64,000 nt of DNA from Psammoneis japonica (lineage: Eukaryota). Each line of letters begins with the position of its first letter. Positions within the stretch are counted from its first letter, which is position 1. The DNA lies in assembly GCA_008632985.1 (NCBI GenBank), contig QPGO01000041.1, positions 186,001 through 250,000 of the forward strand, read 5' to 3'. The notes beneath the pieces were generated by a model, which saw only the letters and a list, made by a program, of their open reading frames with translations, was not told where the DNA came from and made no database searches. The translations under genes were made by a program, and so were the position numbers. Below, piece by piece: positions 1 through 64,000 of this stretch.

Positions 1-2504
1 ACGACGGCTCGTGACCCTCAAGATACGAAAGATTTTTCCGCCACGGTCCATCACAGGACCGGAGGAAACGCATACTTTGTTCTTCAGTTCATTGAAATGC
101 TTCAACGTGAAGAATTGCTCAACTTTGACCTTTCCACAGGCGCATGGGAATGGGACCTTGACCAAGTCGTAGCCCGTACGAATGTTACCGACAATGTGGT
201 TCAAGTCCTGGAACGCAAGATCGAGTCCATGCCCGTTCCCGTCCAGGCTGCTCTCATCATTGCTTCATGCATTGGCTTTACATTTCATGTTGTTATTTTG
301 GAGAGCATTTTGGGTATGCAGGATCTTTTTCGCCTGTGTTGTGACATGCTGGAACGAAAACTTGATAGCGAGCAAACAGCATTCATGGGCAAGGACGACG
401 TTCAGAGTGCCATGACACTGGCGGTCCGGTCTGGATTACTTGATACAATTTCCAGTGATAAATTCAAATTCTCGCACGATCGAGTACAACAGTCGGCGCA
501 TTTGATGATTCCTTTCGGCAAGAAGGGACAACGATTCAAACTTAGGCTTGGGGAAATCATCCTAGATCTAAATAGTCATCAAGGAAAGGAGGATGATTGG
601 ATGATATTTGCTGCTGTCGATTTACTTTTGGCAAGCGATGGTCCGTCCTCAGATAGTAGAGTGGGAGGCAAAATGCTTTCAGAGCTGTGTCTTGATGCCG
701 CGGAAAGGGCCTCCAGGAAGGCAGCGTATCTCTCTGCTGCTCGATATGCCGACGCAGGGATTGAGTGCCTCAATGGCAGCATCGAAAGCAATTACAAACT
801 GTGGCTTGAACTCTCCAATATTTCGGCCGAGATGCAATACTGCCAAGGAAACTTCTTTCAGAGCGAAAGGACAGTCACGGCCATTCTGAGCGGTTCACGA
901 TGTGTCGAAGATAGATTTCGTGCTTATGCAGTATCTATGGATACTCTACAGGCAAAAGAAGAGTGGGAGGGCGCTATATTGCAAGGCGCTCAGTATTTGA
1001 GGGAGCTAGGAACTCGGATTCCAAGAAACCCTAATACTCTGCACGTGATTGCGGGTATCATGAAGCAGATGGAGAATCGCAGAATGGCCGAGACTCTTCG
1101 AATTGGCGGCATGATGGCTTTCTGTGCATGGCAAAGTGGACAAGAGAATCTCTGCATTCTTCTCGGCATGAGAATGATGCTCATCACGCTCGAGTACGGT
1201 ATTGCGGCTGGTAGCCCATACACATTTTGTGCCTATGGACTATACTTGTCGCATTTTGGTAACTTCAAGGAGGCCTATGAGTTTGGGCGATTAGCTTTGC
1301 GCATGTTGAAACGTCCCGGAATGAAAAATACGACTGCGAAAGTCTATGCTCTCGTTTACAGCTTCCTGGACTGGCTGCGCATGCCGATTCAGAATAGTTT
1401 GGAACCACTAATGGAAGGTCATACTCTAGGAATGGAGACGGGAGACGTTATTCAAGCGTCGATTTGTATTCAAATCCGAGCGGCTTTAGTTTTGTTCACG
1501 GGCGTACGACTGGTAAACTACGAAAGGTAAAAGCAGCCTCAGTTATGCGTTATTGAGGTTGAGGAAGGACTCTTCTCAAAGGCACTTATTTTCCGTTTTT
1601 TTTTATTTTTCATTGAAGGGAACTGATGGGCTTTTGTGATTTCTTCCGTGAGTACAAACAGTATTCCAGTTTAAGCATAACGATTCCGTGGTTGCAATTG
1701 GCGGAGAACCTCCTCGGGAAAAGTGCTGATCCACTGAAACTCATGGGAAGAGCTGCGGACGAAGACAACCTGCTTCAGTCCAGTGTACAGTCATCAAGTC
1801 ACGCTTCTCGACAGCTTCAGCGATCTTATGTTGTTTCAAGTATTCACAGTGCTCGTATGGTACTCCTCTACACCTTCGGAGAGTTTGAATGCGCAGATGA
1901 GGATCGGAAGAAGCATGAAGGATGCGATGGCCAGACGGGAGTGCATTTTGTCGTTGTCTACAGAATCATGTTTTGTGCTTTGACTTGTCTCAGCATGGCT
2001 AGGAAGGGGAGGCGCATTCGATACTTCAAACGAAAGGCTTATCACTATTTGAAGGATATCGAGCCGCGTGCCAGAGCTGGTTCTGTGAACTGCGTTCCCA
2101 TGCTGGAGCTTTGTGCGGCGGAGCAACGCGCTCTTAACAAAAAGAGTGGCGATGCCATTCAGCATTACAACAATGCCATTTCTATGTCAGGTCGTTGCGG
2201 CTTTCGGCTCCTCAAAGCAATCGCCTGTGAGAGGGCAGGAGAGTACATGTTAGAACTAGACGACGTGGGGAGGGCGAAGGATTACTTGCAGCGGGCCTGG
2301 GATGAATTTAGTGGATATGGAGCAGTGGCGAAGCTGTCTCATATGCAAGAGAAGTATAGACACGTAAAATCCTTCTCGACCACGACCGCCCAGGAATCGT
2401 GCACGTCCAGAAAGATGGAGGCGCAAACTGTGCGTTACTTCAACGAAGAGGTGAGCGCCGCCCAATTCTTGAACTCGAAAACAACCTCGTACAGCACGAG
2501 CTAG
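1..2504 (+). CDS. AAA-ATPase-like / TPR-helical protein (family resembling the ATPase-helical part of bacterial multi-sensor kinases); 5' end outside window; exons <1-1526 and 1619-2504
   Basis: Frame is open from base 1, with TGGNAYFVLQF (TxGNPFF-like), WEWDL, FKFSHDRVQQSAH and AIACERAG motifs. A GT..AG intron at 1527-1618 joins the two ORFs in frame. Confidence 0.8.
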
Positions 2505-3908
2505 CTTTTGGACGACTAGTAGGAATGATAGGAGGGAAGTATCCTCGCAGCTGGTTTGTCGCCAACCTTAAACAGAAAGTCATGACGGGTACTTTGCTCC
2601 GGCAAAAGAACAAAGTTGAAGTCCTTGATATCATACGCGTGGCGGCGTTGAAGGCTTGAATCACCCTCAACGAAAAATGGAATGCGTGATTGACATAGAG
2701 AATTAAGTGCAAATTTGTCTATCGTCTAACGAAAATGGGCATACGTGATTGACTTGGGTACTGTACGTCTTACAGAATTCCATGTACATTCAATCATTGA
2801 AAACGATTTGTCTGAGCTCCACAAATCACTTGTTGTGTTACTTAAACTGAGCGGCACATTCCAAACGTGATCTCCCAAGTTCCGCAAAAAAAAAAAATGC
2901 TTGGTGCCTCGAAACTCAGAGCAGCTCAAGGCTTCACTCGATGATGTGCCAAGTCAAGAGCGACATTCAACAAATGATGGAATTCTGGTTTCTCGCATCC
3001 ACTCAGTTCCACCTTTTTGAGCTGATCGCAGTTGCAGCCACATGCGCAAGATCTTGTGCAAATTCCTGCCAGCACAATTTCCAGCTCCAATCAAGGGAAT
3101 CCCAACGGCTTCAAGTTTCTGTTCTTTGGCACGCTTCAGACCAGACTTGCATGTCTTTTAAAGCAACTTGTCCTTGTGTTGCAAAGACACATGATTGTCA
3201 TCTGTTGCACAGGTTGGTCCCACTGCCAAGATTGTGAGAGTGCCACACATTTGGCTCCCACCCAAAACATGTCTGCTCCTCTGGGAGGGCCAATCATGAC
3301 TTTTTGCTTCACCACCAGGGAATCAGACAACACCCCAATTGCTCTTTTCCATTGGCTCAAGATGCTGGTGGACTTGTTGCCAAAGCTCTGGGCCACCCTT
3401 GTCTTCAAAAGCCCTTGCAACAGAATCCTCGCACATGCAATGGCATGACCCACATTCTTGGTGGCACAGACAATTGCCGCCATGTGGCCCTTGTCAGCCT
3501 TGAAATCCAAGACCAAAGAACAGCTCCCCAACAATGCACAATGTTTGCCACCACCACTGCCCAAAGGGGCAATGGGAAAATTTGTCCCATTGAGGTGATG
3601 GACAACCACCTGCTGGTGAGTTGTGTTGGTGCAAGTGAGTGGTGGCTTTTTCTTCCTCTTGTGTTCCCTCATGCCACCAACTCTCACAACTCTGCAGCTC
3701 CGCCTCCTGTTCCTTTTTGATCATTTCAGAGAGATGATTGTCAATCTGAGTTTCAAGCTCTTTTCTTCATCAAGACTTTTGAAGAGGAAATCATTTTTCT
3801 CTGTGGCTCTCTTGCTTGTTTGTGCTTTTCTCTGTCAGGTTGTCCCCACAGCACCTCCCACAGCTTTTCCAATTCTTCTCTTTTTGTCATGCACATCACA
3901 GCTTGTCC

Positions 3909-4143
3909 AGTCACGACTCAACATCATCTGGTCGCATGTCACAACTGCAAACCAGACTCAGCCCATTTCAGTCAATTCACTTGGCTTGCTCACAATTCGA
4001 TTCAAAACAGAATCAACGACTTTTGTCACAATCTTTGGACAACGACTTTCACAAAAGCATCTGTTTGCTCTGTTGCCATCTACATTGCTGCCAACCTCCG
4101 AGGTCTTGTCCACCCTGCCAAGCTGCAGGACTGTGTCTCGACT
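3909..4143 (+). repeat. 5' LTR
   Basis: Colinear ungapped match to 10894-11128; ends AGTC...GACT. Confidence 0.95.
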
Positions 4144-4277
4144 GGTTGTGGACCCCAAGTGTCACGCGTTGACGAGTGCTCCTGACCGAGTCATCGTCAC
4201 GGACGCATTCAGTTTGATTTTGAAGCAAACCCGGGAAATCGCTTGAGACTCCTTGCTCCTCCCGTCTTCATCCTGTC

Positions 4278-7200
4278 AAGAACTTGCTCTTTCAACCATG
4301 GCACTCTCGAAGGAAACCCTGGCGGAAGCGTTTGCAATGGCTGTGGCCACAGACCGCAGATCGAATCCTCCACCTCCAACCCCAACCCAACCGTCACGCG
4401 GTGGAATCCATTGGGCTCATGGAGTCTACATTGGTGGTTCCAAACTCAATGACACACATCAGCAAACATCAACAAGAACCTGCCAATTCGCCTTGCAGTG
4501 CCGTCATCCCAAGGCTCTCGACTCGACAGAGCAATCCCTCTGAGATCAGCAAGCTTCCGCAATGACTTCCAAGTTCAATGGTCAACTCAAGATTTCAAAT
4601 GGTCCTCTCAACGAGCTTGACAAAGACCATTTCGTCAGTGCGATTCAAGAGCTGGTCGAGTGTCATGGGCAACAGATGTTCTGCCACGTCAAAACCAGCG
4701 ACGGCACGGTCAAATGTATTTTCAATCATCTCCACGAGTTCTCTGTGACCAATCTTGTGGACGAGTGCAACACCAGGACCGCAGCAACGGACAACACTCG
4801 ATGCGACCCAATCGAGCTTGACAATGTCGGCCTCTCTCAGCTTCTGGTGAAGTCCAGAATCACGAACACCTTTTGCAAGAAGATCGAAACCAAGTTCAAC
4901 CATCTTCCGGACTTCCACGACTGCCCTGGGTCGATTCCATTCATGATGGCCCTAGACACATGCAACACCAGTGCTCTGACGGATGTTGAGACAGCTGGGA
5001 AGCAGCCAGACGAGCTCAATTTGGCCAACTTTCCCGGTGAGGACTGCACGGACTTTGCTGCTGAAGCACTCTGAATCGTGAAAGTCATGCAGACCGATTG
5101 TGCACTTCTGACAAACACTGGCTCCAAGCTGCTCCACAAGGTGTCCCACACGTCGTCTGCGTGCTTCAATCGAGTCATCCACAGCCAGATTGGTGAAGTC
5201 AAGAAGATGGAACACAAGCATCGCCTCAAGGATCCCGCCGCAATCAAGTCCGACAGCGACTGCGCCAAGCTCGGACCAATTGGCATCATCTCTTGGATCC
5301 AAGAACAGCATGGCGAGCTCGTCAAGGACGGAGAATGGCCCACTTTGATTGCCAAGCTTCCAGAGAGTGATGAAGCAGCTGCCGACAACCCTGTCAAAAC
5401 CAAGCACTGCTTCGACTGTGGACTCGAAGGCTGCACCAAGCAAAACTGTCCAAAATGCAACAAGCCTCCGGCTGAGGATGATCCTCTGCCGCCTCAACCA
5501 TCTGCAGACAACCCTCCTTGTGGGAAACGGAAAATCTCTGCCTGGCGCATCAAGTTTGTTGGCGAGACCACCAAAGACTCCAAGGGAAAGGAATGGAAGT
5601 GGTGCGGCAAGTGTTTGCCAAAGGACGCCGAGAAACCCGGCATGCACCAACGTCACTCTACCGCCGAGCACAAGGAGAACTTCAAGCACCCCATGCAGGA
5701 AGCCCCCGCTGGCAATCTCTTGCAAGTCTTGGATCCCGACAGTGGTGTGCCTGTGGGCCCGCCCGCCCAGACTGCCACGGAACCTGCCGATGACGAGTCG
5801 GACCCCAACGAGTTGGTCTTCACCAGAATGTGGTGCGCGGCTGCTGACGCCATTGACGACTCTAATTTCCTCTCCACTGCAGTCCCTGCATCTGCAGTGT
5901 TTACTCTGGCACCTTCGGCCGAGAGGGAGAGCAATGCAATCATTGGCACTGAGGTCAATTGCAACGAATCGAGCCCACCCGTTCTTGCCTCAGTCATGCC
6001 TCCAGTCATGCTCCCAGTCATGGTTGAGATGACATCTCCCGAAGAAGCCGACAACTTCTGCGAATGCTCCGATGCTTCATCTGCGTTTGAGCATGAACCT
6101 CCAGCGATTGAGTTGTTTCCAGCCTCGAAGCTGCACTCCATCAAACATCCAAATGAGTTCTGTGATGCTCCCGCAAATTTGACGGACATGCTGTCAGACA
6201 ACACCAAGTTAGACCTCATTCTTGAACACGATGTGCACTTTGAAGACGCACACGACAACTTGCCTCTGTGTGTCACTCACCGTGGATGCGATTTTTGTGA
6301 CCCAGAAGACCCAGGCATGGATGATTGTCATGAGCACGACAAAGAAGAGACCTCTTCATGTCAGTCTCTGCAAGAACGAGCCAAACTCTTCGCATTCTGG
6401 CTTGCAGCTGTGTTCTGGGAGACGGTTTTGCATGTCTGTTTTGCGCCAATCCCTCGCATCCCTCGCGCTCTACGTTGCAAACCTCGTGAGCTCACTCTGC
6501 ACGGTTTTCCTGCATCATGGATGGTGCTGTCTGTGGCAATCATGGTGTGGACCACGGCGCACAAGGGCATCCCACCCGAGTGCCCATTTTCGAACATTTC
6601 GAGCCGCCTCACAACCGCCAGCTCCCAAGTCCACTCGATTGTCGGAGAGCTGGACAATCGGATTGTGTCAGATGCCGGATCATTCTTCGAACACAACAAG
6701 ATCAAGGGACGACAGGTTCTTGCCAAGTTTGTCTCGCGCCACCCGTTGCACGCGCTGAGCACCCGGCCACAAGACTGCTGGAAGACCCTGGAAGTAGCTG
6801 AACGGTCAGATCCGATTGACGAATCAGCCTTCTTTGACACCTGTGAAGAACTGGAACCTCTCGACGACCAGAAGTGCTTCTTTGACGCTCTCAAGGACTT
6901 CAGTCTGGATTTCTTCCGATTTGATGAGCTCTGCATGCCACATCACATCGTTGATGCTGCTCATTTTCAAGATCCCCATGACCTGTTGGAAGAAGCACGT
7001 GTTAGACCCGCCACACACAATGCATCCACCATCAAGCTGCTCACCGGTCACTCCCAAGCCAACCCACTTGCCTCCAATCCGGTGGCACTCATCGGTCTGT
7101 CGGATGAGCAGCATGATGTGGTCATGGACACAGGCACCACATTGGCTGTCACTTTCGACAAAGCCAATTTTGCTGCCCCCCTGACCGTTCCCAAGAAGCC

Positions 7201-10200
7201 TCTTCAGATGAATGGGATAGCCAACGGTCTCACCATCCAAGGTGCCGGTCCAGTCTCATGGGTTTTCACGACGCCGAGCGGAGCCACCATCCAACTGAAC
7301 ACTGTGGAGCACTGCGCACCCTCCTGTCTCCCCAACGCCTCTTTAACGAAGAGAAGGGAGCATCTGGCAAGTGTGAGGGCGATCAACGGAGTTTCAGAAT
7401 TGTTGTTGATGGCACTGGCAAGTTGGATGCACCGCATCACGACTCAAGCTACCTGCCCATTGCATCAATGTCCAAGGGCACCACCAAAGCTCCTCAGGTG
7501 AACCTGCAAATCCTGAACGAGGAGAATCAAAATCTCACGGCAGGACAGAAGCTTTCAGTGGAAATGCACTCTTGCTTTGGCCACATTAACTTTGCTCACG
7601 TTCAAGCACTTCTCCGCGCTGTTCCGTTCCCATCGAATCGTTTCAAGGCAGTGGCCAAGTGCGACCATCCCAGGTGCGAAGCATGCGAGCATGCCAAAGG
7701 CCACAGACGGTCCCTGGGCTCTGCCCACAAGACGACAGTCCCTGAATGCGACGGGGCCCTTCGAGCTGACCATTTGTGACCGGGTCAGGCTGTCAGCGTC
7801 AATCATTTCGAGTCTCGCCTGCTTGGCCGAACCTTTGACTCCTGCGGTAAAGCCACGTCCCGGCAATTCAAGGGCGGTCGCATTTTTGTCGATCAAGCCT
7901 CGGGCCATGTGCAGGTCGAGCATCAACTCAGTTTCTCCGCTGTCGAGACGATTCAAGCAAAACAAGCGTTTGAGAAACATGCTTTGGACCATGGTGTCAT
8001 CGTTCAGGAATTTCTTGCCAACAGTGGAGCTTTCAAGGCCAACTCTTTTGTGCAACACACACGAGAGCATGAACAACATCTCCGTTTCTGTGGAACCAAC
8101 GCCCATCATCAGAACGGCGCAGCAGAATGCGGCATCCAAAGCATCTCCAACATGGTGAGAGCGATGTTGCTCCATGCCTCTGTTCACTGGAAAGGTGGGA
8201 TTGACAGCTCCCTGTGGCCCATGGCTGTTTCTTGTGCTGCGCATGTCTACAATGTCACCCCGAATGCCAAGGGACATTGCCCAGCGGACATTTTCACCGG
8301 CTCGACAGTGCCTCGCCATTGCTTGTGAGACATTCACACATGGGGATGTCCGGCGTACGTGCTCGACCCCAAGATCGCTTCCGGGAAGAAACTGCCGAGT
8401 TGGGAACCCCGCACTCACCGCGCCTTGTTTGTGGGACTCAGTGCGATCCATTCCAGTGAAGTGCCTCTCGCCCTCAATTTGCAGACTGGCAGCATCACTC
8501 CTCAGCATCATGTGGTTTTTGACAATCTCTTCACTGCTGTGCCATCAATCGAGAGGGAGACGGATCCACCCAATCACTGGGAGCAACTCTGTCTCAATCA
8601 GTCTATTTGCATCCCTCTGGAGAGGACCAAATGGTCCACTTGCACAATGAATGGCTTGCTCCTCCAGAGCACCAACGTAAAGAGCAAGAACCAGCCAGGG
8701 AGACTCGCATTCACGGACATTTTGAGCCCACTCCATCGATTGCTGTCGAGAATCCTCCCGCTCCTTGCCAAGATGCATCCAATCAAGTCACGTCTGCGAC
8801 TCAGGAGCAAACGCCTCCAGTCCCATCTACGACTCACGATGCCATGGCTTCTGCGGAGTCTGCGCCAATTCAGCCACCTGAACCTCAAGTTGGCAATGAA
8901 CTTCCGCCACCTGAAGCGCCGCCTGAACCAACAGCTCCTCCTCTGACCAAAACCCCTGCTGTGTCGAATCCAGAGGGAGTGTCAGGGCTGCGACGGTCTT
9001 CAAGGTCAACCAAGGGACAGCTCAACTCTGCCAAGTTCATGGACGAAGTCTGCTGCAGCTCCGTCAAGGAAACCCCAGTGCCGAAGGGACACGAGGCTCA
9101 GCTGGCACATCTGGCAACTCTCGAGACCGACTTGGATTGTGCCACACTCAATGTTGGTGATCCTCGAGCCCATGCAGCAAGCAAGAAAACCAAGGACCCT
9201 GACATGCCTTCCTTGCACAATGCTCTGAAAGGACCGGATGCCGAAGAGTGGATCAAGGCGATGAAAATCAAAGTCAACACGCTCATCCATCGTCGAGCAT
9301 GGGAAGCAGTCGAGCGCACTCCGAAAATGAACGCACTCCCAGGAACATGGGCTCTTGAACTCAAGCGGCCACCAGATGGCACACCCTTGAAGTGCAAAGC
9401 CCGGCACTGTGTTTGCGGCGATTTGCAGAAAGAAGGAGTGGACCATTTTGAGACCCATGCACCAGTCGTGCAATGGTCCAGCATCCACCTTGTGCTCACT
9501 GCAGTCTTGAAGGAAGGATGGACTGCGCGTCAAGTAGACTGTGCTGCTGCCTTTTGCCAAGCCGACATTGCCGAAGAAGTCTGTGTGTCGCCACCGAAGG
9601 GTTTCGCGCCAAGATCAGGACTCAACATGGTCCTCAAACTTTTGAAAGGACTGTGCGGTCTGAAACAGTCTCCCAAGGGTTTCTGCGAGAAGCTGCGAGC
9701 TGGATTGATTGAGCGCGGATGGGTGCCTTCAGCAACAGACCCTTGCCTGTGCTTCAAGGAAGGGATGATGTGCATGGTGCACGTCAACGACACCGCATTC
9801 GCTGGAGCATCAGCTGAAGCTCTAGAGGAGGAGATTCGCAAGTCAGGAGTCTCCAACGATGAGCATCGCCACATGTTTGAACTTAGGGACGAAGGAGAAG
9901 TCAGAAATTTCCTCGGCATCAAGATCGAGAAGCTCTCCGAGGGCCGATTTTTGCTCACCCAACCTGGTCTCATTGACAAGGTCCTGCGCACCGCCCAGAT
10001 GGAAGAATGCAATGGAGCTGTCACTCCAGCCCTTCCCACTCCTGTTGGTGCTGCCACGGACGGCCCACCTTTCGAAGAACCCTGGGATTGTCGTTCCGTT
10101 GTTGGCATGTTGATGCACTTGGCTGCAAACAGTCAGCCAGACATCGCCTGCGCAACACATCAAGTTGCACGTTTTTCATTTGCACCCCAAGCGCCCCATG

Positions 10201-10872
10201 CTGCTGCAGTGAAGCAGATGCTCTGACACCTCAAGGCCACTGCTGCTGAGGGTCTCATTCTCAAGCCTGCGCAAGATCATCGAGTTGATTGTTGCGTCGA
10301 TTCTGACTTTGCGGGCTCATTTGGTGTCGAAGATGGGCAAGACTCAGTTTCAGTCAAGTCCAGGACTGGACACCTCATCCACTGTTCCGGCTGCCCGCTT
10401 GTCTGGGTGTCCAAGCTGCTGACTCTCGCAGCATTGTCGACTGTGGAAGCGGAATGTGTCGCACTTTCTCAAGCCATGCGCGATCTCATCCCCATCCGTG
10501 AAGTTCTCAAGGAGCTCAACCATCACGTGTTCGGAAAGTCTGACCACCAAAACCCTGTCACGACTCGATCCAAGGCTTTTGAGCTCGCAAACCAAGGTTC
10601 CGAAGATGCACCTGTTGAGCAAAATGTCCTGCCTGCGTCCGTTGTGTACGAAGACAATGCCGCGTGCCTCAAGTTTGCACGCATGCCCAAGTTGTCTCCG
10701 CGAACCAAGCACATCGGCATCCCGCACCACTGGTTTGGGACTAAAGTCTCGAACAATTGGAGATCAACATCCAACCCATCAGCACTCCAGAGCAACCAGC
10801 CGATCAGCTCACCAAGGGACTGCGGACCGATGCGTTCCGTGCGGCTAGAAAGGCTCTTGCATGGGCTGGCAA
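4278..10872 (+). pseudogene. Copia gag-pol pseudogene (TGA stops, frameshifts, Tyr replaced by Cys/His)
   Basis: Knuckle-like CFDCGLEGCTKQNC, protease VVMDTGTT, integrase HSCFGH..CEAC and AHHQNGAAE, RT CKARHCVCG / LCGLKQSP / MVHVNDT, RNase H DSDFAG / EAECVALS / YEDN / KHI. The probable terminal M-G-W-stop now reads ATG GGC TGG CAA (10861-10872). Confidence 0.95.
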
Positions 10873-10893
10873 GCTCTCTCGGTTGAGAGGGAG

Positions 10894-11128
10894 AGTCACG
10901 ACTCAACGTCATCTGGTCGCATGTCACGACTGCAAACCAGACTCAGCCTGTTTCAGTTGATTTGTTTGGCTCGCTCACAATTCGATTCAAAACAGAATCA
11001 ATGACTTTTGTCACAATCTTTAGACAACGACTTTCATCAAAGCGTCTGTTTGCTCTGTTGCTGTCCATGTTGCCACCAACCTCCGAGGTCCCATCCACCC
11101 TACCAAGCTGTGGGACTGCATCTTGACT
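10894..11128 (+). repeat. 3' LTR
   Basis: Follows the PPT, matches the 5' LTR, and is followed by TSD TGTCC. Confidence 0.95.
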
Positions 11129-12082
11129 TGTCCCAGATTTTGATGGTCATCAGCACATCAGAACTCTCTTTCCACTTGGTCAGTGTCCCACTCTCCAGCT
11201 GTTTTCACACTGCAAGCTTGTGTCAAGGTTCGCTTGTTCCACACAATCTCTGTGGATTTCTCTTGTTGTTGTGAGTGTCAACTGGACTCCTCACTCTCCA
11301 GCAGCATTTGCAAAAATGTTGGATGACTGCTTTGCAATGAAAACACAAACCCTTGTTGCAGCAGCAGCACATTTTGGAAGGATGAGAAAGTTGGTGAGTG
11401 TTCCTCCTGGCGAGAGTGCACAGAGTGGTCCCCAGCCCTCCTTTCAAAGAGTTGCCAGCCAGCACACCACACCCAGCCCACTGTGTGCTGCAGTTGGAAT
11501 TGTTCCTGATGGTTCCAACTGCAGCTTGCTTGGTTCAATCAAAAAGGGAGTGCAGGACATGTCACAGCTCCATTCCGACACAACTGAGTGCACCAACTGA
11601 TTGAGGCAAAACAGCATGCGCAGCAAGACACATGTGTGCAAAACTGTGCTGGCGCCGTGTGTTGTTGTTTGTTGGGGCAGTTGCCATGATCCAAATTCTC
11701 TCTCTGTGAGCATTTGAAACAATGTCACCAAAGAAAAGGGACAACAGAATCAAAATGAACAAAAGCAGCACAATTTGGACATTGCGGCAGAGAGCGAGTT
11801 TTGTGCAGGGGGGTGTCACCACAGCAACGCAAGGTCCAGTTTTTTTATCCTAAAATTTTGGTGGATCACCTTCAAACAAGCAATGTTCATTGCTTCTATG
11901 TGACAGCGCCGAGTGGCAAATAAAAAGCCGCTCCGATTCTCACGGTGGTGTTTTGAGGAATGGTGTACATGCGTGACTGAATGAGTCCCGTCTAGCTTCC
12001 ATTAGAAGCACACCACACCAAAACCGAAAACAACGGTCACAAGAAAAAAGACTCGACACACAAAATTTCGTGTCATTTGACC

Positions 12083-14077
12083 ATGGCGCCGACGTCGCCA
12101 TCACAACGGGCGGTCGTTCGACGCACGTCGTATGTTCAATCCTATCTTGTCATTGCATTGGGTACATGTAGTCTCTTGACGGTTCTTGTCAATTTTCTAC
12201 ACGGATCTCACGTGGCTTTTTTGCACGAGCAAGAACATAAGGATAGTGTCTTTTTTCAGCGCATCGTTCCAGCAACTAGCAAACACGAGTTGGCGGGTTT
12301 AAAGTGTGATGCCTACGGTGGTCCTTCGGAAGAACTGGCACAAGAAATGGTATATTGGTCCGATATTCAAGAAGATGCTTCGTATACGAGTCCGTTTTTT
12401 GATAAGGACACGCCGCGGTACATGACGTTTGAACCGGATGGGGGTGGTTGGAATAACATTCGCATGTCCATGGAAACCGTACTGGCCATGGCTCGTGAGT
12501 ACTTTTTTTGCGAATGTTCTGTGACGTTATGGTATGCTGTGTCTGTTCTTATATTGTCAATCTCTCTGTTCTTTTCTGTGTTTAGATGCCATGGGACGAA
12601 CACTTGTGCTGCCGCCCGAGCAGAGCATGTACCTGTTGGGAAAGGTAAGTATGATCAACTTTAAACTATTCGAGTCTTTTTTGTCTCTCGCATCACATTT
12701 ATCATGTATTTCTCTGGTTCTTTGTTAAAATATAGGGTAAAGCCAAGGTAGGTATTGACGTTCTGGATGCTGTTGTCTGTTGTTGGTTTCTTCGTCTCTA
12801 TCTTTTCTTCTTACATCTCTCTTACCACCCACCTGATTTGTTGACTCTCTCTCGTCATTATATAGAATGGCAAGGAACAACGCCGAGAGTTTTCGTTTTC
12901 CGACTTTTTCCACATGGACTCGATTTCCCGAGAACACGAGGGCCTGGAAATTATTTCGACAAAAGAATTCTTGGAACGCGAGGCTCTGACGGGACACTTG
13001 GTGGACCGTACCACGGGCAAGGTTTCCTTTCCACCCGACAATCGAACCGATTGGAACGGTGACAAGCAAGTGATTGAACACATGTTTTCTCCGTGGTTGC
13101 GGAGTGTGGCCTACCAAGGCATGAAGGATTGGAATCCAAACGAGTGTATCGCGGCCTTTCCGGCATCGAAGGATGCCAAAGATATCGATGCTTTGAATCG
13201 TATCGTCAAGAAAATATCTGAAAACAAGTGGCCCAAGTGGGAACAATACGTGGGCAAACCAACACCGGTCGATGCCTCACCGGAAGAACGCCTCAAGGAG
13301 AACTCTGCAGACCGCCACAAGCTGTGCATTTACAATCAAGAAATGCAAGAGGACTTGTTGGTGCATTTTTCGGGAAAGCAAAAACTGGGTGGTCGCTTGT
13401 TGGTGCACTTTTATGCCTTTTTGTTTTTTGAAGATTGGAAACAAGACTTGTGGATGAAGCGGTTTGTGCGGGATCATGTCCGCTACGTTGATGAGTTGCA
13501 GTGTGCGGCGGCTCGTGTTGTGCATGCCGTGCGACAACGTGCGATACAAGTGGGAAATGCCAATGGAGAGTTTGATTCGTTTCATGTACGTCGTGGGGAT
13601 TTTCAATACAAGGAAACGAGAATTTCTGCCGAAGAATTGTATGAACGGTCCAAGGATGAAATACCCGACGGAACCACTGTTTACATTGCAACAGATGAGC
13701 GCGACAAGAGCTTTTTCAAGCCGCTTGCGGAGCATTACCACTTGGTATTTCTGGACGACTTTAAGCACTTGTTTGAGGATCTCAATACAAACTACTATGG
13801 AATGCTGGATCAATTGATTGCCTCTCGTGGTCGTGTCTATTTTGGTTGCTGGTTTTCAACGTTTTCGTCGTACATTAATCGAATGAGGGGCTATCATGCC
13901 GACAAGCTCAAGTTACCGGGGTATGAACAGGGACTCGTTGAGAGCTACTACTATGCTCGACCGGACGATAAGTACAGAATGCGGGAGTTTTACCCCGTCA
14001 AGAAGACATTTCATTCAAGAGAATACCCTGCAAGCTGGAGAGGTATTGACAAGGGAATAGGGTTGCTACAAAACTAA
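12083..14077 (+). CDS. GDP-fucose protein O-fucosyltransferase family protein; exons 12083-12494, 12586-12644, (12736-12747), 12866-14077
   Basis: N-terminal signal anchor, GGWNNIRMSME, GRTLVLPP, FHVRRGDF, VYIATDE and STFSSYINRMRG motifs; canonical splice sites keep the frame. Confidence 0.9.
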
Positions 14078-14519
14078 GTTGAAACGCTGGCTTAGCTTGA
14101 ACACCAGTATAATCCGTTAAAATGACGACGCGAAACATTGATTACGTCGTAGAGAAGCGTTGGCACCGGCAGTGAAAGGAAAAGGCAAGAGCGCCAGGCA
14201 GGGAGACTGGGCCACATTGTTGCATGCTAGTTATCATGAAGTATTTCTATTCATTGCTACCGACGTCGAAGACATGTTTGTAAAATCGCCAACTACAACA
14301 TCAACAACTCATTACTTCTTCTAGGTTGAGCCTCGTCCCCCCTCTGAACGACGACGACTTGAATCAACATAATCTATGGAAGATACGGTACCCTCTACTC
14401 TAGTAGAGTAGTAGAGTGCTCAAAAGCAGTCGAACGATTCCATCCAGCGATCGAGTTTCGAGTTCCAAAATTTCTGTCGTCGTCGGCCGTCGCTACGACG
14501 ATGGTGCGATGCTCCTGAC

Positions 14520-15311
14520 ATGAATCATCCCTGCGACGTCTCATCGTCTTTTCTTGACTGTAAGAAGGGGCTGCAATGTAACAACTATGAGTGTGAATTC
14601 CGGCACTTGGATGACGTTGAAAAGCAACGTTATAACAGCGGATCAACAACAACTTTTCGGTATCCGACCAAGCCGAATCTCATCATTACAGCAAGTCGTG
14701 ACATGGGACGTACAGCATCTACATGGGTATTCAATGCTGTACGCTTATTGTATCGTCAGGCCCAAGAGGCGTGTGACTCGTATTGGATCCGTGAATTGTC
14801 CAAGGAAAAACTTGAAAGACGACTCTGCAGTGGCACGCACGTGCTGGTGAAAACACACGAATATGATGCTCTTCTTTCGGAAGAAACATTTCATCGAGAA
14901 GTGGCTCCCATGTTGACTCACGTGATTGTGAGCGTCCGAAATGGATTTCCTGTAGACCCGGCATGGATGAAGGTGGCAACGCATGTGACGCATTTTGAAG
15001 ACATTGTGGCCAACACCGACGACACGGAAAATAGCAACACGACAATGGGAGCTCTATCCGTACTACGTGGACTGGCGGATCACTTGGGGATTTCTGAGAC
15101 CTTGTCGGATGATGACATTCGGCTCGTGGATTATGAGCTCATGACATTACCGATACCAGGCGACCAAAGCACAAAGTTTTGGTCGTTTCACTCCAGAAGA
15201 GGTGGACGTCCCCAACCCGAGAAACGCCCTGCGTTCATCAAGGAGCCTTCTCGGCAGATGATTAATGAGCGGTCTAAGGCACGAAGGAGTGTGAAATATT
15301 GCTCTTTCTAA
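14520..15311 (+). CDS. CCCH zinc finger plus sulfotransferase-like P-loop protein
   Basis: 263-aa ORF with C-x5-C-x4-C-x3-H (CKKGLQCNNYECEFRH) and GRTASTWVFN resembling a 5'-PAPS-binding loop. Confidence 0.6.
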   Translation: MNHPCDVSSSFLDCKKGLQCNNYECEFRHLDDVEKQRYNSGSTTTFRYPTKPNLIITASRDMGRTASTWVFNAVRLLYRQAQEACDSYWIRELSKEKLERRLCSGTHVLVKTHEYDALLSEETFHREVAPMLTHVIVSVRNGFPVDPAWMKVATHVTHFEDIVANTDDTENSNTTMGALSVLRGLADHLGISETLSDDDIRLVDYELMTLPIPGDQSTKFWSFHSRRGGRPQPEKRPAFIKEPSRQMINERSKARRSVKYCSF

Positions 15312-15564
15312 TGTGTGTTGTGTGGCACTGTGCTGCGAACTCAACATGCAAGGCGATAATCTCGAGCCGGAGAAGGAACATGGGGCTGTAAGTGAAGTGA
15401 AAGGCATGTTAAAATGAACAGCATTCTGATCCCGTTAAGAAATACGACGCTGGATGTGGTACCGTACTGAAACTTCTACACCGGCAGTGCGGAAAGGAGA
15501 GAAGTCAACGAGCGTTGGGTAGTAGACTGGGTCACGTTGTTCGAATTTGTTCATGCCGGTGATC

Positions 15565-17772
15565 TCAGGTCGCGGTTTTGGCTTGTGGTACTGTCGGTTC
15601 GTACACTTCATCCATCATGCCAATGCCTTTATCGATTCCTCTCCAACCAGATGGGTACTCTCTCGAATGAAAGGTTAATTTGACAGGATAAAACTCTCGC
15701 ATTTTGTACTTATCCTCTTTTCGTGCATAGTAGTAACTCTCCACCAGTCCGTCCTCATAACCCGGCAAGTGCTCCTTGTCTGCGTGATAGCCTCTCATTC
15801 TGAATATGGTGACGGGAAACAAAAGAAAGATTTGCGGTGAGTCATGACCGTAATGAACCACGAAAACGAAAAAGATCAATGAGTGAGCTCACCTGTTGAT
15901 GTAAGACGAGAAAGTGGAAAACCAGCAACCAAAGAAGACTTTACTTCTCGACGCGACGAGCTGATCAAGCATGCCATAGTAGTTCGTATTGACGTCTTCG
16001 ATGAGGGGTTTGAAATCATCCAGAAAAAGCAAATCGTAGTGGTCGGCCAACGGTTTGAAGAACGATTTGTCCTTCTCATCCGTGGCAATGTAGACCGTGC
16101 CACCACTCGTCAACTCCTTCTTGCTCACATTATAAATCACATCCGCGTCAAATCGAGTATCACGGTATTGAAAGTCTCCACATCGAATATGAAACGCATT
16201 GTATTCTCCATTGAACGTGCTGTTGCGGTTCTCAACGTGTTTTCGAATAGCGTGAACAATGCGAGCGGCAGCGCACTGAATCTCGTCCACATAACGGACA
16301 TGATCTCGCACAAAACGCTTCATCCACAAATCCTGTTTCCAATCTTCAAAAAACAAGAATGCATAAAAGTGCACCAACAATCGTGCTCCCTCAATACTAT
16401 GGTCCATGGGAAAGTGCACAAGAGTTGCATCCTGAAAGGACGTGTCGTAGATGCAAAGCTTCTTGCGTGTCGCCCAGTTCTCTCGCATGCGAACCTTGGG
16501 CGCAGCGTCTACCGGATTCGGCTTGCCAATGTATTCTTCAAACGTCCAAATCCTTTCTTAGAGTCATGAATTTCTTTAAAGTACTGTTGCAATCGATCCA
16601 CACCCGCTTGTCCGTGGTGGAAGCAAATGCCGCCATGCACTGTTCGGGACTCCAAATCGTATTCTTGTCGGCAACGGTTCGAAGCCACTTGTCCAATTCA
16701 TTGGTAATGACCGCCTTTCTTTGGCCGTCCCAATTGGTTCGATTGTGGGGTGGAAAGGAAACTTGACCCGTTTCGCGATTGACCAATTGACCCGTCATGG
16801 CGACGCGTTCCAAAATTCCGTCATTGTAATTATATTCAAACCCTCCCGGTGCTCGTTGGCAATCGATTCCAAATGAAAAAAGTCTCGAAAGGAAAAGTCG
16901 CGCTTGTGCTTACTCTCGCCCTATATAATATTCAATTTTTGAAATATAGAGAGTGAGAAAGGAATTGAAAAAGAGAATCATTTTCATACTCCCCACCTAC
17001 CGATTTTAGCAGGTAGGAAGCTGCCCTTTCTTTCAAGCTACCACTTACCTTGTCTAGAAGATAGTACTTTTGATCGGGAGGCAAGACGAGTGTCCTCCCC
17101 ATGGCATATGCCATTGCCAATACAGTTTCCATGGACATGCGAATGTTGTTCCAGCCTCCCTTGTCTATAAAATAAATATGGTAAAGAGCAGAATTAGGAC
17201 GAGCATTTTAAGAAACAAAAAATCATCTTCTGAAATAACAAAACACCACGTACCTGGTTCGAACGTCATGTACTGAACTCGGTCTTTCTTTTTGAATGGA
17301 CTGACATAGGTATTATCCGATGGTATATCTTGCCAGTACACCATTTCTTGGGCAATTTCTTGTGCTGGACCGCCGTAAGCATCGCAATTCAAACCTGAAA
17401 GCTTATGCTCTGCTTTTGATTATCATGTTATTTTCGGAGACTGCTGCTTCAACCTTGCTTTTTTCCTTTGCTTGTATTTTTTCTCGATTCATCGTCCTTC
17501 TTGATAGATTCCTTTACGTTGCCCTTCTTTGGTTCCCTTGTTAGTTGATCCTTGGGCTCTTGTCGCGGTTTTTTTTGTTTTGCAATTTTCCAATCATCCT
17601 GGAGCAAGTGAGGAGGTGCCGCACCGCGAATGGTGGGTGCTGTACTTGTATGCCATACATTAAAGGTCACAGAAATAAAGGTAAAGATGGATAGCACCAA
17701 GATACCATAGAATATTAAACTACCACAGCCTGACTTTTTCTTGTTGTTGTTGGACGACGACGACGACGCCAT
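15565..17772 (-). CDS. Second O-fucosyltransferase paralog; three introns and several apparent 1-bp frameshifts (pseudogene or consensus errors)
   Basis: Near-identical blocks to 12083-14077 (CDAYGGP, LLVHFYAFLFFEDWKQDLWMKRFVRDHVRY). Frame breaks near 17430, 16813 and 16550-16610. HVRRGD reads HIRCGD. Confidence 0.8.
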
Positions 17773-18078
17773 GGTGGTGGCATTGGAAAAAAAAAGCTGA
17801 AAAATGCCAGATTGATGGTCCGGCCGTCCTCGGGTCGGATTTTTGGCGACGAGCTCGCTCCTCGAGCTCTCCTCGGCGTTTCGGGATTTCGAAATTTTTA
17901 ATACAAATATTCAGATTTTTATACCACATTGAAATATCAAATGACCATGTTTTACGACGACCACACAACATGACCAACCCTGGAACACAGCCCAAAACAC
18001 TGACAACAACAACAACAACAACAACACAAACACAAACGCTGTCAGTCAGATATTAGAGAGCCAGACTGCAATACTACG

Positions 18079-19147
18079 ATGCGTATGGTCTGCTGTGCCA
18101 AGCTGGTAGTGTTCTTTGTTGCCTTTGTCTCTTTTTTGGTTGCTCTTTTTTCCGTGACTTCTACGTCGAGCACCAACATTAGCAATGAAATTGGTCTTGC
18201 CATGACTCTACCCGTATCTGTAAACAACAGGTCCCTGGGATACAATTGCACCGTCATTGTCGAAAAACTAAAGCAGTTGCAACATCCTTGGGAAATCAAT
18301 GAGCTACGGCGCGCTGTCGCCATGGAACACGCAACTTGTTTGGAAAACAACGAGGTCTTTTCCCTGTTTGCACAAGCCCCAGCGTCGCATCGGTATAAAG
18401 CAATACAATCTTCACATTCCCAAAACAGGAGGCACCTCGTTGTGTGGTCTTGCCAAAGCCAATGGGCTCAAAAGTCCAGGAAACAATTGTCATCCCAACA
18501 TGCTTGGTGCGTACTGGTGTTGCTTGCCCAAAACCGTATTAAAGCCAATGTCGTGTGAGCAGCTACAACAAAGTCCGTTTGGCTTTATCGGAAACGAACG
18601 ATGGCTCGATCATAACAATAATTCTCTCTTTTGCAAGGACATGGCCTACTCGATCACTGTACGAGAGCCCATTGCTCGGACCATGAGTCAAATGAACATG
18701 TACCTGGACAAGTTTGTGGCGAGGGATAAGAACAATGCACACGCAGCCATTCGTGCCAAACGAATAAGCCTGATTCAGTCCAACTACATGACTTGGAGTC
18801 TTGTGAGTGGCTTGTTATCAGAGGATCCCACTGCATTTTTGGTAGAGCCACAACACTTGGCGCTTGCCAAACAAATATTGAATCGTTTTGATTACGTCAT
18901 GGATATTGGTGGAGCCACGTCTCCTGAGTGTCTTGAAACCATCTTGGAATACATGGGAATGACCAATAACACTCTTTCACATTCGAGAAAATCTCCCTTC
19001 CGTGAATACACGGCATCCTATCATGAAGAACACTATCAAATGTTGAATGCGGTGGATACCGAACTGTATCGTTATGCTCAAGAGGTGATTCGAGTAGACT
19101 GCGATTTTTTCCAGCGCATCAAGGAATTAAAACTGGTGCAAGAATAA
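18079..19147 (+). CDS. Golgi-type sulfotransferase family protein (one apparent frameshift near 18380)
   Basis: Signal anchor in ORF 18079; HIPKTGGTS (5'-PSB) and VREPIARTMS (3'-PB) in the overlapping ORF 18299-19147. Confidence 0.75.
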
Positions 19148-19224
19148 AACGAAAATATAGGACATGGCACGGAGTTACTTTATAGCTATAGCAATTTGTC
19201 TTGTGCAAAGTATCTCCCTTATTT

Positions 19225-20210
19225 TCAAAGAACTTTAAAGCTCGACACTGTTTCTTCCAAGGCCGCTCCGTCGGGTCCGTTAAAATCTTGTTCCAACGCA
19301 CTCGCAAAGACAGCCATAAGATTCCCATCTGTCGATTCCAAACTAGCCTTGGCCAGAGTAATACGAAACAGCTGAGACACACCGTATTCCTCCAGGAGCA
19401 GTTCTGGTTTTTGCACCTCAATCTCCGTCTTGAGTGCAAATCTCAACACTTTTCCATCGGTCGATACGGAAACCGAATCGGGCAAGAGGACCGTTTTGCT
19501 TTGTGTGGGTTTGTCGCGTTCGCGGCGTAAATTTAAAAGAGTGGCAACCGCCTCGGGTTTTCCCAAACCAGGAAAGGTTGTCAAGTCACCCGTTGCCTCC
19601 ATGCCGTTCTCTTCCAACAAGACACGAGTTGGGAAACTATGCGATTATGGAGAACAATAAGCGTTGGGAAGGATGAGGAACAAAAGGGTTCATCAGGAGC
19701 ACAACTGCGATTTCCATCTAATATAACATACCGTTCCACGGCAACAATCTCAGCCTTGGCCATGTCACCCGCAGAAAAGATACTCGATCCACGTCGACCT
19801 TGTCCCGTCTTGGCGTCTGGCAAGTCACCCTTGGCCGATCGACGAAGCGTAAAGAACGTTTTGGGAACGCGAATGGAAAAGAATCCAACGGGATCGACAA
19901 AGTCCTTCATTGGGATTGTATTTGCTACAACAACATTATTATTTGTTTCGTCATCCGCAATGGCTCCACGAGCCAGGAGATTGGCACCCAGTGCCGCCGT
20001 GACTGCCGATTGTTTCCAAAACGTTCGGCGACTAACAGTAAAACCAACCTCTTTGTCATCCTGCTGTTGGTCTATAAAGTCGTTTTCTGCAAACAACTTT
20101 ACACAAGAAACGTGACACCTTGGATGCACATTTATTATCGGAGAAAAGGCTGACGAGGAGGCTGTGCTGGCAGCAAAAACGGCGAGGAGCCTAGTTATCG
20201 TTTTTTTCAT
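19225..20210 (-). CDS. Plastid thylakoid-lumen PsbP-domain-like protein; exons 20210-19732 and 19636-19225
   Basis: Signal peptide ending SSAFSP (ASAFAP-type), twin-Arg SRR plus hydrophobic stretch, F..P.GFFSIRVP start and C-terminal SFKVL typical of the PsbP fold; in-frame GT-AG intron. Confidence 0.75.
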
Positions 20211-23179
20211 GCTTGTTATTCGTCCTTTTTTTCTACAAGTCAAATCTCATTGAATTCGTGTCGTCGATGGATTGGGCTTCTTCTTCTTCTTCTTCGACAA
20301 GCTCCTCCTCCTGCTGCACCGTTGTTTGGTGTAGGCGTCGTCTTTTCTCACCAACTCGTCGGTTCCGTGTTATCATACAGTAACATCAAATCGTTGCGTT
20401 TGCTGACTGTTTCAAGGTTATGAGCCATGTGTCAAAGCAGCACAAAATGAAATTGGGCATGCCACCTTGAGCCAAAAGGAGACACTTGAGGCAGGAACAA
20501 CACTGACATGAACCACCAGAACAGCGCCATTTCAACATAAAGCAAAAGTGGCTGCAACAATTTCCTCCTGCCAATCCACGCCCATGTGCTCATGATTTTC
20601 CCAGATCACAAGGCACTGGCACCCACAGCACATGACTTCTTGCTCAAATCATCGTGGCATGGAGAGCCTTTCTGCTCCACTGCACTGCCATCCACAAAGT
20701 TCCCCAACTCTGTTGTTCATGCAGCGCATGCCTTCTTTGCCTTGGCAGCCAGTGGGGATGTGATTTTACACCCCAGGTGACAATCTGAGGAAGAGAAAAA
20801 GAGATGTCAAAAATGCCGCGAGTTGACAGGCCCCATCCACAAGGCACAAGAACAAATGGCAAAAATCAAACTTTCAACCATGCCGTTGCATGTAGAGCAC
20901 AGTCTCATTGATGTGTCTTGGCACTCTTTACTTTTTTGTCACAATGGGCACTGGTGTGAAAATGGGCAAGAGTTCATGGCAGCCACGGCATGGCGCCATT
21001 TTTCTCTGTGCACAATTTGTGGTTTAAGAGGGGGTCATTTGCCACTTTTTTAAGCTCAAATTTGGCCAAACAGCTGGTGATTTTCATGATTTTTTCCTGA
21101 ACTTCACTGTGCTTTGCCATGGTGAAAACATCTGGCCACAAGTCTGTGACAGAGTTGGCCCATCTGTCAACAGTCATTCTTTGTTTTCTTGTTGTGTTTG
21201 TTGTGCACATCAATGGTCGCGTGTGCATCAAATGTTTGAGGATGGATCACTGCATTTTGGAGAAATGTTGACATTGCCATCATCATTTTGTGCTCCAATC
21301 ACAGTGCCTGATGTTCTTGTTTTTGTGAATGATCAGGGGTGAATGCAAGTGATTTTTGCATTCTAAAATGAACACTGCAATGTCCTCTTGTTCAAATGCC
21401 ACAGCAACTCCAGGACAAATGCAAGGATGACCCCCCTCAAGACATGAAAAAACACATCTTTGTCATGGAGCCTGATTTTCTTGTGCAGGCTTGGCACTGA
21501 ATGCACAAGCTGGGTGCATGGAAAGATGCAGAGAACCTCTTGGCTCATCCAAAAGTTTGCTTCTTGCCTTCAACCAGGGTGCAAACACGTCAACCACTCC
21601 CCTTCACGCTGCTCCCTTGCATTGTGGCTGCCAACAAATTCCAGGGCTTTGCAACCAGCTGTTCTTGCTGAAGACCCTGTTGCTGCATCCACCTGGAGTG
21701 GAGCTGTGCTGTCAACTGCTGGCCATGGAAATCCACGTGCAATTTGTGCTTGCTCAGCAGCACTCTCTTGACAGTTGGAGCATGAGGCAATGCCACACAT
21801 GTGATGTTTTAGATGCTTTGGTCTTTTCACCAAAACCTGATGTGACTCAGGTCAGAGCTCAGAACTCAACACATTTGTGTGGGAGCACGCATTCTGCCAC
21901 ACCAGCAGCAGACAAAGCTTGCACAACATGCGCCTGTCTAACATCACTGTGCAGATCATGAAAACCAGCATTGTTTGAGGGTGGTGCAGGTTGCCACTTT
22001 TTCCAGCTCAAATTCAACCAAGTGGCTTGTCTTTTGCATTTTCCCCTGAATTTCACCATGCTTCCGTCTTCCAACTCTCGTTTGTTTTGTGTTCCTCATG
22101 CGCGCCAAAGTTCTCACACACGTGAAAAGTTTGAAGATGGCAAGCTGCATTTTGAGAAATGTTGATGATCATCATTGTTGTTGCACCTCAATTGCAGCAC
22201 ATGTGATGTGCTTGTTTTCATGCGAGATTGGCGACGGGGTGTGCTGAACACAACAAGAGCAATTTTTGTGCTCAAAAATGGGTGCCAACAAACGTGTGAC
22301 AAACAACATCATTCAATTGCGTCAGCAGTTTCAGGACAAATGCCTGAATGACCCTCCCAAGCTCTGAGCCCCCAACAGTGCCTCCAATTGCAAATGTGCA
22401 CGTGATTGACAAGAACCAGGCCATGCAACATGCTGTGTGACTGAAGGTTGCTGCACCAATGCAAAGCAGAGGTCATGGTCTGCGAGTGGTGGAGGTCATT
22501 CAATGTGTTGGAATGAAGATGACAGACAAGATTGAGGACTTTTTTGACGAGAGTGTTGGCGTGGTCACAGTTCTGACTGCTTTGGTGGCAGCTGGCTCTG
22601 TTCACACTCTCCTGCTAGAGTGGAGAGTGGCAGCTGCTCTAAAGGAAGTTGCATCATGCAGTGCATGCGCGCGTAGAAAACAAAGTGCTGTGCGGCTGCT
22701 GTGGGTGGGGACGCCGTAAAAATCACGCAGGTGCCATTTTTTTAGAAAAATCAACCTTGCTGCCCAAATGGACCATGTCGGTTGTCAACCACCTCACACA
22801 AAAAGTGTCATCATCTCGATTCATAAGACTCAACGTGCGGTCACAACGCGCAAGGCTGGGCTTCCAATTCCCGCCACAACGTCAGCTAAGTGACCACCAA
22901 GTCAACCTGCCATTTCTCACCAAATCGCACTCGCACCCTCAGGATCATTGTAAAAAGTTGTGCTTTTGATGCCATCATGTCCGCCGTGATCAAATTGGGC
23001 GGGGTGCACCAAAGTGCAACTTTTGGCGGCAGTTTGGATGTCTGCCAATGTCAACATCTCTCATTTGAACAACATGTCATCATCAAAATGGCAAGTTCAT
23101 GAGGCAGAACTGAGCCACCTGACAGCAATGAAGTCAAAAGATGGCCTGTCGGTGCTTGCTCAAGTTGGACATCTACTCA

Positions 23180-24640
23180 CTGCATTGCAAAAGGGACATT
23201 TTGGCAATGTCAGGAAGGGCACGTACAGGACTGCGGGATTTCCCGTGTTGGATCTACGAAGCACTCAGAAAATTGTTTTAGGATCCATTGTTTCAATCAT
23301 GGATGCACAGAAGATTGCAAAACGAATCATTGACAGGAGGAAGTTGCTGTCTCAAGAATGCCAAGATGCGCTACAATCGTGTGTGACATGGAGAACGGAT
23401 GGATAAAACTCTTCAGATTCAAACAAACAACAATGACAAGAAACGCAAGCGAACCCACTTTCATTCCAGAATTTCAACAAAGGTGAGACTCCGACAATGC
23501 AGGCATTCTCTGTGTGGAGTTGTGTTGAAAATTGAAATGAATGTCGCCTTTCATCACTGGTTTGCCTCACTTTTTTAAAGTTGTGTCCGACAGGCAAATG
23601 CCAGAAACTGATTTTGTCTCATCATGGTGCGGCTTTGTGATGCCAAAAGGCATGGTTGATTTTCTGCATTTCTCGCGGAGATGTGTTGCTTCTGCAATGA
23701 CACCAAAGCAACCCCTTCTTTTCTTTTTTTCTGCTGCAAGCACTTTGACAACAATTGCGTCATGACGCATGTCATTCAGATCATTGCCATGGCAAATGCA
23801 TTGCCATTGCACGGGACAAGAGTTTGCCATCAAGGTAAATCCAAACAAATGAACAAACCCTGTTGGCTGAGGATTCAACTGCACTCCAAGCTGAAGCCGC
23901 CATGTTGCAGAAATTGGATCATCCTTAAATTGTCAAGCTGCACAATGTGTCTTGCAGTTGAGCCAGAGTTCTTCATTTGGTCATTTTGGCGGTGACGCGT
24001 CTGGTTGTATCTGACATCCTTCATCAACCTTGGTTTGTAAAGCACATTCATTTGGAAAACCATTGCAACAGTGACTCTCACCCCTCCCCACGCGCTGATT
24101 ATGTGCCCACAGGTTTTGGAGATGCTGCACGCACATTGGAGACCGTTTTGATCAGATTGTGTCAAAGGGCAAGTGCTCTGAAGTCCAAAGATGCTGAGTC
24201 ATGAGACAATTGCTTGCTCAGTGTAATTTACCACCTTCAAGCCATTCACAGTGACTTCAAGCCAGAAAAGATTGTGATGATTGATCGTAACTCTGACATT
24301 GGCACCAAGCTGACAGACTGTGGAATGGCCACCGCAAGACCTTTTGTCAAACACCCGGAGTGTTGCGACACCGTCACATGGTTGCTGGACGAGTGAGATG
24401 CAAAGCGGATGCCGACATGTTTTTGTTGGGAGTCATTTGCTGCATCTTGCTGTGGGTGGCAGTCCTCCCTTTGCTGGTGATGCCGCAGGAGCCACCGAAC
24501 GACAAGTGACGTTTCTGCCAGATGTCTTTGCCAATGTCATCTGCAGGCAGCTAAACATTTGGCAGTTTGGTTGTTGCTGGCAGACCCAAAGGACTGATTG
24601 TCAGCACAAGAAGTGTGTCAGTGCCTTTGGATCTTGATTG
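23180..24640 (+). pseudogene. Degenerate Ser/Thr (CAMK-like) protein kinase
   Basis: Ordered motif relics KGHFGNV (Gly loop, about 23190), IHSDFKPE (24244), KLTDCGMA (24307), LGVICCIL..PPF (24426-24472); stops and frameshifts; TA-depleted. Confidence 0.75.
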
Positions 24641-26029
24641 ACATGGAGACACGCCTGTCAATCCTTTGGATGATCCCGCGTTGGCCAACTCCTGAGGCAA
24701 CAACAATGAAATGACTCATGGTTTGCAAACAAAAGACAAATCAGAGAATGTGAATGTTGACAAACCTTTGGAAGAGGACTCAAGGATGACTGAGCAGAAG
24801 GACACGAATGTGAGAACGGAGGAGACAACGAGTGAGCGTGACCTTGTGAGAGAGGGGCGAATTGAATTGCCACTCCAAGGGCAACGGGGAATTCTGAACA
24901 TGGAACAGACACGTGAAAAGACTAAAAAAATGTAGAGTTCATCATGCTTGAAATTGTGACCTTAGAAGCAGTTTCACTGGGAAACAAGCGAGCATTTGCT
25001 CGGTTGATTTTCATTTTTTATGCGGCGAAGCACGGCAAAATCTAGAAAGATGCTGCTTCATGTTCTCTGCAACTAGAGAGTCAGGCAACACAGTGGACAC
25101 ATTGCTGGAGACGTGAGAGCCTCTACTTTCAACATTGGCTGCCATTGCCATCACAAAGGCTGCCAGAACATTCCAAAAGGTGTGCACTTGTTCGGGTGAT
25201 TTTTACACGGTGAAGTGCGGCAAACGCGACAAAAGTGCCATTTCACGTTCTCTCCAACTACGGAGTCAGGTGACTTGGCAGATATGTTTTTAGATACGTA
25301 AGAGCCTCTGCTGTTGACATTGGCCAGCATTGGCATGATAAAAGCTGCAGCAACATTCCAAAACTGCAAATGAGCAACGGCGGGATTTTCGAAAAATCGA
25401 AGTGTTTTCAGTCGTGATTGCACGGCAAAGCACAGGAAAATGGCGGTCACTTCATCGACATCAATATCGACAAATACAAGGCCAATGAAAAAGTTACCCC
25501 CATGCCATTCTAAGCACCTCTGAACACCCTCTATCGACTAAGGTAACTCTCGTTTCGATCCAAGAAAATTCGTCTCTACGTGATTTATACGGCGTCCCCA
25601 CCCACAGCTGCAGCGCGCGCAGCACTGTACTGTCCCGTACAGTAGAGGAAAATTATGACTCTATGGTCATAGGTTTTGGGAAGTGTTCTTGGTTTCTAAA
25701 TGACTCGTACTATATTGACATATTTGAAAGTTACCATCAAGCAATGGGAGATTTATGATCCTACCAAATCATTATATGTAAATGACGTATGTTTTATATA
25801 TACTATAGTAAGTCAAATTGCGATAGTCAATACCTCAACATATGAATAGGTAGGCCATTTGTCTTGATCCTCATTAAAAAATGTCCAATCCATTCGTGAT
25901 AGAATGGACATTTTCGGTCATTTGCAAAGTCTTTCGAGAGATTGGCGTTTTCTCGCGCCGCCCTTTCATTATTTGCTTTTTTTTCCGTCCTACTCACACT
26001 TGAGAAGAGTTAGGCGAGAGTCAAGAAAG

Positions 26030-29000
26030 ATGAAGCACCTCGTTGACTTGATCTTGGTGCTCCTAGCCGTGATGGCGACCGCTGAAGCGAATGCTTCGGT
26101 GAAAGGAGTGAGACGAGCCCTGTCCGGCAGAAAGGGGGGCGCGGTCAAGAAGGTCAAAGAGTGCAAGGGAAAGAGGTGCTCCTGCGATTTGTCCGGCCTC
26201 CCAGATGATCCTAGCAAACTTGACTCTATTGTAATGGATTTAGGCAATGGAGAAGTTGCTGAATTCACTCAGAGCGGCCCGATCACGCAAGATTCTTTCC
26301 ATGGGGAAGACTGGAATCTGGATTCGATGAATCTTGTTGTTAGGAAGATCCCGACAGATGGCTCTGGTGGAACGTCCAATACTGTGGTTGGTTCCATCAC
26401 TCATGGAGACAAACTCTACAAGATCCAGCCAGATGAGAACGGAAATACGGAGATAATCGAGACTGACTGGGCTGATTATCCAGATGAAGCCGAGCCTGAA
26501 GAGGCTCCTCAAGAAAGTATCGCCGAGAGAATGAGGCGTCTGGAAATCAGTAATACAGTCGAGAGGAGAATCTCTTCTGTTGTCAAGCCAGATTCCCATT
26601 GGGTCAATGTGAATGGGCAGAGAAAACTAGCCAATGATGATGGTGACAATATCGATGTCATGGTGGTATGGTCGCCTGAAGCTGGTAAGCAATCATGATT
26701 CACTATTGTGTCTGCCCTTTTTCTGCGCTGATGCTCATCATTGCGTTGGCGTCTGTGTCATTTCCCAATGTCTCCCCCAATTGCAGAATGTAAACAATCG
26801 AATCTACCCAATAATTGCGATCACACGAATCAAACCACTAACAACATGTTGGCGCATATTGACCTCGCAATTATGGAAACAAATGTGGCTTATAACGAAA
26901 GCGGCGTCAACACCCAGCTCAGGCTCGTTCATGCCTACCTCGTAGATTTCAACGAGAGCGAGGCACTGGACTCGCAGGGCAACTTAAATTTTGGCACAGT
27001 TTTAAACCGTCTTGCGGCACTAAACGACGGCGTAATGGATGACGTTCATTCTGAAAGAACCAAGTACGGCGCGGACGTTGTGGCCATGATTGTTGCCGGT
27101 ACCACTTACTGCGGAATAGCCTATGGCGGACCGTCGATTTCGAGCGCTTTCAGCGTTACAGCCACGGGCTGCGCAACGGGCTACTTCAGTTTTGGACATG
27201 AGATTGGTGAGTTCGATGTTCTCGTTGTGCTGACTGATACCTTTATGATGGTGTGTTGGTGTTAGTACTTAATAAAACTTACACTGTTCCATTTTGATCT
27301 ATTTTGAGCTTTGCAGGACACAACATGGTAAGTCACCCTGTCTTCTTTTCACATCATTTGTAGATAGACGAAACAGCTTCTGAACTTTGAGCGACATGCG
27401 TTTCCGCGATCAAAAAGGGATGTTCACACGACCTGGGAACAGAGGATGTGTGTTCTACCTCGGACTATCACTATGGGTGAGTGATGGTTCTGATTTGCGT
27501 ATGGATTGTCTCCTCTGTGTTCTGACTTCCTAAATATAACTTGTTGTTTTGCACCATCTGCTTCAACATAGATGGAGAGATCCTAATGCTAATTTTCGTA
27601 CCATCTTAGCGTACGGTTGCGTGTCTGGCCAGTGCGACGCGAACGCAGGTGGTGGTTGCACCCGCATACAGCGTTTCTCTACTAACAATACCTCCGTAAG
27701 TTCACAGCGAGCGCAACGATGCCTGTGTATTCGTTGTCTTAACTTACAGTTGTCCCACACTTCTGTGGCGGTGACAGATCACCTTTAATGGAAAGGCTCT
27801 TGGGAGCAAAAAAGCAAACAATGCTCAACAGATCAATGACGTTAAGGGGATTATGGCGGGTTTCTTCCCAGTTGCCACAACAACATACCCACCGACACCA
27901 CCGCCCACACCTTCTCCGCCTTGTATCTTCAACGTTGTTGAAGTGACCATCAACACGGATAACTATCCTGGTGAAACGACCTGGGATGTTAAAGATTCAG
28001 CAGATGAGGTCGTTGCCAGTGGTGGCCCTTACGGACTAGCTGGGACTACTTATGAGGTGTCAATTTGTCTCCCGGGTGGTGATTACACTTTTACAATCTA
28101 TGATTCCTGTAAGGCTTCACAATTGTGTGAGGTATTGTGATTGTTTTCCATTTCACTTCAACTCAGTAAGAAGCTGTTTGCTTTCTTTTGATCTTAGACG
28201 GCGACGGCATTTGTTGTGATTGTAAGTCTTGGCAATGGTCGGAGATGTTGCATGTTTGCATGGTAGTTTCGTTGCAGCTTACGCTTTAAAAATGTTTTGT
28301 TCGTGGTTGATCTCAGATGGATCCGGCAGCTACATTGTCGCTCATGGAGGCAACACTCTAGAGGGGGGCGCTTTCTTAGCGTTGGAGTCCACACCATTCA
28401 CATTGGTTTCTCCTGCGACTGGGGCACCATCGGAATCTTCATCGGAGAATCCTACAGGATCTCCAACCGCGACGCCATCTACAGCTCCGAGTGCGGCGCC
28501 CAGCGGTATGCCAACCACGCCTTGTTCGCATAATGTTGTAGTCACCATCATCCCAGATGACTATGGTTCTGAGACCACCTGGAAGTTGGAAGATTTAGGA
28601 GGAACAGAATTTGCCAGTGGCGGTCCTTACACGGATGGAAACACAGATCCTATTGTGGAGGGAATGTGTCTGGATGATGGTGAATACACATTTACGATCG
28701 CTGATGCTTTTGGTGACGGTGCGTTGCCATGATGGTATTGGTCATGCTTCAGTAGATCCAGCTTCTCACGTTTTAGTCTATTTCAAAACAGGGATTTGTT
28801 GTGGATACGGACTTGGATCATACACGGTTGGTATTGACGGGGTGGCTGTCCCGCTAATCAATTCAACCTTTCAGAGTGATGGTTCAGGTGAGAAAAGCTC
28901 AACAACGCAATCATATTTTTTGTTGCCTATCCTTTTAGTATTTCCTAGCTGGTCCTTTCTCTTGCCTAATCTTCCTCTCTTTTCGCCAGGCAAAACTTTT

Positions 29001-29729
29001 GTTGAGGAAAGAACGTTTACATTAGACGACACTGCTTCATCTGCAGCTCCCAGCTCGTCTCCCAGCGATGTGGCTGCTACTGAGGCACCAACGATATCGC
29101 CGTCTATATTTCCGAGTGCAGCTCCCAGCGACGTGGCTACTACTGAGGCACCAACGATAGCGCCGTCTATAGTTCCGAGTGCAGCTCCCAGCGATGTGGC
29201 TGCTACTGAGGCACCAACCATTGCGCCGTCCACAGTTCCGAGTGCAGCTCCCAGTGACGTGGCTACTACTGATGCACCAACCTTTGCGCCGTCTATAGTT
29301 CCGAGTGTATCTCCCAGTGATGTGCCAACTACCGAGGCTCCAACCATTGCGCCGTCCAGAGTTCCGAGTGCAGCTCCCAGTGACGTGGCTACTACTGAGG
29401 CACCAACCATTGCGCCGTCTACAGTTCCGAGTGCAGCCCCCACCAATGTACCTTCTACCGATGCGCCTACCATTGCGCCCACCAATGCGCCATCTACATT
29501 TCCGAGTGCTGCTCCCAGCCCCCCGTCAGCCGTCTCGACACCGACGACTGCATCTCCCACGGGCTCTCCGACTACTTGTGGTAACGATCTTGATTGGATA
29601 TTTATCAAAAACAATGGAAGTAGAAAGACTTGCTTCTGGGTTGCAAGCAAACCAGGCAGACGTTGCACGAAAATTGGCGAAGATGGGACCGTAGCCAGTG
29701 TTGCATGTTGTGCTGCGTGCCGTGATTAG
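26030..29729 (+). CDS. Secreted reprolysin/M12B-like zinc metallopeptidase with two beta-sandwich repeats (DxYxxETTW), a Pro/Thr/Ser-rich stalk and a Cys-rich C-terminal domain; multi-exon
   Basis: Signal peptide [36 protein letters not shown]; spliced HEIGHNMGCSHD; GDGICC motifs; many GT-AG introns. Confidence 0.9.
29065..29520 (+). repeat. Coding 60-bp tandem repeat (SDVATTEAPTIAPSxVPSAAP), about 7 units
   Basis: Seen directly in the DNA and the translation. Confidence 0.9.
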
Positions 29730-30348
29730 GCAATGGTTTAGAAAGAATCTGAACGTGCTGGCAGATTTGGTCTGTCCACGGATGCAGTGCCCGTTAGATA
29801 ATTTGTGCAGACTTCTTTTTGGTGATTGACAAGCAGAAGAAACGCAAGGTCTGCAGAAAACAATTGCACGCAGTGAAGCACTTTTCTCTTTTGCAAACAC
29901 ACCAATGCAGCATGAAACGTAATGTGATGTGGGTGCATGTCGAAATTTCCGGTGGCAACTTGTCCCTGCCACAGTTGTTCAAAAGTCACACTCTAGCTAA
30001 AGCAACCGGTACACTCTAGGAATAGTATATAGCCGGCAACTACTCTAGCTACTCTAGATGTTGCGGTCAAGCTCGTGTCACAAGCAGTTGAAGGTGCCGG
30101 TGACCGCACAGCCCACAGCTTTAGGTGACTCTGCTGTCTAGTACGGTAGAATAGAGAGGGTACAGAAATAGTTTCGCTAATCTAATAGAAAGCACCTGTC
30201 GCCGTCGCGCGTGATCTAACGACGCGAGAAACTTATGATGCATTCAACGCGGACAGTACGGTAGCAAATGACAATCGACGCTACTTCGCGATCGTACCAG
30301 TCTATTTGCCATACGGTCTGAGCCTGTGGTCTATTGAGCTACAACATT

Positions 30349-31968
30349 ATGAACGACACAGTCGAGTCAACTCTGCCCTTGCCATCGGAAGAAGTTATAT
30401 TTCAAGACACATCGACGGATTGTGCAATTTGTCTCGAGGCTCTTGACGACTCTTCTTCACGAGTTTTGACTCTGACTTGTGGACACAAGTGGCATTACGA
30501 TTGTATTGTGCAGCAACTTGAAACGGCTCAACCGTCAAGACAGCAACGTTTATTGTTTACAGGGTGCCAATGTGCAAAGTGTGGATCTGTTTGCAATCAC
30601 CCTGATCTTGATCATTTAACGCGAACTACCGATTCACTACGAGAACGAGTCGACAAATTACTCAACGAACAACTTGCCCTTGACGCTCCCATGCAGTGGC
30701 ATCAAGCCCGCAACAACAAAGACAAGCGCAAGGCGTTATTAGATTATGCCAGACGAAAATACGCTTTTTATTTGTGCAGTCATTGTCGTGAACCCTATTT
30801 TGGAGGAACGGTTGAATGTGCAGATCTCGAACAAGACGGAGAAGAAGAACGATTGTGTGTGGCGTGTTCACCTCAATCACAAGCAACTTGTCGAAATCCA
30901 CTCGAACACCGGCAACATTTGGTATGGAAATGTCGGTATTGCTGCCGTCCTTCAACGCATCTATGCTATGGCAATGTACACTTTTGTGATGCATGTCACG
31001 AGCAAAACAGTCAACGCGTAAGGCAACTCCAAACCACGAGGCGATTATCCAAGAGAAGTAGCATCCAACCACCCCCACTTTTGGAGCCCACTCCTTGTCC
31101 TGGAATCGACTGTCCATATCCAAAACCTGAGGGTACCTCGATTCATTCCAATGGGCCCACTTCAAAGTCGGAACAGGTATACGGCTGTGCCTGGTGTCAA
31201 TCGATAACAACAAGGGACGAACCGGCTGTCGCGCCCGGATCTATCAACTTGCTCTACAATCCAAGTGGTCAATTTCAATTGCAAGGATGGCAACAATTGA
31301 ATCCTCGAATGTCGTGGACAGTCGAAACCTCTGATGTTCCCGTCAATGCCGCCACTCCATCCAACTTTGTCTCGTCCTTTCTACCCTGTGTCATGCAGCA
31401 AGTGTTAGACTTGACTACCATCATGACGACGACAACGACCATGTCCACGAATCATCAGTCACTGGAAGTATCAGCGCGATACATGGGCCGGACAGATTGC
31501 CCCTCTGTGTTTGGTCTCAAGGCCGTCTTGATGGATGCGCAACGCCGTCCCTTGTCACATTTTGCGACACCCGTCTTGGAGGCACCTCCCGACTATTGGG
31601 ACAGGGCCGAATTGATTGTACCACTAGACAATATTAATGCAAAGTACCTGACGGTCATTGTCATGGGCAAGGATTCACGATTTTGGCAAGGACGGTTTGG
31701 ATCCAAAGTCACGAATGTGTCCGTGCGACTCTTGGGATCACCGAATCAAATTGATGCTCTTTTGCGTCCGGCCTATCGATTGCAAGCGACAAACAATAAT
31801 GTTGGTGACGACAACACAGTACGTCGGCATCATTTAGGTCACCACCACCACCGACAAGTCAGAGTTATACCGCCACAGCAACAACAGCGCAATCTAGCAT
31901 TCCTGATTTGCGATGGGCTCTTGCCCGTTGTTTTCTTTCTTGTATTGGCATGGCTGTTCCAAAGCTGA
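30349..31968 (+). CDS. RING plus MYCBP2-like tandem-cysteine domain plus FBA (F-box-associated) domain and C-terminal TM helix
   Basis: CAIC..CGHKWHYDC RING; YAFYLCSHCREPYFGG..C and KCRYCC..LCYG..HFCDACH as in the MYCBP2 C-terminus; NLLYNPSG..GW and GKDSRFWQGRFG as in FBA; hydrophobic tail. Confidence 0.88.
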   Translation: MNDTVESTLPLPSEEVIFQDTSTDCAICLEALDDSSSRVLTLTCGHKWHYDCIVQQLETAQPSRQQRLLFTGCQCAKCGSVCNHPDLDHLTRTTDSLRERVDKLLNEQLALDAPMQWHQARNNKDKRKALLDYARRKYAFYLCSHCREPYFGGTVECADLEQDGEEERLCVACSPQSQATCRNPLEHRQHLVWKCRYCCRPSTHLCYGNVHFCDACHEQNSQRVRQLQTTRRLSKRSSIQPPPLLEPTPCPGIDCPYPKPEGTSIHSNGPTSKSEQVYGCAWCQSITTRDEPAVAPGSINLLYNPSGQFQLQGWQQLNPRMSWTVETSDVPVNAATPSNFVSSFLPCVMQQVLDLTTIMTTTTTMSTNHQSLEVSARYMGRTDCPSVFGLKAVLMDAQRRPLSHFATPVLEAPPDYWDRAELIVPLDNINAKYLTVIVMGKDSRFWQGRFGSKVTNVSVRLLGSPNQIDALLRPAYRLQATNNNVGDDNTVRRHHLGHHHHRQVRVIPPQQQQRNLAFLICDGLLPVVFFLVLAWLFQS

Positions 31969-33422
31969 CCTTTTTGGGTTGTCACCTGGCAGTGGCTACG
32001 TATAGGCATGGCGTGGTGAATATTGGGAATAGATACGGAACCGTCAAACTGGATGAATGACCCGGAGACTTGACATCTAGTAGGTTAGATGATTTCGTAC
32101 TTGCGTCCCACAAGAAAAGCCCACATGGTGAGTGTGATTCACGTTTCCACGCTTCGCGCTTTGGGGGGAAGCAACAAGGGGAACATCGGGTTAACATGGG
32201 TTAACATTCATGCCGACGTTGACGTCTCGACTCGGCCCGGCTGCTTGTTCATTCTCAACAAAATTATGGCCAGTGCGACAAGATTGACGCTCTCTTAGCA
32301 TCCGGCCCGAAAACCAAATGAAGAGATGTGTTCTCTGCGGCCTTGATTCCCCGTCGATGACAAGCATGCATTCTTTGAGTAACGATGGTGCTGTCAATTT
32401 CTACATCGCGTGTGTGGTCTTGGCAGATAAAAAGATGACGATGCAAGGCACTTGTCCCACCCCATTGTGGAATTGACAATTGCCCCGTTCCCCAGAGAAT
32501 GGATGGGCGGGAAACCAGGCCAATGCTACTTCAACGTTGGCACAAACGATGTCTGGCTTGCTCGAGCGCCACTCCCGTCCAAAGCTACAGTGTGTAGTTG
32601 TTCCCTTGGAGACTCGACAGTTCTAGCTGCTAAAATCTAGCCAGAGGTAACACCACCCAAACCACGGACTTGAATGTGTCTCGCTGGCCTGCCCAGAGCA
32701 CCGTGTGCAGGTTGCAAAACCACATAAGTTGTAAGAGCATAACTGTCACACACTGCCTGTGCTCTCCCCCCCTTTACTGCCCCTCCTTTTTGTGACCCCT
32801 TTTGCACTTCCCGACACAGCTGCCCCTGTGGCCACGACCCCTGACCCCTCAAATGCCCTTCGCTCTTCTTCAACACCCCCTGTCAGGCTCTGTGGTCCAC
32901 CAAGAATCATGGGCAACCCTGCCACCAGCCAGCCCCAGATTGGCTGCAAACAACCACCCCTTCACCTCCTTTTGCTGGTGCAGCCATGCCAATGCCTCCT
33001 GCAACTGGGCTCTGGTTGCCACCTGTGTCACCATGCTGGGTTGAAAGCCAGCAGTTTTTCCTTGGCAGGAGCCTCTGACCACACACCTGCCAGGCTCTCT
33101 TTGCTGGCTGTGTCTTTGACATTGACAACTTCTTTTTTCTTGATGATCTGGGCCCATTTGACCATCCTTCAGACAACCCTCCCAGTGCCCCCCTTGTCAT
33201 TTTTCTGCCCTGGAAATGACCCATTTCCTGCCTCCTCCCTTCTTTCCTTTGAAAGCTTTCTCCTGCCTGTGCAGCTGCCTTGAAAACTCCTTTGGTGCCA
33301 TCAAGGTTGCCATGGTTGACCCACACTTTGCTGCCTCTCTCTTCTGCATGACCCTGCTGCCCTCTCTTTCCATTCCACCTGGCTCTCTCCCAACTTTGGC
33401 AGCTGCTTTGATGCCTCCACAT

Positions 33423-33423
<1 letters not shown>

Positions 33424-33477
<54 letters not shown>

Positions 33478-33507
33478 ACACACACACCACACACACACAC
33501 ACACACA
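33424..33507. repeat. (CA)n microsatellite with two interruptions
   Basis: Seen directly. Confidence 0.97.
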
Positions 33508-33508
33508 A

Positions 33509-36500
33509 ATGAAGCTTTCACCTCATGTTTCCAATGCCAAGTCTTCTCCCAAGCAGGAGAAAATTGTTCCGGTGCCTTTGGAGTCAATCTCTGAGCCGCC
33601 CAAAGACCCTGAAACCAAGCCAACATCTCAAGATGAAGCAGTGTTTTCACCCAGGCAAGAAGAACAGCCACGCTCACACCATCAATGTCAAGTGTTGCAA
33701 GAAGCAAGGTGACCCCAAGTGCCTCAAATTCCTGAAGAGCCACAAGCAACTCTTGGTGGGCCAGAATGTCAAGAAGCAAGCAGACAAGTTCCATCTCATG
33801 CGCACGTTGTTTCAAGGAGACATGCCACATGCGTCCAAGAATGGCGCTGTGAATGTTGAAGATGAGGCAGCCAAAGGAGCCTTCAAAAATGCCAGCAGCA
33901 CCTTGCAAGACATGTTTTCCCAAAGAGTGCACTTCAGATTCAGAGGCATTGTCTGCGGTGCAATCTCAAGAAACCAGAGAGCATGAAGATCCAAGAAATT
34001 GCTGCTTGGGTCCAAGAAGTGAACAAAGACCTCAAGTTTTGTCCTCCCTTTAAAGAAGACCAGAGTGTTGAGGAGGATGAGCTCAAGGATGTCCTTGACA
34101 ATCTTGCACCTTGCAAATGGCAGCACCAATCAACCGCTTGAGGTTTTGAAATTTTGAAACACACCTTTGACAAGTTGGTCAAGTTTTTTGAGCATTTGGA
34201 GGTGTTGCTGAGGATGTGTTTGACTCTGTCCATGTCAAGGCTGATGCCAGCAACAAGTCTGGATCAAAAGCCAAGGACGGATCCAACCATGGTTCCAAAA
34301 ATGGTTGCCAATCTGGTGCCAAATGATCTGAGTCTGAAAAGTGGTGCAGTTGTTGCAAAAAACCACTCGTGATGTGGGCACATGCTGGGTCTTTAAGAGA
34401 CTGGCAAAAGAATGCTGTGGAAACTGCGAGTGTGATCCAAAACAGTGCCGCTCAAATGGCAACTGCACGTGGTTGTGCTGCGATGACAGGGTGCCACTCA
34501 CAAAAAAGAGTTGAACGCCATGGCCATTCAGGCAGTTCAAAAAACACTCAAGACAAGTTCTTTGAACAAAGATGCAAAATGCAAGAGAAAGGAGCATGGC
34601 TCTTGTGCCCTCAGCGAGTCATTCCCAAGAATTGCTGTGCATCATTTTTTCAGAATGGGGGCAATCCACACTGGTCCAGCTGTTGTTGCTCACATGAATG
34701 CCTCTTTGGGCAAAGCAAAAAATGACCTCAACCATGATTTTGCACAAGTTCATGCAAAAAGTGAGAACAGAAAAATCTGCCACAAAAGTTTGGAAAACCA
34801 AAGGAGGGCTCTTCATGAATGACAGTCAGAGTAAAATCACAGCTCTCCTTGCCTGAATTTGATGAACATGAGATGATGGAAACAATGGCACATGCCTTGG
34901 GAGAAATGCGAGTGCTGCAGACTGTCCATGGGAATCTGTAGAGTGCCAGATGTGTTCTAAGAGCACATGAGTGAGCTCTTGGCAGGGCCAGAGTTTGTCA
35001 GAACTTGTGCTGACAATGTGCTGCACTGCATCTTGAAAAAGGTGATTTTCAAGACCAACGGTGTTCATGCACCTTGAACAGCTGGATTGAAGGTCAATGC
35101 TGAAAAGTCCTTTTTTGCTGAGTCCAAAGCAGACAATCCAGGCTTTTGCATCACTTGCAATGGCATCAGTCTGACACCCAAGAAAGTGGAGGCAATTTGC
35201 ACAATCACAACTCTCAAAACTTGCAAGGAATTGCAGTGCTTTGTCAACATGACCAACCACTGTCGAGACATGTGGCCTTGACAATCTCACTTTCTGGCTC
35301 CTTTGGAAAAGCTCACCTCATCCAAGGTGAAGTGGCAATGGACCAAAGCTGAACAAAAAGCCTTTGAAAACATGAAGCGCATCATTTCAAAAGACACACA
35401 TTGTTGTCACACCCAAATTTCAAAGAACCCTTTGAGACATGTGCTGATGGGAGCAATTCTCAATCTGGGTGGTCATTGTGCTGATCAACCAACCCATTGC
35501 TTTCTGCAGCAGCAAGCCGAATGGAGCACAGAAGTGTCACACTGCAATGAAAAAACAACTGCTGTCTTTCATGGAAACACTGAAAGAGTTCCGACATGTG
35601 CTGATTGGCCAACAAACAAGTGTGTGCACGAATCAAAAAAAAACTCACACACAAAAATTTCACAATGGACAGAGTCATGCATTGGTGTCCAACAACAGAA
35701 GAGTGCAGCCCCAAAACAATTCACCTCAAGGGCAAAGCTGACATTGTTGCAGATGCAGTCAGCTGACTCATTGTGAGAAAAATGGCGCCCATGGAAAATC
35801 TCAGCACAGAAGAATCAGCTGAAACGGCCCCACCAAAATCCCGCAACAATGTCTTTCCATTGACACGCAAAGTTTTTGATGCCAAACAGAAGTGGGACAA
35901 AGACATTCTGTCCAAATTGTCAAATGAGACATGACACACAAAGACTTTTTGTGGAGGTGAGTGAGACCAGTTGCTCACATGACACAAGGACAAAATCATT
36001 GTGCCAAAGACATTGCAAAAGGCAGTGACAGACTGGTGCCATGCACATCTTCTGCACACTGGCATGAATGGAACAGAAGAAGACAATTTCACAACACCCA
36101 TGGTGGTCCACCTTGCATGAAAACATGAGGAAATGTGTGGTGAAATGTGAGACGTGCAAAAATTAAAAAAGAAATGGAAGAAACATGGACAATTGCCCCC
36201 CAAGTTTGCAGAGTTGGTGCCATGGGAATGACTGTGTGTGGATCTCATTGGGCCACACAAGATGGTCACAAAGGAAAGAAGAAACCCCCAGCCTAAAATG
36301 TTTGACGATGGTTGATCCAGCAACTGGATGGTTTGAAGTCGTGGTGATCCCTGATGAGGAATCCACAACTGAAGCTGGGCCATTGGCAAGAACATGGCAA
36401 AGCGATGTTCTTGGCCATTGTCAACTGCATGTGACCATGGAAGTGAGTCCATTGGCCGCCAATTCAAAGACATGGTTCAAGATGATGATGGCACCAAAGT

Positions 36501-37761
36501 CAAGCCCATGACTGCACAAAATCCACAGGCAAGTGCAGTTGTTGAATGCATGCATCAAGCACCAGGCAACATGCTGTGTGCATTTGACCTGCAAAATGCA
36601 CCCCTGGATGCAGACAATCCATTCTCTGGCATGCCATCAGCAGCAGCTTTTGCTGTGCATTCTGGGCACCCAAAGACTTTTTGTGGAGAGGTGAGCAAGA
36701 CCAGTTGCTCATGTGTGTCACAAGGACAAAATCATTGCACAAAAGACACTGCAAAAGGCAGCTGCAGATTGGTGCCATGTGTGCCTTCTTCACCCTGGCA
36801 CAAATGGAGCAGAAGACACATCAATCTCACAACACCAATGGTGGTCCACCTTGTGTGAAGACATGCAAAAGCGAGTGTCAAAATGTGAGGCATGCCAAAA
36901 ATTCAAAAAGAAACAGAAAAATGTGGACTTTTGCCCCCTGCATGTGCAGAAGCAGTGCCATGGGAAATGACTGTGTGTGGATCTCATTGGACCATGCAAG
37001 ATCAGTGACAAGGGAAAGAAAAAACCCCTGCTGGTCCTCAAATGCTTGAAAATGATTGACCCAGCAACCGGATGGTTTGAAGTTGTGGAAACTCCAATCC
37101 ACAACTGCGGCTGGACTGTTGGAGAGGACGTGGCCAAGCAGATGTCCTTGGCCATCGTCAATTGCATGTGACCATGGAAGTGAACCCATCAGACACCAAT
37201 TCAAGGACATGGACCAAGGCATTAAAATCAAGCCCACAACTGCACAAAATCCGCAGGCAAGCACAGTCATTGAGTGCATGCATCAAGCGCCAGGCAATGC
37301 GCTGCACACATTTGACCCACAAAACACACCCACGGACACAGATGATCCATTCTTGAGCACACTGTGAGCAGAGGCTTTTGCCTTTTGCTGCATGTTCTGC
37401 ACACCACGCTGCTGTGCAAGCTGCGCCAGGACAATTGGTCTTCAACAGAGACATGATTTTCAATGTCCAACACATTGCTGGTTAAAACTTTGTCCAGAAA
37501 CAAAAACAAGAAATCACAAACAAAAACAATGCCCGAGAAAATGATTGATGCACTCCGTGCACATGCAGAGCTGGGGAAAAGTTGCCGCTCAAGAAACACT
37601 CCCAAAAAATTGCAACAGCCCCATTCTGGGCCACACGTGACAACAATGGCACATGCCAATGGCGTGGCACAGATCAAAAGCGGTGATGTCATTGATGCTG
37701 TCAATGTCCATCGTGTGACACCAGTTGACAAATGACTGCAATGTGCATTCAGGGAGGTGAG
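33509..37761 (+). mobile_element. Highly degenerate Ty3/Gypsy retrotransposon internal region; LTR limits not resolved
   Basis: RT relic (CRLSMGI...EFVRTCADN, i.e. RLPMG...YxDD) at about 34895-35020, RNase H relic PIAFCS, integrase CVDLIGP / LTMVDPATGWFE / NPQASAVVE, PPT-like CAGGGAGGTGAG at about 37750. Order RT-RH-IN. Confidence 0.88.
35938..37400 (+). repeat. About 730-bp tandem duplication of the Gypsy integrase region
   Basis: CAAAGACTTTTTGTGGAG starts both units (about 35938 and 36671); colinear integrase motifs occur twice. Confidence 0.9.
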
Positions 37762-38264
37762 TGCAATGCACATTGTCATGCACACTCACGTGCATGTGAA
37801 TGTTTTCACATTTTCAATTGTGCGTCAATTGTGGGTTTGTGCAAAGAAGGGCTGGTCAATCACAGAGAGTTGACTGGATGTCAGAAATTGCAAATGTGAT
37901 TGCACAATGATGTTGACATCTTGTGCATCAACAGCAATTGCGCCAGACAATCTGTTGTCACGGCTGCATTCTCCAAAAGGCGTTTCAGTCTGCAGAAGCA
38001 GCACAGAAGCCTTGGGGCATTGAGAGCTTGTTTGGAGAAACCCAAAATGATTGAGCAGATTTCAACTTCACAATTTTCACTTTTTGCACTTTGTTTTGAT
38101 TTCATTTGCGCTGATTCTTTGAGCACAGTGCAAAGCCATGGAAGCCAAGAAACAAAAAGACTCTACAGTGTCAGTGCTTTGAAACAGCTCCGCTGTTGAC
38201 AGCCCCCAAGAACAAGGGCCAAAAGTGGCACAACTCATCAACTTCTTTTACAAAATTGGCAAAA

Positions 38265-38475
38265 GCACCAAAGTGTCGTTCATCAAGCTGAGTGAAAGCA
38301 AGTGTGCCCAGGACAGAGTGCAGAGAATCATCTGCCAGTGAAAGTGAGAAAGCAAAAAGCACTTGACAGGTGCCAAAGTGTCAATGCTCATCAAGCTGAG
38401 TGAAAATGTGCCAAGGACAGAAAGCAGAAGTTTGTCATCTGCCAGAGGACATGGACGCCAACTGAGAAAGCAAAA
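38265..38475 (+). repeat. Diverged about 105-bp tandem repeat (2 units)
   Basis: CCAAAGTGTC..TCATCAAGCTGAGTGAAA..GGACAGA..TCATCTGCCAG occurs twice. Confidence 0.7.
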
Positions 38476-41400
38476 GGGGGAAAGAGCACTGCCCTGCGTG
38501 CAGCAGTCCAGCAATCTGTGCTTGTCAGTCAAGCAGGAACAGAGGACAAAGAGCAGGGCTCTGACAGCTGTGCTGGCCCTGCCATGGTTGTCTGCATTGG
38601 CGACAATGGCATGCTGCATGCACAGGGCAGCATGCCAAAGGTGTTGCAGCAGCCTGCAGCAGACCCCCCAATTGTGAGAGTGTTGGTGCAGTTGTGCATG
38701 AACAGCAGGTGACCCACACTGCAAGCATTGCACATTTGACTGGCTCCTGAAGTTGTGCCCAGTGACAAAAGCTCTGTGCAGGACACTGCACATTGCTTGG
38801 CACTCATCCAGAGCCAATGGAAAGTTTGAGTGAGGCTTTTTGTGGGAGGATGTGCCAACAGCCACGGGTTGGCTGAGCACCTTGCTGACTCTGAAACAGT
38901 CACAAAATCACCAACAGCTGCAGTCTTTGCAGCTGTTCAAAAATGTTTGTGTCTCAGAATTTGGTGCGTGAGGCAAGTGGTTTTGTGCAGGGGGGTGATT
39001 GGGCCTTTTTGCCAAAGATGAAAAACTGATGCAGGCACACATGGACCTCTTGCAGCCAGACAATCTCATGCATGGTCAAGCATCTGTCTGACATCACAAC
39101 GCAGATCATGGGGGGCATTGTTCAAGGGTGTGGTTGGTTGGGCACTTTTCTGCTGAAAACATTTTTGCCTCACTTTCAACATGGCAACTTCAGGCAACTC
39201 AGGTGAGTGCATCAAAGAGGGTCTGTGCACCAACTCTTGCTCATTGTGTGTTCCTTGTTCATCAAAGGTTAGATGTGCATCAAAAGTTTGCACATGCCCC
39301 ACTGCAATTTGGAGAACAAATGGTGGCACACATCTGCCAGTGCTGCCGCAGCATGTCCATGTCATGATGCTTGTTCTGTGTTGCTTTTGTTTTTCAGGAG
39401 CAGCAAAGAAATGCTGCAAAAATGTCACGGCACAAGATGAGGTCGAAAGACTCATCAGAGTCATGCAAAGGCAAGAATGGCTGAGAAGAAGATGCTCTCA
39501 GCTGTTTTGCTTCAACCCAGCAGAGAAAAGTGACACACCAGCTGCTGGGTCCCTGAGGCATGCTCTGAGTTGCACAAGTTTGTTGCATGCACTGAGAGCC
39601 ATGGGGACAATTTGCCAATGGCAGACTGTGACTCACCCTTGGCAGATGCTCAAGACAGGTCACCAACTCTTCACACCATCCAAGAGTTGTCAAGTGGCTT
39701 CTTTCAAGAACTTGTGTCAGTGTCATCATCAACTGACAACTCCTCAGAGCTGGTTGCAAGGGCCCTCTTGATGTGTGGCATTGAGTTTGAAGCTTTGGGA
39801 CACAACAACAAAATGAGTCAAAGTGCAAAGTGAGCTCATTCAGCACTGTGGGATGGCTCATCAAAGATTTGTCTTGGCACATCTGTGAGCAACTTGCTGT
39901 GCCCTGCCTGAAAAGAGGCAGTTGACCAGCGGGCAACCAACTGTGAAGCTGAAGAGCAGTTTCACACCCACATGGCACAAAGACCAGCGGCACCCAGCCA
40001 TGATCAGGAGACAGTGCTGGCTTCTGACATTTTCAAAGTGGGTGCTGCAGTTGTGCAGCACAAGTGCCTTTGTTGCCTGGTTGTTGATGCTGACCCAGAG
40101 AGATTCTCCCCCGTGCTGTTGCACAGGCACTCAGGACATTGCAGAGAGCAGCAACCTTGCAACATGGCCCAGCTCTGCCACAATTTGTGCTCTCAACAAA
40201 CCCCCCAGTGACCCCGCTGCACTTTCAAGCAATTGAGTTTCAGAAGCAAGACAATGCAAGAAAGCTGTCTGAGGAAAGACATGCTCTTTGCCATCATGGA
40301 AGCTGCTTTGTTCTAAAATTGGACAGTGACTTTTTCATTTTTTTGTTGTGGGACATTGTGAACAAAAGATGCACACTTGGATGACTTTCTTGAGCCCATT
40401 TTGGAGCAATGCCACTTTGTTGAAGTCAGCCAAGTGGAGGGCCACCTTTGAAAGATTCTGCTCTGTGCTGTTGGTTTGCTGCTGACATTTGTGTTGTTGA
40501 GGGTGCTGGTGTGGTGACCAAGAGAAGCTGCCAGAATGCCTGGTGACTGACAAGCATTGCTTGGATTTCATGGCCCAAGAATGCTCCCAACAAACCATGT
40601 GTTGAATTTCAAGATTGCAACAAGCAGCATCGCTGAAATTGCAGCAGGTCTGCAATCTGTGCAGTGCCAACAGTGTTGGTTGCTGGTTGAGCCATGACAG
40701 CAGAAGATGGCTGCCATTGCATTGAAGTTGTGCAGCAACACTGTCACAGCCATCAACCAAACTGAGTCAGCCATGAGCTCTTCCAACTTTTGCTTCTTTG
40801 GTGCATTGCATTTGCTTGCCACATGATCTGTCCCTGTTCTTTTGTGTCATGTCATGTTTTGTCATCACCTGGTTCTTTGACCTTTTCTGGCTCATGCTTG
40901 CACAGCTGCTTTGACTTCCTGCCATGGGCTTGCTTTGCAATTTTGCTCCATCCACAGCCAGCTTTGCAGGAGCCAGATGCTTTCACAACAAGGTTCTTCT
41001 GATGCCTGCTTGCAGCCCAAATTTGAACTCTGCTCACCAAACTCTTCAAGATCAGAAAAGGGTTTTTCTGGCATGTGCTGGGATTTGATTTTGCAAGCAC
41101 CACAACGCCTGCTCCAACTTCCCTGCAAATCTGAGCAATTTTGACTCAAGCACTTTCCCTTGGAATGCTTTGTCAGTTGTGGCCAAAATGGCTCCACACT
41201 TGGTTTGCAGCCAGACACTTTGACAGTCCTGGGATGCTCTTTTCATTGCACCTGCAATCCACTTCTAGCATGACTTGCTTGGCACCTTCTCTGTTCAGCT
41301 GCAGGCTGTGCTCAAATCAAGAACATCCTTGTTTTACCATCTCCTTGCACAAGTCCTCCTTTTGCTCTTTCAAAAGTTGGTTCTTCAGTGAGTTCCCACA

Positions 41401-44400
41401 CCCCAACTTCATTTAAAAAAACCATGCTGGTCTGGATCAGCGCAGCCTGTGTGACAATGAGGGGCCACATTTGGTGCCTTCTTTTTGGTTTCTTTCAATT
41501 GCTTGTTTGATGGCTCAATGAGCTTTTCCCACATGATGGCATTTGGGTCTTTGAGACATGTTTTCACATGCCTTGCTTGAATTTTTTCTGCATGAGAAGC
41601 ACAAGGAAATGACTTGTTCCAGACTTGGGTGTGCTCACGCGCAAAAAAATGACCCTTTGCCGCATGAAACGCGCGGTCCACACTTGCGGTGCCATTTTCG
41701 CCCAGTGAAAACACAACAATTTTCAAATGTGATGTCATGGGCACATGCAGAAAGGTCTTGTGCGTGCACCCATGCACTCAAAACTGTGGATGGACTCAGT
41801 TGTCAGTCACTAAATTGCGCCGCAAGTTGAGAGCTCTGTTTTCCGAGGAGCGATTTGCAGATGTCCAAATGTGTGCAGAAATGCACAAAATGTTGTTCTT
41901 GCACGCAAATGAACCCTCTAACATGACACAACCAATCTTTGGTTGCAATGCATGAATGCAACTTTGATTCAACGGATCGAACAAAACATGCGTTGATTGA
42001 CAAGTTTCGGACGACGTGAGAAGAAGGGCAGCTCAGCCCATGCAATGGCGTCGACTTCGGACCATTTTTCACTGTTCAAGAGGCGCGAACGATTGACGCA
42101 CTTGAATCAGTCGAATGTGTTGAGGAAGTGCACATGGCAATGGCAAAGAAATGGTCCTCAGAGGCAAATTGTGAGTGAGCTGAGGCCCAATTGTTGTTGC
42201 TGACAGATTTGGCATTGTTGTGCCGCGCTGCAGCCTGTGACAAGCACTTTCACTGTTGTTGTTGATGCCATGGACTGTGTCAAATGCGGAGGTCCTCGTC
42301 ATGACATTGAATTTTCCACGAGGCTGAAAAAAGTGGGCCGTCATGGTCACTGAAAGCCATGGCCGGTTTGGCTGTTTGTTTGTTCGAGTTCATTCTGTTT
42401 GTTTTGCTCACAAGCAATTGCAAAGCACAAAAAAATGTTTTTTCTGTGAAAAGGGGCATGTGCGCGCCACCCAAGTCTGGAACAAGTCAAATTTCTTAGT
42501 CTCCTGCAGCTCCTTTGCCAGTGATGTTGGCTTGCTTCTGTGCCAGATGGTTGCCTCCTTTTGACTTTCTGTTGGCCCCTCCCCAGCCAATGTGCACAGC
42601 AGTGTCTCAACCAAGATGTTGGTTGTTGCTGTCTGGCATCAGCAGATCCTGGCCAAATTTCTCAAGCAAGAGTTTTCAGCAACAACCGACTCACCCATCA
42701 TGTTGCTCGCACATTTGCCACTGTGCTTTCCAAAAAAAAATGCTGGGTTGTTTTCACCATTTTTCATCACCTTGTGCACTGTGTGACAGCATTTTATGAA
42801 AGAGGGTCAGCTGTGAGTTGTTGTGCAAGCAAGTCATGCCGGCTGCACCCACATGCTGATGGCAGCAATGTGCAAATGGTCCAGTGAGCAAGACCACCCT
42901 TGCTGGTCCACTTGGCCACGGTCAACTTCGTCATCAGCAAAACTGGAAGCAGCTCCGACAGCAGCCACAACCAACCTTCAATTGTCTGCTGTCATTTCAT
43001 GCACCTCATCTGGCAGCGCAGCATGAACCTTGTTCATTTCTTGCCAGGGGTTCCCATCTGATTGAAGAGGTCAAAAACGCAGTTGTCAGGAGGCCATCCA
43101 TGGATCAAAAAGAACAGAGTGCAGTCAGTCATGAGGTGGGTGTTGTGTTGATGATGTTGTCATCTGATCTTGGTGTCAAGAAAGGTCAATTTTTCCCTTC
43201 ATCACAAAGTGAGCCACAATTCTTGAATCCTGCATGAGACCCACTCAACTTGAATTTTTTGGAAGAACTGGCCAGACTTTGACCTCACCCAGCTGGAGCC
43301 ACAAAATGCCTGAGACATGTGCGCTGTCAGTCTCCTGCTGTTTGAACCAGTGTCTTTTTGAGAATGGACTGGGCATGCACTGTTCATGGCATCAGGCATT
43401 TGAAAATGGAGCTGACTTTTTGTGGAGCACCTCATTGCACGTGAAAGTGCAAGGGACAATTTTCAGTGACACCAGCTCTGTTTGAGGTGGCCCTCTGCTT
43501 GCAACCCCCCAAAATGTCAGGAACTCTGCACCAGCATAATTTCAGCAGGCTGGAATTGCACTTTGGAAAAAATTGGGGGTTTGTGATTGCACGTGGAAGC
43601 ATGTCGTTGGGCCCCACAGCTGCCAGGCAATCGCGCACTTTGCGACAAGAACCATGTCATGCATGGTCATTGGTCATTGACCATTCCAACATTGAGCAAA
43701 GATGACCCACAAAATTGTGCAGTGTCTTTCTTCTTTTGGGGTTGACCATGTCATGACCAGCAGCACGCATCTCATCCAAAATGTCTGACTCTTTGCGAGT
43801 GACACATGACAGGGGTGTGCTCCAGCCACTGCATTGTGATGGCATTGCAACTTGGTTTTAAATGGCTCCTTCCACTTGGAAAAATTGTGCATCTAAGTGG
43901 CATTGGGGGTTTCTTCATGATCCGATTTGTTCTTCTGGACATGTCCAACTCAGCCAACCGGTCTGTCCACATCTCACAACAATGTCGCCTGCAAAATCCT
44001 GGGCCTGCAAGGGTTCATGCAGCCAAGTGCACAGCCTCCTGACTGCAAGGCAAGGGAAGTCAGCCACATCATCATCCAACGTGTCCTTCTTGAACCCTTC
44101 AACCACATTCCCAATCTCCACAGACTGTGCGTGGCGCAAATCCATGGCGGCGGCAAAGCCTTGGTCAGCCATGCGCAGCCACCGGCTCCAGCCCCGAAGC
44201 CAGCCCCACTCAGACAGGCGCTGAAAGCAATGGTGTCTGCCATGGCTGCGCACAGCGAGCCCTCTTCAGAGGCACTGAAGTGGCATCACAAGTGCGGTGT
44301 CATGCAACAAAGGGTGATGAAAAAGAGTGATTTTTTGTTGCCGTGAATCCCTCAAAGCGAGAGCGCCGATCAACGGAAATGCAAGACGGCAAACAGCAAC

Positions 44401-44611
44401 CACGTGACAAAAATCATCACATGTGCATGCCCCGCTGAGCAGCGAGTCATTTCCAACGACCAATTTTCCATTGCGCTGCTTGGGTCCAACGAGCTTGCAC
44501 AGTGTGGGCAATGAGCAACTTCACCGTTCTCCCTGAACCGCGCGTTGAATCCGCTGTGAAACAAAACTGGGCTCAAGATGCAACGACAGATGTGGACGGC
44601 GCAGGTCGCGC

Positions 44612-45711
44612 ATGGTCACTGGTCATTGCAGCTGACACAATGTTGAATTTTGTGACCGACAAGATTGAGGATTTTTCTTCTTCCGGCACTTCAACTTGAC
44701 GAGATGATTGAGAATTGTCGGCATCATCGAACACGCACGTCATGTCATGGGAAATTGATCTTGGTTTCGAAATGACTGTGGCACTTCAAAGTCATCAGCG
44801 AGCAGAGATTTGTGGTGCTTTTGCAACGCAGTTGTGTGAAAAAACAATGTGCGGCTGCAGCACGTTTGAAGTGAAAACCAGGAGTGCCATCATTTGCTTC
44901 AAATTCTCTTTCGCAGAACTGGCCAGACCGCAGGTGGGTGCTCATGCTCGACAGCAGCAAGTCAATGCCACAACGTAAGTCTGAGCATTGTCAATGAACA
45001 CGCACGCATTGTACGTTAATTATGTAAAAGGCTACCGCATGACTGACTAGAGCACACCAAAGCAAGTTGCTTGGGGAATTGATCTTGGTTTTTTTAAATG
45101 ACTCGTCGCAGAGATAAAGTCATCGTCCGTTATAGATTTATGATACTTTTTGAAAGATGGTCATTGGTCATTGTAACTAACATAATGTTGAATTTTATGA
45201 CCGACAAGATAGAGGATTTTTCTTCTTCCGGCACTTCAACTTGACGAGATGATTGAGAATTATCGGCATCATCATCGAACACGCACGTCATGTTATGGGA
45301 AATTGATCTTGGTTTCGAAATGACTGTGGCATTTCAAAGTCATCAGCGAACAGAGATTTATGATGCTTTTGTAATGCCGTTGTGTGAAAAAACAATGTGC
45401 GACTACAGTACGTTTGAAATAAAAACTAGGAGTGCCATCATTTGCTTCAAATTCTCTTTCGCAGAACTAGCTAGACCGTAGGTAGGTGCTCATACTCGAT
45501 AGTAGTAAGTCAATGCCACAACGTAAGTCTGAGCATTATCAATGAACACGCACGTATTGTACGTTAATTATGTAAAAAGCTACCGCATGACTGACTTCTG
45601 ACTTAAGCACGCCAAAGCAAGTTGCTTGGGGAATTGATCTTGGTTTTTTATATGACTCGTCGCAGAGATAAAGTCATCGTCCGATAGATTTATGATACTT
45701 TTTGAAAGATG
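44612..45711 (+). repeat. About 550-bp non-coding tandem duplication (units about 44612-45157 and 45158-45711)
   Basis: Colinear alignment along the whole length. Confidence 0.97.
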
Positions 45712-45996
45712 CAGCCCGGGTATGGAAATATAAATCCTATTTATGTCATTTCAAGATGCTTCAGCGTCTTTTTTATCATACATACATCTATACAACATGT
45801 CGTTATTATGAAGCGTACGAATGAAACATACAGAAGATAGACATAATTTCGGTCATTTTGCAAAGTCTTTTCGGCATCTTTTCGGCATTGCGGTTTGTAC
45901 GCGTAGGGCCCTACCGGCTAGAGTGGCCCGTGTATCTTGTTGTTTCGTACTCGTAGTTTCTCACACTTGAGAAGAGCTATGCAAGAGTCAAGAAAG

Positions 45997-48900
45997 ATGA
46001 AGCATCTCGTTAACTTGATCTTGGCGCTCCTATCGCTGATGGCGACCGCTGAAGCCAAAGACGCGGTGGAAGGAGTGAGGCGAGACAAGCCCGGCAAGAG
46101 GTGGGGCGCGATAATCAAGAAGGGCAAAGAGTGCAACGGGAAGAAGTGCTCCTGCGATTTGTCCGACCTCCCAGATGACCCCAGTGAACTTGACTCTATT
46201 ATCATGGATTTCGGCAACGGAGACGTTGCTGAATTCACGCAGAATGGCCCGTTCAAGCAAGATTCTTTCCATGGGGAAGACTGGAATCTGGATGCCATGA
46301 ATCTTATTGTTAGAAGTAGGAAGGGCCAGACACGTGGTAAAACGTCCAAAACTGTGGTTGGTTCCATCTCTCATGGAGACAAACTATACAAGATCCAGTC
46401 GGACAAGAACGGAAAGTCAGAGATAATCGAGACCGACTGGGCTGACTATCCAGATGAAGCCGAGCCTGAAGAGGCTCCTCAAGAAAGTTTCGACGAGAGA
46501 ATGAGGCGTCTGGAAATCAGTAATACAGTGGAGAGGAGAACCTCTTCTGTTGTCAAGCCAGATTCCCATTGGATCGACGTAAATGGGCAGAGAGAACTAG
46601 CCAATGATCTTGGCGACAATATCGATGTCATGGTGGTATGGTCGCCCTTTGCTGGTAAGCAATAATATTTCATCTTTGTGTCTGCCCCTTTCTTGCGCTG
46701 ATGCTCACCATTGCGATGGTGCCTTCGTAATTTCCCATTGCTATTTACAGAATGTCGACAATCGGGGGAATCCGAGAATTGCGCACTCACGAGTCAAACC
46801 ACTACCAACATCTTAGCGCTTATTGACCTCGCAATTTCGGAGACAAATGCGGCTTACGACGCCAGCGGCGTCAACACCCAGCTCAGGCTCGTCCATGCCT
46901 ATCGCGTAGACTATGACGAAAGCCAGGCACAGAATTCGAATGACAACTTAGATTTTGGCACAGCTCTAAGTGAGCTCAGGACTCTAGGTGACGGCGTAAT
47001 TGATGACGTGCATTCTGAGCGCACGAAGTACGGCGCGGATGTTGTGGCGATGATTGTAGGCGGTACAACCTATTGTGGAATTGCCAACGTTGGACCAGCA
47101 ATTACAAGGTATGCTCAGTGTCACAGACTGTACTCATATGGAAGGGCATGGGTCGGCCTGTATCTTTCAAGGTTAAAAGAATGCCAAGCGAAAAGCCATC
47201 AGCGTCATTTCGCGACCTCTGCTATGACCTTCATCTCGCTCTTTCTTCTCGCTCTTTCTAAATTTTTTGAAATTCTTGTCCTACAGTATGTTCAGTGTTA
47301 CTTCGTTTACCTGTGCTACGGGTTACTTCAGTTTTGGACATGAGATTGGTGAGTTCGATGATCTCGTTGTGCTGACTGATACCCTTATTATATTGTGTTG
47401 GTGTTAGTCTTTAAACTTACACTGTTCCATTTCGACCTATTTTGAGCTTTGCAGGACACAACATGGTAAGCCAACCCTGCCTTCTTTGTAAGTCATGCGT
47501 AGATTGAGGAAACAGCTTCTGAACTTAAAGCGATATGTGTTTCCGCGATTAAACAGGGATGCTTACACGACCTGGGAACCTCGAATGCCTGTTCGTCCTC
47601 GAACTATCACTATGGGTGAGCTGTGGTTCTGATTTGTGTATAGATTGTCTCCTCTGTGTTCTGACTTTCTCAAGCAACTTGCTGTTTTGCATCGTCTGCT
47701 TCATCATAGATGGAGAGATCCTGATGCCGCGTTTCGCACCATCTTAGCATACAATTGCGTGTCTGGCCAGTGCGACGGAAATGCAGGTGGCAATTGCCCC
47801 CGCATACAGCGTTTCTCTACTCCATCCGTAAGTTCACAGCGTGCGCAGCAATGCCGATGTATTTTGTTATCCTAACTTGCAGTCGCCCCACGCTTTTGTG
47901 GCGGTGACAGATCACCTATAATGGAGAGGCTCTTGGGAGCGCGATAGCGAACAATGCTCAACAGATCAATGATGTTAAGGGGACTATTGCGGCTTACTTC
48001 CCTGTTGGCGGATCAACAAACTCACCAACACCATCGCCCACGCCTTGTTTCTCCAATGTTGTCGAAGTGACCATCAACACGGATAACTATCCTGGTGAAA
48101 CGACGTGGGGTGTTGAAGATTCGGCAGATGAGGTCGTTGCCAGCGGCGGCCCTTACGCAAGCGCTGGGACTACCTATGTCAGGACACTTTGTCTCCCGGA
48201 TGGTGATTATACCTTTACAATCTTTGATTCCTGTAAGGCTTCAAAATGGCATGAGTTATTTGTGATTTTTTTTTCATTGCACTTCGAGCTCATTTGGAAA
48301 TTGTTCGTTCTCCTTTGATCTTAGACGGCGACGGCCTTTGTTGTAGTTGTAAGTCTTGGCAATAATCTGAGTATTGTTGCGTTTTCGCTTTGCAATTTTG
48401 TCGCAGCTTACGCTTTAAACTGTTTTGTTCGCGGTTGATCTCAGATGGAAGCGGCAGCTACGAATTCGCTCTTCAGCCGGGAAACGTAATTCTAGGGGGG
48501 TCCACTTTCGCCAATAAGGCGTCCGAGACCACGCCATTCACATTGGGCTCTGCTGCTACTGGGGCCCCAACGGAATCTCCGACGAAGAACCCTACAGGAT
48601 CTCCAAGTGCAGCTCCATCAGCGACGCCAACCTCGTCGCCGACTCCTTCCCCTCCACCAACGGCTTTTCCAACTGGGTCCCCGTCGTCATCTCCATCAGC
48701 GACGCCAACCTCGTCGCCGACTCCTTCCCCTCCACCAACGGCTTTTCCAAGTGGATCCCCGTCGTCATCTCCATCAGCGACGCCAACCTCGTCGCCGACT
48801 CCTTCCCCTCCACCAACGGCTTTTCCAAGTGGATCCCCGTCGTCATCTCCATCAGCGACGCCAACATCGCCGCCGACTCCTTCCCCTCCACCGACGACAT

Positions 48901-49085
48901 CTCCAACGCCTGCTCCGACGCCGCCTCCCACACCGGGGCCGACACCATTGCCGACTCCCACACCGACACCACCTCCTACCCCCGCGCCTGTAGCTGTGAA
49001 CTGCGCTCCGTTGTCGGGAGGAAATTGCAGGAATGCAGGTTGCCGATGGCTAGGTGGACAACGTGGTTGTGTCCCTTCAAACTAA
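45997..49085 (+). CDS. Second reprolysin/M12B-like metallopeptidase paralog with one beta-sandwich repeat and a Pro/Thr/Ser stalk
   Basis: Colinear with 26030-28500 including introns; spliced HEIGHNMGCLHD; 63-bp coding repeats at about 48600-48900. Confidence 0.9.
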
Positions 49086-49384
49086 AAGTTTATACAGCAC
49101 TTGTTGATCCCTAAGCTTTTGACGTCTATTGTATGTGGCGAGAGCTTCAATGGTGGGTGGTTTTGATGGCATTTGATTTGATTGGTGTCACTCCCTAGAT
49201 AAGATTCTCTCTAGTTTTTGTTTCAAAGAATGGTTCAATGCGCTTGCGCTGTAAGTTCATAACCAGCTCTTCCACAGATCCTTCGATACAGTCAACATGT
49301 TGTCCTTTTGCGTGTCGGGATCGGCGCAGCTCTTCTCGTCCCCTTCTGTTCGTCGCAACGTTCTCTGCCACCCGTGTCGGTTTT

Positions 49385-50215
49385 GCCCATTCCTTGCCCT
49401 TGAACCAACTGTCCACATCCCAAACCTGAGGGTGCCTCGATGCATTCCAATGGGCCCACGGAACCAGTGCACTGTTGTTGTGCCTGGTGTCAATCGATGA
49501 CAACAAGGGACGAACCGGTGGTTGTCCCCAGATCAATCAACTTGCTCTGCAATCCAAGTGGTCAAGTTCAATTGCAAGGATGGCAACAATTAAATCCTCA
49601 CATGTTGTGGATGGTCAAAATGTCTGAACTTCCAGTCAATGCCACCACTCTAACCAACTTTGTCTTGTCCTTTCCCCCCTGTGTCATGCAGCAAGTGTTG
49701 GACTTGACTGCCATCATGACAAGCAACGACCATGTCCACAAATTGTCAGTCACTGGAAGCATCAACACAACACACAGGCCAGACAGGCTGCCCCTTTGTG
49801 TCAGGTCTCAAGGCCATTTTGATGAGTGCACAGCATCATCTCCCTTGTCACAGTTTGTGTGTCTTGGAGGTGCCTCCCGACTGCTGGGAGTGGGCCAAAT
49901 TGATTGCATTGCCAGACAACAATGATGCAAAGCACCCTGGAAGTTGTTGTCATGGGCAAGGATTCACAGTTTTGGCTGGAATGGCATGGGTCCAAAGCCA
50001 CTGATGTGTCCATGTGACCCTTGGGATTGCCAGATCAAATTGATGCTCTTTTACATCCAGAGCATCAATTTTCAGTGACAAACAACAGTGGCGGTGATGA
50101 CTGCACAGTGTGTTGGCACATTGTTCAGGTTTCTGCCACTGCCGACACAGTGCAGCCCAGCACTCCTGGTTTGTGATGAGCTCTTGCCCTTTCTTGCACT
50201 GGCACATCCACTCCA
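49385..50215 (+). pseudogene. 5'-truncated, hypermutated copy of the RING/RCR-FBA gene
   Basis: Aligns to about 31085-31968 with stops and frameshifts; flank homology continues to about 51000 (versus 32745). Confidence 0.95.
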
Positions 50216-51393
50216 GAGTTTGCAAGATTGAATTTGCTGGGTTGTCACCTGACAATGACTGTGTGTCAAGAGATGGCATCACAAAGATTTGGAGTCAGTG
50301 CAGGGCCATTAAACTGGATGAGTGATTTGGAGATTTGATGTCCAGCAGGTTGGATGATGTCATGCTTGCCTCCCATGAGAAAATGCAGCAGATGGTGCAT
50401 TTCATGTTTCATGACATGTTTTTTCTCACAGTTCAGGAGAAAGCAGTGCTGGGGTTGCTGGGTTGACATTCATGTGGGGAGGTTGACATGTCAACATGGC
50501 ATGGTTGCTTGTGCACCCTCAACAAGAAAGCAATGGCAAGTGCAACAAGATTGGTGCTCTCTCAGCATTGGTGTGCTCTGTGACCTTGGTTGACCATTGG
50601 TGGGAAGCACACACATGTCTGTCATCTTGGGGGTGGGGGAGACGGCGACACAAAGCACTCATCCAACCCCCTGCTGTGGAGTCAAGTTGTGAAAAAACCA
50701 CAAAAGGTGAGCGACTTTGCATTTGTGCAAGAGCCAAAATGAATGAATTGTCAGGAAATCAGATCAGCGCTGCTTCAGCATTGGCACAAACAATGTCTGC
50801 CTGGCTTGCTCAAGCACCTCTCCCGTCTAAAGCAGCAGTGTGTGGCCACTCTCTCGGCGACTCAGCGGCTCTGGCTGCTGCTGCTGCCAGCCAGAGGCAA
50901 CAGTGCCCAAACCACGGATGTGAGTGTGCATCACTGGCCTGCCCAGAGCACTGTGCACAGGTTCTTGCAAAACACAGAAGCTGCGCAAGAGCATGGCTGG
51001 CAGGTGTCTGCGAAAGGCCCAACCGGCAAATGAATCGTGGAAAGGGACAGGCGGGATTCCTCAACGAATCGTTTTTGGGCCTCTGGACCATCTGCAATGT
51101 TGTGACGTCAGAGCAACGTCACGTTTGATTGTTAAAAGAGTGTCCCGGCTTTATTGTCATACAAAAGCACGATTTTACACATCAAATAATATACTCAGAT
51201 AAATTCTATGATGGACACTCTATTATTTTTAAATCTCTTGACGTCAATCAGAATCGTGCAAACCTGAAGAAGGAAAACATACGACAACTTGTGTAGATTT
51301 CTACGAGGTGTTTGAAAGCCTCTCGAGCACTCCAAAAAAAAAACTCAAAACGCAAAACTATGTTGACGATGGCATAGTTTTTTCTTTACCAGC

Positions 51394-52494
51394 ATGATTC
51401 CAATTGATCAAGAACAGGAAAGACCTCCAGAAAGGCCTCCATCCAATCCACTGGATTGGGGTGGTATCGATGGTAGTAGCGACTTCGAAACACACAGCTT
51501 GGAAGGCGGCGTTGTAGCCTTTGAGGCCATTCCTCTTGATGAAACGACGACACCTTCCCATCAACCAGTAGGTCAAGTTGAAGTGCCACTGCCAGAAGAA
51601 CAAGGAGGAGCTCTGTCTTCATCTCTGAGCGAACAAAAGCGTTCCCCAAAAGAACTGCCACAACGAGAAACAAAACCTCCTGGAATGCCCAAACATGAAG
51701 GCGATGACGTTAACGTTCCATTTCGGGATGAAACCGAAGCAGCTCTTTCCCCATCCCTGAGTGGTCATAAGCGTTCTCCAAAAGACCTTCTACGACGAAA
51801 AAAGAAACCTCCTGGAATCCCCAAACGAGCTCTAACCGCGTACAATATTTTCTTTCAACGCGAAAGCGCAAAACTGACTGCAGAGCAGGACAAGAATAAG
51901 GTGGGCTTTGAAGCAATGGGTAAAATCATTGGACGGAAATGGAGAAGTTTGGATAAAGAAGAGAAGGAAACATACAAGAAGCTTGCAGCACAAGACTCTG
52001 AGCGGTATCGAAAAGAAATGCAGGCGTACAGTGAGATTCAACAAGCAAAGCAACACGAGGCGGCCGCCGCAACAGCGGGTTCCGACACGGCATCAGCACA
52101 AATCAATCGTGGCTATCAAAGCGAAGGCCCACAACAACAGGGATACCAACCAATACCACAACAACCACAATTCGTACCACAGTACACTGGTCCTGACATG
52201 TACTACTATCCAGCCGCACCACTGTCATTTCAGACAGAACAACAACAACAGCAGCAGCTTCCAGGTGTTGGGACGGCATCATCACCGTATTACCATCAAC
52301 CTACTGCACAATATCCGCAGCAAGGTAGTCCTCCCATTGGACCTGTGGTTGCACCAAGGACTCTACAACAAGGTCAAAATATAATAGTTCAAGATCAGAA
52401 CGGTGCGGCGAGACAGTATAGAGTAGACTACGCCGTAGTACGAATGACAAGAGAGCAAGCGGACAAGTACATTCGAGATGCAACCAGCAGATAG
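51394..52494 (+). CDS. HMG-box DNA-binding protein
   Basis: PKRALTAYNIFF...GFEAMGKIIGRKWRSL...Y...A..D.ERY..EM..Y; Gln/Pro-rich tail. Confidence 0.92.
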   Translation: MIPIDQEQERPPERPPSNPLDWGGIDGSSDFETHSLEGGVVAFEAIPLDETTTPSHQPVGQVEVPLPEEQGGALSSSLSEQKRSPKELPQRETKPPGMPKHEGDDVNVPFRDETEAALSPSLSGHKRSPKDLLRRKKKPPGIPKRALTAYNIFFQRESAKLTAEQDKNKVGFEAMGKIIGRKWRSLDKEEKETYKKLAAQDSERYRKEMQAYSEIQQAKQHEAAAATAGSDTASAQINRGYQSEGPQQQGYQPIPQQPQFVPQYTGPDMYYYPAAPLSFQTEQQQQQQLPGVGTASSPYYHQPTAQYPQQGSPPIGPVVAPRTLQQGQNIIVQDQNGAARQYRVDYAVVRMTREQADKYIRDATSR

Positions 52495-52715
52495 AATAGT
52501 GAGTCGTGTCTTGAATGGGACAATTCGAAAAGAGATTCAAGCTTTTATAAGAGGGGTGGGGAGCGTGATGTGTACAGGTACACTCGACGTATCGATTTCA
52601 TCAGGATTCCGGTGTTTTCGTGAACTTTCGTGTATCATTATAATTCACTAGACAAATCAGAAACTAGAGACCGAATCCTTTTTTCTGAATTCCAGCAGTC
52701 CCAAAACATATTCTT

Positions 52716-53605
52716 CTATGCACTTGCCTTGGCCGTGATTGATTTTGAAACTTCCTCGATATTGGCTTGTTGCGATTTCAATCTCCGTTCGAGGTATTCC
52801 AGCTTTTGCTGCAAATCCGCCTCTCGCTTGGTTTCACTCTCAATTTCCGTATCCAAATACTCGGCAATCTCATCCTTGGTTTGAAGCAAAAACATTTTTC
52901 CAATGCTTCGATAGGTATTGGTATGTTGGGACGACAGACCGTCCAATTCCTTTTTTGTAAATTCGTGAGCCTTGGCTTGACGATTGGCATGGGCAATGTT
53001 GTTCTTGACCAAATTGTATTCACGGCTCGTTTGTAACTGAGCTTGTTGCAAGTCATACAATTCTTGAGAAATGGATGGATCGACCGCCGCGGTGGCTGCA
53101 GCATTCTTGGGGGTAGTAGTCGATGATGCAGTCTTGGAGGTAAATGTGCTTTGCTTGCGTAACTGCCGAGCCTTTTTCAATAGCTTGAGCAGTGCATCAT
53201 TGTTGGGGTCCACCTGAAGTCCCTGTTTGATGGTATTAATAGCAGCGTCGTATGTTTTCAATTCAAGCTGCGCCGTGGCGACACGGTAATACCCCTTGAC
53301 AAAGGTAGGGTCGAGACGAATGCACTCCTTGGCATCCTTCAGGGCTTGGTCCCAATTTTCTAATCCACCGTGCGACGCGCTGCGATTGGAATAAAACACG
53401 TGATTGGACGGATCCAACTGAATGGCCTTGGTGTAGTGTTCAATAGCTGATTCATAGTTTTTGGAGGCAAAGGCGGAGTTTCCGAGACTGAACAAACGGG
53501 GAAAGATATAACACGGATCATGAAACATTGGCATTCTTAGATTGCACAGAAGTTCCTGTATAGAAAGACTTACGCTTTGTATTCTTCAGCTGTTGTTGCA
53601 CTCAT
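52716..53605 (-). CDS. TPR (HOP/STI1 TPR1-like) domain fused to a prefoldin beta (PFD1-like) domain; exons 53605-53574 and 53487-52716
   Basis: K..GN.AF..K.Y..AI..YT.AI.LDP.NHV.YSNRSA TPRs; C-terminal TYRSIGKMFL hairpin between coiled coils; in-frame intron. Confidence 0.9.
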
Positions 53606-54321
53606 AATGTGCTTGATACTGTTCTGCACTGTGTTTATAGATCCTAGGTCTCAGAGAGGATAGCGAGGTGCTATCGTGCAGCGTTTGGAGCTGTTGTTGG
53701 CTGTTGCTTCGTCGCTCGTCGCCGCCATTGTGAGTGGCGAATTAGATTTTTTCGTGTCAACATTCACGAATATTTTAATAATATTTTCATCTGCTCATAA
53801 CCCATTTTGAATTTACGAGGTGTTTCCCGCAAAAAAACAAACGAAAAATCAAATTCTTGCCGCCGAGCCGACATTAACAGCGCCGAGACGCCGCGAGAGC
53901 CGAACCGGCTAGCTAAGCTAGAGTCTACTACTAGCTGTTGGAAGTTGGAAGGGGAAAGTGTGGTTTGTTTTGCATTGTATTGCATAGATCGGATGGTGTG
54001 CAAATGATTCTCGTGATCTAAATGTTGTTACAGTTGAGACAAGAATGCCTCAACGGGCTTCCTCTCTAGAGTTTCCTACAGAGATGATGACACTGATTGC
54101 GAGACTTCAGAGGCGAATTTGTACAGAATGGATTTGCATACAATGCCTGAGGAGTAAGTGGCGACTTACCCCAACGCACAACAGTGCGGACATCTATTCA
54201 CATTTCCGCGAAAGCCTGCACCTTGTCCCGTCCAACTTTCGAAAAAACAGAAAACATGCATTGTGTGTGAACAATTTCACCACAAAGCAGGAAGAATGGA
54301 CTGGATCCTGAAGCACAGTCT

Positions 54322-56086
54322 TTAGAACAAGATTTGAATGGTACGCGCAATGGCACCTCCAAAGCGAAGGGTCAGCGTATCAAAGACACCGTCTGCAGCA
54401 CCAGGCACAAACAATGTGCAACTGTTGACGCCTGTATCTGGCGGGGTGCACTGAGTGGAATCAGTGTAGCCGTCAGTGCCCACAATTGACAGAGTAACCG
54501 TTTCGGTGACGCACGAGTATGTAGCTGTCGCACATAATTTTGAAATGGGGCAGGATCGAAGGGGCTCGTGGTAAATGAAATGACTTCAGGACCCTCATCT
54601 TGAGCAGAGCCTGAAAGCTGGATAGGAAAGGGTCCATCCGGTGAAGCTCCAGAACTGGTGGGACACTTATCCCTGGAACATTTGTGAATGCAAACAGATT
54701 GACAAAATTGGCCTCGAATGCAGGTTGGACGTTGATTTGGCTACAAAGAAAATCTGCAACACTCGGAGCTCCAGGTCCCGGAGAAGCGCCAATTGTCTGG
54801 CAAGCAACTTGAACGGCAGCAAATGCCGATTGACAGGCTGCAAATATTACAACATACTCCCCCGTTGGACCAAAAGCGATGACATCAATAGCAAGTGCAA
54901 TTGCATTGCAAATGGCGAGTTGTGCCGGAGCGTTGATGAGTGAAGTAGCTGTGCATGTGAGTCCGAGAGCACTTGCTGCAGTTTCACATATTGTCTGAAC
55001 TACTTCGGAAGCGACATCCTCAATAATCTGAGGGTACTCTGCTCGATAAATGCCGTTACCGGTGTGGTCCATAGAGTACACAGACTGATCTGTTTCACTC
55101 CCACCGACCAATTCAACTTGCAGGTAAGCTCTCGCTGTGGTTAATGGCTGCTCGCATTCCGTAAGTGTTAGCTCAGCAACACCTGTCTCGTCTAGCTTCC
55201 GATGCCCTTTTGTAGGAAGACTTGGTGTACCTTGCATTTTCCCACCTTCTGTTTCCTGATGTTTGGTCATGATACGCCGAGAAAGTGGCTTTCGTGGTTT
55301 TACATTGCTATTTGTCTGGAATCGACTGGCGGACATGGTCTGAGGTGGAAGGTTTTCCAAGTCAAAAAAGTCGTTGACTTGATACAGGCCATCAGCTGAT
55401 AAGTAGGCGATATTAAACGTTGTTTCAGAGGTCCACATGAGCTTGATGGATGTCCCGTCAAGTCCAACAATGCTTGTGGGCCTGTTGCTACTGTCGAATT
55501 CGATTTCTCCGAAGCTCTCGTCCTCGACGATCAATACAGATGAAATACTAATTACGTTTCCATCGTCATCTTTCTCACCACTGAAAACGAATTCAGTCTC
55601 CATGGTTTCAGTGAAAGCCTGGATTGCTCTTGTATCGTTTGGGTTGCCATAGAGAGTGAATCTGCCTGTGGTACGAGTTTTCAATTGTACATGGTGAATG
55701 CGGAATTCGTTTCTATCATCAAACGTTCATCGTTTTTGCAACTTACTGGGCTTATCTGCACCCTTCTTGCCCTTCTTTCCGGTGCTACTCTTACCCTTGC
55801 TGGTACTGCTCTTACCCTTGCTGGTGCTACTCTTACCCTTGCTGGTGCTACTCCTGCTAGTGCCACCCTTGCCCTTGCTGGTGCTGCTAGCCGTTGGTGC
55901 CTTGGTAATCTTTTCACTCTTTTTTTTCACCCTTCTTTCCTTTCCCGTGCTCGCCGCCAGCTCCATGGTTTCAATGGTAGAAACAGCTGCAGCAGCACCT
56001 TTGATGTTTTCGTCACCCGCAACACCAGTGGGACACAGGAAAACAGCCACAATGCAAAAGCGGACGGAAGAACTCAACAACCTCAT
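54322..56086 (-). CDS. Secreted protein of unknown function with SSTSKGK repeats; probable intron near 55745 and two apparent frameshifts near 54660 and 54530
   Basis: Signal peptide and 21-bp coding repeats, then a 403-aa ORF. Alternative frames continue DPAPFQNYV..SIVGTDGYT..CTLFVPGA to a stop at 54322. Intron acceptor not resolved. Confidence 0.6.
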
Positions 56087-57649
56087 GTCTCGTGTGTTTT
56101 TTGTGTTTCTCTTGTTGTGCTTTGTTTCTTACAAAATGTGCTCCTTCTTTCTTGCGTTTTCCTGCTTCTAGTCGTACATAGAGCAACGTTGAGAGAAAAT
56201 GCGTTTACTTTCAAATTTCAAAAATACATTATGGAGCATTGCGCATACTCGTCGTCGAGGATGAAAATGACACTGAAAAATTGCTTTATCATTTTCAGAG
56301 CTGATTTGAAAATTTGACCATTATTCAAGATTGTAGATCTTTATAATGTAATCAGGGAAAATGAAAAAAGATTTACACGAATGGGCCAGCATCACGGACG
56401 AATGGGCCCAGTGGGGCCCTGCGCAGACATGTTGTGTGATTAGGCTTGGGGTTTTAGGGGGGAGAATTTTTCAATAAAAGGGGGCATCCCCCAGATAAAA
56501 AAATCGGGGGCCCAGATTTTGGAAAGCACCAAGAATGGATGATCAAATGAACCTAAAAAGCTCCAACTGTTGGCACCCAGACTCACCTGTCATTGTGTGC
56601 AATGAACAGAGAGACAGTCTCATCTTGTCCGACAGATGAATTGTGGGAATGCCAGGGAAAGTGCCAAGATGGTGCCCAGCCCTCATCTCTTTCTTGTTGA
56701 CCGGCCTCGGTCACTTGAGCTTCAGAAATGGGGATGATTGCACACGGGCATGAGAAGAGCTGCTGCAGGCAGGTGGAAGCCACAGGTGGAAGTTGGCTCA
56801 TCACCAGATGATTTGTCTGCAACAGGGGTGTCTTCCGCCGTCGCATCTTTTTCATTCTCCTGTCTCGCTCAGTGCACTGCGTGCTGCGTCACCACAAGCA
56901 CCACACTTGCCACTTGCATGCATGCAATGTGCTCACAACCCATGTCTCCAGACAAAATAAACTGCCCCCTCCCGCTCCCCCTAAAAACCCCAACCCATGC
57001 ATGACAGACCCTTTGTTTCTTGGAGCCCACCCACAAAACAACGAAAAAGGGAAATTTGTGCAATCAAGCAGTGCCACATGAACACGAACACGGGATGGGT
57101 TTCATGTGGCAAATTTGATGGCCTCCTTGCAGATTCTGAACAGCATCTGTTGCCAGCACAACTTGCAAACCCGCCCCACTGCATTGGCCTGTGCTGTGGT
57201 CCGTGGTCACTTGGCAAGGGCAGCACCTGCCCCACGTGGCAGTGCTGAGCAGCAATGTGCACACAGCCCTTTGGGATGTCTCGACTCAGTGTTGGGGCAG
57301 GGGCAAGCCAGCAGCACCATCACCATCCTTCTGGCAGGGACATCCTGAGCTGATCTCTGAGATGAGGAAATCGTGGGGTGGTTTGAGCCTTCCCTCCAAC
57401 CAGCCTGCATTGCAGAGCACAACAACATGTGCCAAGTGGCAGCACTGCTCAAGACACAGCTTGAGATGCTTGTTCTTTTTCTCCTTTTTTGATCTGGCAA
57501 GACCTGCTCTGTCAGGTTTTTGATGGATGATGAGATGGTGCACCCGCCGGCTGCATGAGCCACTGGTGCCAAAATGTCTCCACACTTGCTTGCTGTCTTG
57601 CAACTTGTTGGCAGTTGTGTTCTGCTCTCTGTGCTCAAATGTTTTCTTG

Positions 57650-58520
57650 AAGAACTTTGGCATGTGTTTGCAACTCACCAGACAAATCAGAGACCAGAGA
57701 CTGAGCCCCATGTTTTCTCTTTAGCAGCTCCGGCAATCCCCAATGCATTTCTCTTTGTGCACGTGCACCTTGGCTGAACATGCCTTCAAAGCTTCCTCAA
57801 TGTTGGCTTGTTGCAAATTCAGTTTTTGTTTGAGGCACTCCAGCTTTTGCTGCAAGTCAAGCCCACCTTTTGTTTGCTTTGACTCTCAACTTCAGTGTCC
57901 AAATGCTTGAATTTTCTTCCTTGGTTGAAGCAAAAACATTTTTCCAATGCTGCAACAGATGTGTTGGTGTGCAGGGGGATGACAAACCATCCACCAACTT
58001 CTTTTTTTTTAATTCACAAGCCTTGGCTTGCCAGCTGTGTGGGCAATGTTGTTCTTGACCAAGTTGTGCTCACAACTTGTGCTTGCAGCTGAGCTTGTTG
58101 TGTGAGTCATCAGCTCTTGAGAAACGGATGGATTGACTGCTGTGGCAGTGGCTGACAGCCCTTGAAAAAGGTGGGGTCAAGGCAAGTGCACTGCTTGGCA
58201 TCCTTCAAGGCTTTGCCCCAATTTTCTGGCCCACTGCATGATGCACTTTGATTGGAACAAAATGCATGATTGGGTGGATCCTGCAGAACAGCCTTGGCAC
58301 AACATCCAATGGCTGACTTGCAGTTTTATGAGGCAAAGGCATTGTTTTCAAGACTGAGTCACCATGTTGAAAGACATGCGGGTGAGATCTTGAAACACTG
58401 GCACTCTCTTAGATCTCAGATTGCACCCACAAGCTCCTGCATGGGAAGGCTTGCACTTTGCACTCCAGCTGCTGTTGCACTCACAAATGCTTGATGATGT
58501 TCTGCAGTGTGTTTGCAGGT
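57650..58520 (-). pseudogene. Hypermutated, internally deleted copy of the TPR-prefoldin gene including its intron and flanks
   Basis: Aligns to about 52620-53640, lacking about 53100-53290. Confidence 0.92.
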
Positions 58521-59423
58521 CCAAGATCTCAAACAGGCTTGCCAAAATCAGAAATCCATCAAGCCCTGTCATCACTTCAGGAGGAAACCTGCCTGCATCA
58601 TGGCTTCTGCTTGTCAAAACAACACCCTGTTTGTGGCAACCAGTGACATTGTTGTGCCAAAAGTGGGGGAGGAATGTCTTCTCCTTCTGCAATGTGCCTC
58701 TGCTGCAAAGGCAAAGCATGCAGAGTTCTTGCTGTGTCCCAGTCAACACTGCTGCACATGACACCACTTCAGGGAGAGCTGTCAGTGACAGATGACACGG
58801 CCCTGGTTTGTTCTCAAAAGCTGCTCCGTGTCATCAAAATTTGACCCAGGACACCATTGGGGCAGTCAGTGGTGCAGGTGGTTTGGACATTGAGAAGCTC
58901 TTGTCTTGAGCATCTGCCATGTTTGCCAAAGACAAAACTCACAACATTTTTCAAAATGTTTCAATTTTGAACTGTCATGTGACATGGGCTGCTCTCTCAG
59001 CATTGAGATGTCCAATGATTGTGGATGAGTGAGAGCCCAACTTTGGCTGTTGGTGGAACCATTGCAAGTGACTTTGAAGACAGAAGGCAAGGAAACACCA
59101 GGTCTTCTGCAAAAGCAATTCTGGGTCTGTCTTTGACTCAATGCCGGCAACTTGGGCTCACGCTTGGTGCTCTTGCCAAAGTCACCTGCTGCGCACATGA
59201 GAATGGTTGATGCATTGTTGAAAAAAAACACAAGGACATCTGCATCAACAAAGAGAGGGGCTGTTGCTTGAACTCTTGAACTGCACAATTCATGACATCA
59301 AAAGTCACAGGGACCAAGCAGCAACAGCAACACTCTCAGGTGTGACTGATGGCAGCCCACTTGACCAAGAAGACATGCCCATGCTCAGATTTGTTTTGAT
59401 GGGATGGCAACCTTTGTAGACTG

Positions 59424-59680
59424 AGGTGTGGAGTGTTTCTCAGCCACCGCGGGCCAGATCTGACAGTCCATCTGTTGCACACTGTTGTCAAAAGCAAGAA
59501 ACTGGTTCAAGACCATGTCTTTCTTGACAATGTGCAAATGCCCATCTGTCAGCAGACCAGACATGAGGCACATCATGGGCCCACACTAGATGGGCTCATG
59601 GCAAATTTCTCTGGCTTCGCTCATTCCCTTTTCTGGACATGTGCTGCATTGCAGCTTGTGTCTGTTTTGGAAGCCTGACA
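59424..59680 (+). pseudogene. Possible degenerate TIR-domain coding relic
   Basis: RCGVFLSHRGPD (Y-x-VFLSHRGPD if TGT was TAT), followed at suitable spacing by VFLD. Confidence 0.45.
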
Positions 59681-61656
59681 TCCCAGAAACCAGCTGACCC
59701 TTTGTCTTTCAAAACAAGTGGCTCAGACACTCCACTGAGTTCTTCTTGACTGACAGGTTCATCAGATCATGTTGGTGTGAACATGAGGAGCTCTGCAAGC
59801 ATGCCAGACATTGCTGGCTGCAGCTGGTTTGTGGAGAATGTCCCATCAAGGTGAGTCATTCATTTGAGTGCTGCAAGTTGCAGCAATGGTGCTCTTTGCA
59901 TGTGTTGCAATGAAGCCAACTCCTCATGCCACACAGCAGGCTGCAAACAACAAGTCAACAGAAGACACCGCACTGTGAGCCTCACTGGTTTTTGCAATCT
60001 GGAGGAAATCTTGCGAACAAAGGTCAGCAAAGGCACATGTTGTTTTGTGGTGCTCCAGCACAAAACATCCAAGTGTGAAGATCACAGTGATTTGATGAGT
60101 TGCAGCCTCAAAGTCACCCCATTTTAGCTCCATTGGTTGCAGCATCTTTGACCAGGGGAGTGCTTCATTGCTGTTGCAACGCACATTGTGCAGGTCAGCC
60201 TGACAGCAGGTTTTTGCACTTTCTTGGATTGAAGCAATGGCTTTGTTCCTTGGAAAGCACACACCCAAAATCACTTCAGAAAGGCAGACAGATCATTCTT
60301 TGCCTGGAGATCAAGGAAAACCAACTGTCAAGAGGCTCTGGACACCAGGATTGTGGATTGAGTCTGCACCACATGCTGTGATGAGAGGCTGTGGCATGAG
60401 CAGTTTTTTGTCAATTGATGGTGGTGGGGTTAAAAAAGCTGAGGGAGCATGGAGCAGAAGGCGCCAGTCCAGAAAACAACAACTCTTTTTTTTTGACTTT
60501 TCAGACGTTGCTGCTCTGTGTTCTGACTGAAATCCAGGTGCTGGCAGATCACATGCCACGCAATTTCCAAAAATCTCTCCTCCAGTCTGCTCACAAACCC
60601 TTGGTCTGAGCCTGTTCACATGCACTGGGTGTTTTGTGGCAGCTGCAGAGATGCGCTCAAGCATCCAAGCTGCAAACTTGGAGCACGTGCCAACAAGTTG
60701 AGCTGACAAATTCTTGGAAACAGTCTGCTGCTCCCCATGGCAAGGCTCTCTGAATGTGGCCTGTCTTTGGCTCATTCTTGCAGTGTGGCCCAACAACAAT
60801 CCTGCAAGATTTGGTCCTTCAACAAGAGAAAGGGTGTGTGATCAAATCCACCCATTGTTGCACGAGTGGCCTCCTGGGACCAGACCAAGACAATCACCCT
60901 CTTGTTTGCCCTCATTCCAGCATTGACCTTGTCAGGGTGAGGTTGTTTTGAGCCTTCAGTGGTGAAGCACAGGTGCTGACTTCTCACAGATGCGCCCCAG
61001 ACACAGGTGGGAATCTGTGCGTGACACTGGGCCCGCGTGTGAGCTCCGCAGCAAATTTGTGTGGCAATGAAAATGCAAATGACCACCAATTTGCACAGGG
61101 GGGTCTTTTGGCCAATGTTGCATGGAGCCCTGCCCAGGGCCGGAGCACTGCTCTTTCGTGCGGCTGCTTCAGAGAGCGACGTGCCCATGCTCTCAACCCC
61201 ACACCAAGCAGCACAGACAAACAAATTTCCCGTTTCTGCAGTGCAGCACCGGAGCTGGCAGTGGCTTTTTTGTGCCACCCACTGCCTTTGTGAAGCCGCT
61301 GAGTTGAGGGGGGGGTGTCATTGCCCAGAGTTAGCCACCATCGCAAGTTGCAGCATGCGTTGCCAGGTCCAGTAAGTCTGTTATTTTCGTTTTTCGGACC
61401 TCGCAATGTAAGACGCTCATAACCCATTTACGAACGAACAATACGAGGTTTTCCCGCCAACTAAGGCTGAGATGAGCGCGCGGATAAAGGAAGTGGTCAG
61501 TCCCGCCTACTCGTGACTCAGTACTTTCCTACGGTGAAAATTGCGTAGAAATCCGAAGATGACAAAAACGGTCCGATAACTTCCGCTAACAATAATATCA
61601 ACTGCATGTAATGTACATTCAATGTTCTTTTATATGTGAATGAACCACTTTAAGCG

Positions 61657-62589
61657 TTACATGCAGTTATTTTGACGAATTGGAAGGTGCTCCGAACAAA
61701 AGACGAATCGTACGGAGCACCGTAGCTTTGTACGTAAAGTAGTAGAAACTTGTTGCGATTTCAATCTCCGTTCGAGGTATTCCAGCTTTTGCTGCAAATC
61801 CGCCTCTCTCTTGGTTTCACTCTCAATTTCCGTATCCAAATACTCGGCAATCTCATCCTTGGTTTGAAGCAAAAACATTTTTCCAATGCTACGATAGGTA
61901 TTGGTATGTTGGGACGACAGACCGTCCAGCTCCTTTTTTGTAAATTCGTGAGCCTTGGCTTGACGATTGGCGTGGGCAATGTTGTTCTTGACCAAATTGT
62001 ATTCACGGCTCGTTTGTAACTGAGCTTGTTGCAAGTCATACAATTCTTGAGAAATGGATGGATCGACCGCCGCGGTGGCTGCAGCATTCTTGGGGGTAGT
62101 AGTCGATGATGCAGTCTTGGAGGTAAATGTGCTTTGCTTGCGCAATTGCCGAGCCTTTTTCAATAGCTTGAGCAGTGCATCATTGTTGGGGTCCACCTGA
62201 AGTCCCTGTTTGATGGTATTAATAGCAGCGTCGTATGTTTTCAATTCAAGCTGCGCCGTGGCGACACGGTAATACCCCTTGACAAAGGTAGGGTCGAGAC
62301 GAATGCACTCCTTGGCGTCCTTCAGGGCTTGGTCCCAATTTTCTAATCCACCGTGCGACGCGCTGCGATTGGAATAAAACACGTGATTAGACGGATCCAA
62401 CTGAATGGCCTTGGTGTAGTGTTCAATAGCTGATTCATAGTTTTTTGAGGCAAAGGCGGAGTTTCCGAGACTGAACAAAACGGGGAAAGATACACGGATG
62501 AGATCATGAAGCATTCACATTCTTAGATTGCACAGAGGTTCCTATAGAAAGACTTACGCTTTGTACTCTTCCGCTGTGGTTGCGCTCAT
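61657..62589 (-). CDS. Near-identical second copy of the TPR-prefoldin gene with its last about 15 codons replaced (homology ends near 61749)
   Basis: Exon 2 protein identical to that of 52716-53605 up to LKSQQ; same intron position. Confidence 0.8.
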
Positions 62590-62824
62590 GATACAGTATG
62601 CTTGATGCTGTTCTGTTCTGTTCTGTGTTTATACGGATGTTAGTGGTGCTTTGAAACTCAAAAACTCGTTTGTCGCCTTCCGCCATGGCGCTCTCGAGCT
62701 CTCGCTCGAAGCACCGCGCGCATCTCTCTACTGGACTTTTACACCCATTCGTTCACGAATAGGAGTAATTTTTAAAAACAATTTTTGCTCATAACCCAAT
62801 TACGAGTTCCTCCCGCCAACAAAA

Positions 62825-63029
62825 TTGGGGGGCGTCTTTGGAAGTGAGATCGTCGAAGGCGGTCTGATCGCCAGTGCGTTTGGGGGTTTTCCCAGTACAT
62901 TTTGTACGCGCAAGAAAACACGTAGGATCTGTCCAGAGGTCCAATACCCAATCGCACTGATTGACAGACTGTTTAGTACAATTCTACGTAACTTTCTTCG
63001 ACAGTCTCACTTCCGAAGACGTCCCCCAA
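62825..63029. repeat. About 34-bp imperfect inverted repeats enclosing about 200 bp (MITE-like)
   Basis: TTGGGGGGCGTCTTTGGAAGTGAGATCGTCGAAG versus CTTCGACAGTCTCACTTCCGAAGACGTCCCCCAA; no clean TSD. Confidence 0.6.
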
Positions 63030-63134
63030 AATGCAAAAAAAGAATCCGTCAAAACTGCCGCAGCGCCTCAACGTTGCACGAGTAGCCCTTCATAAAACTT
63101 CTTGCCTTTCATATTCTATATTTCTCTCGCAACA

Positions 63135-64000
63135 ATGACATCTCCTCTTTTGTCCCAAGATAACACGCCAATGAGCAACAGTCGAAAGAAGCGGTTACGT
63201 GAGGAAATGGATGATTTGCAGGAAGAACGCCGACTAACGGCACTCTTGTTTGGAACAGCGTCGGAACCACCTGCTGATCGACTAGCGGAGCAAGAAGAAG
63301 AAGAAGAGGATGATACGCCTATTCATGAAAAATCTGACGAACAATTGTTCCAAATTGATGATGGATTGATGATGAAGTTGAAGAAGAGGTACACGAAAAC
63401 GAAAACGAAGATCATACAGAAATTGTCGAGAAAAGTAATACCTCAACAACAGCAGCCGCTTGGGTCGATGACGACGATGACAAGCAGCATGGTTTATTAG
63501 AGGTGGATCTCATGAACGGTCCGAGTCGTATTCGTAAGTTGCGTAAATTCAAAAACGAAACCACACCCCTCCAGGGAAACGAGTATGAAGAACGGTTACG
63601 TGATTTGTACGAAAAGACAACGTCACGGACGGCTAACACATCTTGGGCCAAAGTTGTTGTTCCGTCCACAACAACGACAGCTCCTGTAGCAGCAGCAACG
63701 ACAAAATCCATGCTGGCGTCGTATTCTACCAAACTCAAACCAAACTTACTGTCCGTCTTGCGATGTCCCGATGCCAATCAGTTGGATCCCAATTCGTCCG
63801 TGGTGCAAGCGGTACACTTTCATCCAGCGTCGGACGTGGAAGAACCGCTCTTGCTTACGGCGGGTCTCGATAAGACGTTGCGCTTTTTCAAAATTCATCC
63901 AAATGGACAACACGAGAAAATACATGGAATTCATTGTACGTAATAACTACAAATCATGGATAGAACAGTAGTGTGAACTGTGAGGGATCTCACGTACTGT
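63135..64000 (+). CDS. UTP18: U3 snoRNA-associated protein 18 homolog, N-terminal part; apparent frameshift near 63365; intron starts near 63936; runs off the window
   Basis: EERRLTALLFG, AWVDDDD, RIRKLRK, EYEERLR, DAN..P, V.FHP, LLLTAGLDKTLRFF. Confidence 0.85.

Follow-up and report, generated by a model that had tools for sequence, protein, structure and literature searches.

Heritable hypermutation of repeated DNA is classically represented by RIP of ascomycete fungi, which introduces C>T changes mainly at CpA, creates TpA, lowers G+C and mutates both members of a duplicated pair. The opposite type of base change is the domain of TadA/ADAT enzymes, which convert A to inosine (read as G) at sites with a 5′ U or T and whose bacterial member TadA acts on a substrate reading U-A-C, but to our knowledge no natural TadA/ADAT enzyme mutates chromosomal DNA by domain.

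The closest described process is the de novo TpA to TpG/CpA hypermutation of Bigelowiella natans (Mettrop et al. 2026, bioRxiv preprint 10.64898/2026.01.13.699255). In this preprint, Illumina sequencing of mutation-accumulation lines showed that two integrated viral regions had gained 231 mutations, 230 of which were A>G or T>C (all on TpA according to the authors). Such changes arose in some of the lines only, at a rate of about 1e-7 to 1e-6 per site and generation. The authors proposed an adenine deaminase, a homologue of ADAT2, as the mutator and cited DNA editing by amphioxus ADAT2 (10.64898/2026.01.13.699255). Our literature search found this preprint as the sole description of such hypermutation and none for diatoms, so heritable A-to-G hypermutation has so far been reported only in one 2026 preprint on an unrelated alga. 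A first-pass annotation of the diatom DNA studied here had known of no description in diatoms, a statement that the preprint (10.64898/2026.01.13.699255) has overtaken for the phenomenon as such.

We analyzed a 64-kb stretch of the Psammoneis japonica genome, referred to as the window, of which approximately half is made up of sharply bounded, TA-depleted blocks. Summed over five blocks (31,955 bp, about 32 kb), 100 TA dinucleotides were found where base composition predicts 2034, compared to 1329 against 2229 expected (0.60) in the remaining DNA of the window. In sliding 1-kb windows, the observed/expected (o/e) ratio of TA was 0.00-0.12 within the blocks and 0.45-0.88 elsewhere. TG and CA reached 1.48-1.90 times expectation, and the (TG+CA)/TA ratio of 69 in the blocks gives, as a footprint, only a lower bound on the process. 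The G+C content was nearly equal (0.47-0.53 in the blocks, 0.467 outside), and CG stood at an o/e ratio of 0.97 outside the blocks. The five TA-poor, TG/CA-rich blocks had been proposed in the first-pass annotation, whose coordinates proved accurate to within about 100-150 bp:

2843..11846, no strand: block 1, TA-free, 30 TA against 501 expected (0.060), CG o/e 0.63, with a dead Ty1/copia element
20538..24923, no strand: block 2, TA-poor, 32 TA against 304 expected (0.105), CG o/e 0.41
32775..45010, no strand: block 3, the largest TA-free domain, 23 TA against 820 expected (0.028), CG o/e 0.26, with Ty3/gypsy remnants
49287..51133, no strand: block 4, TA-free, 5 TA against 109 expected (0.046), CG o/e 0.30
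56554..61332, no strand: block 5, TA-free, 10 TA against 299 expected (0.033), CG o/e 0.19

The edges of these blocks are abrupt: on one side of a single point a TA occurs roughly every 20-30 bp, on the other side the gaps are 300-1276 bp long, and at most edges the TA-free zone extends a few hundred bp past the CpG-poor core. Transposons and dead gene copies had been noted inside the blocks in the first-pass annotation, and both were indeed found there as copia and gypsy remnants and as fragments of RING-FBA and TPR-prefoldin genes. Besides its copia element, block 1 takes in flanking DNA on both sides, about 1.07 kb on the left and 0.70 kb on the right. None of the 4 ORFs of at least 110 aa in block 2 matched a Pfam family. 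The features of the blocks and their counterparts elsewhere in the window are as follows:

3909..4158, plus strand: 5′ LTR of the copia element (LTR comparison, 250 positions)
10894..11143, plus strand: 3′ LTR of the copia element (LTR comparison, 250 positions)
7117..10223, plus strand: copia pol region, frameshifted and Tyr-free, with the YVDD motif reading HVND
7117-7776, plus strand: Pfam domain gag_pre-integrs in the copia pol region
8329-8943, plus strand: Pfam domain SH3_retrovirus in the copia pol region
8523-10223, plus strand: Pfam domain RVT_2 in the copia pol region (E 2.6e-29)
35448-35738, block 3: RT_RNaseH, Ty3/gypsy remnant
36695-36967, block 3: Integrase_H2C2, Ty3/gypsy remnant
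35933-36654 and 36665-37382: tandem duplication inside block 3
44612..45156, plus strand: tandem copy c1, spanning the right edge of block 3
45157..45711, plus strand: tandem copy c2, outside the block, unmutated counterpart of c1
49385-51008, block 4: truncated dead RING-FBA copy (3′ half of the gene and downstream DNA)
31086..32754, plus strand: intact counterpart of block 4, RING and F-box-associated gene with downstream DNA, normal TA
30334-31968, plus strand: intact RING and F-box-associated ORF
57640-58537, block 5: dead TPR-prefoldin copy with an internal deletion
52613..53659, minus strand: intact TPR-prefoldin gene (ORF 52716-53534), normal TA
61747..62621, minus strand: second intact TPR-prefoldin copy (ORF 61657-62514)

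Wherever a block sequence has an unmutated counterpart, TA has become TG or CA, as the first-pass annotation had stated. The two intact TPR-prefoldin copies are 95.6% identical and jointly served as ancestral reference for the dead copy in block 5, in which 27 of 28 TA sites had been converted (14 to TG and 13 to CA). Similarly, 39 of 48 TA sites were converted in the RING-FBA pair (20 to TG, 19 to CA). The least-diverged comparison is that of c2 with c1 at the edge of block 3, where 24 TA sites gave 12 CA, 10 TG, one TT and one TA (22/24 converted). The 32 substitutions between these copies comprise 23 at TA, eight A>G at A-pyrimidine and one transversion; 31 of the 32 are A>G or T>C, and no G:C>A:T transition is among them. 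Within c1, TA conversion runs to about position 45007 and TA is kept from 45012 onward; past the edge, 10 of 12 TA sites are preserved over 151 columns. The postulated change, in which an A preceded by T becomes G on one strand or the other, thus held up, and the polarised spectra exclude the origin of TG and CA from CG alone that the first-pass annotation had named as the counter-case. The parent copies (31086-32754, 52613-53659, 61747-62621 and 45157-45711) all retain normal TA.

At the protein level, we examined the columns in which Tyr is present in at least 80% of 21 related reverse transcriptases. In the copia element, all nine of these conserved tyrosines had become His (5) or Cys (4), while other residues were kept in the same comparison (Pro 12/12, Trp 5/5, Leu 22/26). 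Its two long ORFs contain no Tyr in 539 and 807 residues, compared to 2.5-4.0% Tyr in 24 relatives. These data bear on whether the blocks might instead be foreign or viral DNA that natively avoids TA and CG, or whether the change might have run in reverse as a RIP-like gain of TpA from CpA in the normal DNA. Foreign DNA typically stands out by such a block-wise contrast in composition, and differences between TG/CA and TA are formally reversible. However, the blocks contain paralogues of host genes from the same window, and one block edge lies within a tandem duplicate. It is the intact copies that bear TA, and these have full-length homologues in diatoms at 41-52% identity; all named relatives of the TPR-prefoldin gene are from diatoms. 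Together with the nine of nine tyrosine columns changed in the block copy, these observations refute both ideas and leave them next to no probability. Fungal RIP itself was rejected on similar grounds, given that TA is destroyed and not created, that the G+C content of the blocks does not fall below that of their surroundings, and that the parent copies are spared. The claim that the process is the opposite of RIP is supported.

The two LTRs of the copia element provide a record of timing because both LTRs of an element are identical at insertion. They are 98.8% identical when written in purine/pyrimidine letters, yet differ at 41 of 250 positions in four letters, and 38 of these differences are transitions. 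At 11 dinucleotide sites one LTR has CA where the other has TG, close to the approximately 12 discordant sites expected if about 24 ancestral TA and CG sites (estimated from TA+CG comprising 9.5% of dinucleotides in normal DNA) had been resolved independently in each LTR. The changes therefore postdate integration. Runs tests found no strand-coordinated clusters of A:T>G:C changes (P 0.71, 0.25 and 0.82). Both strands are affected to the same extent, with each site changed independently of the others.

This evidence bears on ADAR-like A-to-I editing of retrotransposon RNA before reverse transcription, which would be in line with A>G changes at a 5′ U/T and with the presence of LTR retrotransposons in two blocks. 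Editing fixed by retrotransposition should have left a common outcome in both LTRs, but none is shared at the 11 discordant sites. DNA that is no retroelement is equally affected (the copia flanks, the tandem promoter-region duplicate and the segmental gene duplicates), both strands are hit alike, and the preferred 3′ neighbor is a pyrimidine and not G. We thus consider RNA editing refuted, with a negligible residual chance. Gene copies, the edge-crossing duplicate, the copia LTRs and the reverse transcriptase tyrosines all point the same way, and we regard the direction of change as settled in favor of a DNA-level A:T-to-G:C process. Judged from these comparisons, the blocks are host DNA (LTR retrotransposons with their immediate flanks, and host-gene duplicates in truncated form) that has been hypermutated in place and heritably.

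A more trivial explanation would be a base-calling artefact in which a modified base at TpA is read as TG or CA depending on the strand and the true sequence is still TA. The first-pass annotation had suggested examining amplified reads; as a related check, we compared blocks 4 and 5 with contigs of X1, a public DNA run. X1 is the only DNA run with the region, its library type is unrecorded and it may be the window's own assembly data, making this check strong yet not fully independent. The contigs reproduce the TA-free sequence and depart from it at 16 letters over 8.5 kb:

48836-52795: X1 contig record 4, includes block 4, 2 differing letters
56923-61494: X1 contig records 6 and 7, 14 differing letters (11 in 56923-59638, 3 in 59614-61494)

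None of the 11 differences listed within 56923-61494 restores a TA; most of the listed differences are CpG versus CpA/TpG polymorphisms, and no TA versus TG/CA polymorphism is among them. Word depth ranged from 58 to 64 within the blocks and from 60 to 65 in the flanking DNA (about 60-fold), and the k-mer contigs follow one path, though strand-discordant calls would have split them or halved the depth. Noisy long reads would also not be expected to yield, at k=31, contigs 1.9-4.0 kb long that differ by 0-0.4%. Besides its altered TA sites, the copia element is frameshifted and CpG-decayed, and the dead gene copies bear deletions and transversions. In addition, the same mutation type arose de novo in the Illumina data that the B. 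natans preprint describes. These data argue against an artefact, which is largely refuted and has only a very slight chance of being correct.

The CG deficit of the blocks, which the first-pass annotation had given no emphasis, is a separate matter. Ancestral CG had become TG or CA at 29 of 31 and 63 of 83 sites in the dead versus intact gene copies, and both this change and the deficit fit CpG decay by 5mC deamination, as do the CpG versus TpG/CpA polymorphisms between the window and the X1 contigs. This route explains the CG part only and has no means of removing TA. In c1, at the right edge of block 3, 17 of 18 CG were kept while 22 of 24 TA were converted, in agreement with the earlier assertion that 5mC deamination does not account for TA loss. 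The conversion of TA is separable from, and faster than, CpG decay in the same blocks.

The sequence context of the changes narrows down the possible chemistry. In two comparisons, A preceded by T changed to G at a frequency of 0.52 and 0.45 per A. Where A lacked a 5′ T, with trinucleotide rows pooled by the 3′ neighbor, the frequency was 35/120 (0.29) and 71/347 (0.20) before a pyrimidine but 6/165 (0.036) and 28/319 (0.088) before a purine. By individual 3′ neighbor, it was 0.34-0.36 and 0.23-0.26 for C or T and 0.06-0.07 and 0.12-0.13 for A or G. The TA sites that survive in the blocks tell the same story, since 52% of them are Y-TA-R compared to 15.6% outside (odds ratio 5.9, P 1e-15), and survival is estimated at 0.25 in Y-TA-R, 0.058 in mixed contexts and 0.012 in R-TA-Y. 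The mutated strand tracks the 3′ pyrimidine (TG 12 / CA 2 versus TG 9 / CA 16, P 0.006). These patterns define T-A-pyrimidine as the preferred motif, with weaker activity on A-pyrimidine lacking a 5′ T. Only this motif, in its 5′ T and 3′ pyrimidine, resembles that of a TadA/ADAT-type deaminase acting on DNA. The 3′ pyrimidine is unlike the substrates of eukaryotic ADAT2/3, which mostly have a purine at position 35, and unlike the 3′ G favored by ADAR.

Error-prone patch repair, in which a Y-family polymerase (eta-like, WA>WG) resynthesizes methylated or heterochromatic DNA and thereby introduces A>G, had been raised as a possible cause and would agree with changes that are nearly all A:T>G:C transitions and lie beside CpG decay in the same domains. 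However, polymerase eta follows a WA rule under which AA is mutated about as much as TA, while A-A-purine (AAA and AAG) changed at only 2 of 63 and 10 of 99 sites and TA was almost wholly lost (27/28 and 39/48). The conversion of TA beside intact CpG at the edge of block 3 argues that the changes are unlinked to CpG repair patches, and strand clustering is absent. Polymerase eta is thus a poor fit and patch repair quite improbable.

The context is less decisive about a lesion on thymine, in which a modified T at TpA (5-hydroxymethyluracil or J-like), made by a TET/JBP-type enzyme, would mispair with G or be mis-repaired to give T>C; the process would still be an in-place, domain-restricted one in silent chromatin. 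Because T-A-Y is R-T-A on the other strand, deamination of A is indistinguishable by sequence from a lesion on the paired T, and strand symmetry at a palindromic dinucleotide would suit such a lesion. In dinoflagellate DNA, 5hmU is enriched at TpA and TpC, but we know of no such thymine modification in diatoms, our literature search found none for them, and near-saturation would need the extra assumption of efficient mispairing. We therefore consider a thymine lesion unlikely.

A near-saturating TpA to TpG/CpA process as described here is very probable in our view, and its confinement to domains of transposons and dead gene copies, already noted in the first-pass annotation, is borne out by the blocks and their content. 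Because of the CpG decay and the block content, we infer that the chromatin of these domains is methylated and transcriptionally silent. Taken as a whole, the first-pass interpretation as a candidate genome-defence system is partly supported. The most likely cause would be a chromatin-targeted DNA adenine deaminase, although adenine deamination as the chemistry, given the process, is something we would put at even odds. An enzyme directed to such domains, possibly TadA/ADAT-like or another protein of the HxE...PCxxC deaminase fold, would deaminate adenine in DNA to hypoxanthine, which would then be copied as G, with deoxyinosine as the intermediate. The process halts at sharp domain edges and spares neighboring genes and parent copies, and ordinary CpG-to-TpG/CpA decay proceeds more slowly in the same domains; the outcome would be the permanent inactivation of invading or useless DNA. 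Speaking against this account, related copia elements in metagenomes lack the signature (0 of 80 loci, in a search biased against mutated copies), which would therefore not be general among the element's relatives. We assign the whole account, from hypermutation through targeting of silent chromatin and an adenine deaminase to inactivation, a probability of roughly 0.55.

If true, the diatom process would be an “A-type” counterpart both to RIP in fungi and to the TpA hypermutation of B. natans. With RIP it shares heritable, dinucleotide-specific transition hypermutation at the DNA level, the irreversible inactivation of transposons and duplicates, and a block-wise footprint. It differs in that TpA is destroyed with a gain of G+C at those sites, that parent copies are untouched and that, unlike under RIP, TA is retained in a MITE of very high copy number that lies in gene-rich DNA. 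TadA/ADAT enzymes, like the TadA-derived adenine base editors for DNA, share with it the A-to-G change, the 5′ T and, in the U-A-C of TadA, the 3′ pyrimidine. As read from its footprint, the diatom process shares the region-confined A>G and T>C changes at TpA that mark the B. natans type. In both, the changes consist nearly entirely of A>G and T>C, turn TpA into TpG and CpA, and are confined to particular regions of non-host or transposon-related DNA that is partly silent, presumably so in the diatom, and the genome-wide footprint of B. natans, TpA-poor and CpA+TpG-rich clusters enriched in reverse transcriptase and DDE domains, is alike. However, a chlorarachniophyte of the Rhizaria is set against a diatom, a stramenopile, and the hypermutable NCLDV region of B. 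natans has a TA o/e ratio of 0.45 compared to nearly saturated diatom blocks at 0.03-0.10. Unlike in B. natans, the diatom edges are sharp to a few bases, and dead host-gene duplicates as well as the flanks of transposons are affected too. The diatom motif is wider (T-A-pyrimidine and weak A-pyrimidine, 8/32 changes) and accompanied by CpG decay, while the preprint text covers neither CpG nor trinucleotide context. Finally, de novo events and rates have been measured in B. natans, whereas the diatom process is known from its footprint.

The TA observed/expected ratio (o/e) of the window (64 kb, 48% G+C) lies at 0.00-0.12 in five stretches versus 0.45-0.88 elsewhere when computed in 1-kb windows. 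Both these ratios and the positions of individual TA dinucleotides, from which we set the block borders, bear out the TA-poor blocks and coordinates described in the first-pass annotation. Counted just within the borders, the five blocks (31,955 bp) hold 100 TA dinucleotides where base composition predicts 2034, and a 20-fold deficit across 32 kb makes a chance model unnecessary. TG and CA are enriched in the blocks (o/e 1.48-1.90), G+C is hardly altered, and the loss of TA is accompanied by a depletion of CG that the earlier description had left in the background.

Composition and content of the TA-free blocks (window positions)
Block 1, 2843-11846: TA o/e 0.060, CG o/e 0.63; dead, frameshifted Ty1/copia element
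3909-4158 and 10894-11143: LTRs of the block 1 copia element, 250 bp each
7117-7776: gag_pre-integrs domain of the block 1 copia element
8329-8943: SH3_retrovirus domain of the block 1 copia element
8523-10223: RVT_2 domain of the block 1 copia element (E 2.6e-29)
Block 2, 20538-24923: TA o/e 0.105, CG o/e 0.41
Block 3, 32775-45010: TA o/e 0.028, CG o/e 0.26; Ty3/gypsy remnants
35448-35738 and 36695-36967: RT_RNaseH and Integrase_H2C2 domains of the block 3 remnants
Block 4, 49287-51133: TA o/e 0.046, CG o/e 0.30; promoterless second copy of the RING-FBA gene 3' half
Block 5, 56554-61332: TA o/e 0.033, CG o/e 0.19; third TPR-prefoldin gene copy with an internal deletion
Outside the blocks: TA o/e 0.60 (1329 observed vs 2229 expected), CG o/e 0.97

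The edges of these blocks are abrupt: TA occurs every 5-50 bp as far as 2843 and next only at 3159, and zero TA between 50828 and 51133 are followed by twelve within 100 bp. The sole long TA gap outside the blocks (384 bp) belongs to a tandem array of 78-bp units in a G+C-rich stretch at 48613-48959, one of two coding tandem repeats beside that at 29025-29562 (63-bp units, within a PT-repeat ORF at 28611-29729). Across the right-hand border of block 5 at 61332, the region 60676-62009 reaches a summed contig depth of 496-611 in X1, a DNA sequencing run of ~60-fold word depth; this is ~8-10x single copy and indicates a repeat family lying partly within and partly beyond the TA-free zone.

Outside the blocks, the window encodes an O-fucosyltransferase, a RING + F-box-associated (RING-FBA) protein, an HMG-box protein, two TPR-prefoldin proteins, and a reprolysin-like peptidase, with GT..AG introns of 83-96 nt that appear as skips in spliced contigs of the transcript-like run X2. 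Such contigs lie over the genes at 45987-48445, 51379-52640, 52672-53462, 54588-55123, and 63407-63935, and cover over blocks 4 and 5 is none or nearly none (0.3-0.5), which is not in itself evidence of silence. The TPR-prefoldin protein has 175 relatives at E <= 1e-5 (top identity 52%), and since all those with names come from diatoms (Seminavis, Nitzschia, Pseudo-nitzschia, Cylindrotheca, Thalassiosira, Chaetoceros, Proboscia, and Asterionellopsis), the window is diatom nuclear DNA and not that of Bigelowiella. Pfam searches gave no family for block 2, where the 4 ORFs of 110 aa or longer were searched, nor, beyond the dead gene copy, for block 5, where the searches took in 13 ORFs of this length and 37 shorter ones (62-109 aa). 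A search of the window for tRNA genes was likewise negative. A segmental duplication of ~5-7 kb (25993-32754 matching 45960-51008) is of normal composition in both copies of its first half (82% identity), which holds the reprolysin-like gene with the spliced X2 contigs over 45987-48445; its second half is hypermutated solely in the second copy, which lacks the RING-FBA 5' half. The O-fucosyltransferase region forms an inverted duplication (12856-14055 and 15626-16930) with normal TA in both copies and 66-76% identity, or 83-87% in purine/pyrimidine letters.

Pairs of intact and dead copies reveal what became of the missing TA. Measured against a consensus built from both intact TPR-prefoldin genes, the dead copy has turned 28 ancestral TA into TG (14), CA (13), and TT (1), and 31 ancestral CG into TG (15), CA (14), and other dinucleotides (2). 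The RING-FBA pair gives the same picture, with 48 TA becoming TG (20), CA (19), or other (9) and 83 CG becoming CA (39), TG (24), or other (9), with 11 retained. Double changes from TG to CA are frequent in these older pairs (11/91 and 26/265) but need no added mechanism, because a background transition in TG or CA yields TA or CG that is soon resolved either way. The cleanest comparison is a 545-bp tandem duplicate spanning the right edge of block 3. Over the 397 columns within the block, 24 sites that are TA in the outside copy read CA (12), TG (10), TT (1), and TA (1) in the inside one, and CG is the same in 17 of 18 cases; of the 32 substitutions, TA accounts for 23 and A>G at A-pyrimidine (or its complement) for 8, the last one is a transversion, and G:C>A:T transitions are absent. 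In the 151 columns past the edge, TA is retained in both copies at 10 of 12 sites; the last converted TA lies at ~45007 and the first retained one at 45012. With this edge inside a tandem duplicate and duplicates of diatom genes inside the blocks, a foreign origin of the blocks is rejected.

The copia reverse transcriptase can be polarized by an outgroup. All nine columns with Tyr in at least 80% of 21 related proteins read His (5) or Cys (4) in the window, and the YVDD motif has become HVND; other conserved residues are mostly retained (Pro 12/12, Trp 5/5, Leu 22/26). Changes of Arg to Gln, Cys, and His reflect CpG decay, and four Thr>Ala changes are consistent with A>G at A-C. Tyr is absent from both long copia ORFs (539 and 807 residues) but makes up 2.5-4.0% of residues in 24 relatives, and the 24 proteins matched when the mutated reverse transcriptase served as query all have normal Tyr content. 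Dead/intact pairs, edge duplicate, and outgroup together establish TA as the ancestral state, exclude the reverse, RIP-like direction, and confirm the mutational reading of TA loss first proposed from the sequence.

A misreading of TA within the blocks by sequencing or base calling would mimic this pattern. The proposed check for TA in independent reads was possible in part: X1, which carries 0.92 of sampled words from 55500-62500, yields contigs that keep the TA-free sequence, but this run is perhaps the assembly's own data, with library type unrecorded. These contigs differ from the window by 2 letters and 2 gaps over 48836-52795, 11 letters and 1 gap over 56923-59638, and 3 letters and 1 gap over 59614-61494, a comparison confined to blocks 4 and 5 and a small part of block 3. 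The outside density predicts ~180 TA for block 5, and none is restored among the 11 listed window/X1 differences. Strand-discordant miscalls would moreover split the assembly graph or halve its depth, yet X1 word depth hardly differs between blocks (58-64) and single-copy flanks (60-65); the same sequences also carry frameshifts, deletions, and transversions, and de novo events of this kind in B. natans came from Illumina data. We therefore consider an artefact very improbable.

A retrotransposon integrates with two identical LTRs. Those of the block 1 element are still 98.8% identical if scored as purine/pyrimidine only, but a full four-letter comparison shows 41 differences in 250 positions (38 transitions), with CA in one opposite TG in the other at 11 dinucleotide sites. 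TA and CG make up 9.5% of the window's normal DNA, i.e., ~24 sites per 250 bp, of which ~12 are predicted to be discordant if each ancestral site was resolved independently and at random in each LTR, as the observed 11 match. This discordance excludes RNA editing of the element before integration, as does the fact that non-retro DNA was hit (transposon flanks, tandem duplicate, and segmental duplicate); the TA-free zone extends ~1.07 kb to the left and 0.70 kb to the right of the LTRs. Copy number alone is not the trigger, since parent copies are unmutated and a high-copy MITE-like element retains TA. This element (62825-63029, ~205 bp, 34-nt terminal inverted repeats that are 88% complementary) has an X1 word depth of ~3000-14000 vs ~60 for single copy (50-200x), keeps both TA and CG, and is omitted from one X1 contig that skips 62813-63036. 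What makes DNA a target is thus the domain it lies in, rather than its being repeated or foreign.

The preferred motif is T-A-pyrimidine (T-A-Y), on which three independent readings (rates, survivors, and strand choice) agree.

A>G changes per A by context (first value TPR-prefoldin, second RING-FBA; rows without 5' T are summed trinucleotide counts)
A with 5' T: 0.52 and 0.45; nearly all TA, split between strands
A without 5' T, 3' pyrimidine: 35/120 (0.29) and 71/347 (0.20)
A without 5' T, 3' purine: 6/165 (0.036) and 28/319 (0.088)

Among surviving TA, Y-TA-R (Y, pyrimidine; R, purine) accounts for 52% of 100 in the blocks vs 15.6% of 1329 outside (odds ratio 5.9, P 1e-15), with survival estimated at 0.25 in Y-TA-R, 0.058 in mixed contexts, and 0.012 in R-TA-Y. 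Where a pyrimidine lies 3' of the plus-strand A only, TG outnumbers CA (12 to 2), and where it lies 3' of the minus-strand A only, the products are 9 TG and 16 CA (strand choice P 0.006). A processive single-strand deaminase would leave strand-coordinated clusters. No such runs were found for A:T>G:C (P 0.71, 0.25, 0.82) or G:C>A:T (P 0.09, 0.57), a footprint unlike long processive single-strand events.

Change of CG to TG/CA operates in the same blocks but is slower and separable, since block 1 combines a TA o/e of 0.06 with a CG o/e of 0.63 and TA is gone with CG intact at the block 3 edge. At most edges, CpG remains common over the outermost few hundred bp of the TA-free zone (2852-3132, 44525-45005, 49311-49516, 50855-51122, and 60993-61297), so that TA loss either extends further outward than CpG decay or comes earlier. 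The decay is still segregating, with the window/X1 differences in block 5 being mostly CpG vs CpA/TpG plus one TG vs CA double. CpG decay, the sole evidence on this point here, suggests that the blocks are probably cytosine-methylated and hence silent in the germ line. If they are near equilibrium, their (TG+CA)/TA of 69 would mean that TA loss exceeds TA creation by at least this factor.

Our data show a DNA-level, post-integration, strand-symmetric, and near-saturating A:T>G:C process at T-A-Y that is domain-bounded and independent of CpG decay and copy number. Polymerase-eta-type repair makes A>G changes as well but is disfavored by the sparing of A-A and by TA conversion that does not track CpG; a modification on the thymine side would have the same outcome and is inseparable by sequence. 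On mechanism and defence, where the first-pass proposal stays an inference, the most likely account is that the domains are silent, methylated chromatin, in which adenine would be enzymatically deaminated to hypoxanthine and then copied as G, and invading or useless DNA would be irreversibly inactivated. More tentatively, at a probability of about 0.3, we propose that diatoms own a DNA adenine deaminase system guided by chromatin, which removes TpA from whatever DNA lies in silent domains (transposons, flanks, and promoterless duplicates), an "adenine RIP" of common origin with the process in Bigelowiella. If true, the system would count as an ancient module of genome defence in SAR lineages, and as a naturally occurring DNA adenine editor that is competent on double strands and has a T-A-Y motif. 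Under this deaminase reading, an obvious candidate enzyme, as a lead and not as evidence, would be a deaminase-SAM-Tudor family that Iyer et al. 2011 (PMC3239186) describe as restricted to stramenopiles; the same authors speculate about chromatin-directed mutagenic deaminases.

We also searched for relatives of the copia reverse transcriptase and kept 80 metagenomic loci of 442 confirmed. None of these 80 is TA-free (lowest whole-locus TA o/e 0.32, lowest 1-kb window 0.18, longest TA gap 273 bp) or shows the Tyr>His/Cys pattern, a result that does not equal absence elsewhere because Tyr was present in one of the two peptides used as queries, which disfavored mutated copies. At 27 query Tyr positions, the window has Tyr at 3, His at 9, and Cys at 8, and the lowest of the loci retains Tyr at 8/26. 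The locus with the lowest TA o/e (L027, 6382 bp; TA 0.32, CG 0.30, TG/CA 1.45) has 3 His and 1 Cys at such positions and may represent this process at a mild or early stage in a different organism, or just CpG decay.

Loss of TA also has a practical consequence, since scarcity of TAA and TAG (147 in the blocks vs 1140 in equal length outside, both strands) creates many long spurious ORFs. Stop triplets number 87 TAA, 60 TAG, and 1603 TGA in the blocks vs 579, 561, and 1165 in equal length outside, and the 32 kb of blocks contain 88 ORFs that run from stop to stop over at least 110 aa and lack Tyr where translated, a trap for transposon dating and for diatom gene annotation that could mislead gene callers.

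Cytosine-directed hypermutation is an established form of genome defence, as in RIP and AID/APOBEC. For an adenine-directed, chromosomal, and domain-wide counterpart, our full-text literature search found a single prior report of TpA>TpG/CpA hypermutation, a 2026 preprint on a chlorarachniophyte (Mettrop et al., bioRxiv 10.64898/2026.01.13.699255), and no diatom report; the novelty claim of the first-pass annotation is therefore overtaken by this one report on a distant alga. According to the main text of that preprint, 231 of 302 nuclear mutations in 15 mutation-accumulation lines of Bigelowiella natans fell in two integrated viral regions, with A>G or T>C accounting for 230 of the 231, all on TpA per the authors, at ~6e-7 per site per generation and in some lines only. 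It further reports 124 genomic clusters of 1-kb windows that are TpA-poor and CpA+TpG-rich, puts forward an ADAT2 homologue as the enzyme, and in its text is silent on diatoms, CpG, and trinucleotide context. The P. japonica blocks are the diatom case of this TpA hypermutation, which is thus no curiosity of a single alga, and the question of which enzyme mutates adenine in eukaryotic chromosomal DNA is now testable in major marine primary producers; a natural enzyme of such kind would interest base-editing work. Compared with B. natans, the diatom footprint is far more complete and adds detail on the motif, which widens to T-A-Y, on edges and targets, and on the order of events, in which TA loss outruns CpG decay.

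Follow-up and report, generated by a model that had tools for sequence, protein, structure and literature searches.

A dead Ty1/copia element and its surroundings

The 64-kb stretch of the nuclear genome of the diatom Psammoneis japonica analysed here (the window) contains a dead Ty1/copia LTR retrotransposon, of which no other copy was found within the window. A repeat search with MAFFT alignment returned a single pair of direct repeats (3909–4146 and 10894–11131), and the true LTRs are 235 nt each (3909–4143 and 10894–11128) with ends AGTC...GACT. The element consists of the following features:

3904..3908, + strand, left copy of the target-site duplication, TGTCC; the same pentamer stands directly outside the 3′ LTR end
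3909..4143, + strand, 5′ LTR, 235 nt, with 31 differences from the 3′ LTR and one TpA inside
5075..7501, + strand, gag/protease region, a degenerate long open frame (808 aa from stop to stop)
7558..8628, + strand, integrase region in element frame 2 (tblastn with homologs P0009, P0017 and P0029, 55–66% identity)
9297..10034, + strand, Ty1/copia reverse transcriptase domain RVT_2 (Pfam PF07727, 103 bits, E = 2.6e-29)
10885..10893, + strand, polypurine tract adjoining the 3′ LTR (letters read directly)
10894..11128, + strand, 3′ LTR, 235 nt, with two TpA inside
11129..11133, + strand, right copy of the target-site duplication, TGTCC, the same as 3904–3908

Membership of Ty1/copia follows from the direct LTRs, the 5-bp target-site duplication, the polypurine tract and RVT_2 with an integrase upstream. 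Weak Pfam matches to gag_pre-integrs and SH3_retrovirus were found in the integrase region, both under the curated cut-offs, and a Pfam scan of the 808-aa frame gave no match at E ≤ 0.01; "gag" is used here as a label only, given for its place upstream of the integrase. Decay is apparent from two frameshifts, one stop codon, transversions and the replacement of all conserved tyrosines, and in translation the catalytic box of the reverse transcriptase reads HVND, compared with YVDD in relatives. The element resembles the CoDi groups of diatom Ty1/copia elements (PMC2806351) in its LTRs, 5-bp target duplication and integrase upstream of RVT_2, and as for those groups its closest relatives are in marine eukaryote contigs, but it differs in that the Psammoneis copy is dead, with frameshifts, a stop codon and the conserved Tyr residues gone. 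The family is multi-copy, with 984 contigs of run X1 at a likeness of at least 80% and a summed depth in the thousands, versus about 32 for the exact single-copy sequence.

Seven TA-purged segments with step-like edges, grouped in five blocks, make up 31.4 of the 64 kb, about half of the window, and the element lies in the first of these (o/e, observed/expected ratio):

2843..12131, unstranded, block 1, TA o/e 0.07, the element flanked on both sides by older repeat of about 1 kb
20538..24923, unstranded, block 2, sub-blocks 20538–22616, 23404–23836 and 24100–24923, TA o/e 0.03–0.075, CG o/e 0.25–0.56
32775..44976, unstranded, block 3, 12.2 kb, 23 TpA (o/e 0.028), CG o/e 0.26, CA+TG o/e 1.82
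44612..45711, + strand, tandem duplicate across the block 3 edge, units 44612–45159 and 45157–45711, 91% identity
49287..51133, unstranded, block 4, a mutated paralog of the RING-FBA gene region 31086–32748 (comparison with the intact copy; weak FBA and Lipase_3 relics)
52766..53632, − strand, intact TPR-prefoldin gene copy A, used as control (Pfam TPR and Prefoldin_2 matches)
56554..61332, unstranded, block 5, holding a mutated third TPR-prefoldin copy at 57640–58537 (comparison with intact copy A; block statistics)

The 1-kb bins flanking the element in block 1 have a CG o/e of 0.18 and 0.33 versus 0.71 in the element, which is inserted into an older, more CpG-depleted repeat. The true right edge of block 3 lies between 45007 and 45012. 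CpG loss trails TA loss at several block edges, and neighbouring genes outside the blocks are unaffected by TpA loss. A mobile origin is evident for the copia element; a scan of 55 ORFs in the older blocks detected no recognisable transposon or viral domain, only host-gene relics and one weak DUF.

Divergence of the LTRs and the ancestral dinucleotide

Alignment of the two LTRs reproduced all counts of the initial annotation, with 31 of 235 nt differing by 30 transitions and one transversion. Nine sites were reciprocal (CA/TG), three had retained TA in one copy only (two TA/TG, one TA/CA), six were one-sided CG losses (three CG/CA, three CG/TG) and five CG were shared, with no TA/TA. The differences were concentrated in pyrimidine-purine (YpR) steps, with 29 of the 31 in the 115 positions belonging to such steps and two in the remaining 120. 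At the nine reciprocal sites the 5′ LTR reads CA at six and TG at three, and both LTRs carry both outcomes. These opposite-direction changes at the same dinucleotides bear out the earlier proposal that mutation took place after insertion, on DNA and on both strands. Placing 31 random transitions on the 5′ LTR gave at most five reciprocal CA/TG sites in 20,000 trials, and none in 8,247 of these. Among 14 LTR-like terminal repeat pairs of related elements from metagenome contigs, 12 had no reciprocal site and the other two had one and three; pairs with 40 and 51 differences were included in this set. The Jukes-Cantor distance between the LTRs was 0.145 over all sites versus 0.017 over non-YpR sites, which supports the warning of the initial annotation that naive LTR dating overestimates the age, here by approximately 8.6-fold.

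Most of the CA/TG sites were previously suggested to have been TA, and this is indirectly but strongly supported by the tyrosine codons, the TpA content, the paralogs described below and loss-rate arithmetic. In a polarity test of pol against 35 homologs, of which the proteins are only 50–60% identical to the element, 69 of 324 conserved codons had changed. None of the 12 conserved Tyr codons (TAY) was kept, all now being CAY or TGY (six His, six Cys); other conserved residues were kept (Trp 9/9, Cys 5/5, Pro 21/22). The inferred changes comprised 17 A>G (13 at TpA), 15 T>C (12 at TpA), 12 G>A (11 at CpG), three C>T and 19 transversions, with 12 ambiguous, and the 13 A>G versus 12 T>C at TpA indicate that both strands were equally struck. 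CpG loss in pol was seen as Arg changing to His, Gln, Cys or stop, with 7 of 18 CGN codons lost (a CpG loss of 0.39). Over 7,223 nt the element contains only 29 TpA (o/e 0.07), versus an o/e of 0.4–0.78 in the gene-bearing 1-kb bins of the window. The pol genes of all 80 related loci have a TpA o/e of 0.36–0.88, and none of the 732 1-kb windows of these loci was below 0.2; relatives with a CG o/e of 0.13–0.3 keep normal TpA.

By hand arithmetic, a CpG loss of about 0.375 per LTR copy (five kept, six one-sided) predicts about 0.9 reciprocal sites, and a TA loss of about 0.92 per LTR copy fits none kept, three one-sided and about eight reciprocal. When a single contig from another copy was aligned by eye, CG stood at two of the nine reciprocal sites, which makes it probable that one or two of the nine derive from CG; at the rates estimated, about seven to eight probably arose from TA. 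Among the 40 variant places listed out of 799, with none of these 40 inside the LTRs, other copies read TA at two places where the element has CA or TG, and CG at eight where it has TG or CA. With TA at only two of the 40 listed places, the other family copies appear to be mostly TA-purged as well, and ancestral TA is not displayed there.

Conversion of TpA in paralogs and duplicates

In three paralog comparisons with the intact copy as proxy for the ancestor, TA was kept at 0/34, 0/23 and 0/46 sites, with TG and CA about equal as products, and CG never became TA (0/36, 0/34, 0/75). Against intact copy A (52613–53659), the third TPR-prefoldin copy in block 5 retains none of 34 TA (16 TG, 15 CA) and none of 36 CG (15 TG, 15 CA). 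Block 4 retains none of the 46 TA of the intact RING-FBA copy (20 TG, 18 CA) and 8 of its 75 CG (36 CA, 22 TG). The per-strand transition fraction was 0.44 at TpA and 0.41 at CpG versus 0.10–0.16 in other contexts, and was 0.06–0.12 in all contexts for the control duplicate in normal DNA. Copy B (61749–62621), which is 95.6% identical to copy A over 878 nt, is also unmutated, with 31/33 TA and 40/41 CG kept, and both copies of an 82% segmental duplicate (25993–28479 and 45960–48619) are normal.

The TpA process is recorded most cleanly by the tandem duplicate. In copy 1, the 396 nt up to 45007 carry 30 A:T>G:C transitions (22 at TpA), no G:C>A:T and two transversions; their 24 TA became 12 CA, 10 TG and one TT, with one TA left, and 17 of 18 CG were kept. 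Beyond 45008, 10 of 12 TA are kept in copy 1, and copy 2 is untouched. CA and TG outcomes are interleaved, with 17 runs in 22 events by hand count. The combination of a TA purge with nearly intact CG identifies CpG decay as a second, slower process. Eight of the 30 transitions fall outside TpA, which is compatible with the chemistry of a deaminase or of a modified T.

The TpA sites surviving in the blocks (n = 88) are biased in their flanks, with purines 3′ of both As in 49 (218/1358 in host DNA) and pyrimidines 3′ of both As in four (398/1358 in host DNA; chi-square p = 8e-17). Concerning the choice of strand, the TAY strand was struck at 21 of 28 informative sites (binomial p = 0.0125), and the preferred strand is the one with a pyrimidine immediately 3′ of the A in TpA (TAY, or equivalently RTA). 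The data establish TA as the ancestral state, and a conversion that is dinucleotide-specific, acts on both strands, hits once (TA never going on to CG), and is regional rather than homology-wide.

A TpA-directed process and its alternatives

We propose, with a probability of roughly 0.8, that a dead copia element was rewritten after integration by a TpA process on double-stranded chromosomal DNA, accompanied by separate CpG decay. The process would act on the chromosomal DNA of the integrated element as double strand, and in discrete blocks of silent or repeated DNA with sharp boundaries nearly every 5′-TA-3′ would undergo a single transition, on either strand, and become TG or CA. Overlaid on this would be a slower and separable conversion of CpG to TpG or CpA, for which the simplest explanation is that 5-methylcytosine is deaminated in methylated repeats. 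The two processes together make CA/TG an absorbing state, and hence give reciprocal CA/TG sites between the LTRs. The change at TpA may well be enzymatic, most likely through an enzyme with a 5′-T requirement that deaminates adenine in DNA to inosine, and a heritable chromatin domain may recruit this putative deaminase for genome defence.

The only matching report found in the literature for this DNA-level process concerns an unrelated alga, Bigelowiella natans (2026 preprint, Mettrop et al., bioRxiv 10.64898/2026.01.13.699255). Two integrated viral regions had there acquired 231 de novo mutations in mutation-accumulation lines, of which 230 were A>G or T>C and each of these at TpA; the rate in some lines was about 1e-7 to 1e-6 per site and generation. 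A candidate ADAT2-like DNA deaminase in the genome would be a further mark of this type of process. TpA-poor coding sequences of that alga are described as enriched in reverse-transcriptase and DDE domains. Shared with Psammoneis are A:T>G:C at TpA giving TpG or CpA depending on the strand, discrete regions, long-term TpA depletion with CpA+TpG enrichment, and a host that is a marine alga of the SAR group, although here this is a diatom (Stramenopila) and there a chlorarachniophyte (Rhizaria). The target is an LTR retrotransposon and blocks with host-gene paralog relics, whereas in B. natans it consists of giant-virus and virophage inserts, and the purge is near saturation (TA o/e 0.03–0.07), compared with a Rho of 0.45 in the hypermutable NCLDV region. 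CpG loss is overlaid in the element and block cores, which we read as a separate process, while the block edge carries A:T>G:C only. The 3′-pyrimidine flank preference and base-pair-sharp edge are absent from the main text of the preprint, in which "trinucleotide", "flanking", "CpG" and "diatom" do not occur. Our evidence is historical and comparative whereas the B. natans mutations were observed de novo, and by analogy we infer that the two may be the same kind of process.

A different chemistry could leave the same pattern. In silent chromatin, an enzymatically modified T of TpA (e.g. oxidised or hydroxymethylated) would occasionally pair with G and give T>C on either strand; from the sequence, A>G on one strand is indistinguishable from T>C on the other, and the flank preference reads equally as RTA for the T. 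Modified thymines occur in some protists, and some oxidised forms mispair. We consider this rather unlikely, as our analysis gave no evidence for such modification in diatoms.

A process resembling fungal RIP would recognise duplicates by pairing and mutate every copy, with A:T>G:C at TpA in place of C>T at CpA. Such a process would agree with the multi-copy nature of the element family, with the paralogs of window genes held in the mutated blocks, and with step-like edges as expected of a sequence-defined target. Ascomycete RIP likewise acts on DNA after integration, by dinucleotide-biased transitions which inactivate transposons and inflate divergence. However, its changes are C:G>T:A, mostly CpA>TpA, so TpA is enriched and GC lowered, whereas here TpA is destroyed and GC raised. 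RIP mutates all duplicate copies, but here gene copies A and B escaped with TA largely kept, as did tandem copy 2 and both segmental duplicates, and the edge runs through the interior of tandem copy 1. Furthermore, the main target in the B. natans preprint is a single-copy region, and pairing-based detection therefore seems improbable.

Similarly doubtful is a single machine with two specificities that would turn TA and CG, the two palindromic pyrimidine-purine steps, into CA/TG. The old blocks have lost both near completely with the same products and at similar per-strand fractions, and ADAT2-type enzymes are reported to accept A as well as C in DNA as substrates for deamination (cited in bioRxiv 10.64898/2026.01.13.699255). 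Against this, the losses are uncoupled in the element (about 0.92 for TA versus 0.38 for CG) and at the tandem-duplicate edge, where there is no G:C>A:T at all, CpG loss trails at several edges, CpG-poor relatives with normal TpA exist, and the B. natans signature is A:T>G:C only.

Decay of methylated CpG on its own, with all reciprocal sites once CG and the few TA sites representing double hits, is very improbable. LTR retrotransposons of Phaeodactylum are CpG-methylated (PMC2806351), and CpG decay accounts for the six one-sided CG losses, the Arg changes and the CpG-poor older cores, and could account for the two reciprocal sites reading CG in another copy; CG>TG/CA does occur in the element and blocks. 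CpG decay leaves TpA alone, and its double hits would create TpA, yet TpA has an o/e of 0.07 and all 12 Tyr codons are lost. The paralogs show TA going to CA/TG and never CG to TA, the CpG loss rate predicts fewer than one reciprocal site rather than nine, and a block edge is TpA-purged with CpG nearly intact, while CpG-poor relatives keep TpA. As sole cause CpG decay was rejected, TpA being lost faster and more completely, and it is retained as one component.

Editing before integration, either by ADAR-type A-to-I conversion of RNA or by deamination of reverse transcription intermediates later fixed by integration, has a similarly slight probability. APOBEC3 and ADAR enzymes also produce clusters of context-specific transitions in retroelements through deaminase activity, deaminated cDNA intermediates could in principle yield differing LTRs, and RNA adenosine deaminases typically prefer U/T on the 5′ side, ADARs favouring 5′ U. 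These enzymes act on RNA or single-stranded cDNA, with strand bias, and are limited to retro-transcribed sequence. In contrast, the strands are equally struck here, both LTRs carry both types of change, the interleaved CA and TG of the tandem duplicate show no strand coordination, and the purge reaches the older flanks outside the element. The same conversion in DNA that was never retro-transcribed (host-gene paralog relics and one tandem-duplicate copy) upholds the earlier exclusion of RNA editing and reverse transcription error. The 5′ U/T preference of RNA adenosine deaminases is also stated in the Discussion of the B. natans preprint.

A sequencing or assembly artefact, such as misreading of modified bases in silent chromatin, has a negligible probability: the platform of run X1 is unrecorded and this run may be the assembly's own data, but its exact k-mer contigs (315–587 nt, depth about 32) match the element with no differences, every TpA has settled on one or the other of two outcomes, which differ between the LTRs, the frameshifts, stop codon and transversions are typical of real decay, and the same signature came from Illumina mutation-accumulation lines of B. 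natans.

Returning to the proposed TpA process, a possible though tentative extension is that diatoms, or at least this one, run a defence which edits adenines of double-stranded chromosomal DNA, with a TadA/ADAT-like enzyme acting on T-A-pyrimidine in heritable, base-pair-sharp domains, homologous to that of Bigelowiella and representing an old, SAR-wide counterpart of RIP with opposite chemistry. If true, this putative defence would convert all TpA in transposons that have been silenced and in stray copies of genes.

The copia element and the divergence of its LTRs

Repeat search and alignment in the window returned a single direct repeat pair (3909–4146 and 10894–11131), which holds the following features:

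3904–3908 and 11129–11133, target-site duplication TGTCC (5 bp), flanking both LTRs
3909–4143, 5′ LTR, 235 nt, starting with AGTC and ending with GACT
10894–11128, 3′ LTR, 235 nt, starting with AGTC and ending with GACT

The 3′ LTR is directly adjoined by a purine run. Between the LTRs lies a degenerate polyprotein with a Pfam match to RVT_2 (103 bits) and weak, sub-threshold integrase-associated matches upstream of it, and comparison with 50 homologs by tblastn showed that integrase, reverse transcriptase and RNase H are spread over three frames, corresponding to two frameshifts. The LTRs, 5-bp target-site duplication, RVT_2 domain and frameshifted polyprotein thus identify the element as a dead LTR retrotransposon of the Ty1/copia type, in which the reverse-transcriptase box reads HVND versus YVDD in its relatives. 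No further copies of the element were found within the 64-kb window. The family is multi-copy, with an excess of transitions (567 transition versus 232 transversion places, out of 799 variant places) in the contigs of sequencing run X1 aligned to the element. Runs X2 and X3 contributed almost no aligned sequence. An older repeat flanking the element (3600–3860 and 11169–11400) is probably a low-copy repeat itself, with a summed contig depth of ~89 versus ~32 for exact single-copy contigs in run X1.

The window is diatom nuclear DNA. The closest protein relatives of the element (60% identity) derive from environmental contigs, with the diatom Cylindrotheca being the single relative with an organism name. 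The neighbouring RING + FBA gene has 154 relatives, of which the named ones are nearly all from diatoms, with one red-algal entry ranking low, and the nearest clusters of the O-FucT host gene are from Bacillariophyta (Atlas).

The differences between the two LTRs counted in the initial annotation were all reproduced in our alignment. The 31 differences over 235 nt consist of 30 transitions and one transversion, and there are nine reciprocal sites (one LTR having CA and the other TG), three sites where only one LTR has kept TA, six one-sided losses of CG and five CG common to both LTRs. Pyrimidine-purine (YpR) steps account for most of this divergence, as 29 of the 31 differences are within the 115 YpR-step positions, and only 2 within the other 120. 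With 31 random transitions placed on the 5′ LTR, five reciprocal sites were the maximum in 20,000 trials, and the terminal repeat pairs of 14 related metagenome elements contained none (12 pairs), one or three such sites, even with 40–51 differences.

Ordinary CpG decay, converting CG to TG in one LTR and to CA in the other, was the initial reading of the reciprocal sites, and was dropped on the basis of codon polarisation and dinucleotide counts. Polarisation of the pol codons used 35 mapped homologs (P0003–P0037), with conserved codons defined by at least 80% agreement among at least eight homologs, and 69 of the 324 conserved codons were changed in the element. None of the 12 conserved Tyr residues remained, with His (TAY>CAY) and Cys (TAY>TGY) each replacing six of them, and the element kept Trp (9/9), Cys (5/5) and Pro (21/22). 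The deduced A:T>G:C changes were 17 A>G (13 with T before) and 15 T>C (12 with A after), the G:C>A:T changes were 12 G>A (11 with C before) and three C>T, and the rest consisted of 19 transversions and 12 ambiguous changes. There are 29 TpA in the 7,223 nt of the element, with observed/expected (o/e) ratios of 0.07 (TA), 0.71 (CG), 1.41 (CA) and 1.53 (TG); where the window bears genes, the ratios are 0.4–0.78 (TA) and ~1 (CG). Related copia loci were retrieved from metagenomes by conserved peptide motifs, a search which favours intact copies and is a weak guide to other diatoms; their pol regions have a TA o/e of 0.36–0.88 in 80/80 loci, and the low TA is therefore not due to the composition of the family. 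None of the 732 1-kb windows (423 kb) of these loci had a TA o/e <0.2. Six loci with copia pol (L078, L016, L025, L029, L015 and L080) display CpG decay without TpA purge, with o/e ratios of 0.13–0.24 for CG and 0.48–0.76 for TpA.

The proposal that most reciprocal sites were once TA is supported, for a majority of the nine and not for all. The CpG loss per LTR copy is ~0.375 (hand arithmetic, five CG kept in both versus six one-sided), with 0.39 obtained from the Arg codons of pol (7/18 CGN lost), and at such loss only ~0.9 reciprocal sites are expected from CG. A TpA loss of ~0.92 per LTR copy fits with none kept in both, three one-sided and about eight reciprocal sites, and matches the 0/12 Tyr kept in pol, and a second estimate, based on the 25:12 ratio of TA-type to CG-type pol changes, puts the reciprocal sites derived from TA at ~7.4 and those derived from CG at ~1.6. 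At two of the nine reciprocal sites, CG is present in a contig of run X1 from a different copy of the family, aligned by eye; this is the sole contrary evidence, and agrees with the estimate of ~1.6 CG-derived sites. At the site with TA in the 3′ LTR and TG in the 5′ LTR, another family contig has CA, which would be expected if the ancestor had TA. Of the 799 variant places in run X1, the 40 listed are all outside the LTRs and are not informative on polarity, since TA has been largely purged from the other family copies too. TA thus appears to be the origin of most reciprocal sites, though not of all. The Jukes-Cantor divergence of the LTRs is 0.145 over all sites and 0.017 over non-YpR positions, an 8.6-fold inflation which bears out the earlier warning that LTR dating overestimates the age of the element.

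Extent and edges of the TA-purged blocks

TA-purged blocks are sharply bounded stretches almost without TpA. Seven such segments, grouped in five blocks, take up 31.4 kb of the 64-kb window, with o/e ratios of 0.03–0.075 for TA, 0.19–0.65 for CG and 1.5–1.87 for CA+TG.

TA-purged segments in the window
2843–12131, holds the copia element
20538–22616
23404–23836
24100–24923
32775–44976, the 12-kb block
49287–51133
56554–61332

The element is located in an older, more CpG-depleted block (1-kb bins with CG o/e of 0.18 and 0.33, versus 0.71 in the element), and since it is TA-purged but less CpG-depleted than its surroundings, TpA purge is faster than CpG loss. The TpA edges are step-like, TpA being dense up to the edge and absent over the 300–700 nt beyond it, and CpG loss lags behind TpA purge at several edges. 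Pfam searches of 55 ORFs from the older blocks recognised no domain of transposon or viral origin, the only matches being an FBA relic, a Lipase_3 relic and one weak DUF, and the whole 12-kb block gave no Pfam match. The latter block contains adjacent direct repeats of 77% identity (35935–36653 and 36667–37381). As TAA and TAG are lost from both strands through the purge, TGA is the only stop left, and there are long open frames in all six frames, with 50 frames of at least 80 codons overlapping positions 3500–11500.

Duplicated sequences as natural experiments

In a self-comparison of the window, several TA-purged stretches proved to be paralogous to normal genes at a distance of a few kb, and the intact paralog was used as proxy for the ancestor. 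These include three copies of a TPR-prefoldin gene:

52766–53632, copy A, intact
61749–62621, copy B, intact, 95.6% identical to copy A
57640–58537, copy C, in a purged block, with TA and CG converted

Fate of TA and CG sites in paralog comparisons
Copy A versus C, TA: 34 sites in A, giving 0 TA, 16 TG and 15 CA
Copy A versus C, CG: 36 sites in A, giving 0 CG, 15 TG and 15 CA
Copy B versus C, TA: 23 sites in B, giving 0 TA, 12 TG and 9 CA
Copy B versus C, CG: 34 sites in B, 1 CG kept
RING-FBA region versus 49385–51002, TA: 46 sites, giving 0 TA, 20 TG and 18 CA
RING-FBA region versus 49385–51002, CG: 75 sites, 8 CG kept
Control, copy A versus B: TA kept 31/33, CG kept 40/41
Control, 82% segmental duplicate in normal DNA: TA kept 64/95, CG kept 76/112

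The transition fraction per strand is 0.44 at TpA, 0.41 at CpG and 0.10–0.16 in every other context; in the control duplicate it is 0.06–0.12 in all contexts. Conversion of TA to CG or of CG to TA was never seen in the paralog comparisons, and therefore each site received a single hit, with CA or TG as end state.

The segmental duplicate of ~82% identity (25993–28479 and 45960–48619) has normal TA and CG in both copies, and in its continuation (31086–32748 versus 49385–51002) only the second copy is purged. Short tandem arrays are located near its 48.6-kb end (48610–48971) and at 29059–29519, inside an ORF with a Pfam PT-repeat match. Elsewhere in unpurged DNA, an inverted match of 66% identity (12884–13878 and 15896–16902) points to a diverged O-fucosyltransferase paralog encoded on the other strand.

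A block edge was captured within a repeat unit by the following pair:

44612–45159 and 45157–45711, tandem duplicate of 550 nt, 91% identity, crossing the right edge of the 12-kb block

Up to position 45007, copy 1 has 32 substitutions, consisting of 30 A:T>G:C transitions (22 at TpA), no G:C>A:T transitions and two transversions. The 24 TpA in this part read 12 CA, 10 TG, one TT and one TA, with 17 of 18 CpG intact, and the TpA process and CpG loss are therefore separate. From 45012 on, copy 1 kept 10 of 12 TpA, and copy 2 is untouched. The same mutational signature has been reported in Bigelowiella natans. Along the sequence, CA and TG outcomes are interspersed (a hand count gave 17 runs among 22 events), which speaks for many independent hits within a stable domain rather than for single events coordinated by strand. 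The specificity is strong without being absolute, as 8 of the 30 A:T>G:C changes at 44612–45007 were outside TpA (contexts AA and GA, or T before T or G), and these changes suggest a weaker off-target activity of the TpA process. Homology is not the trigger, since near-identical copies were spared and one edge is inside a repeat unit.

The 88 TpA surviving in the blocks have strongly biased flanks when compared with 1,358 TpA in host DNA (chi-square p = 8e-17 for the outer neighbours). Sites with a purine 3′ of the A on both strands (TTAA, CTAA/TTAG and CTAG) represent 49/88 survivors versus 218/1,358 in host DNA, and sites with a pyrimidine on both strands (ATAT, ATAC/GTAT and GTAC) represent 4/88 versus 398/1,358. 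Where only a single strand reads T-A-pyrimidine, that strand was changed in 21/28 sites (binomial p = 0.0125). The extended target is TAY or, with thymine as the base attacked, its equivalent RTA.

Mechanism and relation to known hypermutation

The initial annotation placed the mutation after insertion, at the DNA level and on both strands; this was shown to hold. Its observation is confirmed and its interpretation supported. The process is specific for TpA, with one hit per site, directional (A:T>G:C), restricted to domains, and independent of both homology and CpG loss. The change at TpA would be enzymatic, with adenine-to-inosine deamination by an enzyme requiring a 5′ T as the simplest chemistry. 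The tRNA adenosine deaminases act on A preceded by U. Adenine deamination with a 5′ T requirement is also the hypothesis put forward in the B. natans preprint (bioRxiv 10.64898/2026.01.13.699255). On sequence grounds, a modified, mispairing thymine at TpA would be an equal alternative to adenine deamination. The CpG loss would most simply be a separate process of 5-methylcytosine deamination, in favour of which there are relatives with a CG o/e of 0.13–0.3 and normal TpA; CpG methylation has been described for LTR retrotransposons of Phaeodactylum (PMC2806351). GC-biased gene conversion was rejected, as it would lack the TpA specificity, the saturation and the confinement to dead DNA.

The near-universal mutation bias is GC>AT, and A:T>G:C hypermutation at TpA opposes that bias. 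The sole report of the signature in the literature searched is a 2026 preprint on the chlorarachniophyte B. natans, in which two integrated viral regions yielded 231 de novo mutations, 230 of them A>G or T>C at TpA, and the main text of which lacks the terms CpG, trinucleotide, flanking and diatom (bioRxiv 10.64898/2026.01.13.699255). No report of a TpA signature in diatoms or other stramenopiles was found in the same literature. The targets in B. natans are viral inserts, whereas here they are an LTR retrotransposon and stray copies of host genes. The evidence supports a further instance of a very recently described, genome-defence-like hypermutation, and the host lineage, target class, near-saturation and mechanistic constraints are new.

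The phenomenon is thus extended to a second major lineage, the diatoms, which are of great ecological weight, and any mechanism is now constrained to a single hit, TAY/RTA flanks, absence of a homology requirement, edges defined to within a few bases and a course independent of CpG decay. In practical terms, LTR-divergence dating is wrong here by nearly an order of magnitude, and the spurious ORFs of TA-purged DNA may be annotated by gene callers, thus forming a trap for gene prediction. Comparison of the deaminase repertoires of genomes with and without this footprint would be a direct route to the putative enzyme; as a natural adenine editor of double-stranded DNA, such an enzyme would have an interest of its own.

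Follow-up and report, generated by a model that had tools for sequence, protein, structure and literature searches.

Two long coding stretches of Copia type in the diatom Psammoneis japonica lack tyrosine, and at several positions where this residue is normally conserved they read cysteine or histidine. The locus therefore raises the question of what removed the tyrosines, in which direction and at what stage the change took place, and how far it extends beyond the element. We analysed a stretch of 64,000 nucleotides (contig QPGO01000041.1, positions 186,001 to 250,000 of the forward strand), called the window here, and all positions given below are those of the window.

A dead Copia element in an older repeat

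On sequence grounds, positions 3909-11128 of the window make up a dead Ty1/Copia LTR retrotransposon of a diatom lineage (Table 1). The Pfam match to RVT_2 (PF07727) scored 103 bits against a cut-off of 31.6 and covered 241 of the 244 profile positions, and a protein search returned 52 diatom-type polyproteins with 40-52% identity, the best named relatives being from Fragilaria crotonensis and Cylindrotheca closterium. These relatives are 2,100-2,300 aa long and their tblastn alignment is collinear over 4397-10864, confirming the domain order and extent of a Copia polyprotein. The integrase domains gag_pre-integrs and SH3_retrovirus lie 5' of the reverse transcriptase and are followed by RVT_2; Pfam gave no match to the rve core (PF00665) in the element, and this core is likewise unlisted for the 56 closest relatives. 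A large single polyprotein, the Copia order and short LTRs are also features of the CoDi-type Ty1/Copia elements of diatoms as they appear in the available text of Maumus et al. 2009 (PMC2806351). Unlike these, the present copy is dead and rewritten.

The frames of the polyprotein were set by tblastn of the 52 relatives (the three main parts of Table 1, and 10748-10858 for the last). They are broken by five in-frame TGA stops and about four frameshifts, near 7321-7327, near 8616-8631, at about 10747 and at 10859-60; related contigs from a public run (X1) are 2 nt shorter at 10747 and at 10859/10860. Three of the five TGA codons fall in columns where the relatives have mostly arginine, which points to a change from CGA to TGA. 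Directly after the 5' LTR, at the candidate position of the primer-binding site, the bases begin (T)GGTTGTGGACC.

The element is surrounded by an older repeat that is poor in both TA and CpG. As this repeat resumes at 11134, beyond an intact target duplication, the Copia element was inserted into it. Composition is normal, and a host gene is present, from about 11996. The long ORFs of the left part of the repeat (2850..3903) match no Pfam family.

Table 1. Positions of the Copia element, its parts and the surrounding repeat in the window
Feature	Position	Strand	Basis and remarks
Older TA-poor, CpG-poor repeat, left part	2850..3903		TA o/e 0.014, CG o/e 0.24
Target-site duplication TGTCC	3904..3908 and 11129..11133	+	Identical 5 bases flank both LTRs
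5' LTR, 235 nt	3909..4143	+	Ungapped match to 10894-11128, 86.8% identity
Gag-protease part, frame 2	4397..7326	+	tblastn, 52 relatives; in-frame TGA at 4541 and 5072
Integrase part, frame 1	7321..8630	+	tblastn, 57-62% identity; in-frame TGA at 7777 and 8326
gag_pre-integrs	7564-7698	+	Pfam E 2.3e-4, under the curated cut-off
SH3_retrovirus	8332-8526	+	Pfam E 9e-6, under the curated cut-off
Reverse transcriptase and RNase H part, frame 0	8616..10747	+	tblastn, about 50% identity; in-frame TGA at 10224
RVT_2 domain	9297-10034	+	Pfam E 2.6e-29
HVND, former YVDD catalytic box of the reverse transcriptase	9780..9791	+	CAC GTC AAC GAC
C-terminal end of the polyprotein	10748..10872	+	Two 2-nt frame disturbances, at about 10747 and at 10859-60; CAA at the relatives' stop
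Purine run GAGAGGGAG, probable polypurine tract	10885..10893	+	Adjoins the 3' LTR; function suggested by position only
3' LTR, 235 nt	10894..11128	+	Ungapped match to 3909-4143
Older TA-poor, CpG-poor repeat, right part	11134..11846		TA o/e 0.000, CG o/e 0.22

Tyrosine columns as a record of direction

According to the original prediction the polyprotein is free of tyrosine. For the two coding stretches on which this was based, of 807 and 539 aa, it is correct: the stop-to-stop ORF at 5075-7501 has 808 codons and no tyrosine, and there is none in the 539-aa stretch (8607/8610-10226), the frame-0 ORF 8523-10226 having a single one at 8604. At 3% tyrosine, the chance of finding none in 808+539 residues is 1.5e-18. 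Over the whole polyprotein the claim has to be relaxed, as five tyrosine codons are left among 2,159 (0.23%), including one in the 976 codons of the Gag-protease part. Cysteine makes up 3.66% and histidine 5.00% of the codons; in the 52 closest relatives, the same set as was used for the column counts below, the ranges are 2.6-3.6% for tyrosine, 1.3-3.1% for cysteine and 2.4-4.3% for histidine.

All seven motifs in which tyrosine was said to have been replaced (CKAR, DHFETHAP, LCGLKQ, HVND, CRS, SRTGH and EAEC) were located where they had been placed. Tyrosine is found in 52 of 52 relatives at 9456 (second H of DHFETHAP), 9654 (C of LCGLKQ) and 9780 (H of HVND), in 51 of 51 at 10089 (C of CRS) and in 50 of 50 at 10455 (C of EAEC). 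It is less constant at the first H of DHFETHAP (33/52), the H of SRTGH (33/51) and the C of CKAR (16/52), where the other relatives have mostly phenylalanine.

When a conserved column is defined as one with tyrosine in at least 70% of relatives, there are 32, and the window has histidine (CAY) at 13 of them, cysteine (TGY) at 11, tyrosine at three, phenylalanine at three, and isoleucine and tryptophan at one each. Only 3 of 32 tyrosine columns are thus kept, against 576 of 701 (82%) other conserved columns (Fisher p 6.6e-18). All tyrosine codons start with TA, and for this reason a change at TpA turns tyrosine into histidine or cysteine. With 24 of the 32 columns reading CAY or TGY, and relatives with open polyproteins having tyrosine there, the proposed direction, from TAY to TGY or CAY, is well founded. 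The five columns that read F, I or W lie outside what a TpA change explains. The refuting condition, that intact relatives too have cysteine or histidine at these columns, does not hold, tyrosine being kept at 30 of 31, 26 of 28 and 21 of 25 in the metagenome relatives L001, L013 and L005 respectively.

An active lineage that natively avoids TA and dispenses with tyrosine would account for the bare composition, which alone speaks for it. The probability of such a lineage is practically negligible, given that five of the changed columns, among them that of catalytic YVDD, have an invariant tyrosine in the relatives (50-52 of 50-52), and that the element has five in-frame stops, about four frameshifts and LTRs that are 13% diverged.

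The catalytic box itself shows two kinds of change. Of the suggested conversion of YVDD to HVND, the step from tyrosine to histidine did occur at a TpA, but the asparagine, in a column where 52 of 52 relatives have aspartate, represents CpG to CpA (C-GAC to C-AAC) and no TpA change. At the end of the polyprotein, 43 of the 52 relatives finish in ...GW and in the window M-G-W is followed by CAA (10870-10872), which makes the supposed loss of the stop, from TAA to CAA, plausible. It is a fair reading, with HVND in place of catalytic YVDD, that the process kills enzymes; the five TGA stops and some four frameshifts indicate, however, that part of this damage is due to CpG decay and indels rather than to loss of TpA.

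Timing, strands and confinement of the change

Between 5078 and 10872 there are 23 TA where 302 are expected (o/e 0.076) and 297 CG where 424 are expected (0.70), with CA at 1.40 and TG at 1.55; for the internal region the ratios are 0.073 for TA vs 0.71 for CG. The LTRs differ at 31 positions, and 27 of these are within CA, TG, TA or CG (Y-R) sites, at 18 shared sites: at nine of them CA stands opposite TG, at three TA stands opposite CA or TG, and at six CG stands opposite CA or TG. Outside Y-R sites there are 4 of the 31 differences, or about 4 changes in roughly 135 positions. At no site do both LTRs retain TA, while five sites have CG in both and six in one, and from the counts of the LTR pair the loss per copy is estimated at about 0.92 (about 92%) for TpA vs about 0.375 (about 38%) for CpG. 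Both composition and the LTR pair agree with the earlier view that TA loss outpaced CpG decay, and a decay of CpG to TpG or CpA which accompanied the loss of TpA, but at a slower pace, is supported.

The differences between the LTRs, the nine CA-vs-TG sites among them, mean that the change took place after integration, in place and on both strands. The 13 histidines to 11 cysteines (binomial p 0.84) likewise show both strands to have been hit equally. In the three series in which processivity was tested, TG or CA outcomes did not form strand-coordinated runs, and a weak excess of pyrimidine after A on the edited strand (46/69 vs 32/69 for the other strand) is not relied upon.

ADAR A-to-I hyper-editing acts on repeat-derived double-stranded RNA and has in common with the present process the A>G outcome, the favoured 5' U/T neighbour and the targeting of repeats. 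It differs in that here genomic DNA itself is altered, on both strands, after integration and with near-absolute TpA specificity; ADAR-type editing of RNA is contradicted by genomic change on both strands that differs between the LTRs. More generally, the element has an RNA stage and ADARs prefer a 5' U (Discussion of bioRxiv 10.64898/2026.01.13.699255, in its available text), and it might be supposed that the element's RNA underwent ADAR-like A-to-I editing, or its cDNA was deaminated during reverse transcription, and that the result was fixed on integration. We judge this to be very improbable, as the two LTRs share one template yet differ at 12 TA-derived or TA-holding sites (nine of them CA vs TG), both strands are equally changed, the older repeat around the element is TA-free too, and in other islands the same changes affect dead copies of ordinary genes.

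These gene copies belong to a wider pattern. Five TA-poor islands occupy 32.2 of the 64 kb, with a TA o/e of 0.03-0.10 vs 0.59 outside them and CpA and TpG enriched to 1.4-1.9, and host genes lie no more than a few hundred bases from their edges. The process stays within these bounded islands, which are made up of repeats and dead gene copies, and leaves adjacent genes untouched. For two of the dead copies an intact paralogue in the same window serves as a stand-in for the ancestral sequence. The first has kept none of 47 TA (20 became TG, 19 CA and 8 other) and the second none of 38 (18 TG, 17 CA and 3 other), so that TA was replaced by TG or CA at 39 of 47 and 35 of 38 sites. As TAA and TAG are lost, both strands of the islands fill with long but false ORFs, 37 of at least 100 aa in 8 kb. 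Pfam found no transposon family when 29 long ORFs from the flanks and from the other islands were searched. In the island at 49290-51133 the only Pfam matches were sub-threshold ones to FBA and Lipase_3.

In Neurospora and other ascomycetes, RIP converts C to T at CpA, makes TpA and enriches AT, and it mutates both copies of a duplicate. The process described here is likewise a transition-only, dinucleotide-biased hypermutation of DNA that inactivates transposons in place and forms sharply bounded islands, but it runs in the opposite direction, destroying TpA (A:T>G:C) and enriching GC. RIP itself fails on its TpA excess, TpA being removed here with CpA and TpG at an o/e of 1.4-1.9, and on the rule that all sizeable duplicates are hit. 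A trigger of RIP-like kind, in which repetition rather than chromatin state or location switches the mutator on, would fit the presence of repeats or duplicated gene pieces in every island, and parts of the Copia family reach a summed word depth of up to 4,580 in run X1 vs about 33 for unique pieces. Such a trigger is nevertheless quite unlikely. Duplicates in the same window have escaped mutation, namely 52766-53632 vs 61749-62621 (95.6% identity over 878 nt; 37 of 47 TA kept in a mafft alignment of the wider 52613-53659 vs 61600-62650) and 45960-48619 vs 25993-28479 (83% over 2.5 kb), and in each of the two gene-copy pairs one member only was mutated. Moreover, the hypermutated NCLDV region of Bigelowiella natans is single copy according to the available text of bioRxiv 10.64898/2026.01.13.699255.

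A close unmutated copy of the family was not found by protein search (at most 52% identity) or in a scan of metagenome contigs (80 loci, 31-56%), and the ancestral TA sites were for this reason taken from the protein columns, the LTR pair and the other loci. The median TA o/e of the 80 metagenome loci is 0.62. Only L028 is low (TA 0.27, CG 0.25); it is from a divergent family, in which 67% of the other columns are kept, and its 23 tyrosine columns, with 10 Y, 6 F, 3 H and 1 C, do not clearly make it a case of the same type.

The DNA that carries the signature is probably methylated, as the islands are CpG-poor, and the library type of run X1 is not on record; both would suit systematic miscalls at modified bases in methylated repeats. 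That an artefact of sequencing or assembly is the cause has an exceedingly slight chance. Seven of the eight listed Logan pieces from run X1 lie on 4211-9989 at a depth of 31-35 (record 1 is flank), five of them (315, 587, 347, 440 and 364 nt) being identical to the window and the other two having 3 differences in 1,098 nt and 8 in 1,506 nt; the run may be the window's own source sample, and the comparison is a check on the assembler that says nothing on base-calling chemistry. Contigs of related copies read TA or CG where the window has CA or TG, at 4855, 4867, 10529, 4533, 4541, 7777, 8020 and 8540, and reading frames persist over hundreds of codons. Among the public runs listed as containing this DNA there is none of RNA, and a second run (X2) gave no contig that aligned with it.

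Nature and relations of the mutator

Rewriting of the integrated Copia element at TpA, with tyrosine passing to histidine and cysteine, is very probably the explanation of the locus as a whole. The changes have one direction and one dinucleotide target, came after integration, fell on both strands and are sharply confined; an enzymatic defence that is targeted through chromatin or silencing could produce them. On this reading the Copia element inserted into the older repeat island, and its double-stranded DNA was then hit on both strands by TpA-specific A:T>G:C transitions, TA>TG and TA>CA being about equally frequent, until some 92% of its TpA was removed. CpG decayed to TpG or CpA in parallel and more slowly. 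With the disappearance of TAA and TAG the element's own stop would have become CAA, and with the change of YVDD to HVND its enzymes would have been destroyed.

The most likely chemistry would be deamination of adenine to hypoxanthine, which is read as G. Because TpA is self-complementary, this is indistinguishable from a lesion on the thymine side: TA>CA and TA>TG are mirror images and either base fits as the target. Hydroxylation of thymine to 5-hydroxymethyluracil, which mispairs with G, is an example of such a route. That the same targeted process works by modifying the thymine of TpA, or through an error-prone repair step, seems unlikely; no data are contrary to it, and the choice of adenine deamination follows solely the analogy of known polynucleotide deaminases and of what has been proposed for B. 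natans.

The closest known case of a targeted TpA mutator is that of B. natans, an unrelated alga. In the available text of a preprint (Mettrop et al., bioRxiv 10.64898/2026.01.13.699255, 2026), mutation-accumulation lines have 231 mutations in two integrated viral regions, of which 230 are A>G or T>C, all those on TpA, the rate being measured directly in integrated NCLDV and virophage DNA, and adenine deamination is what its authors propose. Viral TpA is about 1.8-fold low, and TpA-poor coding sequences are enriched in reverse-transcriptase and DDE domains. The process in P. japonica is probably of the same kind: A:T>G:C transitions at TpA give TpG or CpA according to strand, TpA is depleted with CpA and TpG enriched, and bounded foreign or selfish DNA is affected. 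Unlike B. natans, which belongs to the Rhizaria, the present organism is a diatom (Stramenopila) in which LTR retrotransposons and dead gene copies are hit, always with CpG decay, and only an end state near saturation is seen (TA o/e 0.03-0.10), whereas the viral regions are far from saturated. Neither "diatom" nor "retrotransposon" is mentioned in the available text of the preprint, and that of Maumus et al. 2009 (PMC2806351) has no mention of dinucleotide, point mutation, degenerate or tyrosine. A diatom description of a TpA-loss process was not found by full-text searches of the literature or in the main text of three diatom papers or preprints that were checked by word. Tentatively, it is possible that a silencing-guided deaminase of adenine in double-stranded DNA is common to diatoms and chlorarachniophytes and serves as a natural TpA-specific A-to-G defence of the genome. 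In the present case it would have erased about 90% of the TpA in a retrotransposon that the other haplotype apparently lacks, at about five times the speed of 5mC decay.

The change of tyrosine to histidine or cysteine provides a read-out that fixes the direction of a mutator without an ancestral copy, and the LTR pair establishes that this mutator acts on integrated DNA and outruns CpG decay. For annotation, the false ORFs of the islands and transposon proteins that score poorly against family profiles are misleading. Together with the B. natans preprint, the finding points to a TpA-directed A:T>G:C defence, opposite to RIP, in at least two lineages of SAR. A natural editor of adenine in DNA, if this is what it is, would be of interest both to genome defence and to base editing.

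The tyrosine-depleted Copia polyprotein

TA is nearly gone from about 9 kb of the window (about 2850-11846), in which 30 TA remain (observed/expected, o/e, 0.059); outside the TA-poor stretches the TA o/e is 0.59. The core of this region is a Ty1/Copia LTR retrotransposon, with RVT_2 between its LTRs (Pfam, E 2.6e-29) and gag_pre-integrs and SH3_retrovirus, each sub-threshold, upstream of RVT_2. A search among 5.8 billion proteins gave 71 relatives, the named members including the diatoms Fragilaria crotonensis and Cylindrotheca closterium. The best 52 of the 71 are polyproteins of 40-52% identity, mostly of 2,000-2,400 aa (range 1,047-2,411), and give collinear cover of about 4397-10864 in frames 2, 1, 0 and 2 (tblastn). 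An adjoining host gene encodes a GDP-fucose O-fucosyltransferase, the best named relatives of which are all diatoms at no more than 66% identity, and the genome is therefore that of a diatom. Copies of this gene, 66% identical and each normal in composition, lie side by side and inverted at 12884-13878 and 15896-16902.

Coordinates of the Copia termini and of the further TA-poor islands in the window
Feature	Position	Description
LTRs, direct	3909-4143 and 10894-11128	235 nt each, 86.8% mutual identity
TGTCC, 5-base duplication either side of the LTR pair	3904-3908 and 11129-11133	
Islands besides the Copia island (four)	20540-24923, 32780-44976, 49290-51133, 56560-61332	TA o/e 0.03-0.10, CG o/e 0.19-0.41

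It had been proposed from the sequence that two long ORFs of this element lack tyrosine, and indeed there is none in the 808 codons of 5075-7501 or in the 539-aa stretch ending at 10226. In the whole polyprotein Tyr accounts for 5 of 2,159 codons (0.23%), with Cys at 3.66% and His at 5.00%, while the 52 relatives contain 2.6-3.6% Tyr. We tabulated the window codon at each conserved column, defined by at least 70% agreement among at least 20 aligned relatives. The 32 conserved Tyr columns read, as anticipated, mostly His (13; CAT 7, CAC 6) or Cys (11; TGT 6, TGC 5), the remainder being Tyr (3), Phe (3), Ile (1) and Trp (1); at other conserved columns the residue is kept in 576 of 701 (82%; Fisher p 6.6e-18 against the Tyr columns). 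His or Cys is not the usual state of these columns in intact relatives, a possibility that would have refuted the original prediction: Tyr is kept in 30/31, 26/28 and 21/25 in three metagenome loci (L001, L013 and L005, respectively). All seven named motifs occur at the predicted positions. At five of the altered motif sites all 50-52 aligned relatives carry Tyr; at the remaining three, Tyr is found in most relatives or in a large minority of them. The D>N change in HVND is not a TA change but a CpG change (C/GAC to C/AAC). The further suggestion that CAA at 10870-10872 was once the stop TAA is plausible; 43 of the 52 relatives terminate in ...GW and the window reads Met-Gly-Trp followed by CAA, this end being preceded by 2 extra nt at 10859-60 that are absent from some related contigs. 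The loss of tyrosine is confirmed, and its interpretation as directional loss of TA is supported.

Mutation of the integrated element

The LTRs of one insertion start out identical; 31 positions now distinguish them. Of these differences, 27 fall within 18 sites having a pyrimidine-purine step in both LTRs and four lie elsewhere. Nine of the 18 sites are CA versus TG, three are TA versus CA or TG, and six are CG versus CA or TG. The differing outcomes indicate that mutation hit integrated DNA, acting on each LTR independently and on both strands. The His:Cys ratio of 13:11 is consistent with both strands being affected, and the order of TG and CA outcomes contains no strand-coordinated runs. 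The view that TA loss ran ahead of CpG decay also holds in the LTRs, where TA is kept in both copies at no site and CG at five. A simple two-copy model based on these small site counts gives rough per-copy losses of about 0.92 for TpA and 0.375 for CpG, and a CpG origin is expected for about one of the nine CA/TG sites. By the same rough model, TpA loss per site is approximately 5x the CpG rate and on the order of 80x that of the remaining positions, of which 4 in about 135 changed.

The five in-frame stops of the element are each TGA. Relatives have Arg at 5072 (29/32), at 7777 (19/39 among those listed) and at 10224 (51/51), and therefore these stops represent CGA>TGA; in a public run, contigs from related copies carry C at 7777. 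Conserved Arg is kept in 31 of 47 columns and replaced by Gln (5), Cys (3), His (3) or stop (2). Frameshift sites lie near 7321-7327, 8616-8631, 10747 and 10859. The damage is thus divided, TpA loss having removed the tyrosines and the TAA and TAG stops and CpG decay having produced the premature stops. With TGA as the sole stop in 4000-12000, 37 stop-to-stop ORFs of at least 100 aa overlap in six frames over 8 kb, and gene callers will over-predict in such TAA/TAG-free islands.

A public sequencing run, X1 (Logan contigs, library type not on record), contains 69% of sampled window words. Of the eight pieces listed, seven lie on 4211-9989 at a depth of 31-35, five without difference from the window and two with 3 and 8 differences, and at mismatches related-copy contigs have TA or CG where the window reads CA or TG. 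This excludes an assembler or polishing artefact, though formally not a base-calling one, as the assembly may have been built from this run. One contig (depth 51, against 31-35 for unique pieces of the element) joins 3901 to 11127, skipping the entire element, and the element flank is present only as a variant (15 substitutions in 858 nt, depth 52). If the two are taken to be a single popped bubble in which either haplotype has a depth of about 33, they suggest that the insertion is hemizygous; alternatively, the empty site could be a paralogous empty copy of the older repeat around the element. Parts of the element reach a summed depth of up to 4,580 in this run, and so the Copia family, or pieces of it, must be highly repeated.

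Other islands and the possible targeting of the process

The five islands, including the Copia island, together make up 32.2 of 64 kb. No transposon Pfam families were found in long ORFs of the four further islands, and two of these islands contain dead copies of ordinary genes with intact paralogues in normal DNA. One is a RING/FBA-type host gene, whose dead copy (49385-51002) forms a stand-alone 1.8-kb island and whose intact copy (31086-32748) is untouched. The dead copy keeps TA at 0 of 47 sites (20 to TG, 19 to CA) and CG at 11 of 83 (39 to CA, 24 to TG). The other is a TPR-type gene in three copies, two of them unmutated (52613-53659 and 61749-62621) and one in an island (57640-58537); compared with 52613-53659, the island copy keeps 0 of 38 TA (18 to TG, 17 to CA) and 0 of 37 CG. 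These intact/dead pairs show the direction of mutation independently of protein comparisons, and also that retrotransposition is not required. Among the 105 TA that survive in all five islands, CTAA/TTAG and TTAA contexts are enriched about 4-fold and ATA/TAT contexts are scarce (12/105 versus 661/1,341 outside). Either the process is influenced by flanking bases, or much of the surviving TA arose anew from CA or TG.

Duplication alone does not trigger the process, since unmutated duplicates are present in the window. The stretches 52766-53632 and 61749-62621 share 95.6% identity across 878 nt, with neither copy mutated (TA kept in 37 of 47 in a mafft alignment of wider stretches), and a 2.5-kb duplicate (45960-48619 and 25993-28479) of 83% identity has normal TA and CG in each copy. 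Short tandem arrays with self-matches offset by about 63-78 nt occur in normal-composition DNA, at 29059-29519 and 48610-48971. The Copia element lies inside an older island, its flanks having TA o/e of 0.00-0.01 and CG o/e of 0.22-0.24, and its target duplication is intact. This nesting fits, short of proof, targeting by location or chromatin state.

Relationship to known mutational systems

Among 80 metagenome loci encoding relatives, at 31-56% identity, the median TA o/e is 0.62. TA is low in only one, L028 (contig JAAUXZ010084910.1; TA o/e 0.27, CG 0.25), which could be an element of a different organism that has been mutated in part, although its Tyr columns are ambiguous. Repeat-induced point mutation (RIP) follows a like logic but in the opposite direction, and its defining features were not found in the window. 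The RID-related enzyme class acts on cytosine, and DNMT4 would therefore not explain A:T>G:C. Hoguin et al. (PMC9998398) describe this RID-related protein from many diatoms and give its function as unknown.

The closest parallel is in Bigelowiella natans, for which a preprint by Mettrop et al. (bioRxiv 10.64898/2026.01.13.699255) reports 231 mutations across two integrated viral regions in mutation-accumulation lines. Of these, 230 were A>G or T>C, all 230 on TpA, and the rates were about 1000-fold above background. The same work reports enrichment of reverse-transcriptase and DDE domains in TpA-poor coding sequences and proposes an ADAT2-like deaminase as the candidate enzyme; the words diatom, stramenopile and retrotransposon are absent from the preprint. 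Full-text literature searches and word look-ups in diatom papers and preprints found no description of a TpA-erasing process in diatoms. The Copia case is an instance of a TpA-erasing, island-confined mutator that acts after integration, of a kind very recently described; because it offers both an almost complete polyprotein and a pair of LTRs, it is an especially clean example.

Follow-up and report, generated by a model that had tools for sequence, protein, structure and literature searches.

TpA-targeted hypermutation has been described in integrated viral DNA of the chlorarachniophyte alga Bigelowiella natans (Mettrop et al. 2026, bioRxiv 10.64898/2026.01.13.699255). According to this preprint, mutation-accumulation lines yielded 302 new point mutations, of which 231 were located in two integrated viral regions; with one exception, these 231 were A>G or T>C, and every such change was on a TpA. 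The rate was approximately 1000 times that of the background and was seen in some lines only, and the larger region (NCLDV) was both single copy and transcriptionally silent. The preprint further describes 124 clusters of 1-kb windows that are poor in TpA, rich in CpA and TpG, and enriched in transposon and viral domains, and proposes an ADAT2-like adenine deaminase, unproven there. From its figures (211 mutations, 6169 TpA sites and 3132 generations) a rate of approximately 1e-5 per TpA per generation was computed. The words diatom, stramenopile, CpG and boundary are absent from its main text. TpA hypermutation of silent DNA is otherwise known from this one preprint and one alga, as scattered new mutations in two viral inserts, and the main text of that work supplies no enzyme and no targeting rule.

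A part of the same signature is left by other processes. RIP, found in Neurospora and other ascomycetes (cf. RIPCAL, PMC2621366), is fast, context-specific and restricted to transitions, shifts the balance of TA, CA and TG, kills transposons and gene copies, and leaks into their flanks. CpG decay, by cytosine methylation and deamination, also ends in TG and CA. ADAR edits A to G with a preference for 5′ U/T and prefers a 3′ G. Chlorarachniophytes such as B. natans and the diatoms both belong to the SAR supergroup. In the window, the whole stretch of 64,000 nucleotides of diatom DNA analysed here, a tandem duplicate straddles the edge of a TA-free domain. We consider it likely that the left unit of this duplicate lost its TA sites in place, after the duplication, through a position-limited, TpA-targeted A:T to G:C process of the B. 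natans kind.

TA-poor domains and their surroundings

A dinucleotide profile of the 64-kb window identified five TA-poor domains (Table 1). Together they occupy 31,895 of the 64,000 bases and contain 101 TA sites (3.2/kb), compared with 1,320 (42.3/kb) in the 31,185 bases of ordinary DNA. The observed/expected ratio of TA was 0.05 in the domains and 0.60 in ordinary DNA; those of CA (1.68 vs 1.18) and TG (1.77 vs 1.21) were raised in the domains. The domains are discrete, with abrupt edges, and contain a Copia element and dead gene copies, but also flanking host DNA. Pfam searches of 88 stop-to-stop frames from all domains returned only parts of Copia, an FBA remnant and a lipase remnant, with no match in the frames of domains B, C and E. 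For an ordinary gene within the window, the closest relatives were without exception diatom proteins, with identities of up to 66%; the host is thus a diatom, and one that has no near sequenced relative in the database used.

Table 1. Positions of the domains, the duplicate units and neighbouring features within the 64-kb window.
Feature	Position	Strand	Length	Description
TA-free domain A	2844..11845			Copia retrotransposon: LTRs 3909-4146 and 10894-11131; RT ORF 8523-10223
TA-poor domain B	20539..24922			ends ~1.1 kb upstream of paralogous metalloprotease gene (ATG 26030)
TA-free domain C	32776..45011			right edge within left unit; core CG-poor, last ~1.1 kb keeps CG
TA-free domain D	49288..51132			dead copy 49385-51002 of gene region 31086-32748
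TA-free domain E	56555..61331			dead copy 57640-58537 of TPR co-chaperone-like gene 52613-53659
Left unit	44612..45157		546 bp	first 396 bp TA-erased; 91% identity to right unit (site-by-site comparison)
Converted part of left unit	44612..45007			22/24 TA sites now CA (12) or TG (10)
Erasure border	45007..45012			last converted TA site 45007; first kept TA 45012
Internal repeat r2 of left unit	45070..45157			outside domain; paralogous to 44745-44835; twin at 45625-45711
Right unit	45158..45711		554 bp	unconverted; 24 TA in first 401 bp
Secreted reprolysin-like metalloprotease gene	45979..47349	+		ATG ~1 kb right of border

The domains occupy long intergenic stretches and terminate close to genes. 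One ends 237 bp ahead of the ATG at 12083 and another 261 bp ahead of the ATG at 51394, one begins approximately 210-330 bp from the ATG at 20210, and two edges lie approximately 340 and 325 bp past stop codons. At the two paralogous metalloprotease genes the border is found 1107 bp and 985 bp upstream of a shared MKHLV start. Contigs from run X2, which behaves like RNA in that its contigs are spliced (the library type is not on record), skip 46654-46749 and 47107-47284 (GT..AG) in the metalloprotease gene to the right of the duplicate. Therefore, this gene is expressed. X2 gave no cover over 43669-45839, and X3, the third run of the same sample, none at all; stretches lacking cover were not counted as evidence.

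The tandem duplicate and the border within it

The two units lie head to tail with a unit length of approximately 548 bp. The microhomology at their junction is three bases, ATG, common to the left flank, as would be expected had the unit been duplicated by a microhomology-mediated event. Tandem Repeats Finder did not report the pair because its period exceeds the 500-bp limit of the program. No third copy of the unit was found within the 64-kb window, the sole extras being an internal repeat and a weak 41-base match at 25666-25705.

An alignment of the two units, as proposed in the original prediction, reproduced the tandem pair and every count that could be checked. Over the whole unit there are 37 substitutions, and 32 of these are transitions in which the left unit carries G/C where the right carries A/T; one transition runs the opposite way (45056) and four are transversions. 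In the converted part, 30 of 32 differences are transitions of this type and none is the reverse; the right unit has 156 G/C sites over its first ~400 bp, and not one of them is A/T in the left unit. A recount of the TA sites of the right unit in this part gave the predicted figures exactly: besides the 22 that are CA or TG in the left unit, one is TT and one is retained. CG sites had been thought essentially all shared, and 17 of 18 are kept in the left unit. Likewise, some eight further A:T to G:C differences, mostly at AA/TT, had been noted, and eight were counted (five at AA, two at GA and one at CA, in adenine-strand terms). Conversion per context was 22/24 for TA, 5/75 for AA, 2/55 for GA and 1/62 for CA, and the proposed ranking of TA far above AA and the other contexts is borne out (TA against all other adenines, Fisher p = 2e-21). 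The process appears to be fast, with 92% of TA sites converted in the end state seen here at a background divergence between the units of approximately 1% and with CG untouched. At the B. natans rate of ~1e-5 per TpA per generation, TA would be erased long before 1% background divergence accrued.

Conversion ends abruptly within the left unit. The last converted site is CA in the left unit against TA in the right, while 10 of the 12 TA sites in the remaining 150 bp are kept, close to where TA had been predicted to reappear (past approximately 45010). The proportion converted falls from 22/24 before the border to 0/10 after it (p = 5e-7). Moreover, GTAC and TTAT are among the sites kept beyond it, although domains spare hardly any TA in these contexts. 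On both grounds the border is real and approximately 5 bp wide. The 717 bp directly upstream of the left unit contain no TA, and the converted 400 bp contain one (2.5/kb), resembling the 12 kb that precede them. In the right unit the density is 60 TA/kb, like that of ordinary DNA, and over this unit and the 269 bp that follow it ranges from 60 to 89 TA/kb. The converted part of the left unit is the final 400 bp of the 12-kb domain C.

This loss is separate from CpG decay, as the original prediction held. Domain cores are mostly CG-poor as well (CG observed/expected 0.03-0.3), and CpG decay is thus present in the same domains. In the converted part of the unit, however, 17/18 CG sites are kept against 1/24 TA sites, and the conversion of CG to TG or CA is absent there. 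The Copia element, which we call young, retains CG at 0.5-0.9 of expectation with TA absent. At most domain edges the TA-free zone extends 60-340 bp past the CG-poor zone, and at the right edge of domain C it does so by approximately 1.1 kb, so that the footprint of CpG loss is nested within that of TA loss. These comparisons support the view that TA loss has its own footprint and would be much the faster of the two.

The sequence itself was examined in public runs of one sample, possibly the source of the assembly, from which all reads came. Short contigs with a depth of ~63 reproduce 42500-43178 with no differences and 43153-44682 with three, and none of the variants listed for the read contigs lies inside 44612-45711. 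Depth over the units is approximately 104 plus 44, or ~2.3 times the single-copy value of 63 (contig depths are coarse), and this sum fits two real copies, not two alleles. Diatoms are diploid, and diverged alleles or read errors assembled in tandem, or miscalled base modifications, could in principle give rise to such a pair; that the reads come from one sample and that the right unit is covered less deeply (34-53) than the flank (63) speak for an artefact of this sort. However, the summed depth would then be 1x rather than ~2.3x, with the same coarseness of contig depths, and the contigs (depth ~63; 0 and 3 differences) reproduce 2.2 kb of the TA-free domain. Nor would an artefact yield the replacement of Tyr by His or Cys in the transposon, the CA/TG discordance of the LTRs, or a TAY rule that holds over 32 kb (all described below). 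We therefore regard an artefact as highly improbable.

Direction of the change

Taken alone, the unit pair fits C>T at CpA equally well. The domains offer independent evidence of direction. The reverse transcriptase frame of the Copia element (Pfam RVT_2, E = 2.6e-29) contains one Tyr in 567 residues, compared with 2.5-4.0% Tyr in its 24 database relatives. In an alignment with 21 homologues, the ten columns with a conserved Tyr are occupied by His (5), Cys (4) and Trp (1), the His codons being CAT or CAC and the Cys codons TGT or TGC, whilst other conserved residues are kept at 46-100% (21 homologues). An unconverted close copy of the element was not found, the best identity of its relatives being 47-58%. 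The LTRs of one element are identical at insertion. Here the two differ at 32 of 238 positions, and approximately nine of these differences are adjacent CA-versus-TG double differences; at three further sites one LTR has TA and the other CA or TG. Within domain C, 19 double differences of this kind occur in the 553 aligned bases of a repeat, against 3 in 1134 in one ordinary-DNA control pair and 0 among the six commonest listed in 1290 in another. This discordance is as would be expected if an ancestral TA or CG had been resolved separately in each copy.

The dead gene copies point the same way. In three segments, the TA sites of the live gene have become CA or TG in its copy within the domain at 31/36, 8/10 and 34/38 positions, and none is kept, whereas two control paralogue pairs, both outside the domains, keep 64% and 69% of TA. 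All 16 Tyr codons compared are lost in the two dead gene copies: eight became Cys, six His, one Arg and one a stop. In four of the 16, the lost Tyr is one that the live gene has in common with the TPR domains of human STIP1/HOP. Outgroups thus settle the direction in the domains, three times independently within the window: TA is ancestral and CA/TG derived.

For the tandem unit, outgroups are fewer. The 1-kb regions upstream of the two metalloprotease paralogues showed no similarity to one another, and the unit therefore has no paralogous outgroup there. The older internal repeat r2 and its twin serve as an internal outgroup, limited to two sites; at both alignable informative positions (44812 and 44815) they carry A, like the right unit. 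We infer that the left unit is the derived one and that TA was lost there, as had been predicted, on the basis of its domain context, the two internal-repeat sites, the stop at unit position 396 and the lack of private C>T changes in the left copy.

The opposite reading is classical RIP, in which the unit would have lacked TA over its first 400 bp before the duplication, with the right copy gaining TA afterwards by C>T at CpA. RIP of the right copy was our own initial guess, and it was dropped once the profile revealed the TA-free domains. RIP prefers CpA over CpT over CpC/CpG and mutates both copies of a duplicate. Read in that direction, the differences over the whole unit have a similar ranking of contexts (22 CpA, 6 CpT, 2 CpC and 1 CpG, with site 45050 unclassed), and the pair is a tandem duplicate of more than 400 bp. 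However, one copy is changed, and only in part, rather than both along the duplicated length: the left copy has no private C>T in its first part (0/156 G/C sites). The changes in the right copy would also have to end at unit position 396, although no domain edge lies there in that copy; its CA/TG sites would have been changed at 22/84 before this position and 0/16 after it (p = 0.02). Moreover, the right copy would have had to regain an ordinary TA density, and the internal repeat has A at 2/2 informative sites. C:G>T:A change at CpA creates TpA, while outgroups in the domains give the reverse direction, three times over in this window. RIP makes TA, targets cytosine, mutates both copies and has a fungal host; here TA is destroyed, adenine or thymine is the target, only the domain copy is affected along with single-copy flank, and the host is a diatom. 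No report of RIP, RIP-like, TE or TpA hypermutation in diatoms was found in the literature searched (titles and abstracts). RIP of the right copy is accordingly very unlikely in our judgement, and we retain the loss of TA from the left unit as the preferred reading.

Context, targeting and relation to known hypermutation

The few TA sites that survive in domains are unevenly distributed among contexts. Relative to ordinary DNA, survival was 0 for ATAT, 0.009 for ATAC/GTAT, 0.012 for ATAG/CTAT, 0.03 for GTAC and 0.035 for ATAA/TTAT; it was approximately 0.1 for each of CTAC/GTAG, GTAA/TTAC and CTAG, and rose to 0.29 for CTAA/TTAG and 0.31 for TTAA. Because tetranucleotide survival ranks in this way, the target is best written 5′-TAY-3′. 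The choice of strand agrees, since at asymmetric polarised sites the strand reading TAY was the one changed in 33 of 44 cases (p = 0.0013). The TG and CA outcomes alternate along the sequence (17 runs vs 11.9 expected), and without strand-coherent tracts there is no sign of a processive scan along a single strand.

A>G at TAY is mirrored by T>C at RTA, and the sequence data would fit equally well a dioxygenase that, in silent chromatin, converts the T of TpA to 5-hydroxymethyl- or 5-formyl-uracil by oxidation, with mispairing with G then giving T>C. Oxidised thymines do mispair with G, and in dinoflagellates 5-hydroxymethyluracil is found preferentially at TpA; we know of no report of oxidised thymines in diatoms. 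The sole experimental precedent, according to the preprint, proposes instead an ADAT2-like adenine deaminase, itself unproven (10.64898/2026.01.13.699255). Thymine modification thus appears to us an improbable source of the pattern, albeit one to be taken seriously, and deamination of adenine is the preferred chemistry. Hyper-editing of double-stranded RNA by ADAR followed by retro-copying would likewise produce A>G on both strands with a 5′ T preference. However, the 3′ base favoured by ADAR is G and that favoured here a pyrimidine, and the conversion runs from the transposon-rich domain into the duplicate in place and halts inside it, unlike a retro-copy.

The original prediction had also held that position in a domain, rather than duplication, decides which sequence is hit. 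In three duplicate pairs, the tandem pair and two dispersed ones, the changes are restricted to the copy, or the part of a copy, that lies within a domain, and duplicates located in gene space are spared. A second copy is accordingly not needed, and targeting is by place rather than by sequence or copy number.

With this in mind, a scheme can be proposed in which the enzyme, the order of events and a basis of the border in chromatin are inferred. In it, bases 1 to 396 of the left unit would lie within a putatively silent domain, where a targeted process would change A:T to G:C at 5′-TA-3′, best at 5′-TAY-3′. The chemistry would most likely be enzymatic deamination of adenine to inosine in DNA. 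As TA is palindromic, a single change on either strand would give TG or CA and end the susceptibility of the site, so that a domain would end up free of TA, with CA and TG in twofold excess. The process would be confined by position, filling long intergenic, transposon-rich DNA and halting some hundreds of bases short of active genes (~1 kb at this locus). A single ancestral unit might have lain inside such a protected zone, comprising approximately 1 kb upstream of the metalloprotease gene, with its TAs kept. The duplication, adding 548 bp, would then have moved the upstream copy so that its first 396 bp came to lie beyond the protected zone, after which they would have been erased. Such a model would explain why just part of one copy is affected.

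The locus resembles the B. natans type in several respects. In both, as far as the preprint describes the latter, changes are almost exclusively A>G/T>C (for the unit, in the direction favoured above), TpA becomes TpG or CpA on either strand, the affected regions are discrete, and duplication is not the trigger, no second copy being needed. The TpA-depleted, CpA- and TpG-enriched clusters of B. natans, with their excess of transposon and viral domains, likewise have their counterpart in the domains of the window. The differences are of host, target and degree. The host here is a diatom and not a chlorarachniophyte, and the DNA affected consists of an LTR retrotransposon, dead gene copies and ordinary flanks, rather than the giant-virus and virophage inserts described in the preprint. 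TA observed/expected is 0.05 over half of the window, against 0.45 reported for the B. natans NCLDV region, and 8 of 30 changes in the unit lie outside TpA, whereas the preprint places all on TpA. The window also shows a TAY preference, borders near genes that are sharp to the base pair, and a slower CpG loss nested within the loss of TA.

Taken together, these comparisons support placing the locus within TpA-targeted hypermutation of silent DNA, with a diatom as host and the end state as what is seen. To the B. natans kind it adds a border of a few base pairs inside a duplicate, targeting by place and not by sequence or copy number, a TAY preference, minor activity at AA, GA and CA, and a footprint that is distinct from that of CpG decay and, it seems, laid down faster. 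The same signature thus occurs, nearly completed, in the diatoms, a group of great ecological weight. A broader proposal is that a chromatin-guided, TAY-preferring adenine deaminase of nuclear DNA is an old genome defence common to stramenopiles and rhizarians, having rewritten approximately half of the sampled DNA of this diatom until it was free of TA, and that the borders of active genes fix its reach with a precision of a few bases. We offer this tentatively and think it rather doubtful as a whole; if true, it would constitute a natural, domain-addressed adenine editor of double-stranded DNA. The tandem pair is a natural experiment in its own right, the same sequence being present twice, 548 bp apart, with one copy erased up to a 5-bp border, and the guidance of the mutator becomes an answerable question at this locus.

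Among 76 related Copia loci from metagenomes, none contained a 1-kb window with a TA observed/expected below 0.30, which argues that the process belongs to particular hosts and not to the element; these loci accordingly supply no independent second host. A practical consequence follows from the near absence of TA in half of the window: this half lacks TAA and TAG stops and Tyr codons, and will mislead gene finders.

CA/TG exchanges between live and dead gene copies

Two pairs, each a live copy (outside the TA-free domains) and a dead copy (inside one), share an excess of CA/TG exchanges. In 31086-32301 / 49385-50568, the live and dead copies have CA opposite TG, in either order, at 19/187 sites, and the same is seen at 12 of the 121 sites in 52613-53659 / 57640-58537. 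Both counts are well over the chance expectation for double changes. Judged from these alignments, the exchanges suggest cycling via CG or TA intermediates inside the domains. For example, CA would become CG by A>G, and decay of that CG would then give TG.

The TPR co-chaperone-like gene has two live copies (52766-53632 and 61749-62621), which are almost identical (96-98%). A third copy is dead and lies in the domain flanked by these two.

Stop-free frames and a multi-copy repeat

Long stop-free stretches occur in all six frames of the domains generally (e.g. 42000-45000) because TA is absent, leaving TGA as the only possible stop. Extraction of frames of at least 110 aa from the domains returned 88, and gene finders would predict many false tyrosine-free proteins there. 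Likewise, the Copia-type element (see table) owes its long open frames solely to the fact that neither TAA nor TAG can arise; its RT frame contains one Tyr in 567 residues. Read-contig depth rises from a single-copy level of ~63 to 220-760 at 43001-43668, and this stretch of TA-free domain therefore belongs to a multi-copy repeat family. TA is present in the flanks (loose ends) of the family's other copies.

Duplicated genes

The segmental duplication is dispersed, with ~20 kb between copies that share 72-83% identity. In the right-hand copy the metalloprotease lies in ordinary DNA, and the RING/FBA part is inside a TA-free domain and dead. The metalloprotease gene starting at 45979 has introns at 46654-46749 and 47107-47284; both have GT..AG ends and are absent from the contigs of X2, one of three public sequencing runs of one sample. 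X2 is RNA-like because its contigs skip them. The tandem repeats of the two metalloprotease paralogues encode Pro/Ser/Thr/Ala-rich linkers, and the repeat unit of one paralogue is unlike that of the other. TA content is normal at both O-fucosyltransferase-family genes, which lie in ordinary DNA.

Repeats, duplications and gene pairs in the window
Feature	Coordinates	Details
O-fucosyltransferase-family genes	12866-14077 (+); 15889-16557 (-)	inverted pair
Inverted repeat arms of this pair	12929-13878; 15896-16855	70-82% complementary
Copia-type LTR retrotransposon	3909-11131	gag-pre-integrase, SH3-like and RVT_2 matches
LTRs of this element	3909-4146; 10894-11131	
Segmental duplication	25993-32748; 45960-51002	reprolysin-like secreted metalloprotease gene, then RING/FBA-type gene
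In-frame tandem repeats	28970-29508; 48519-48986	63-nt and 78-nt; two metalloprotease paralogues
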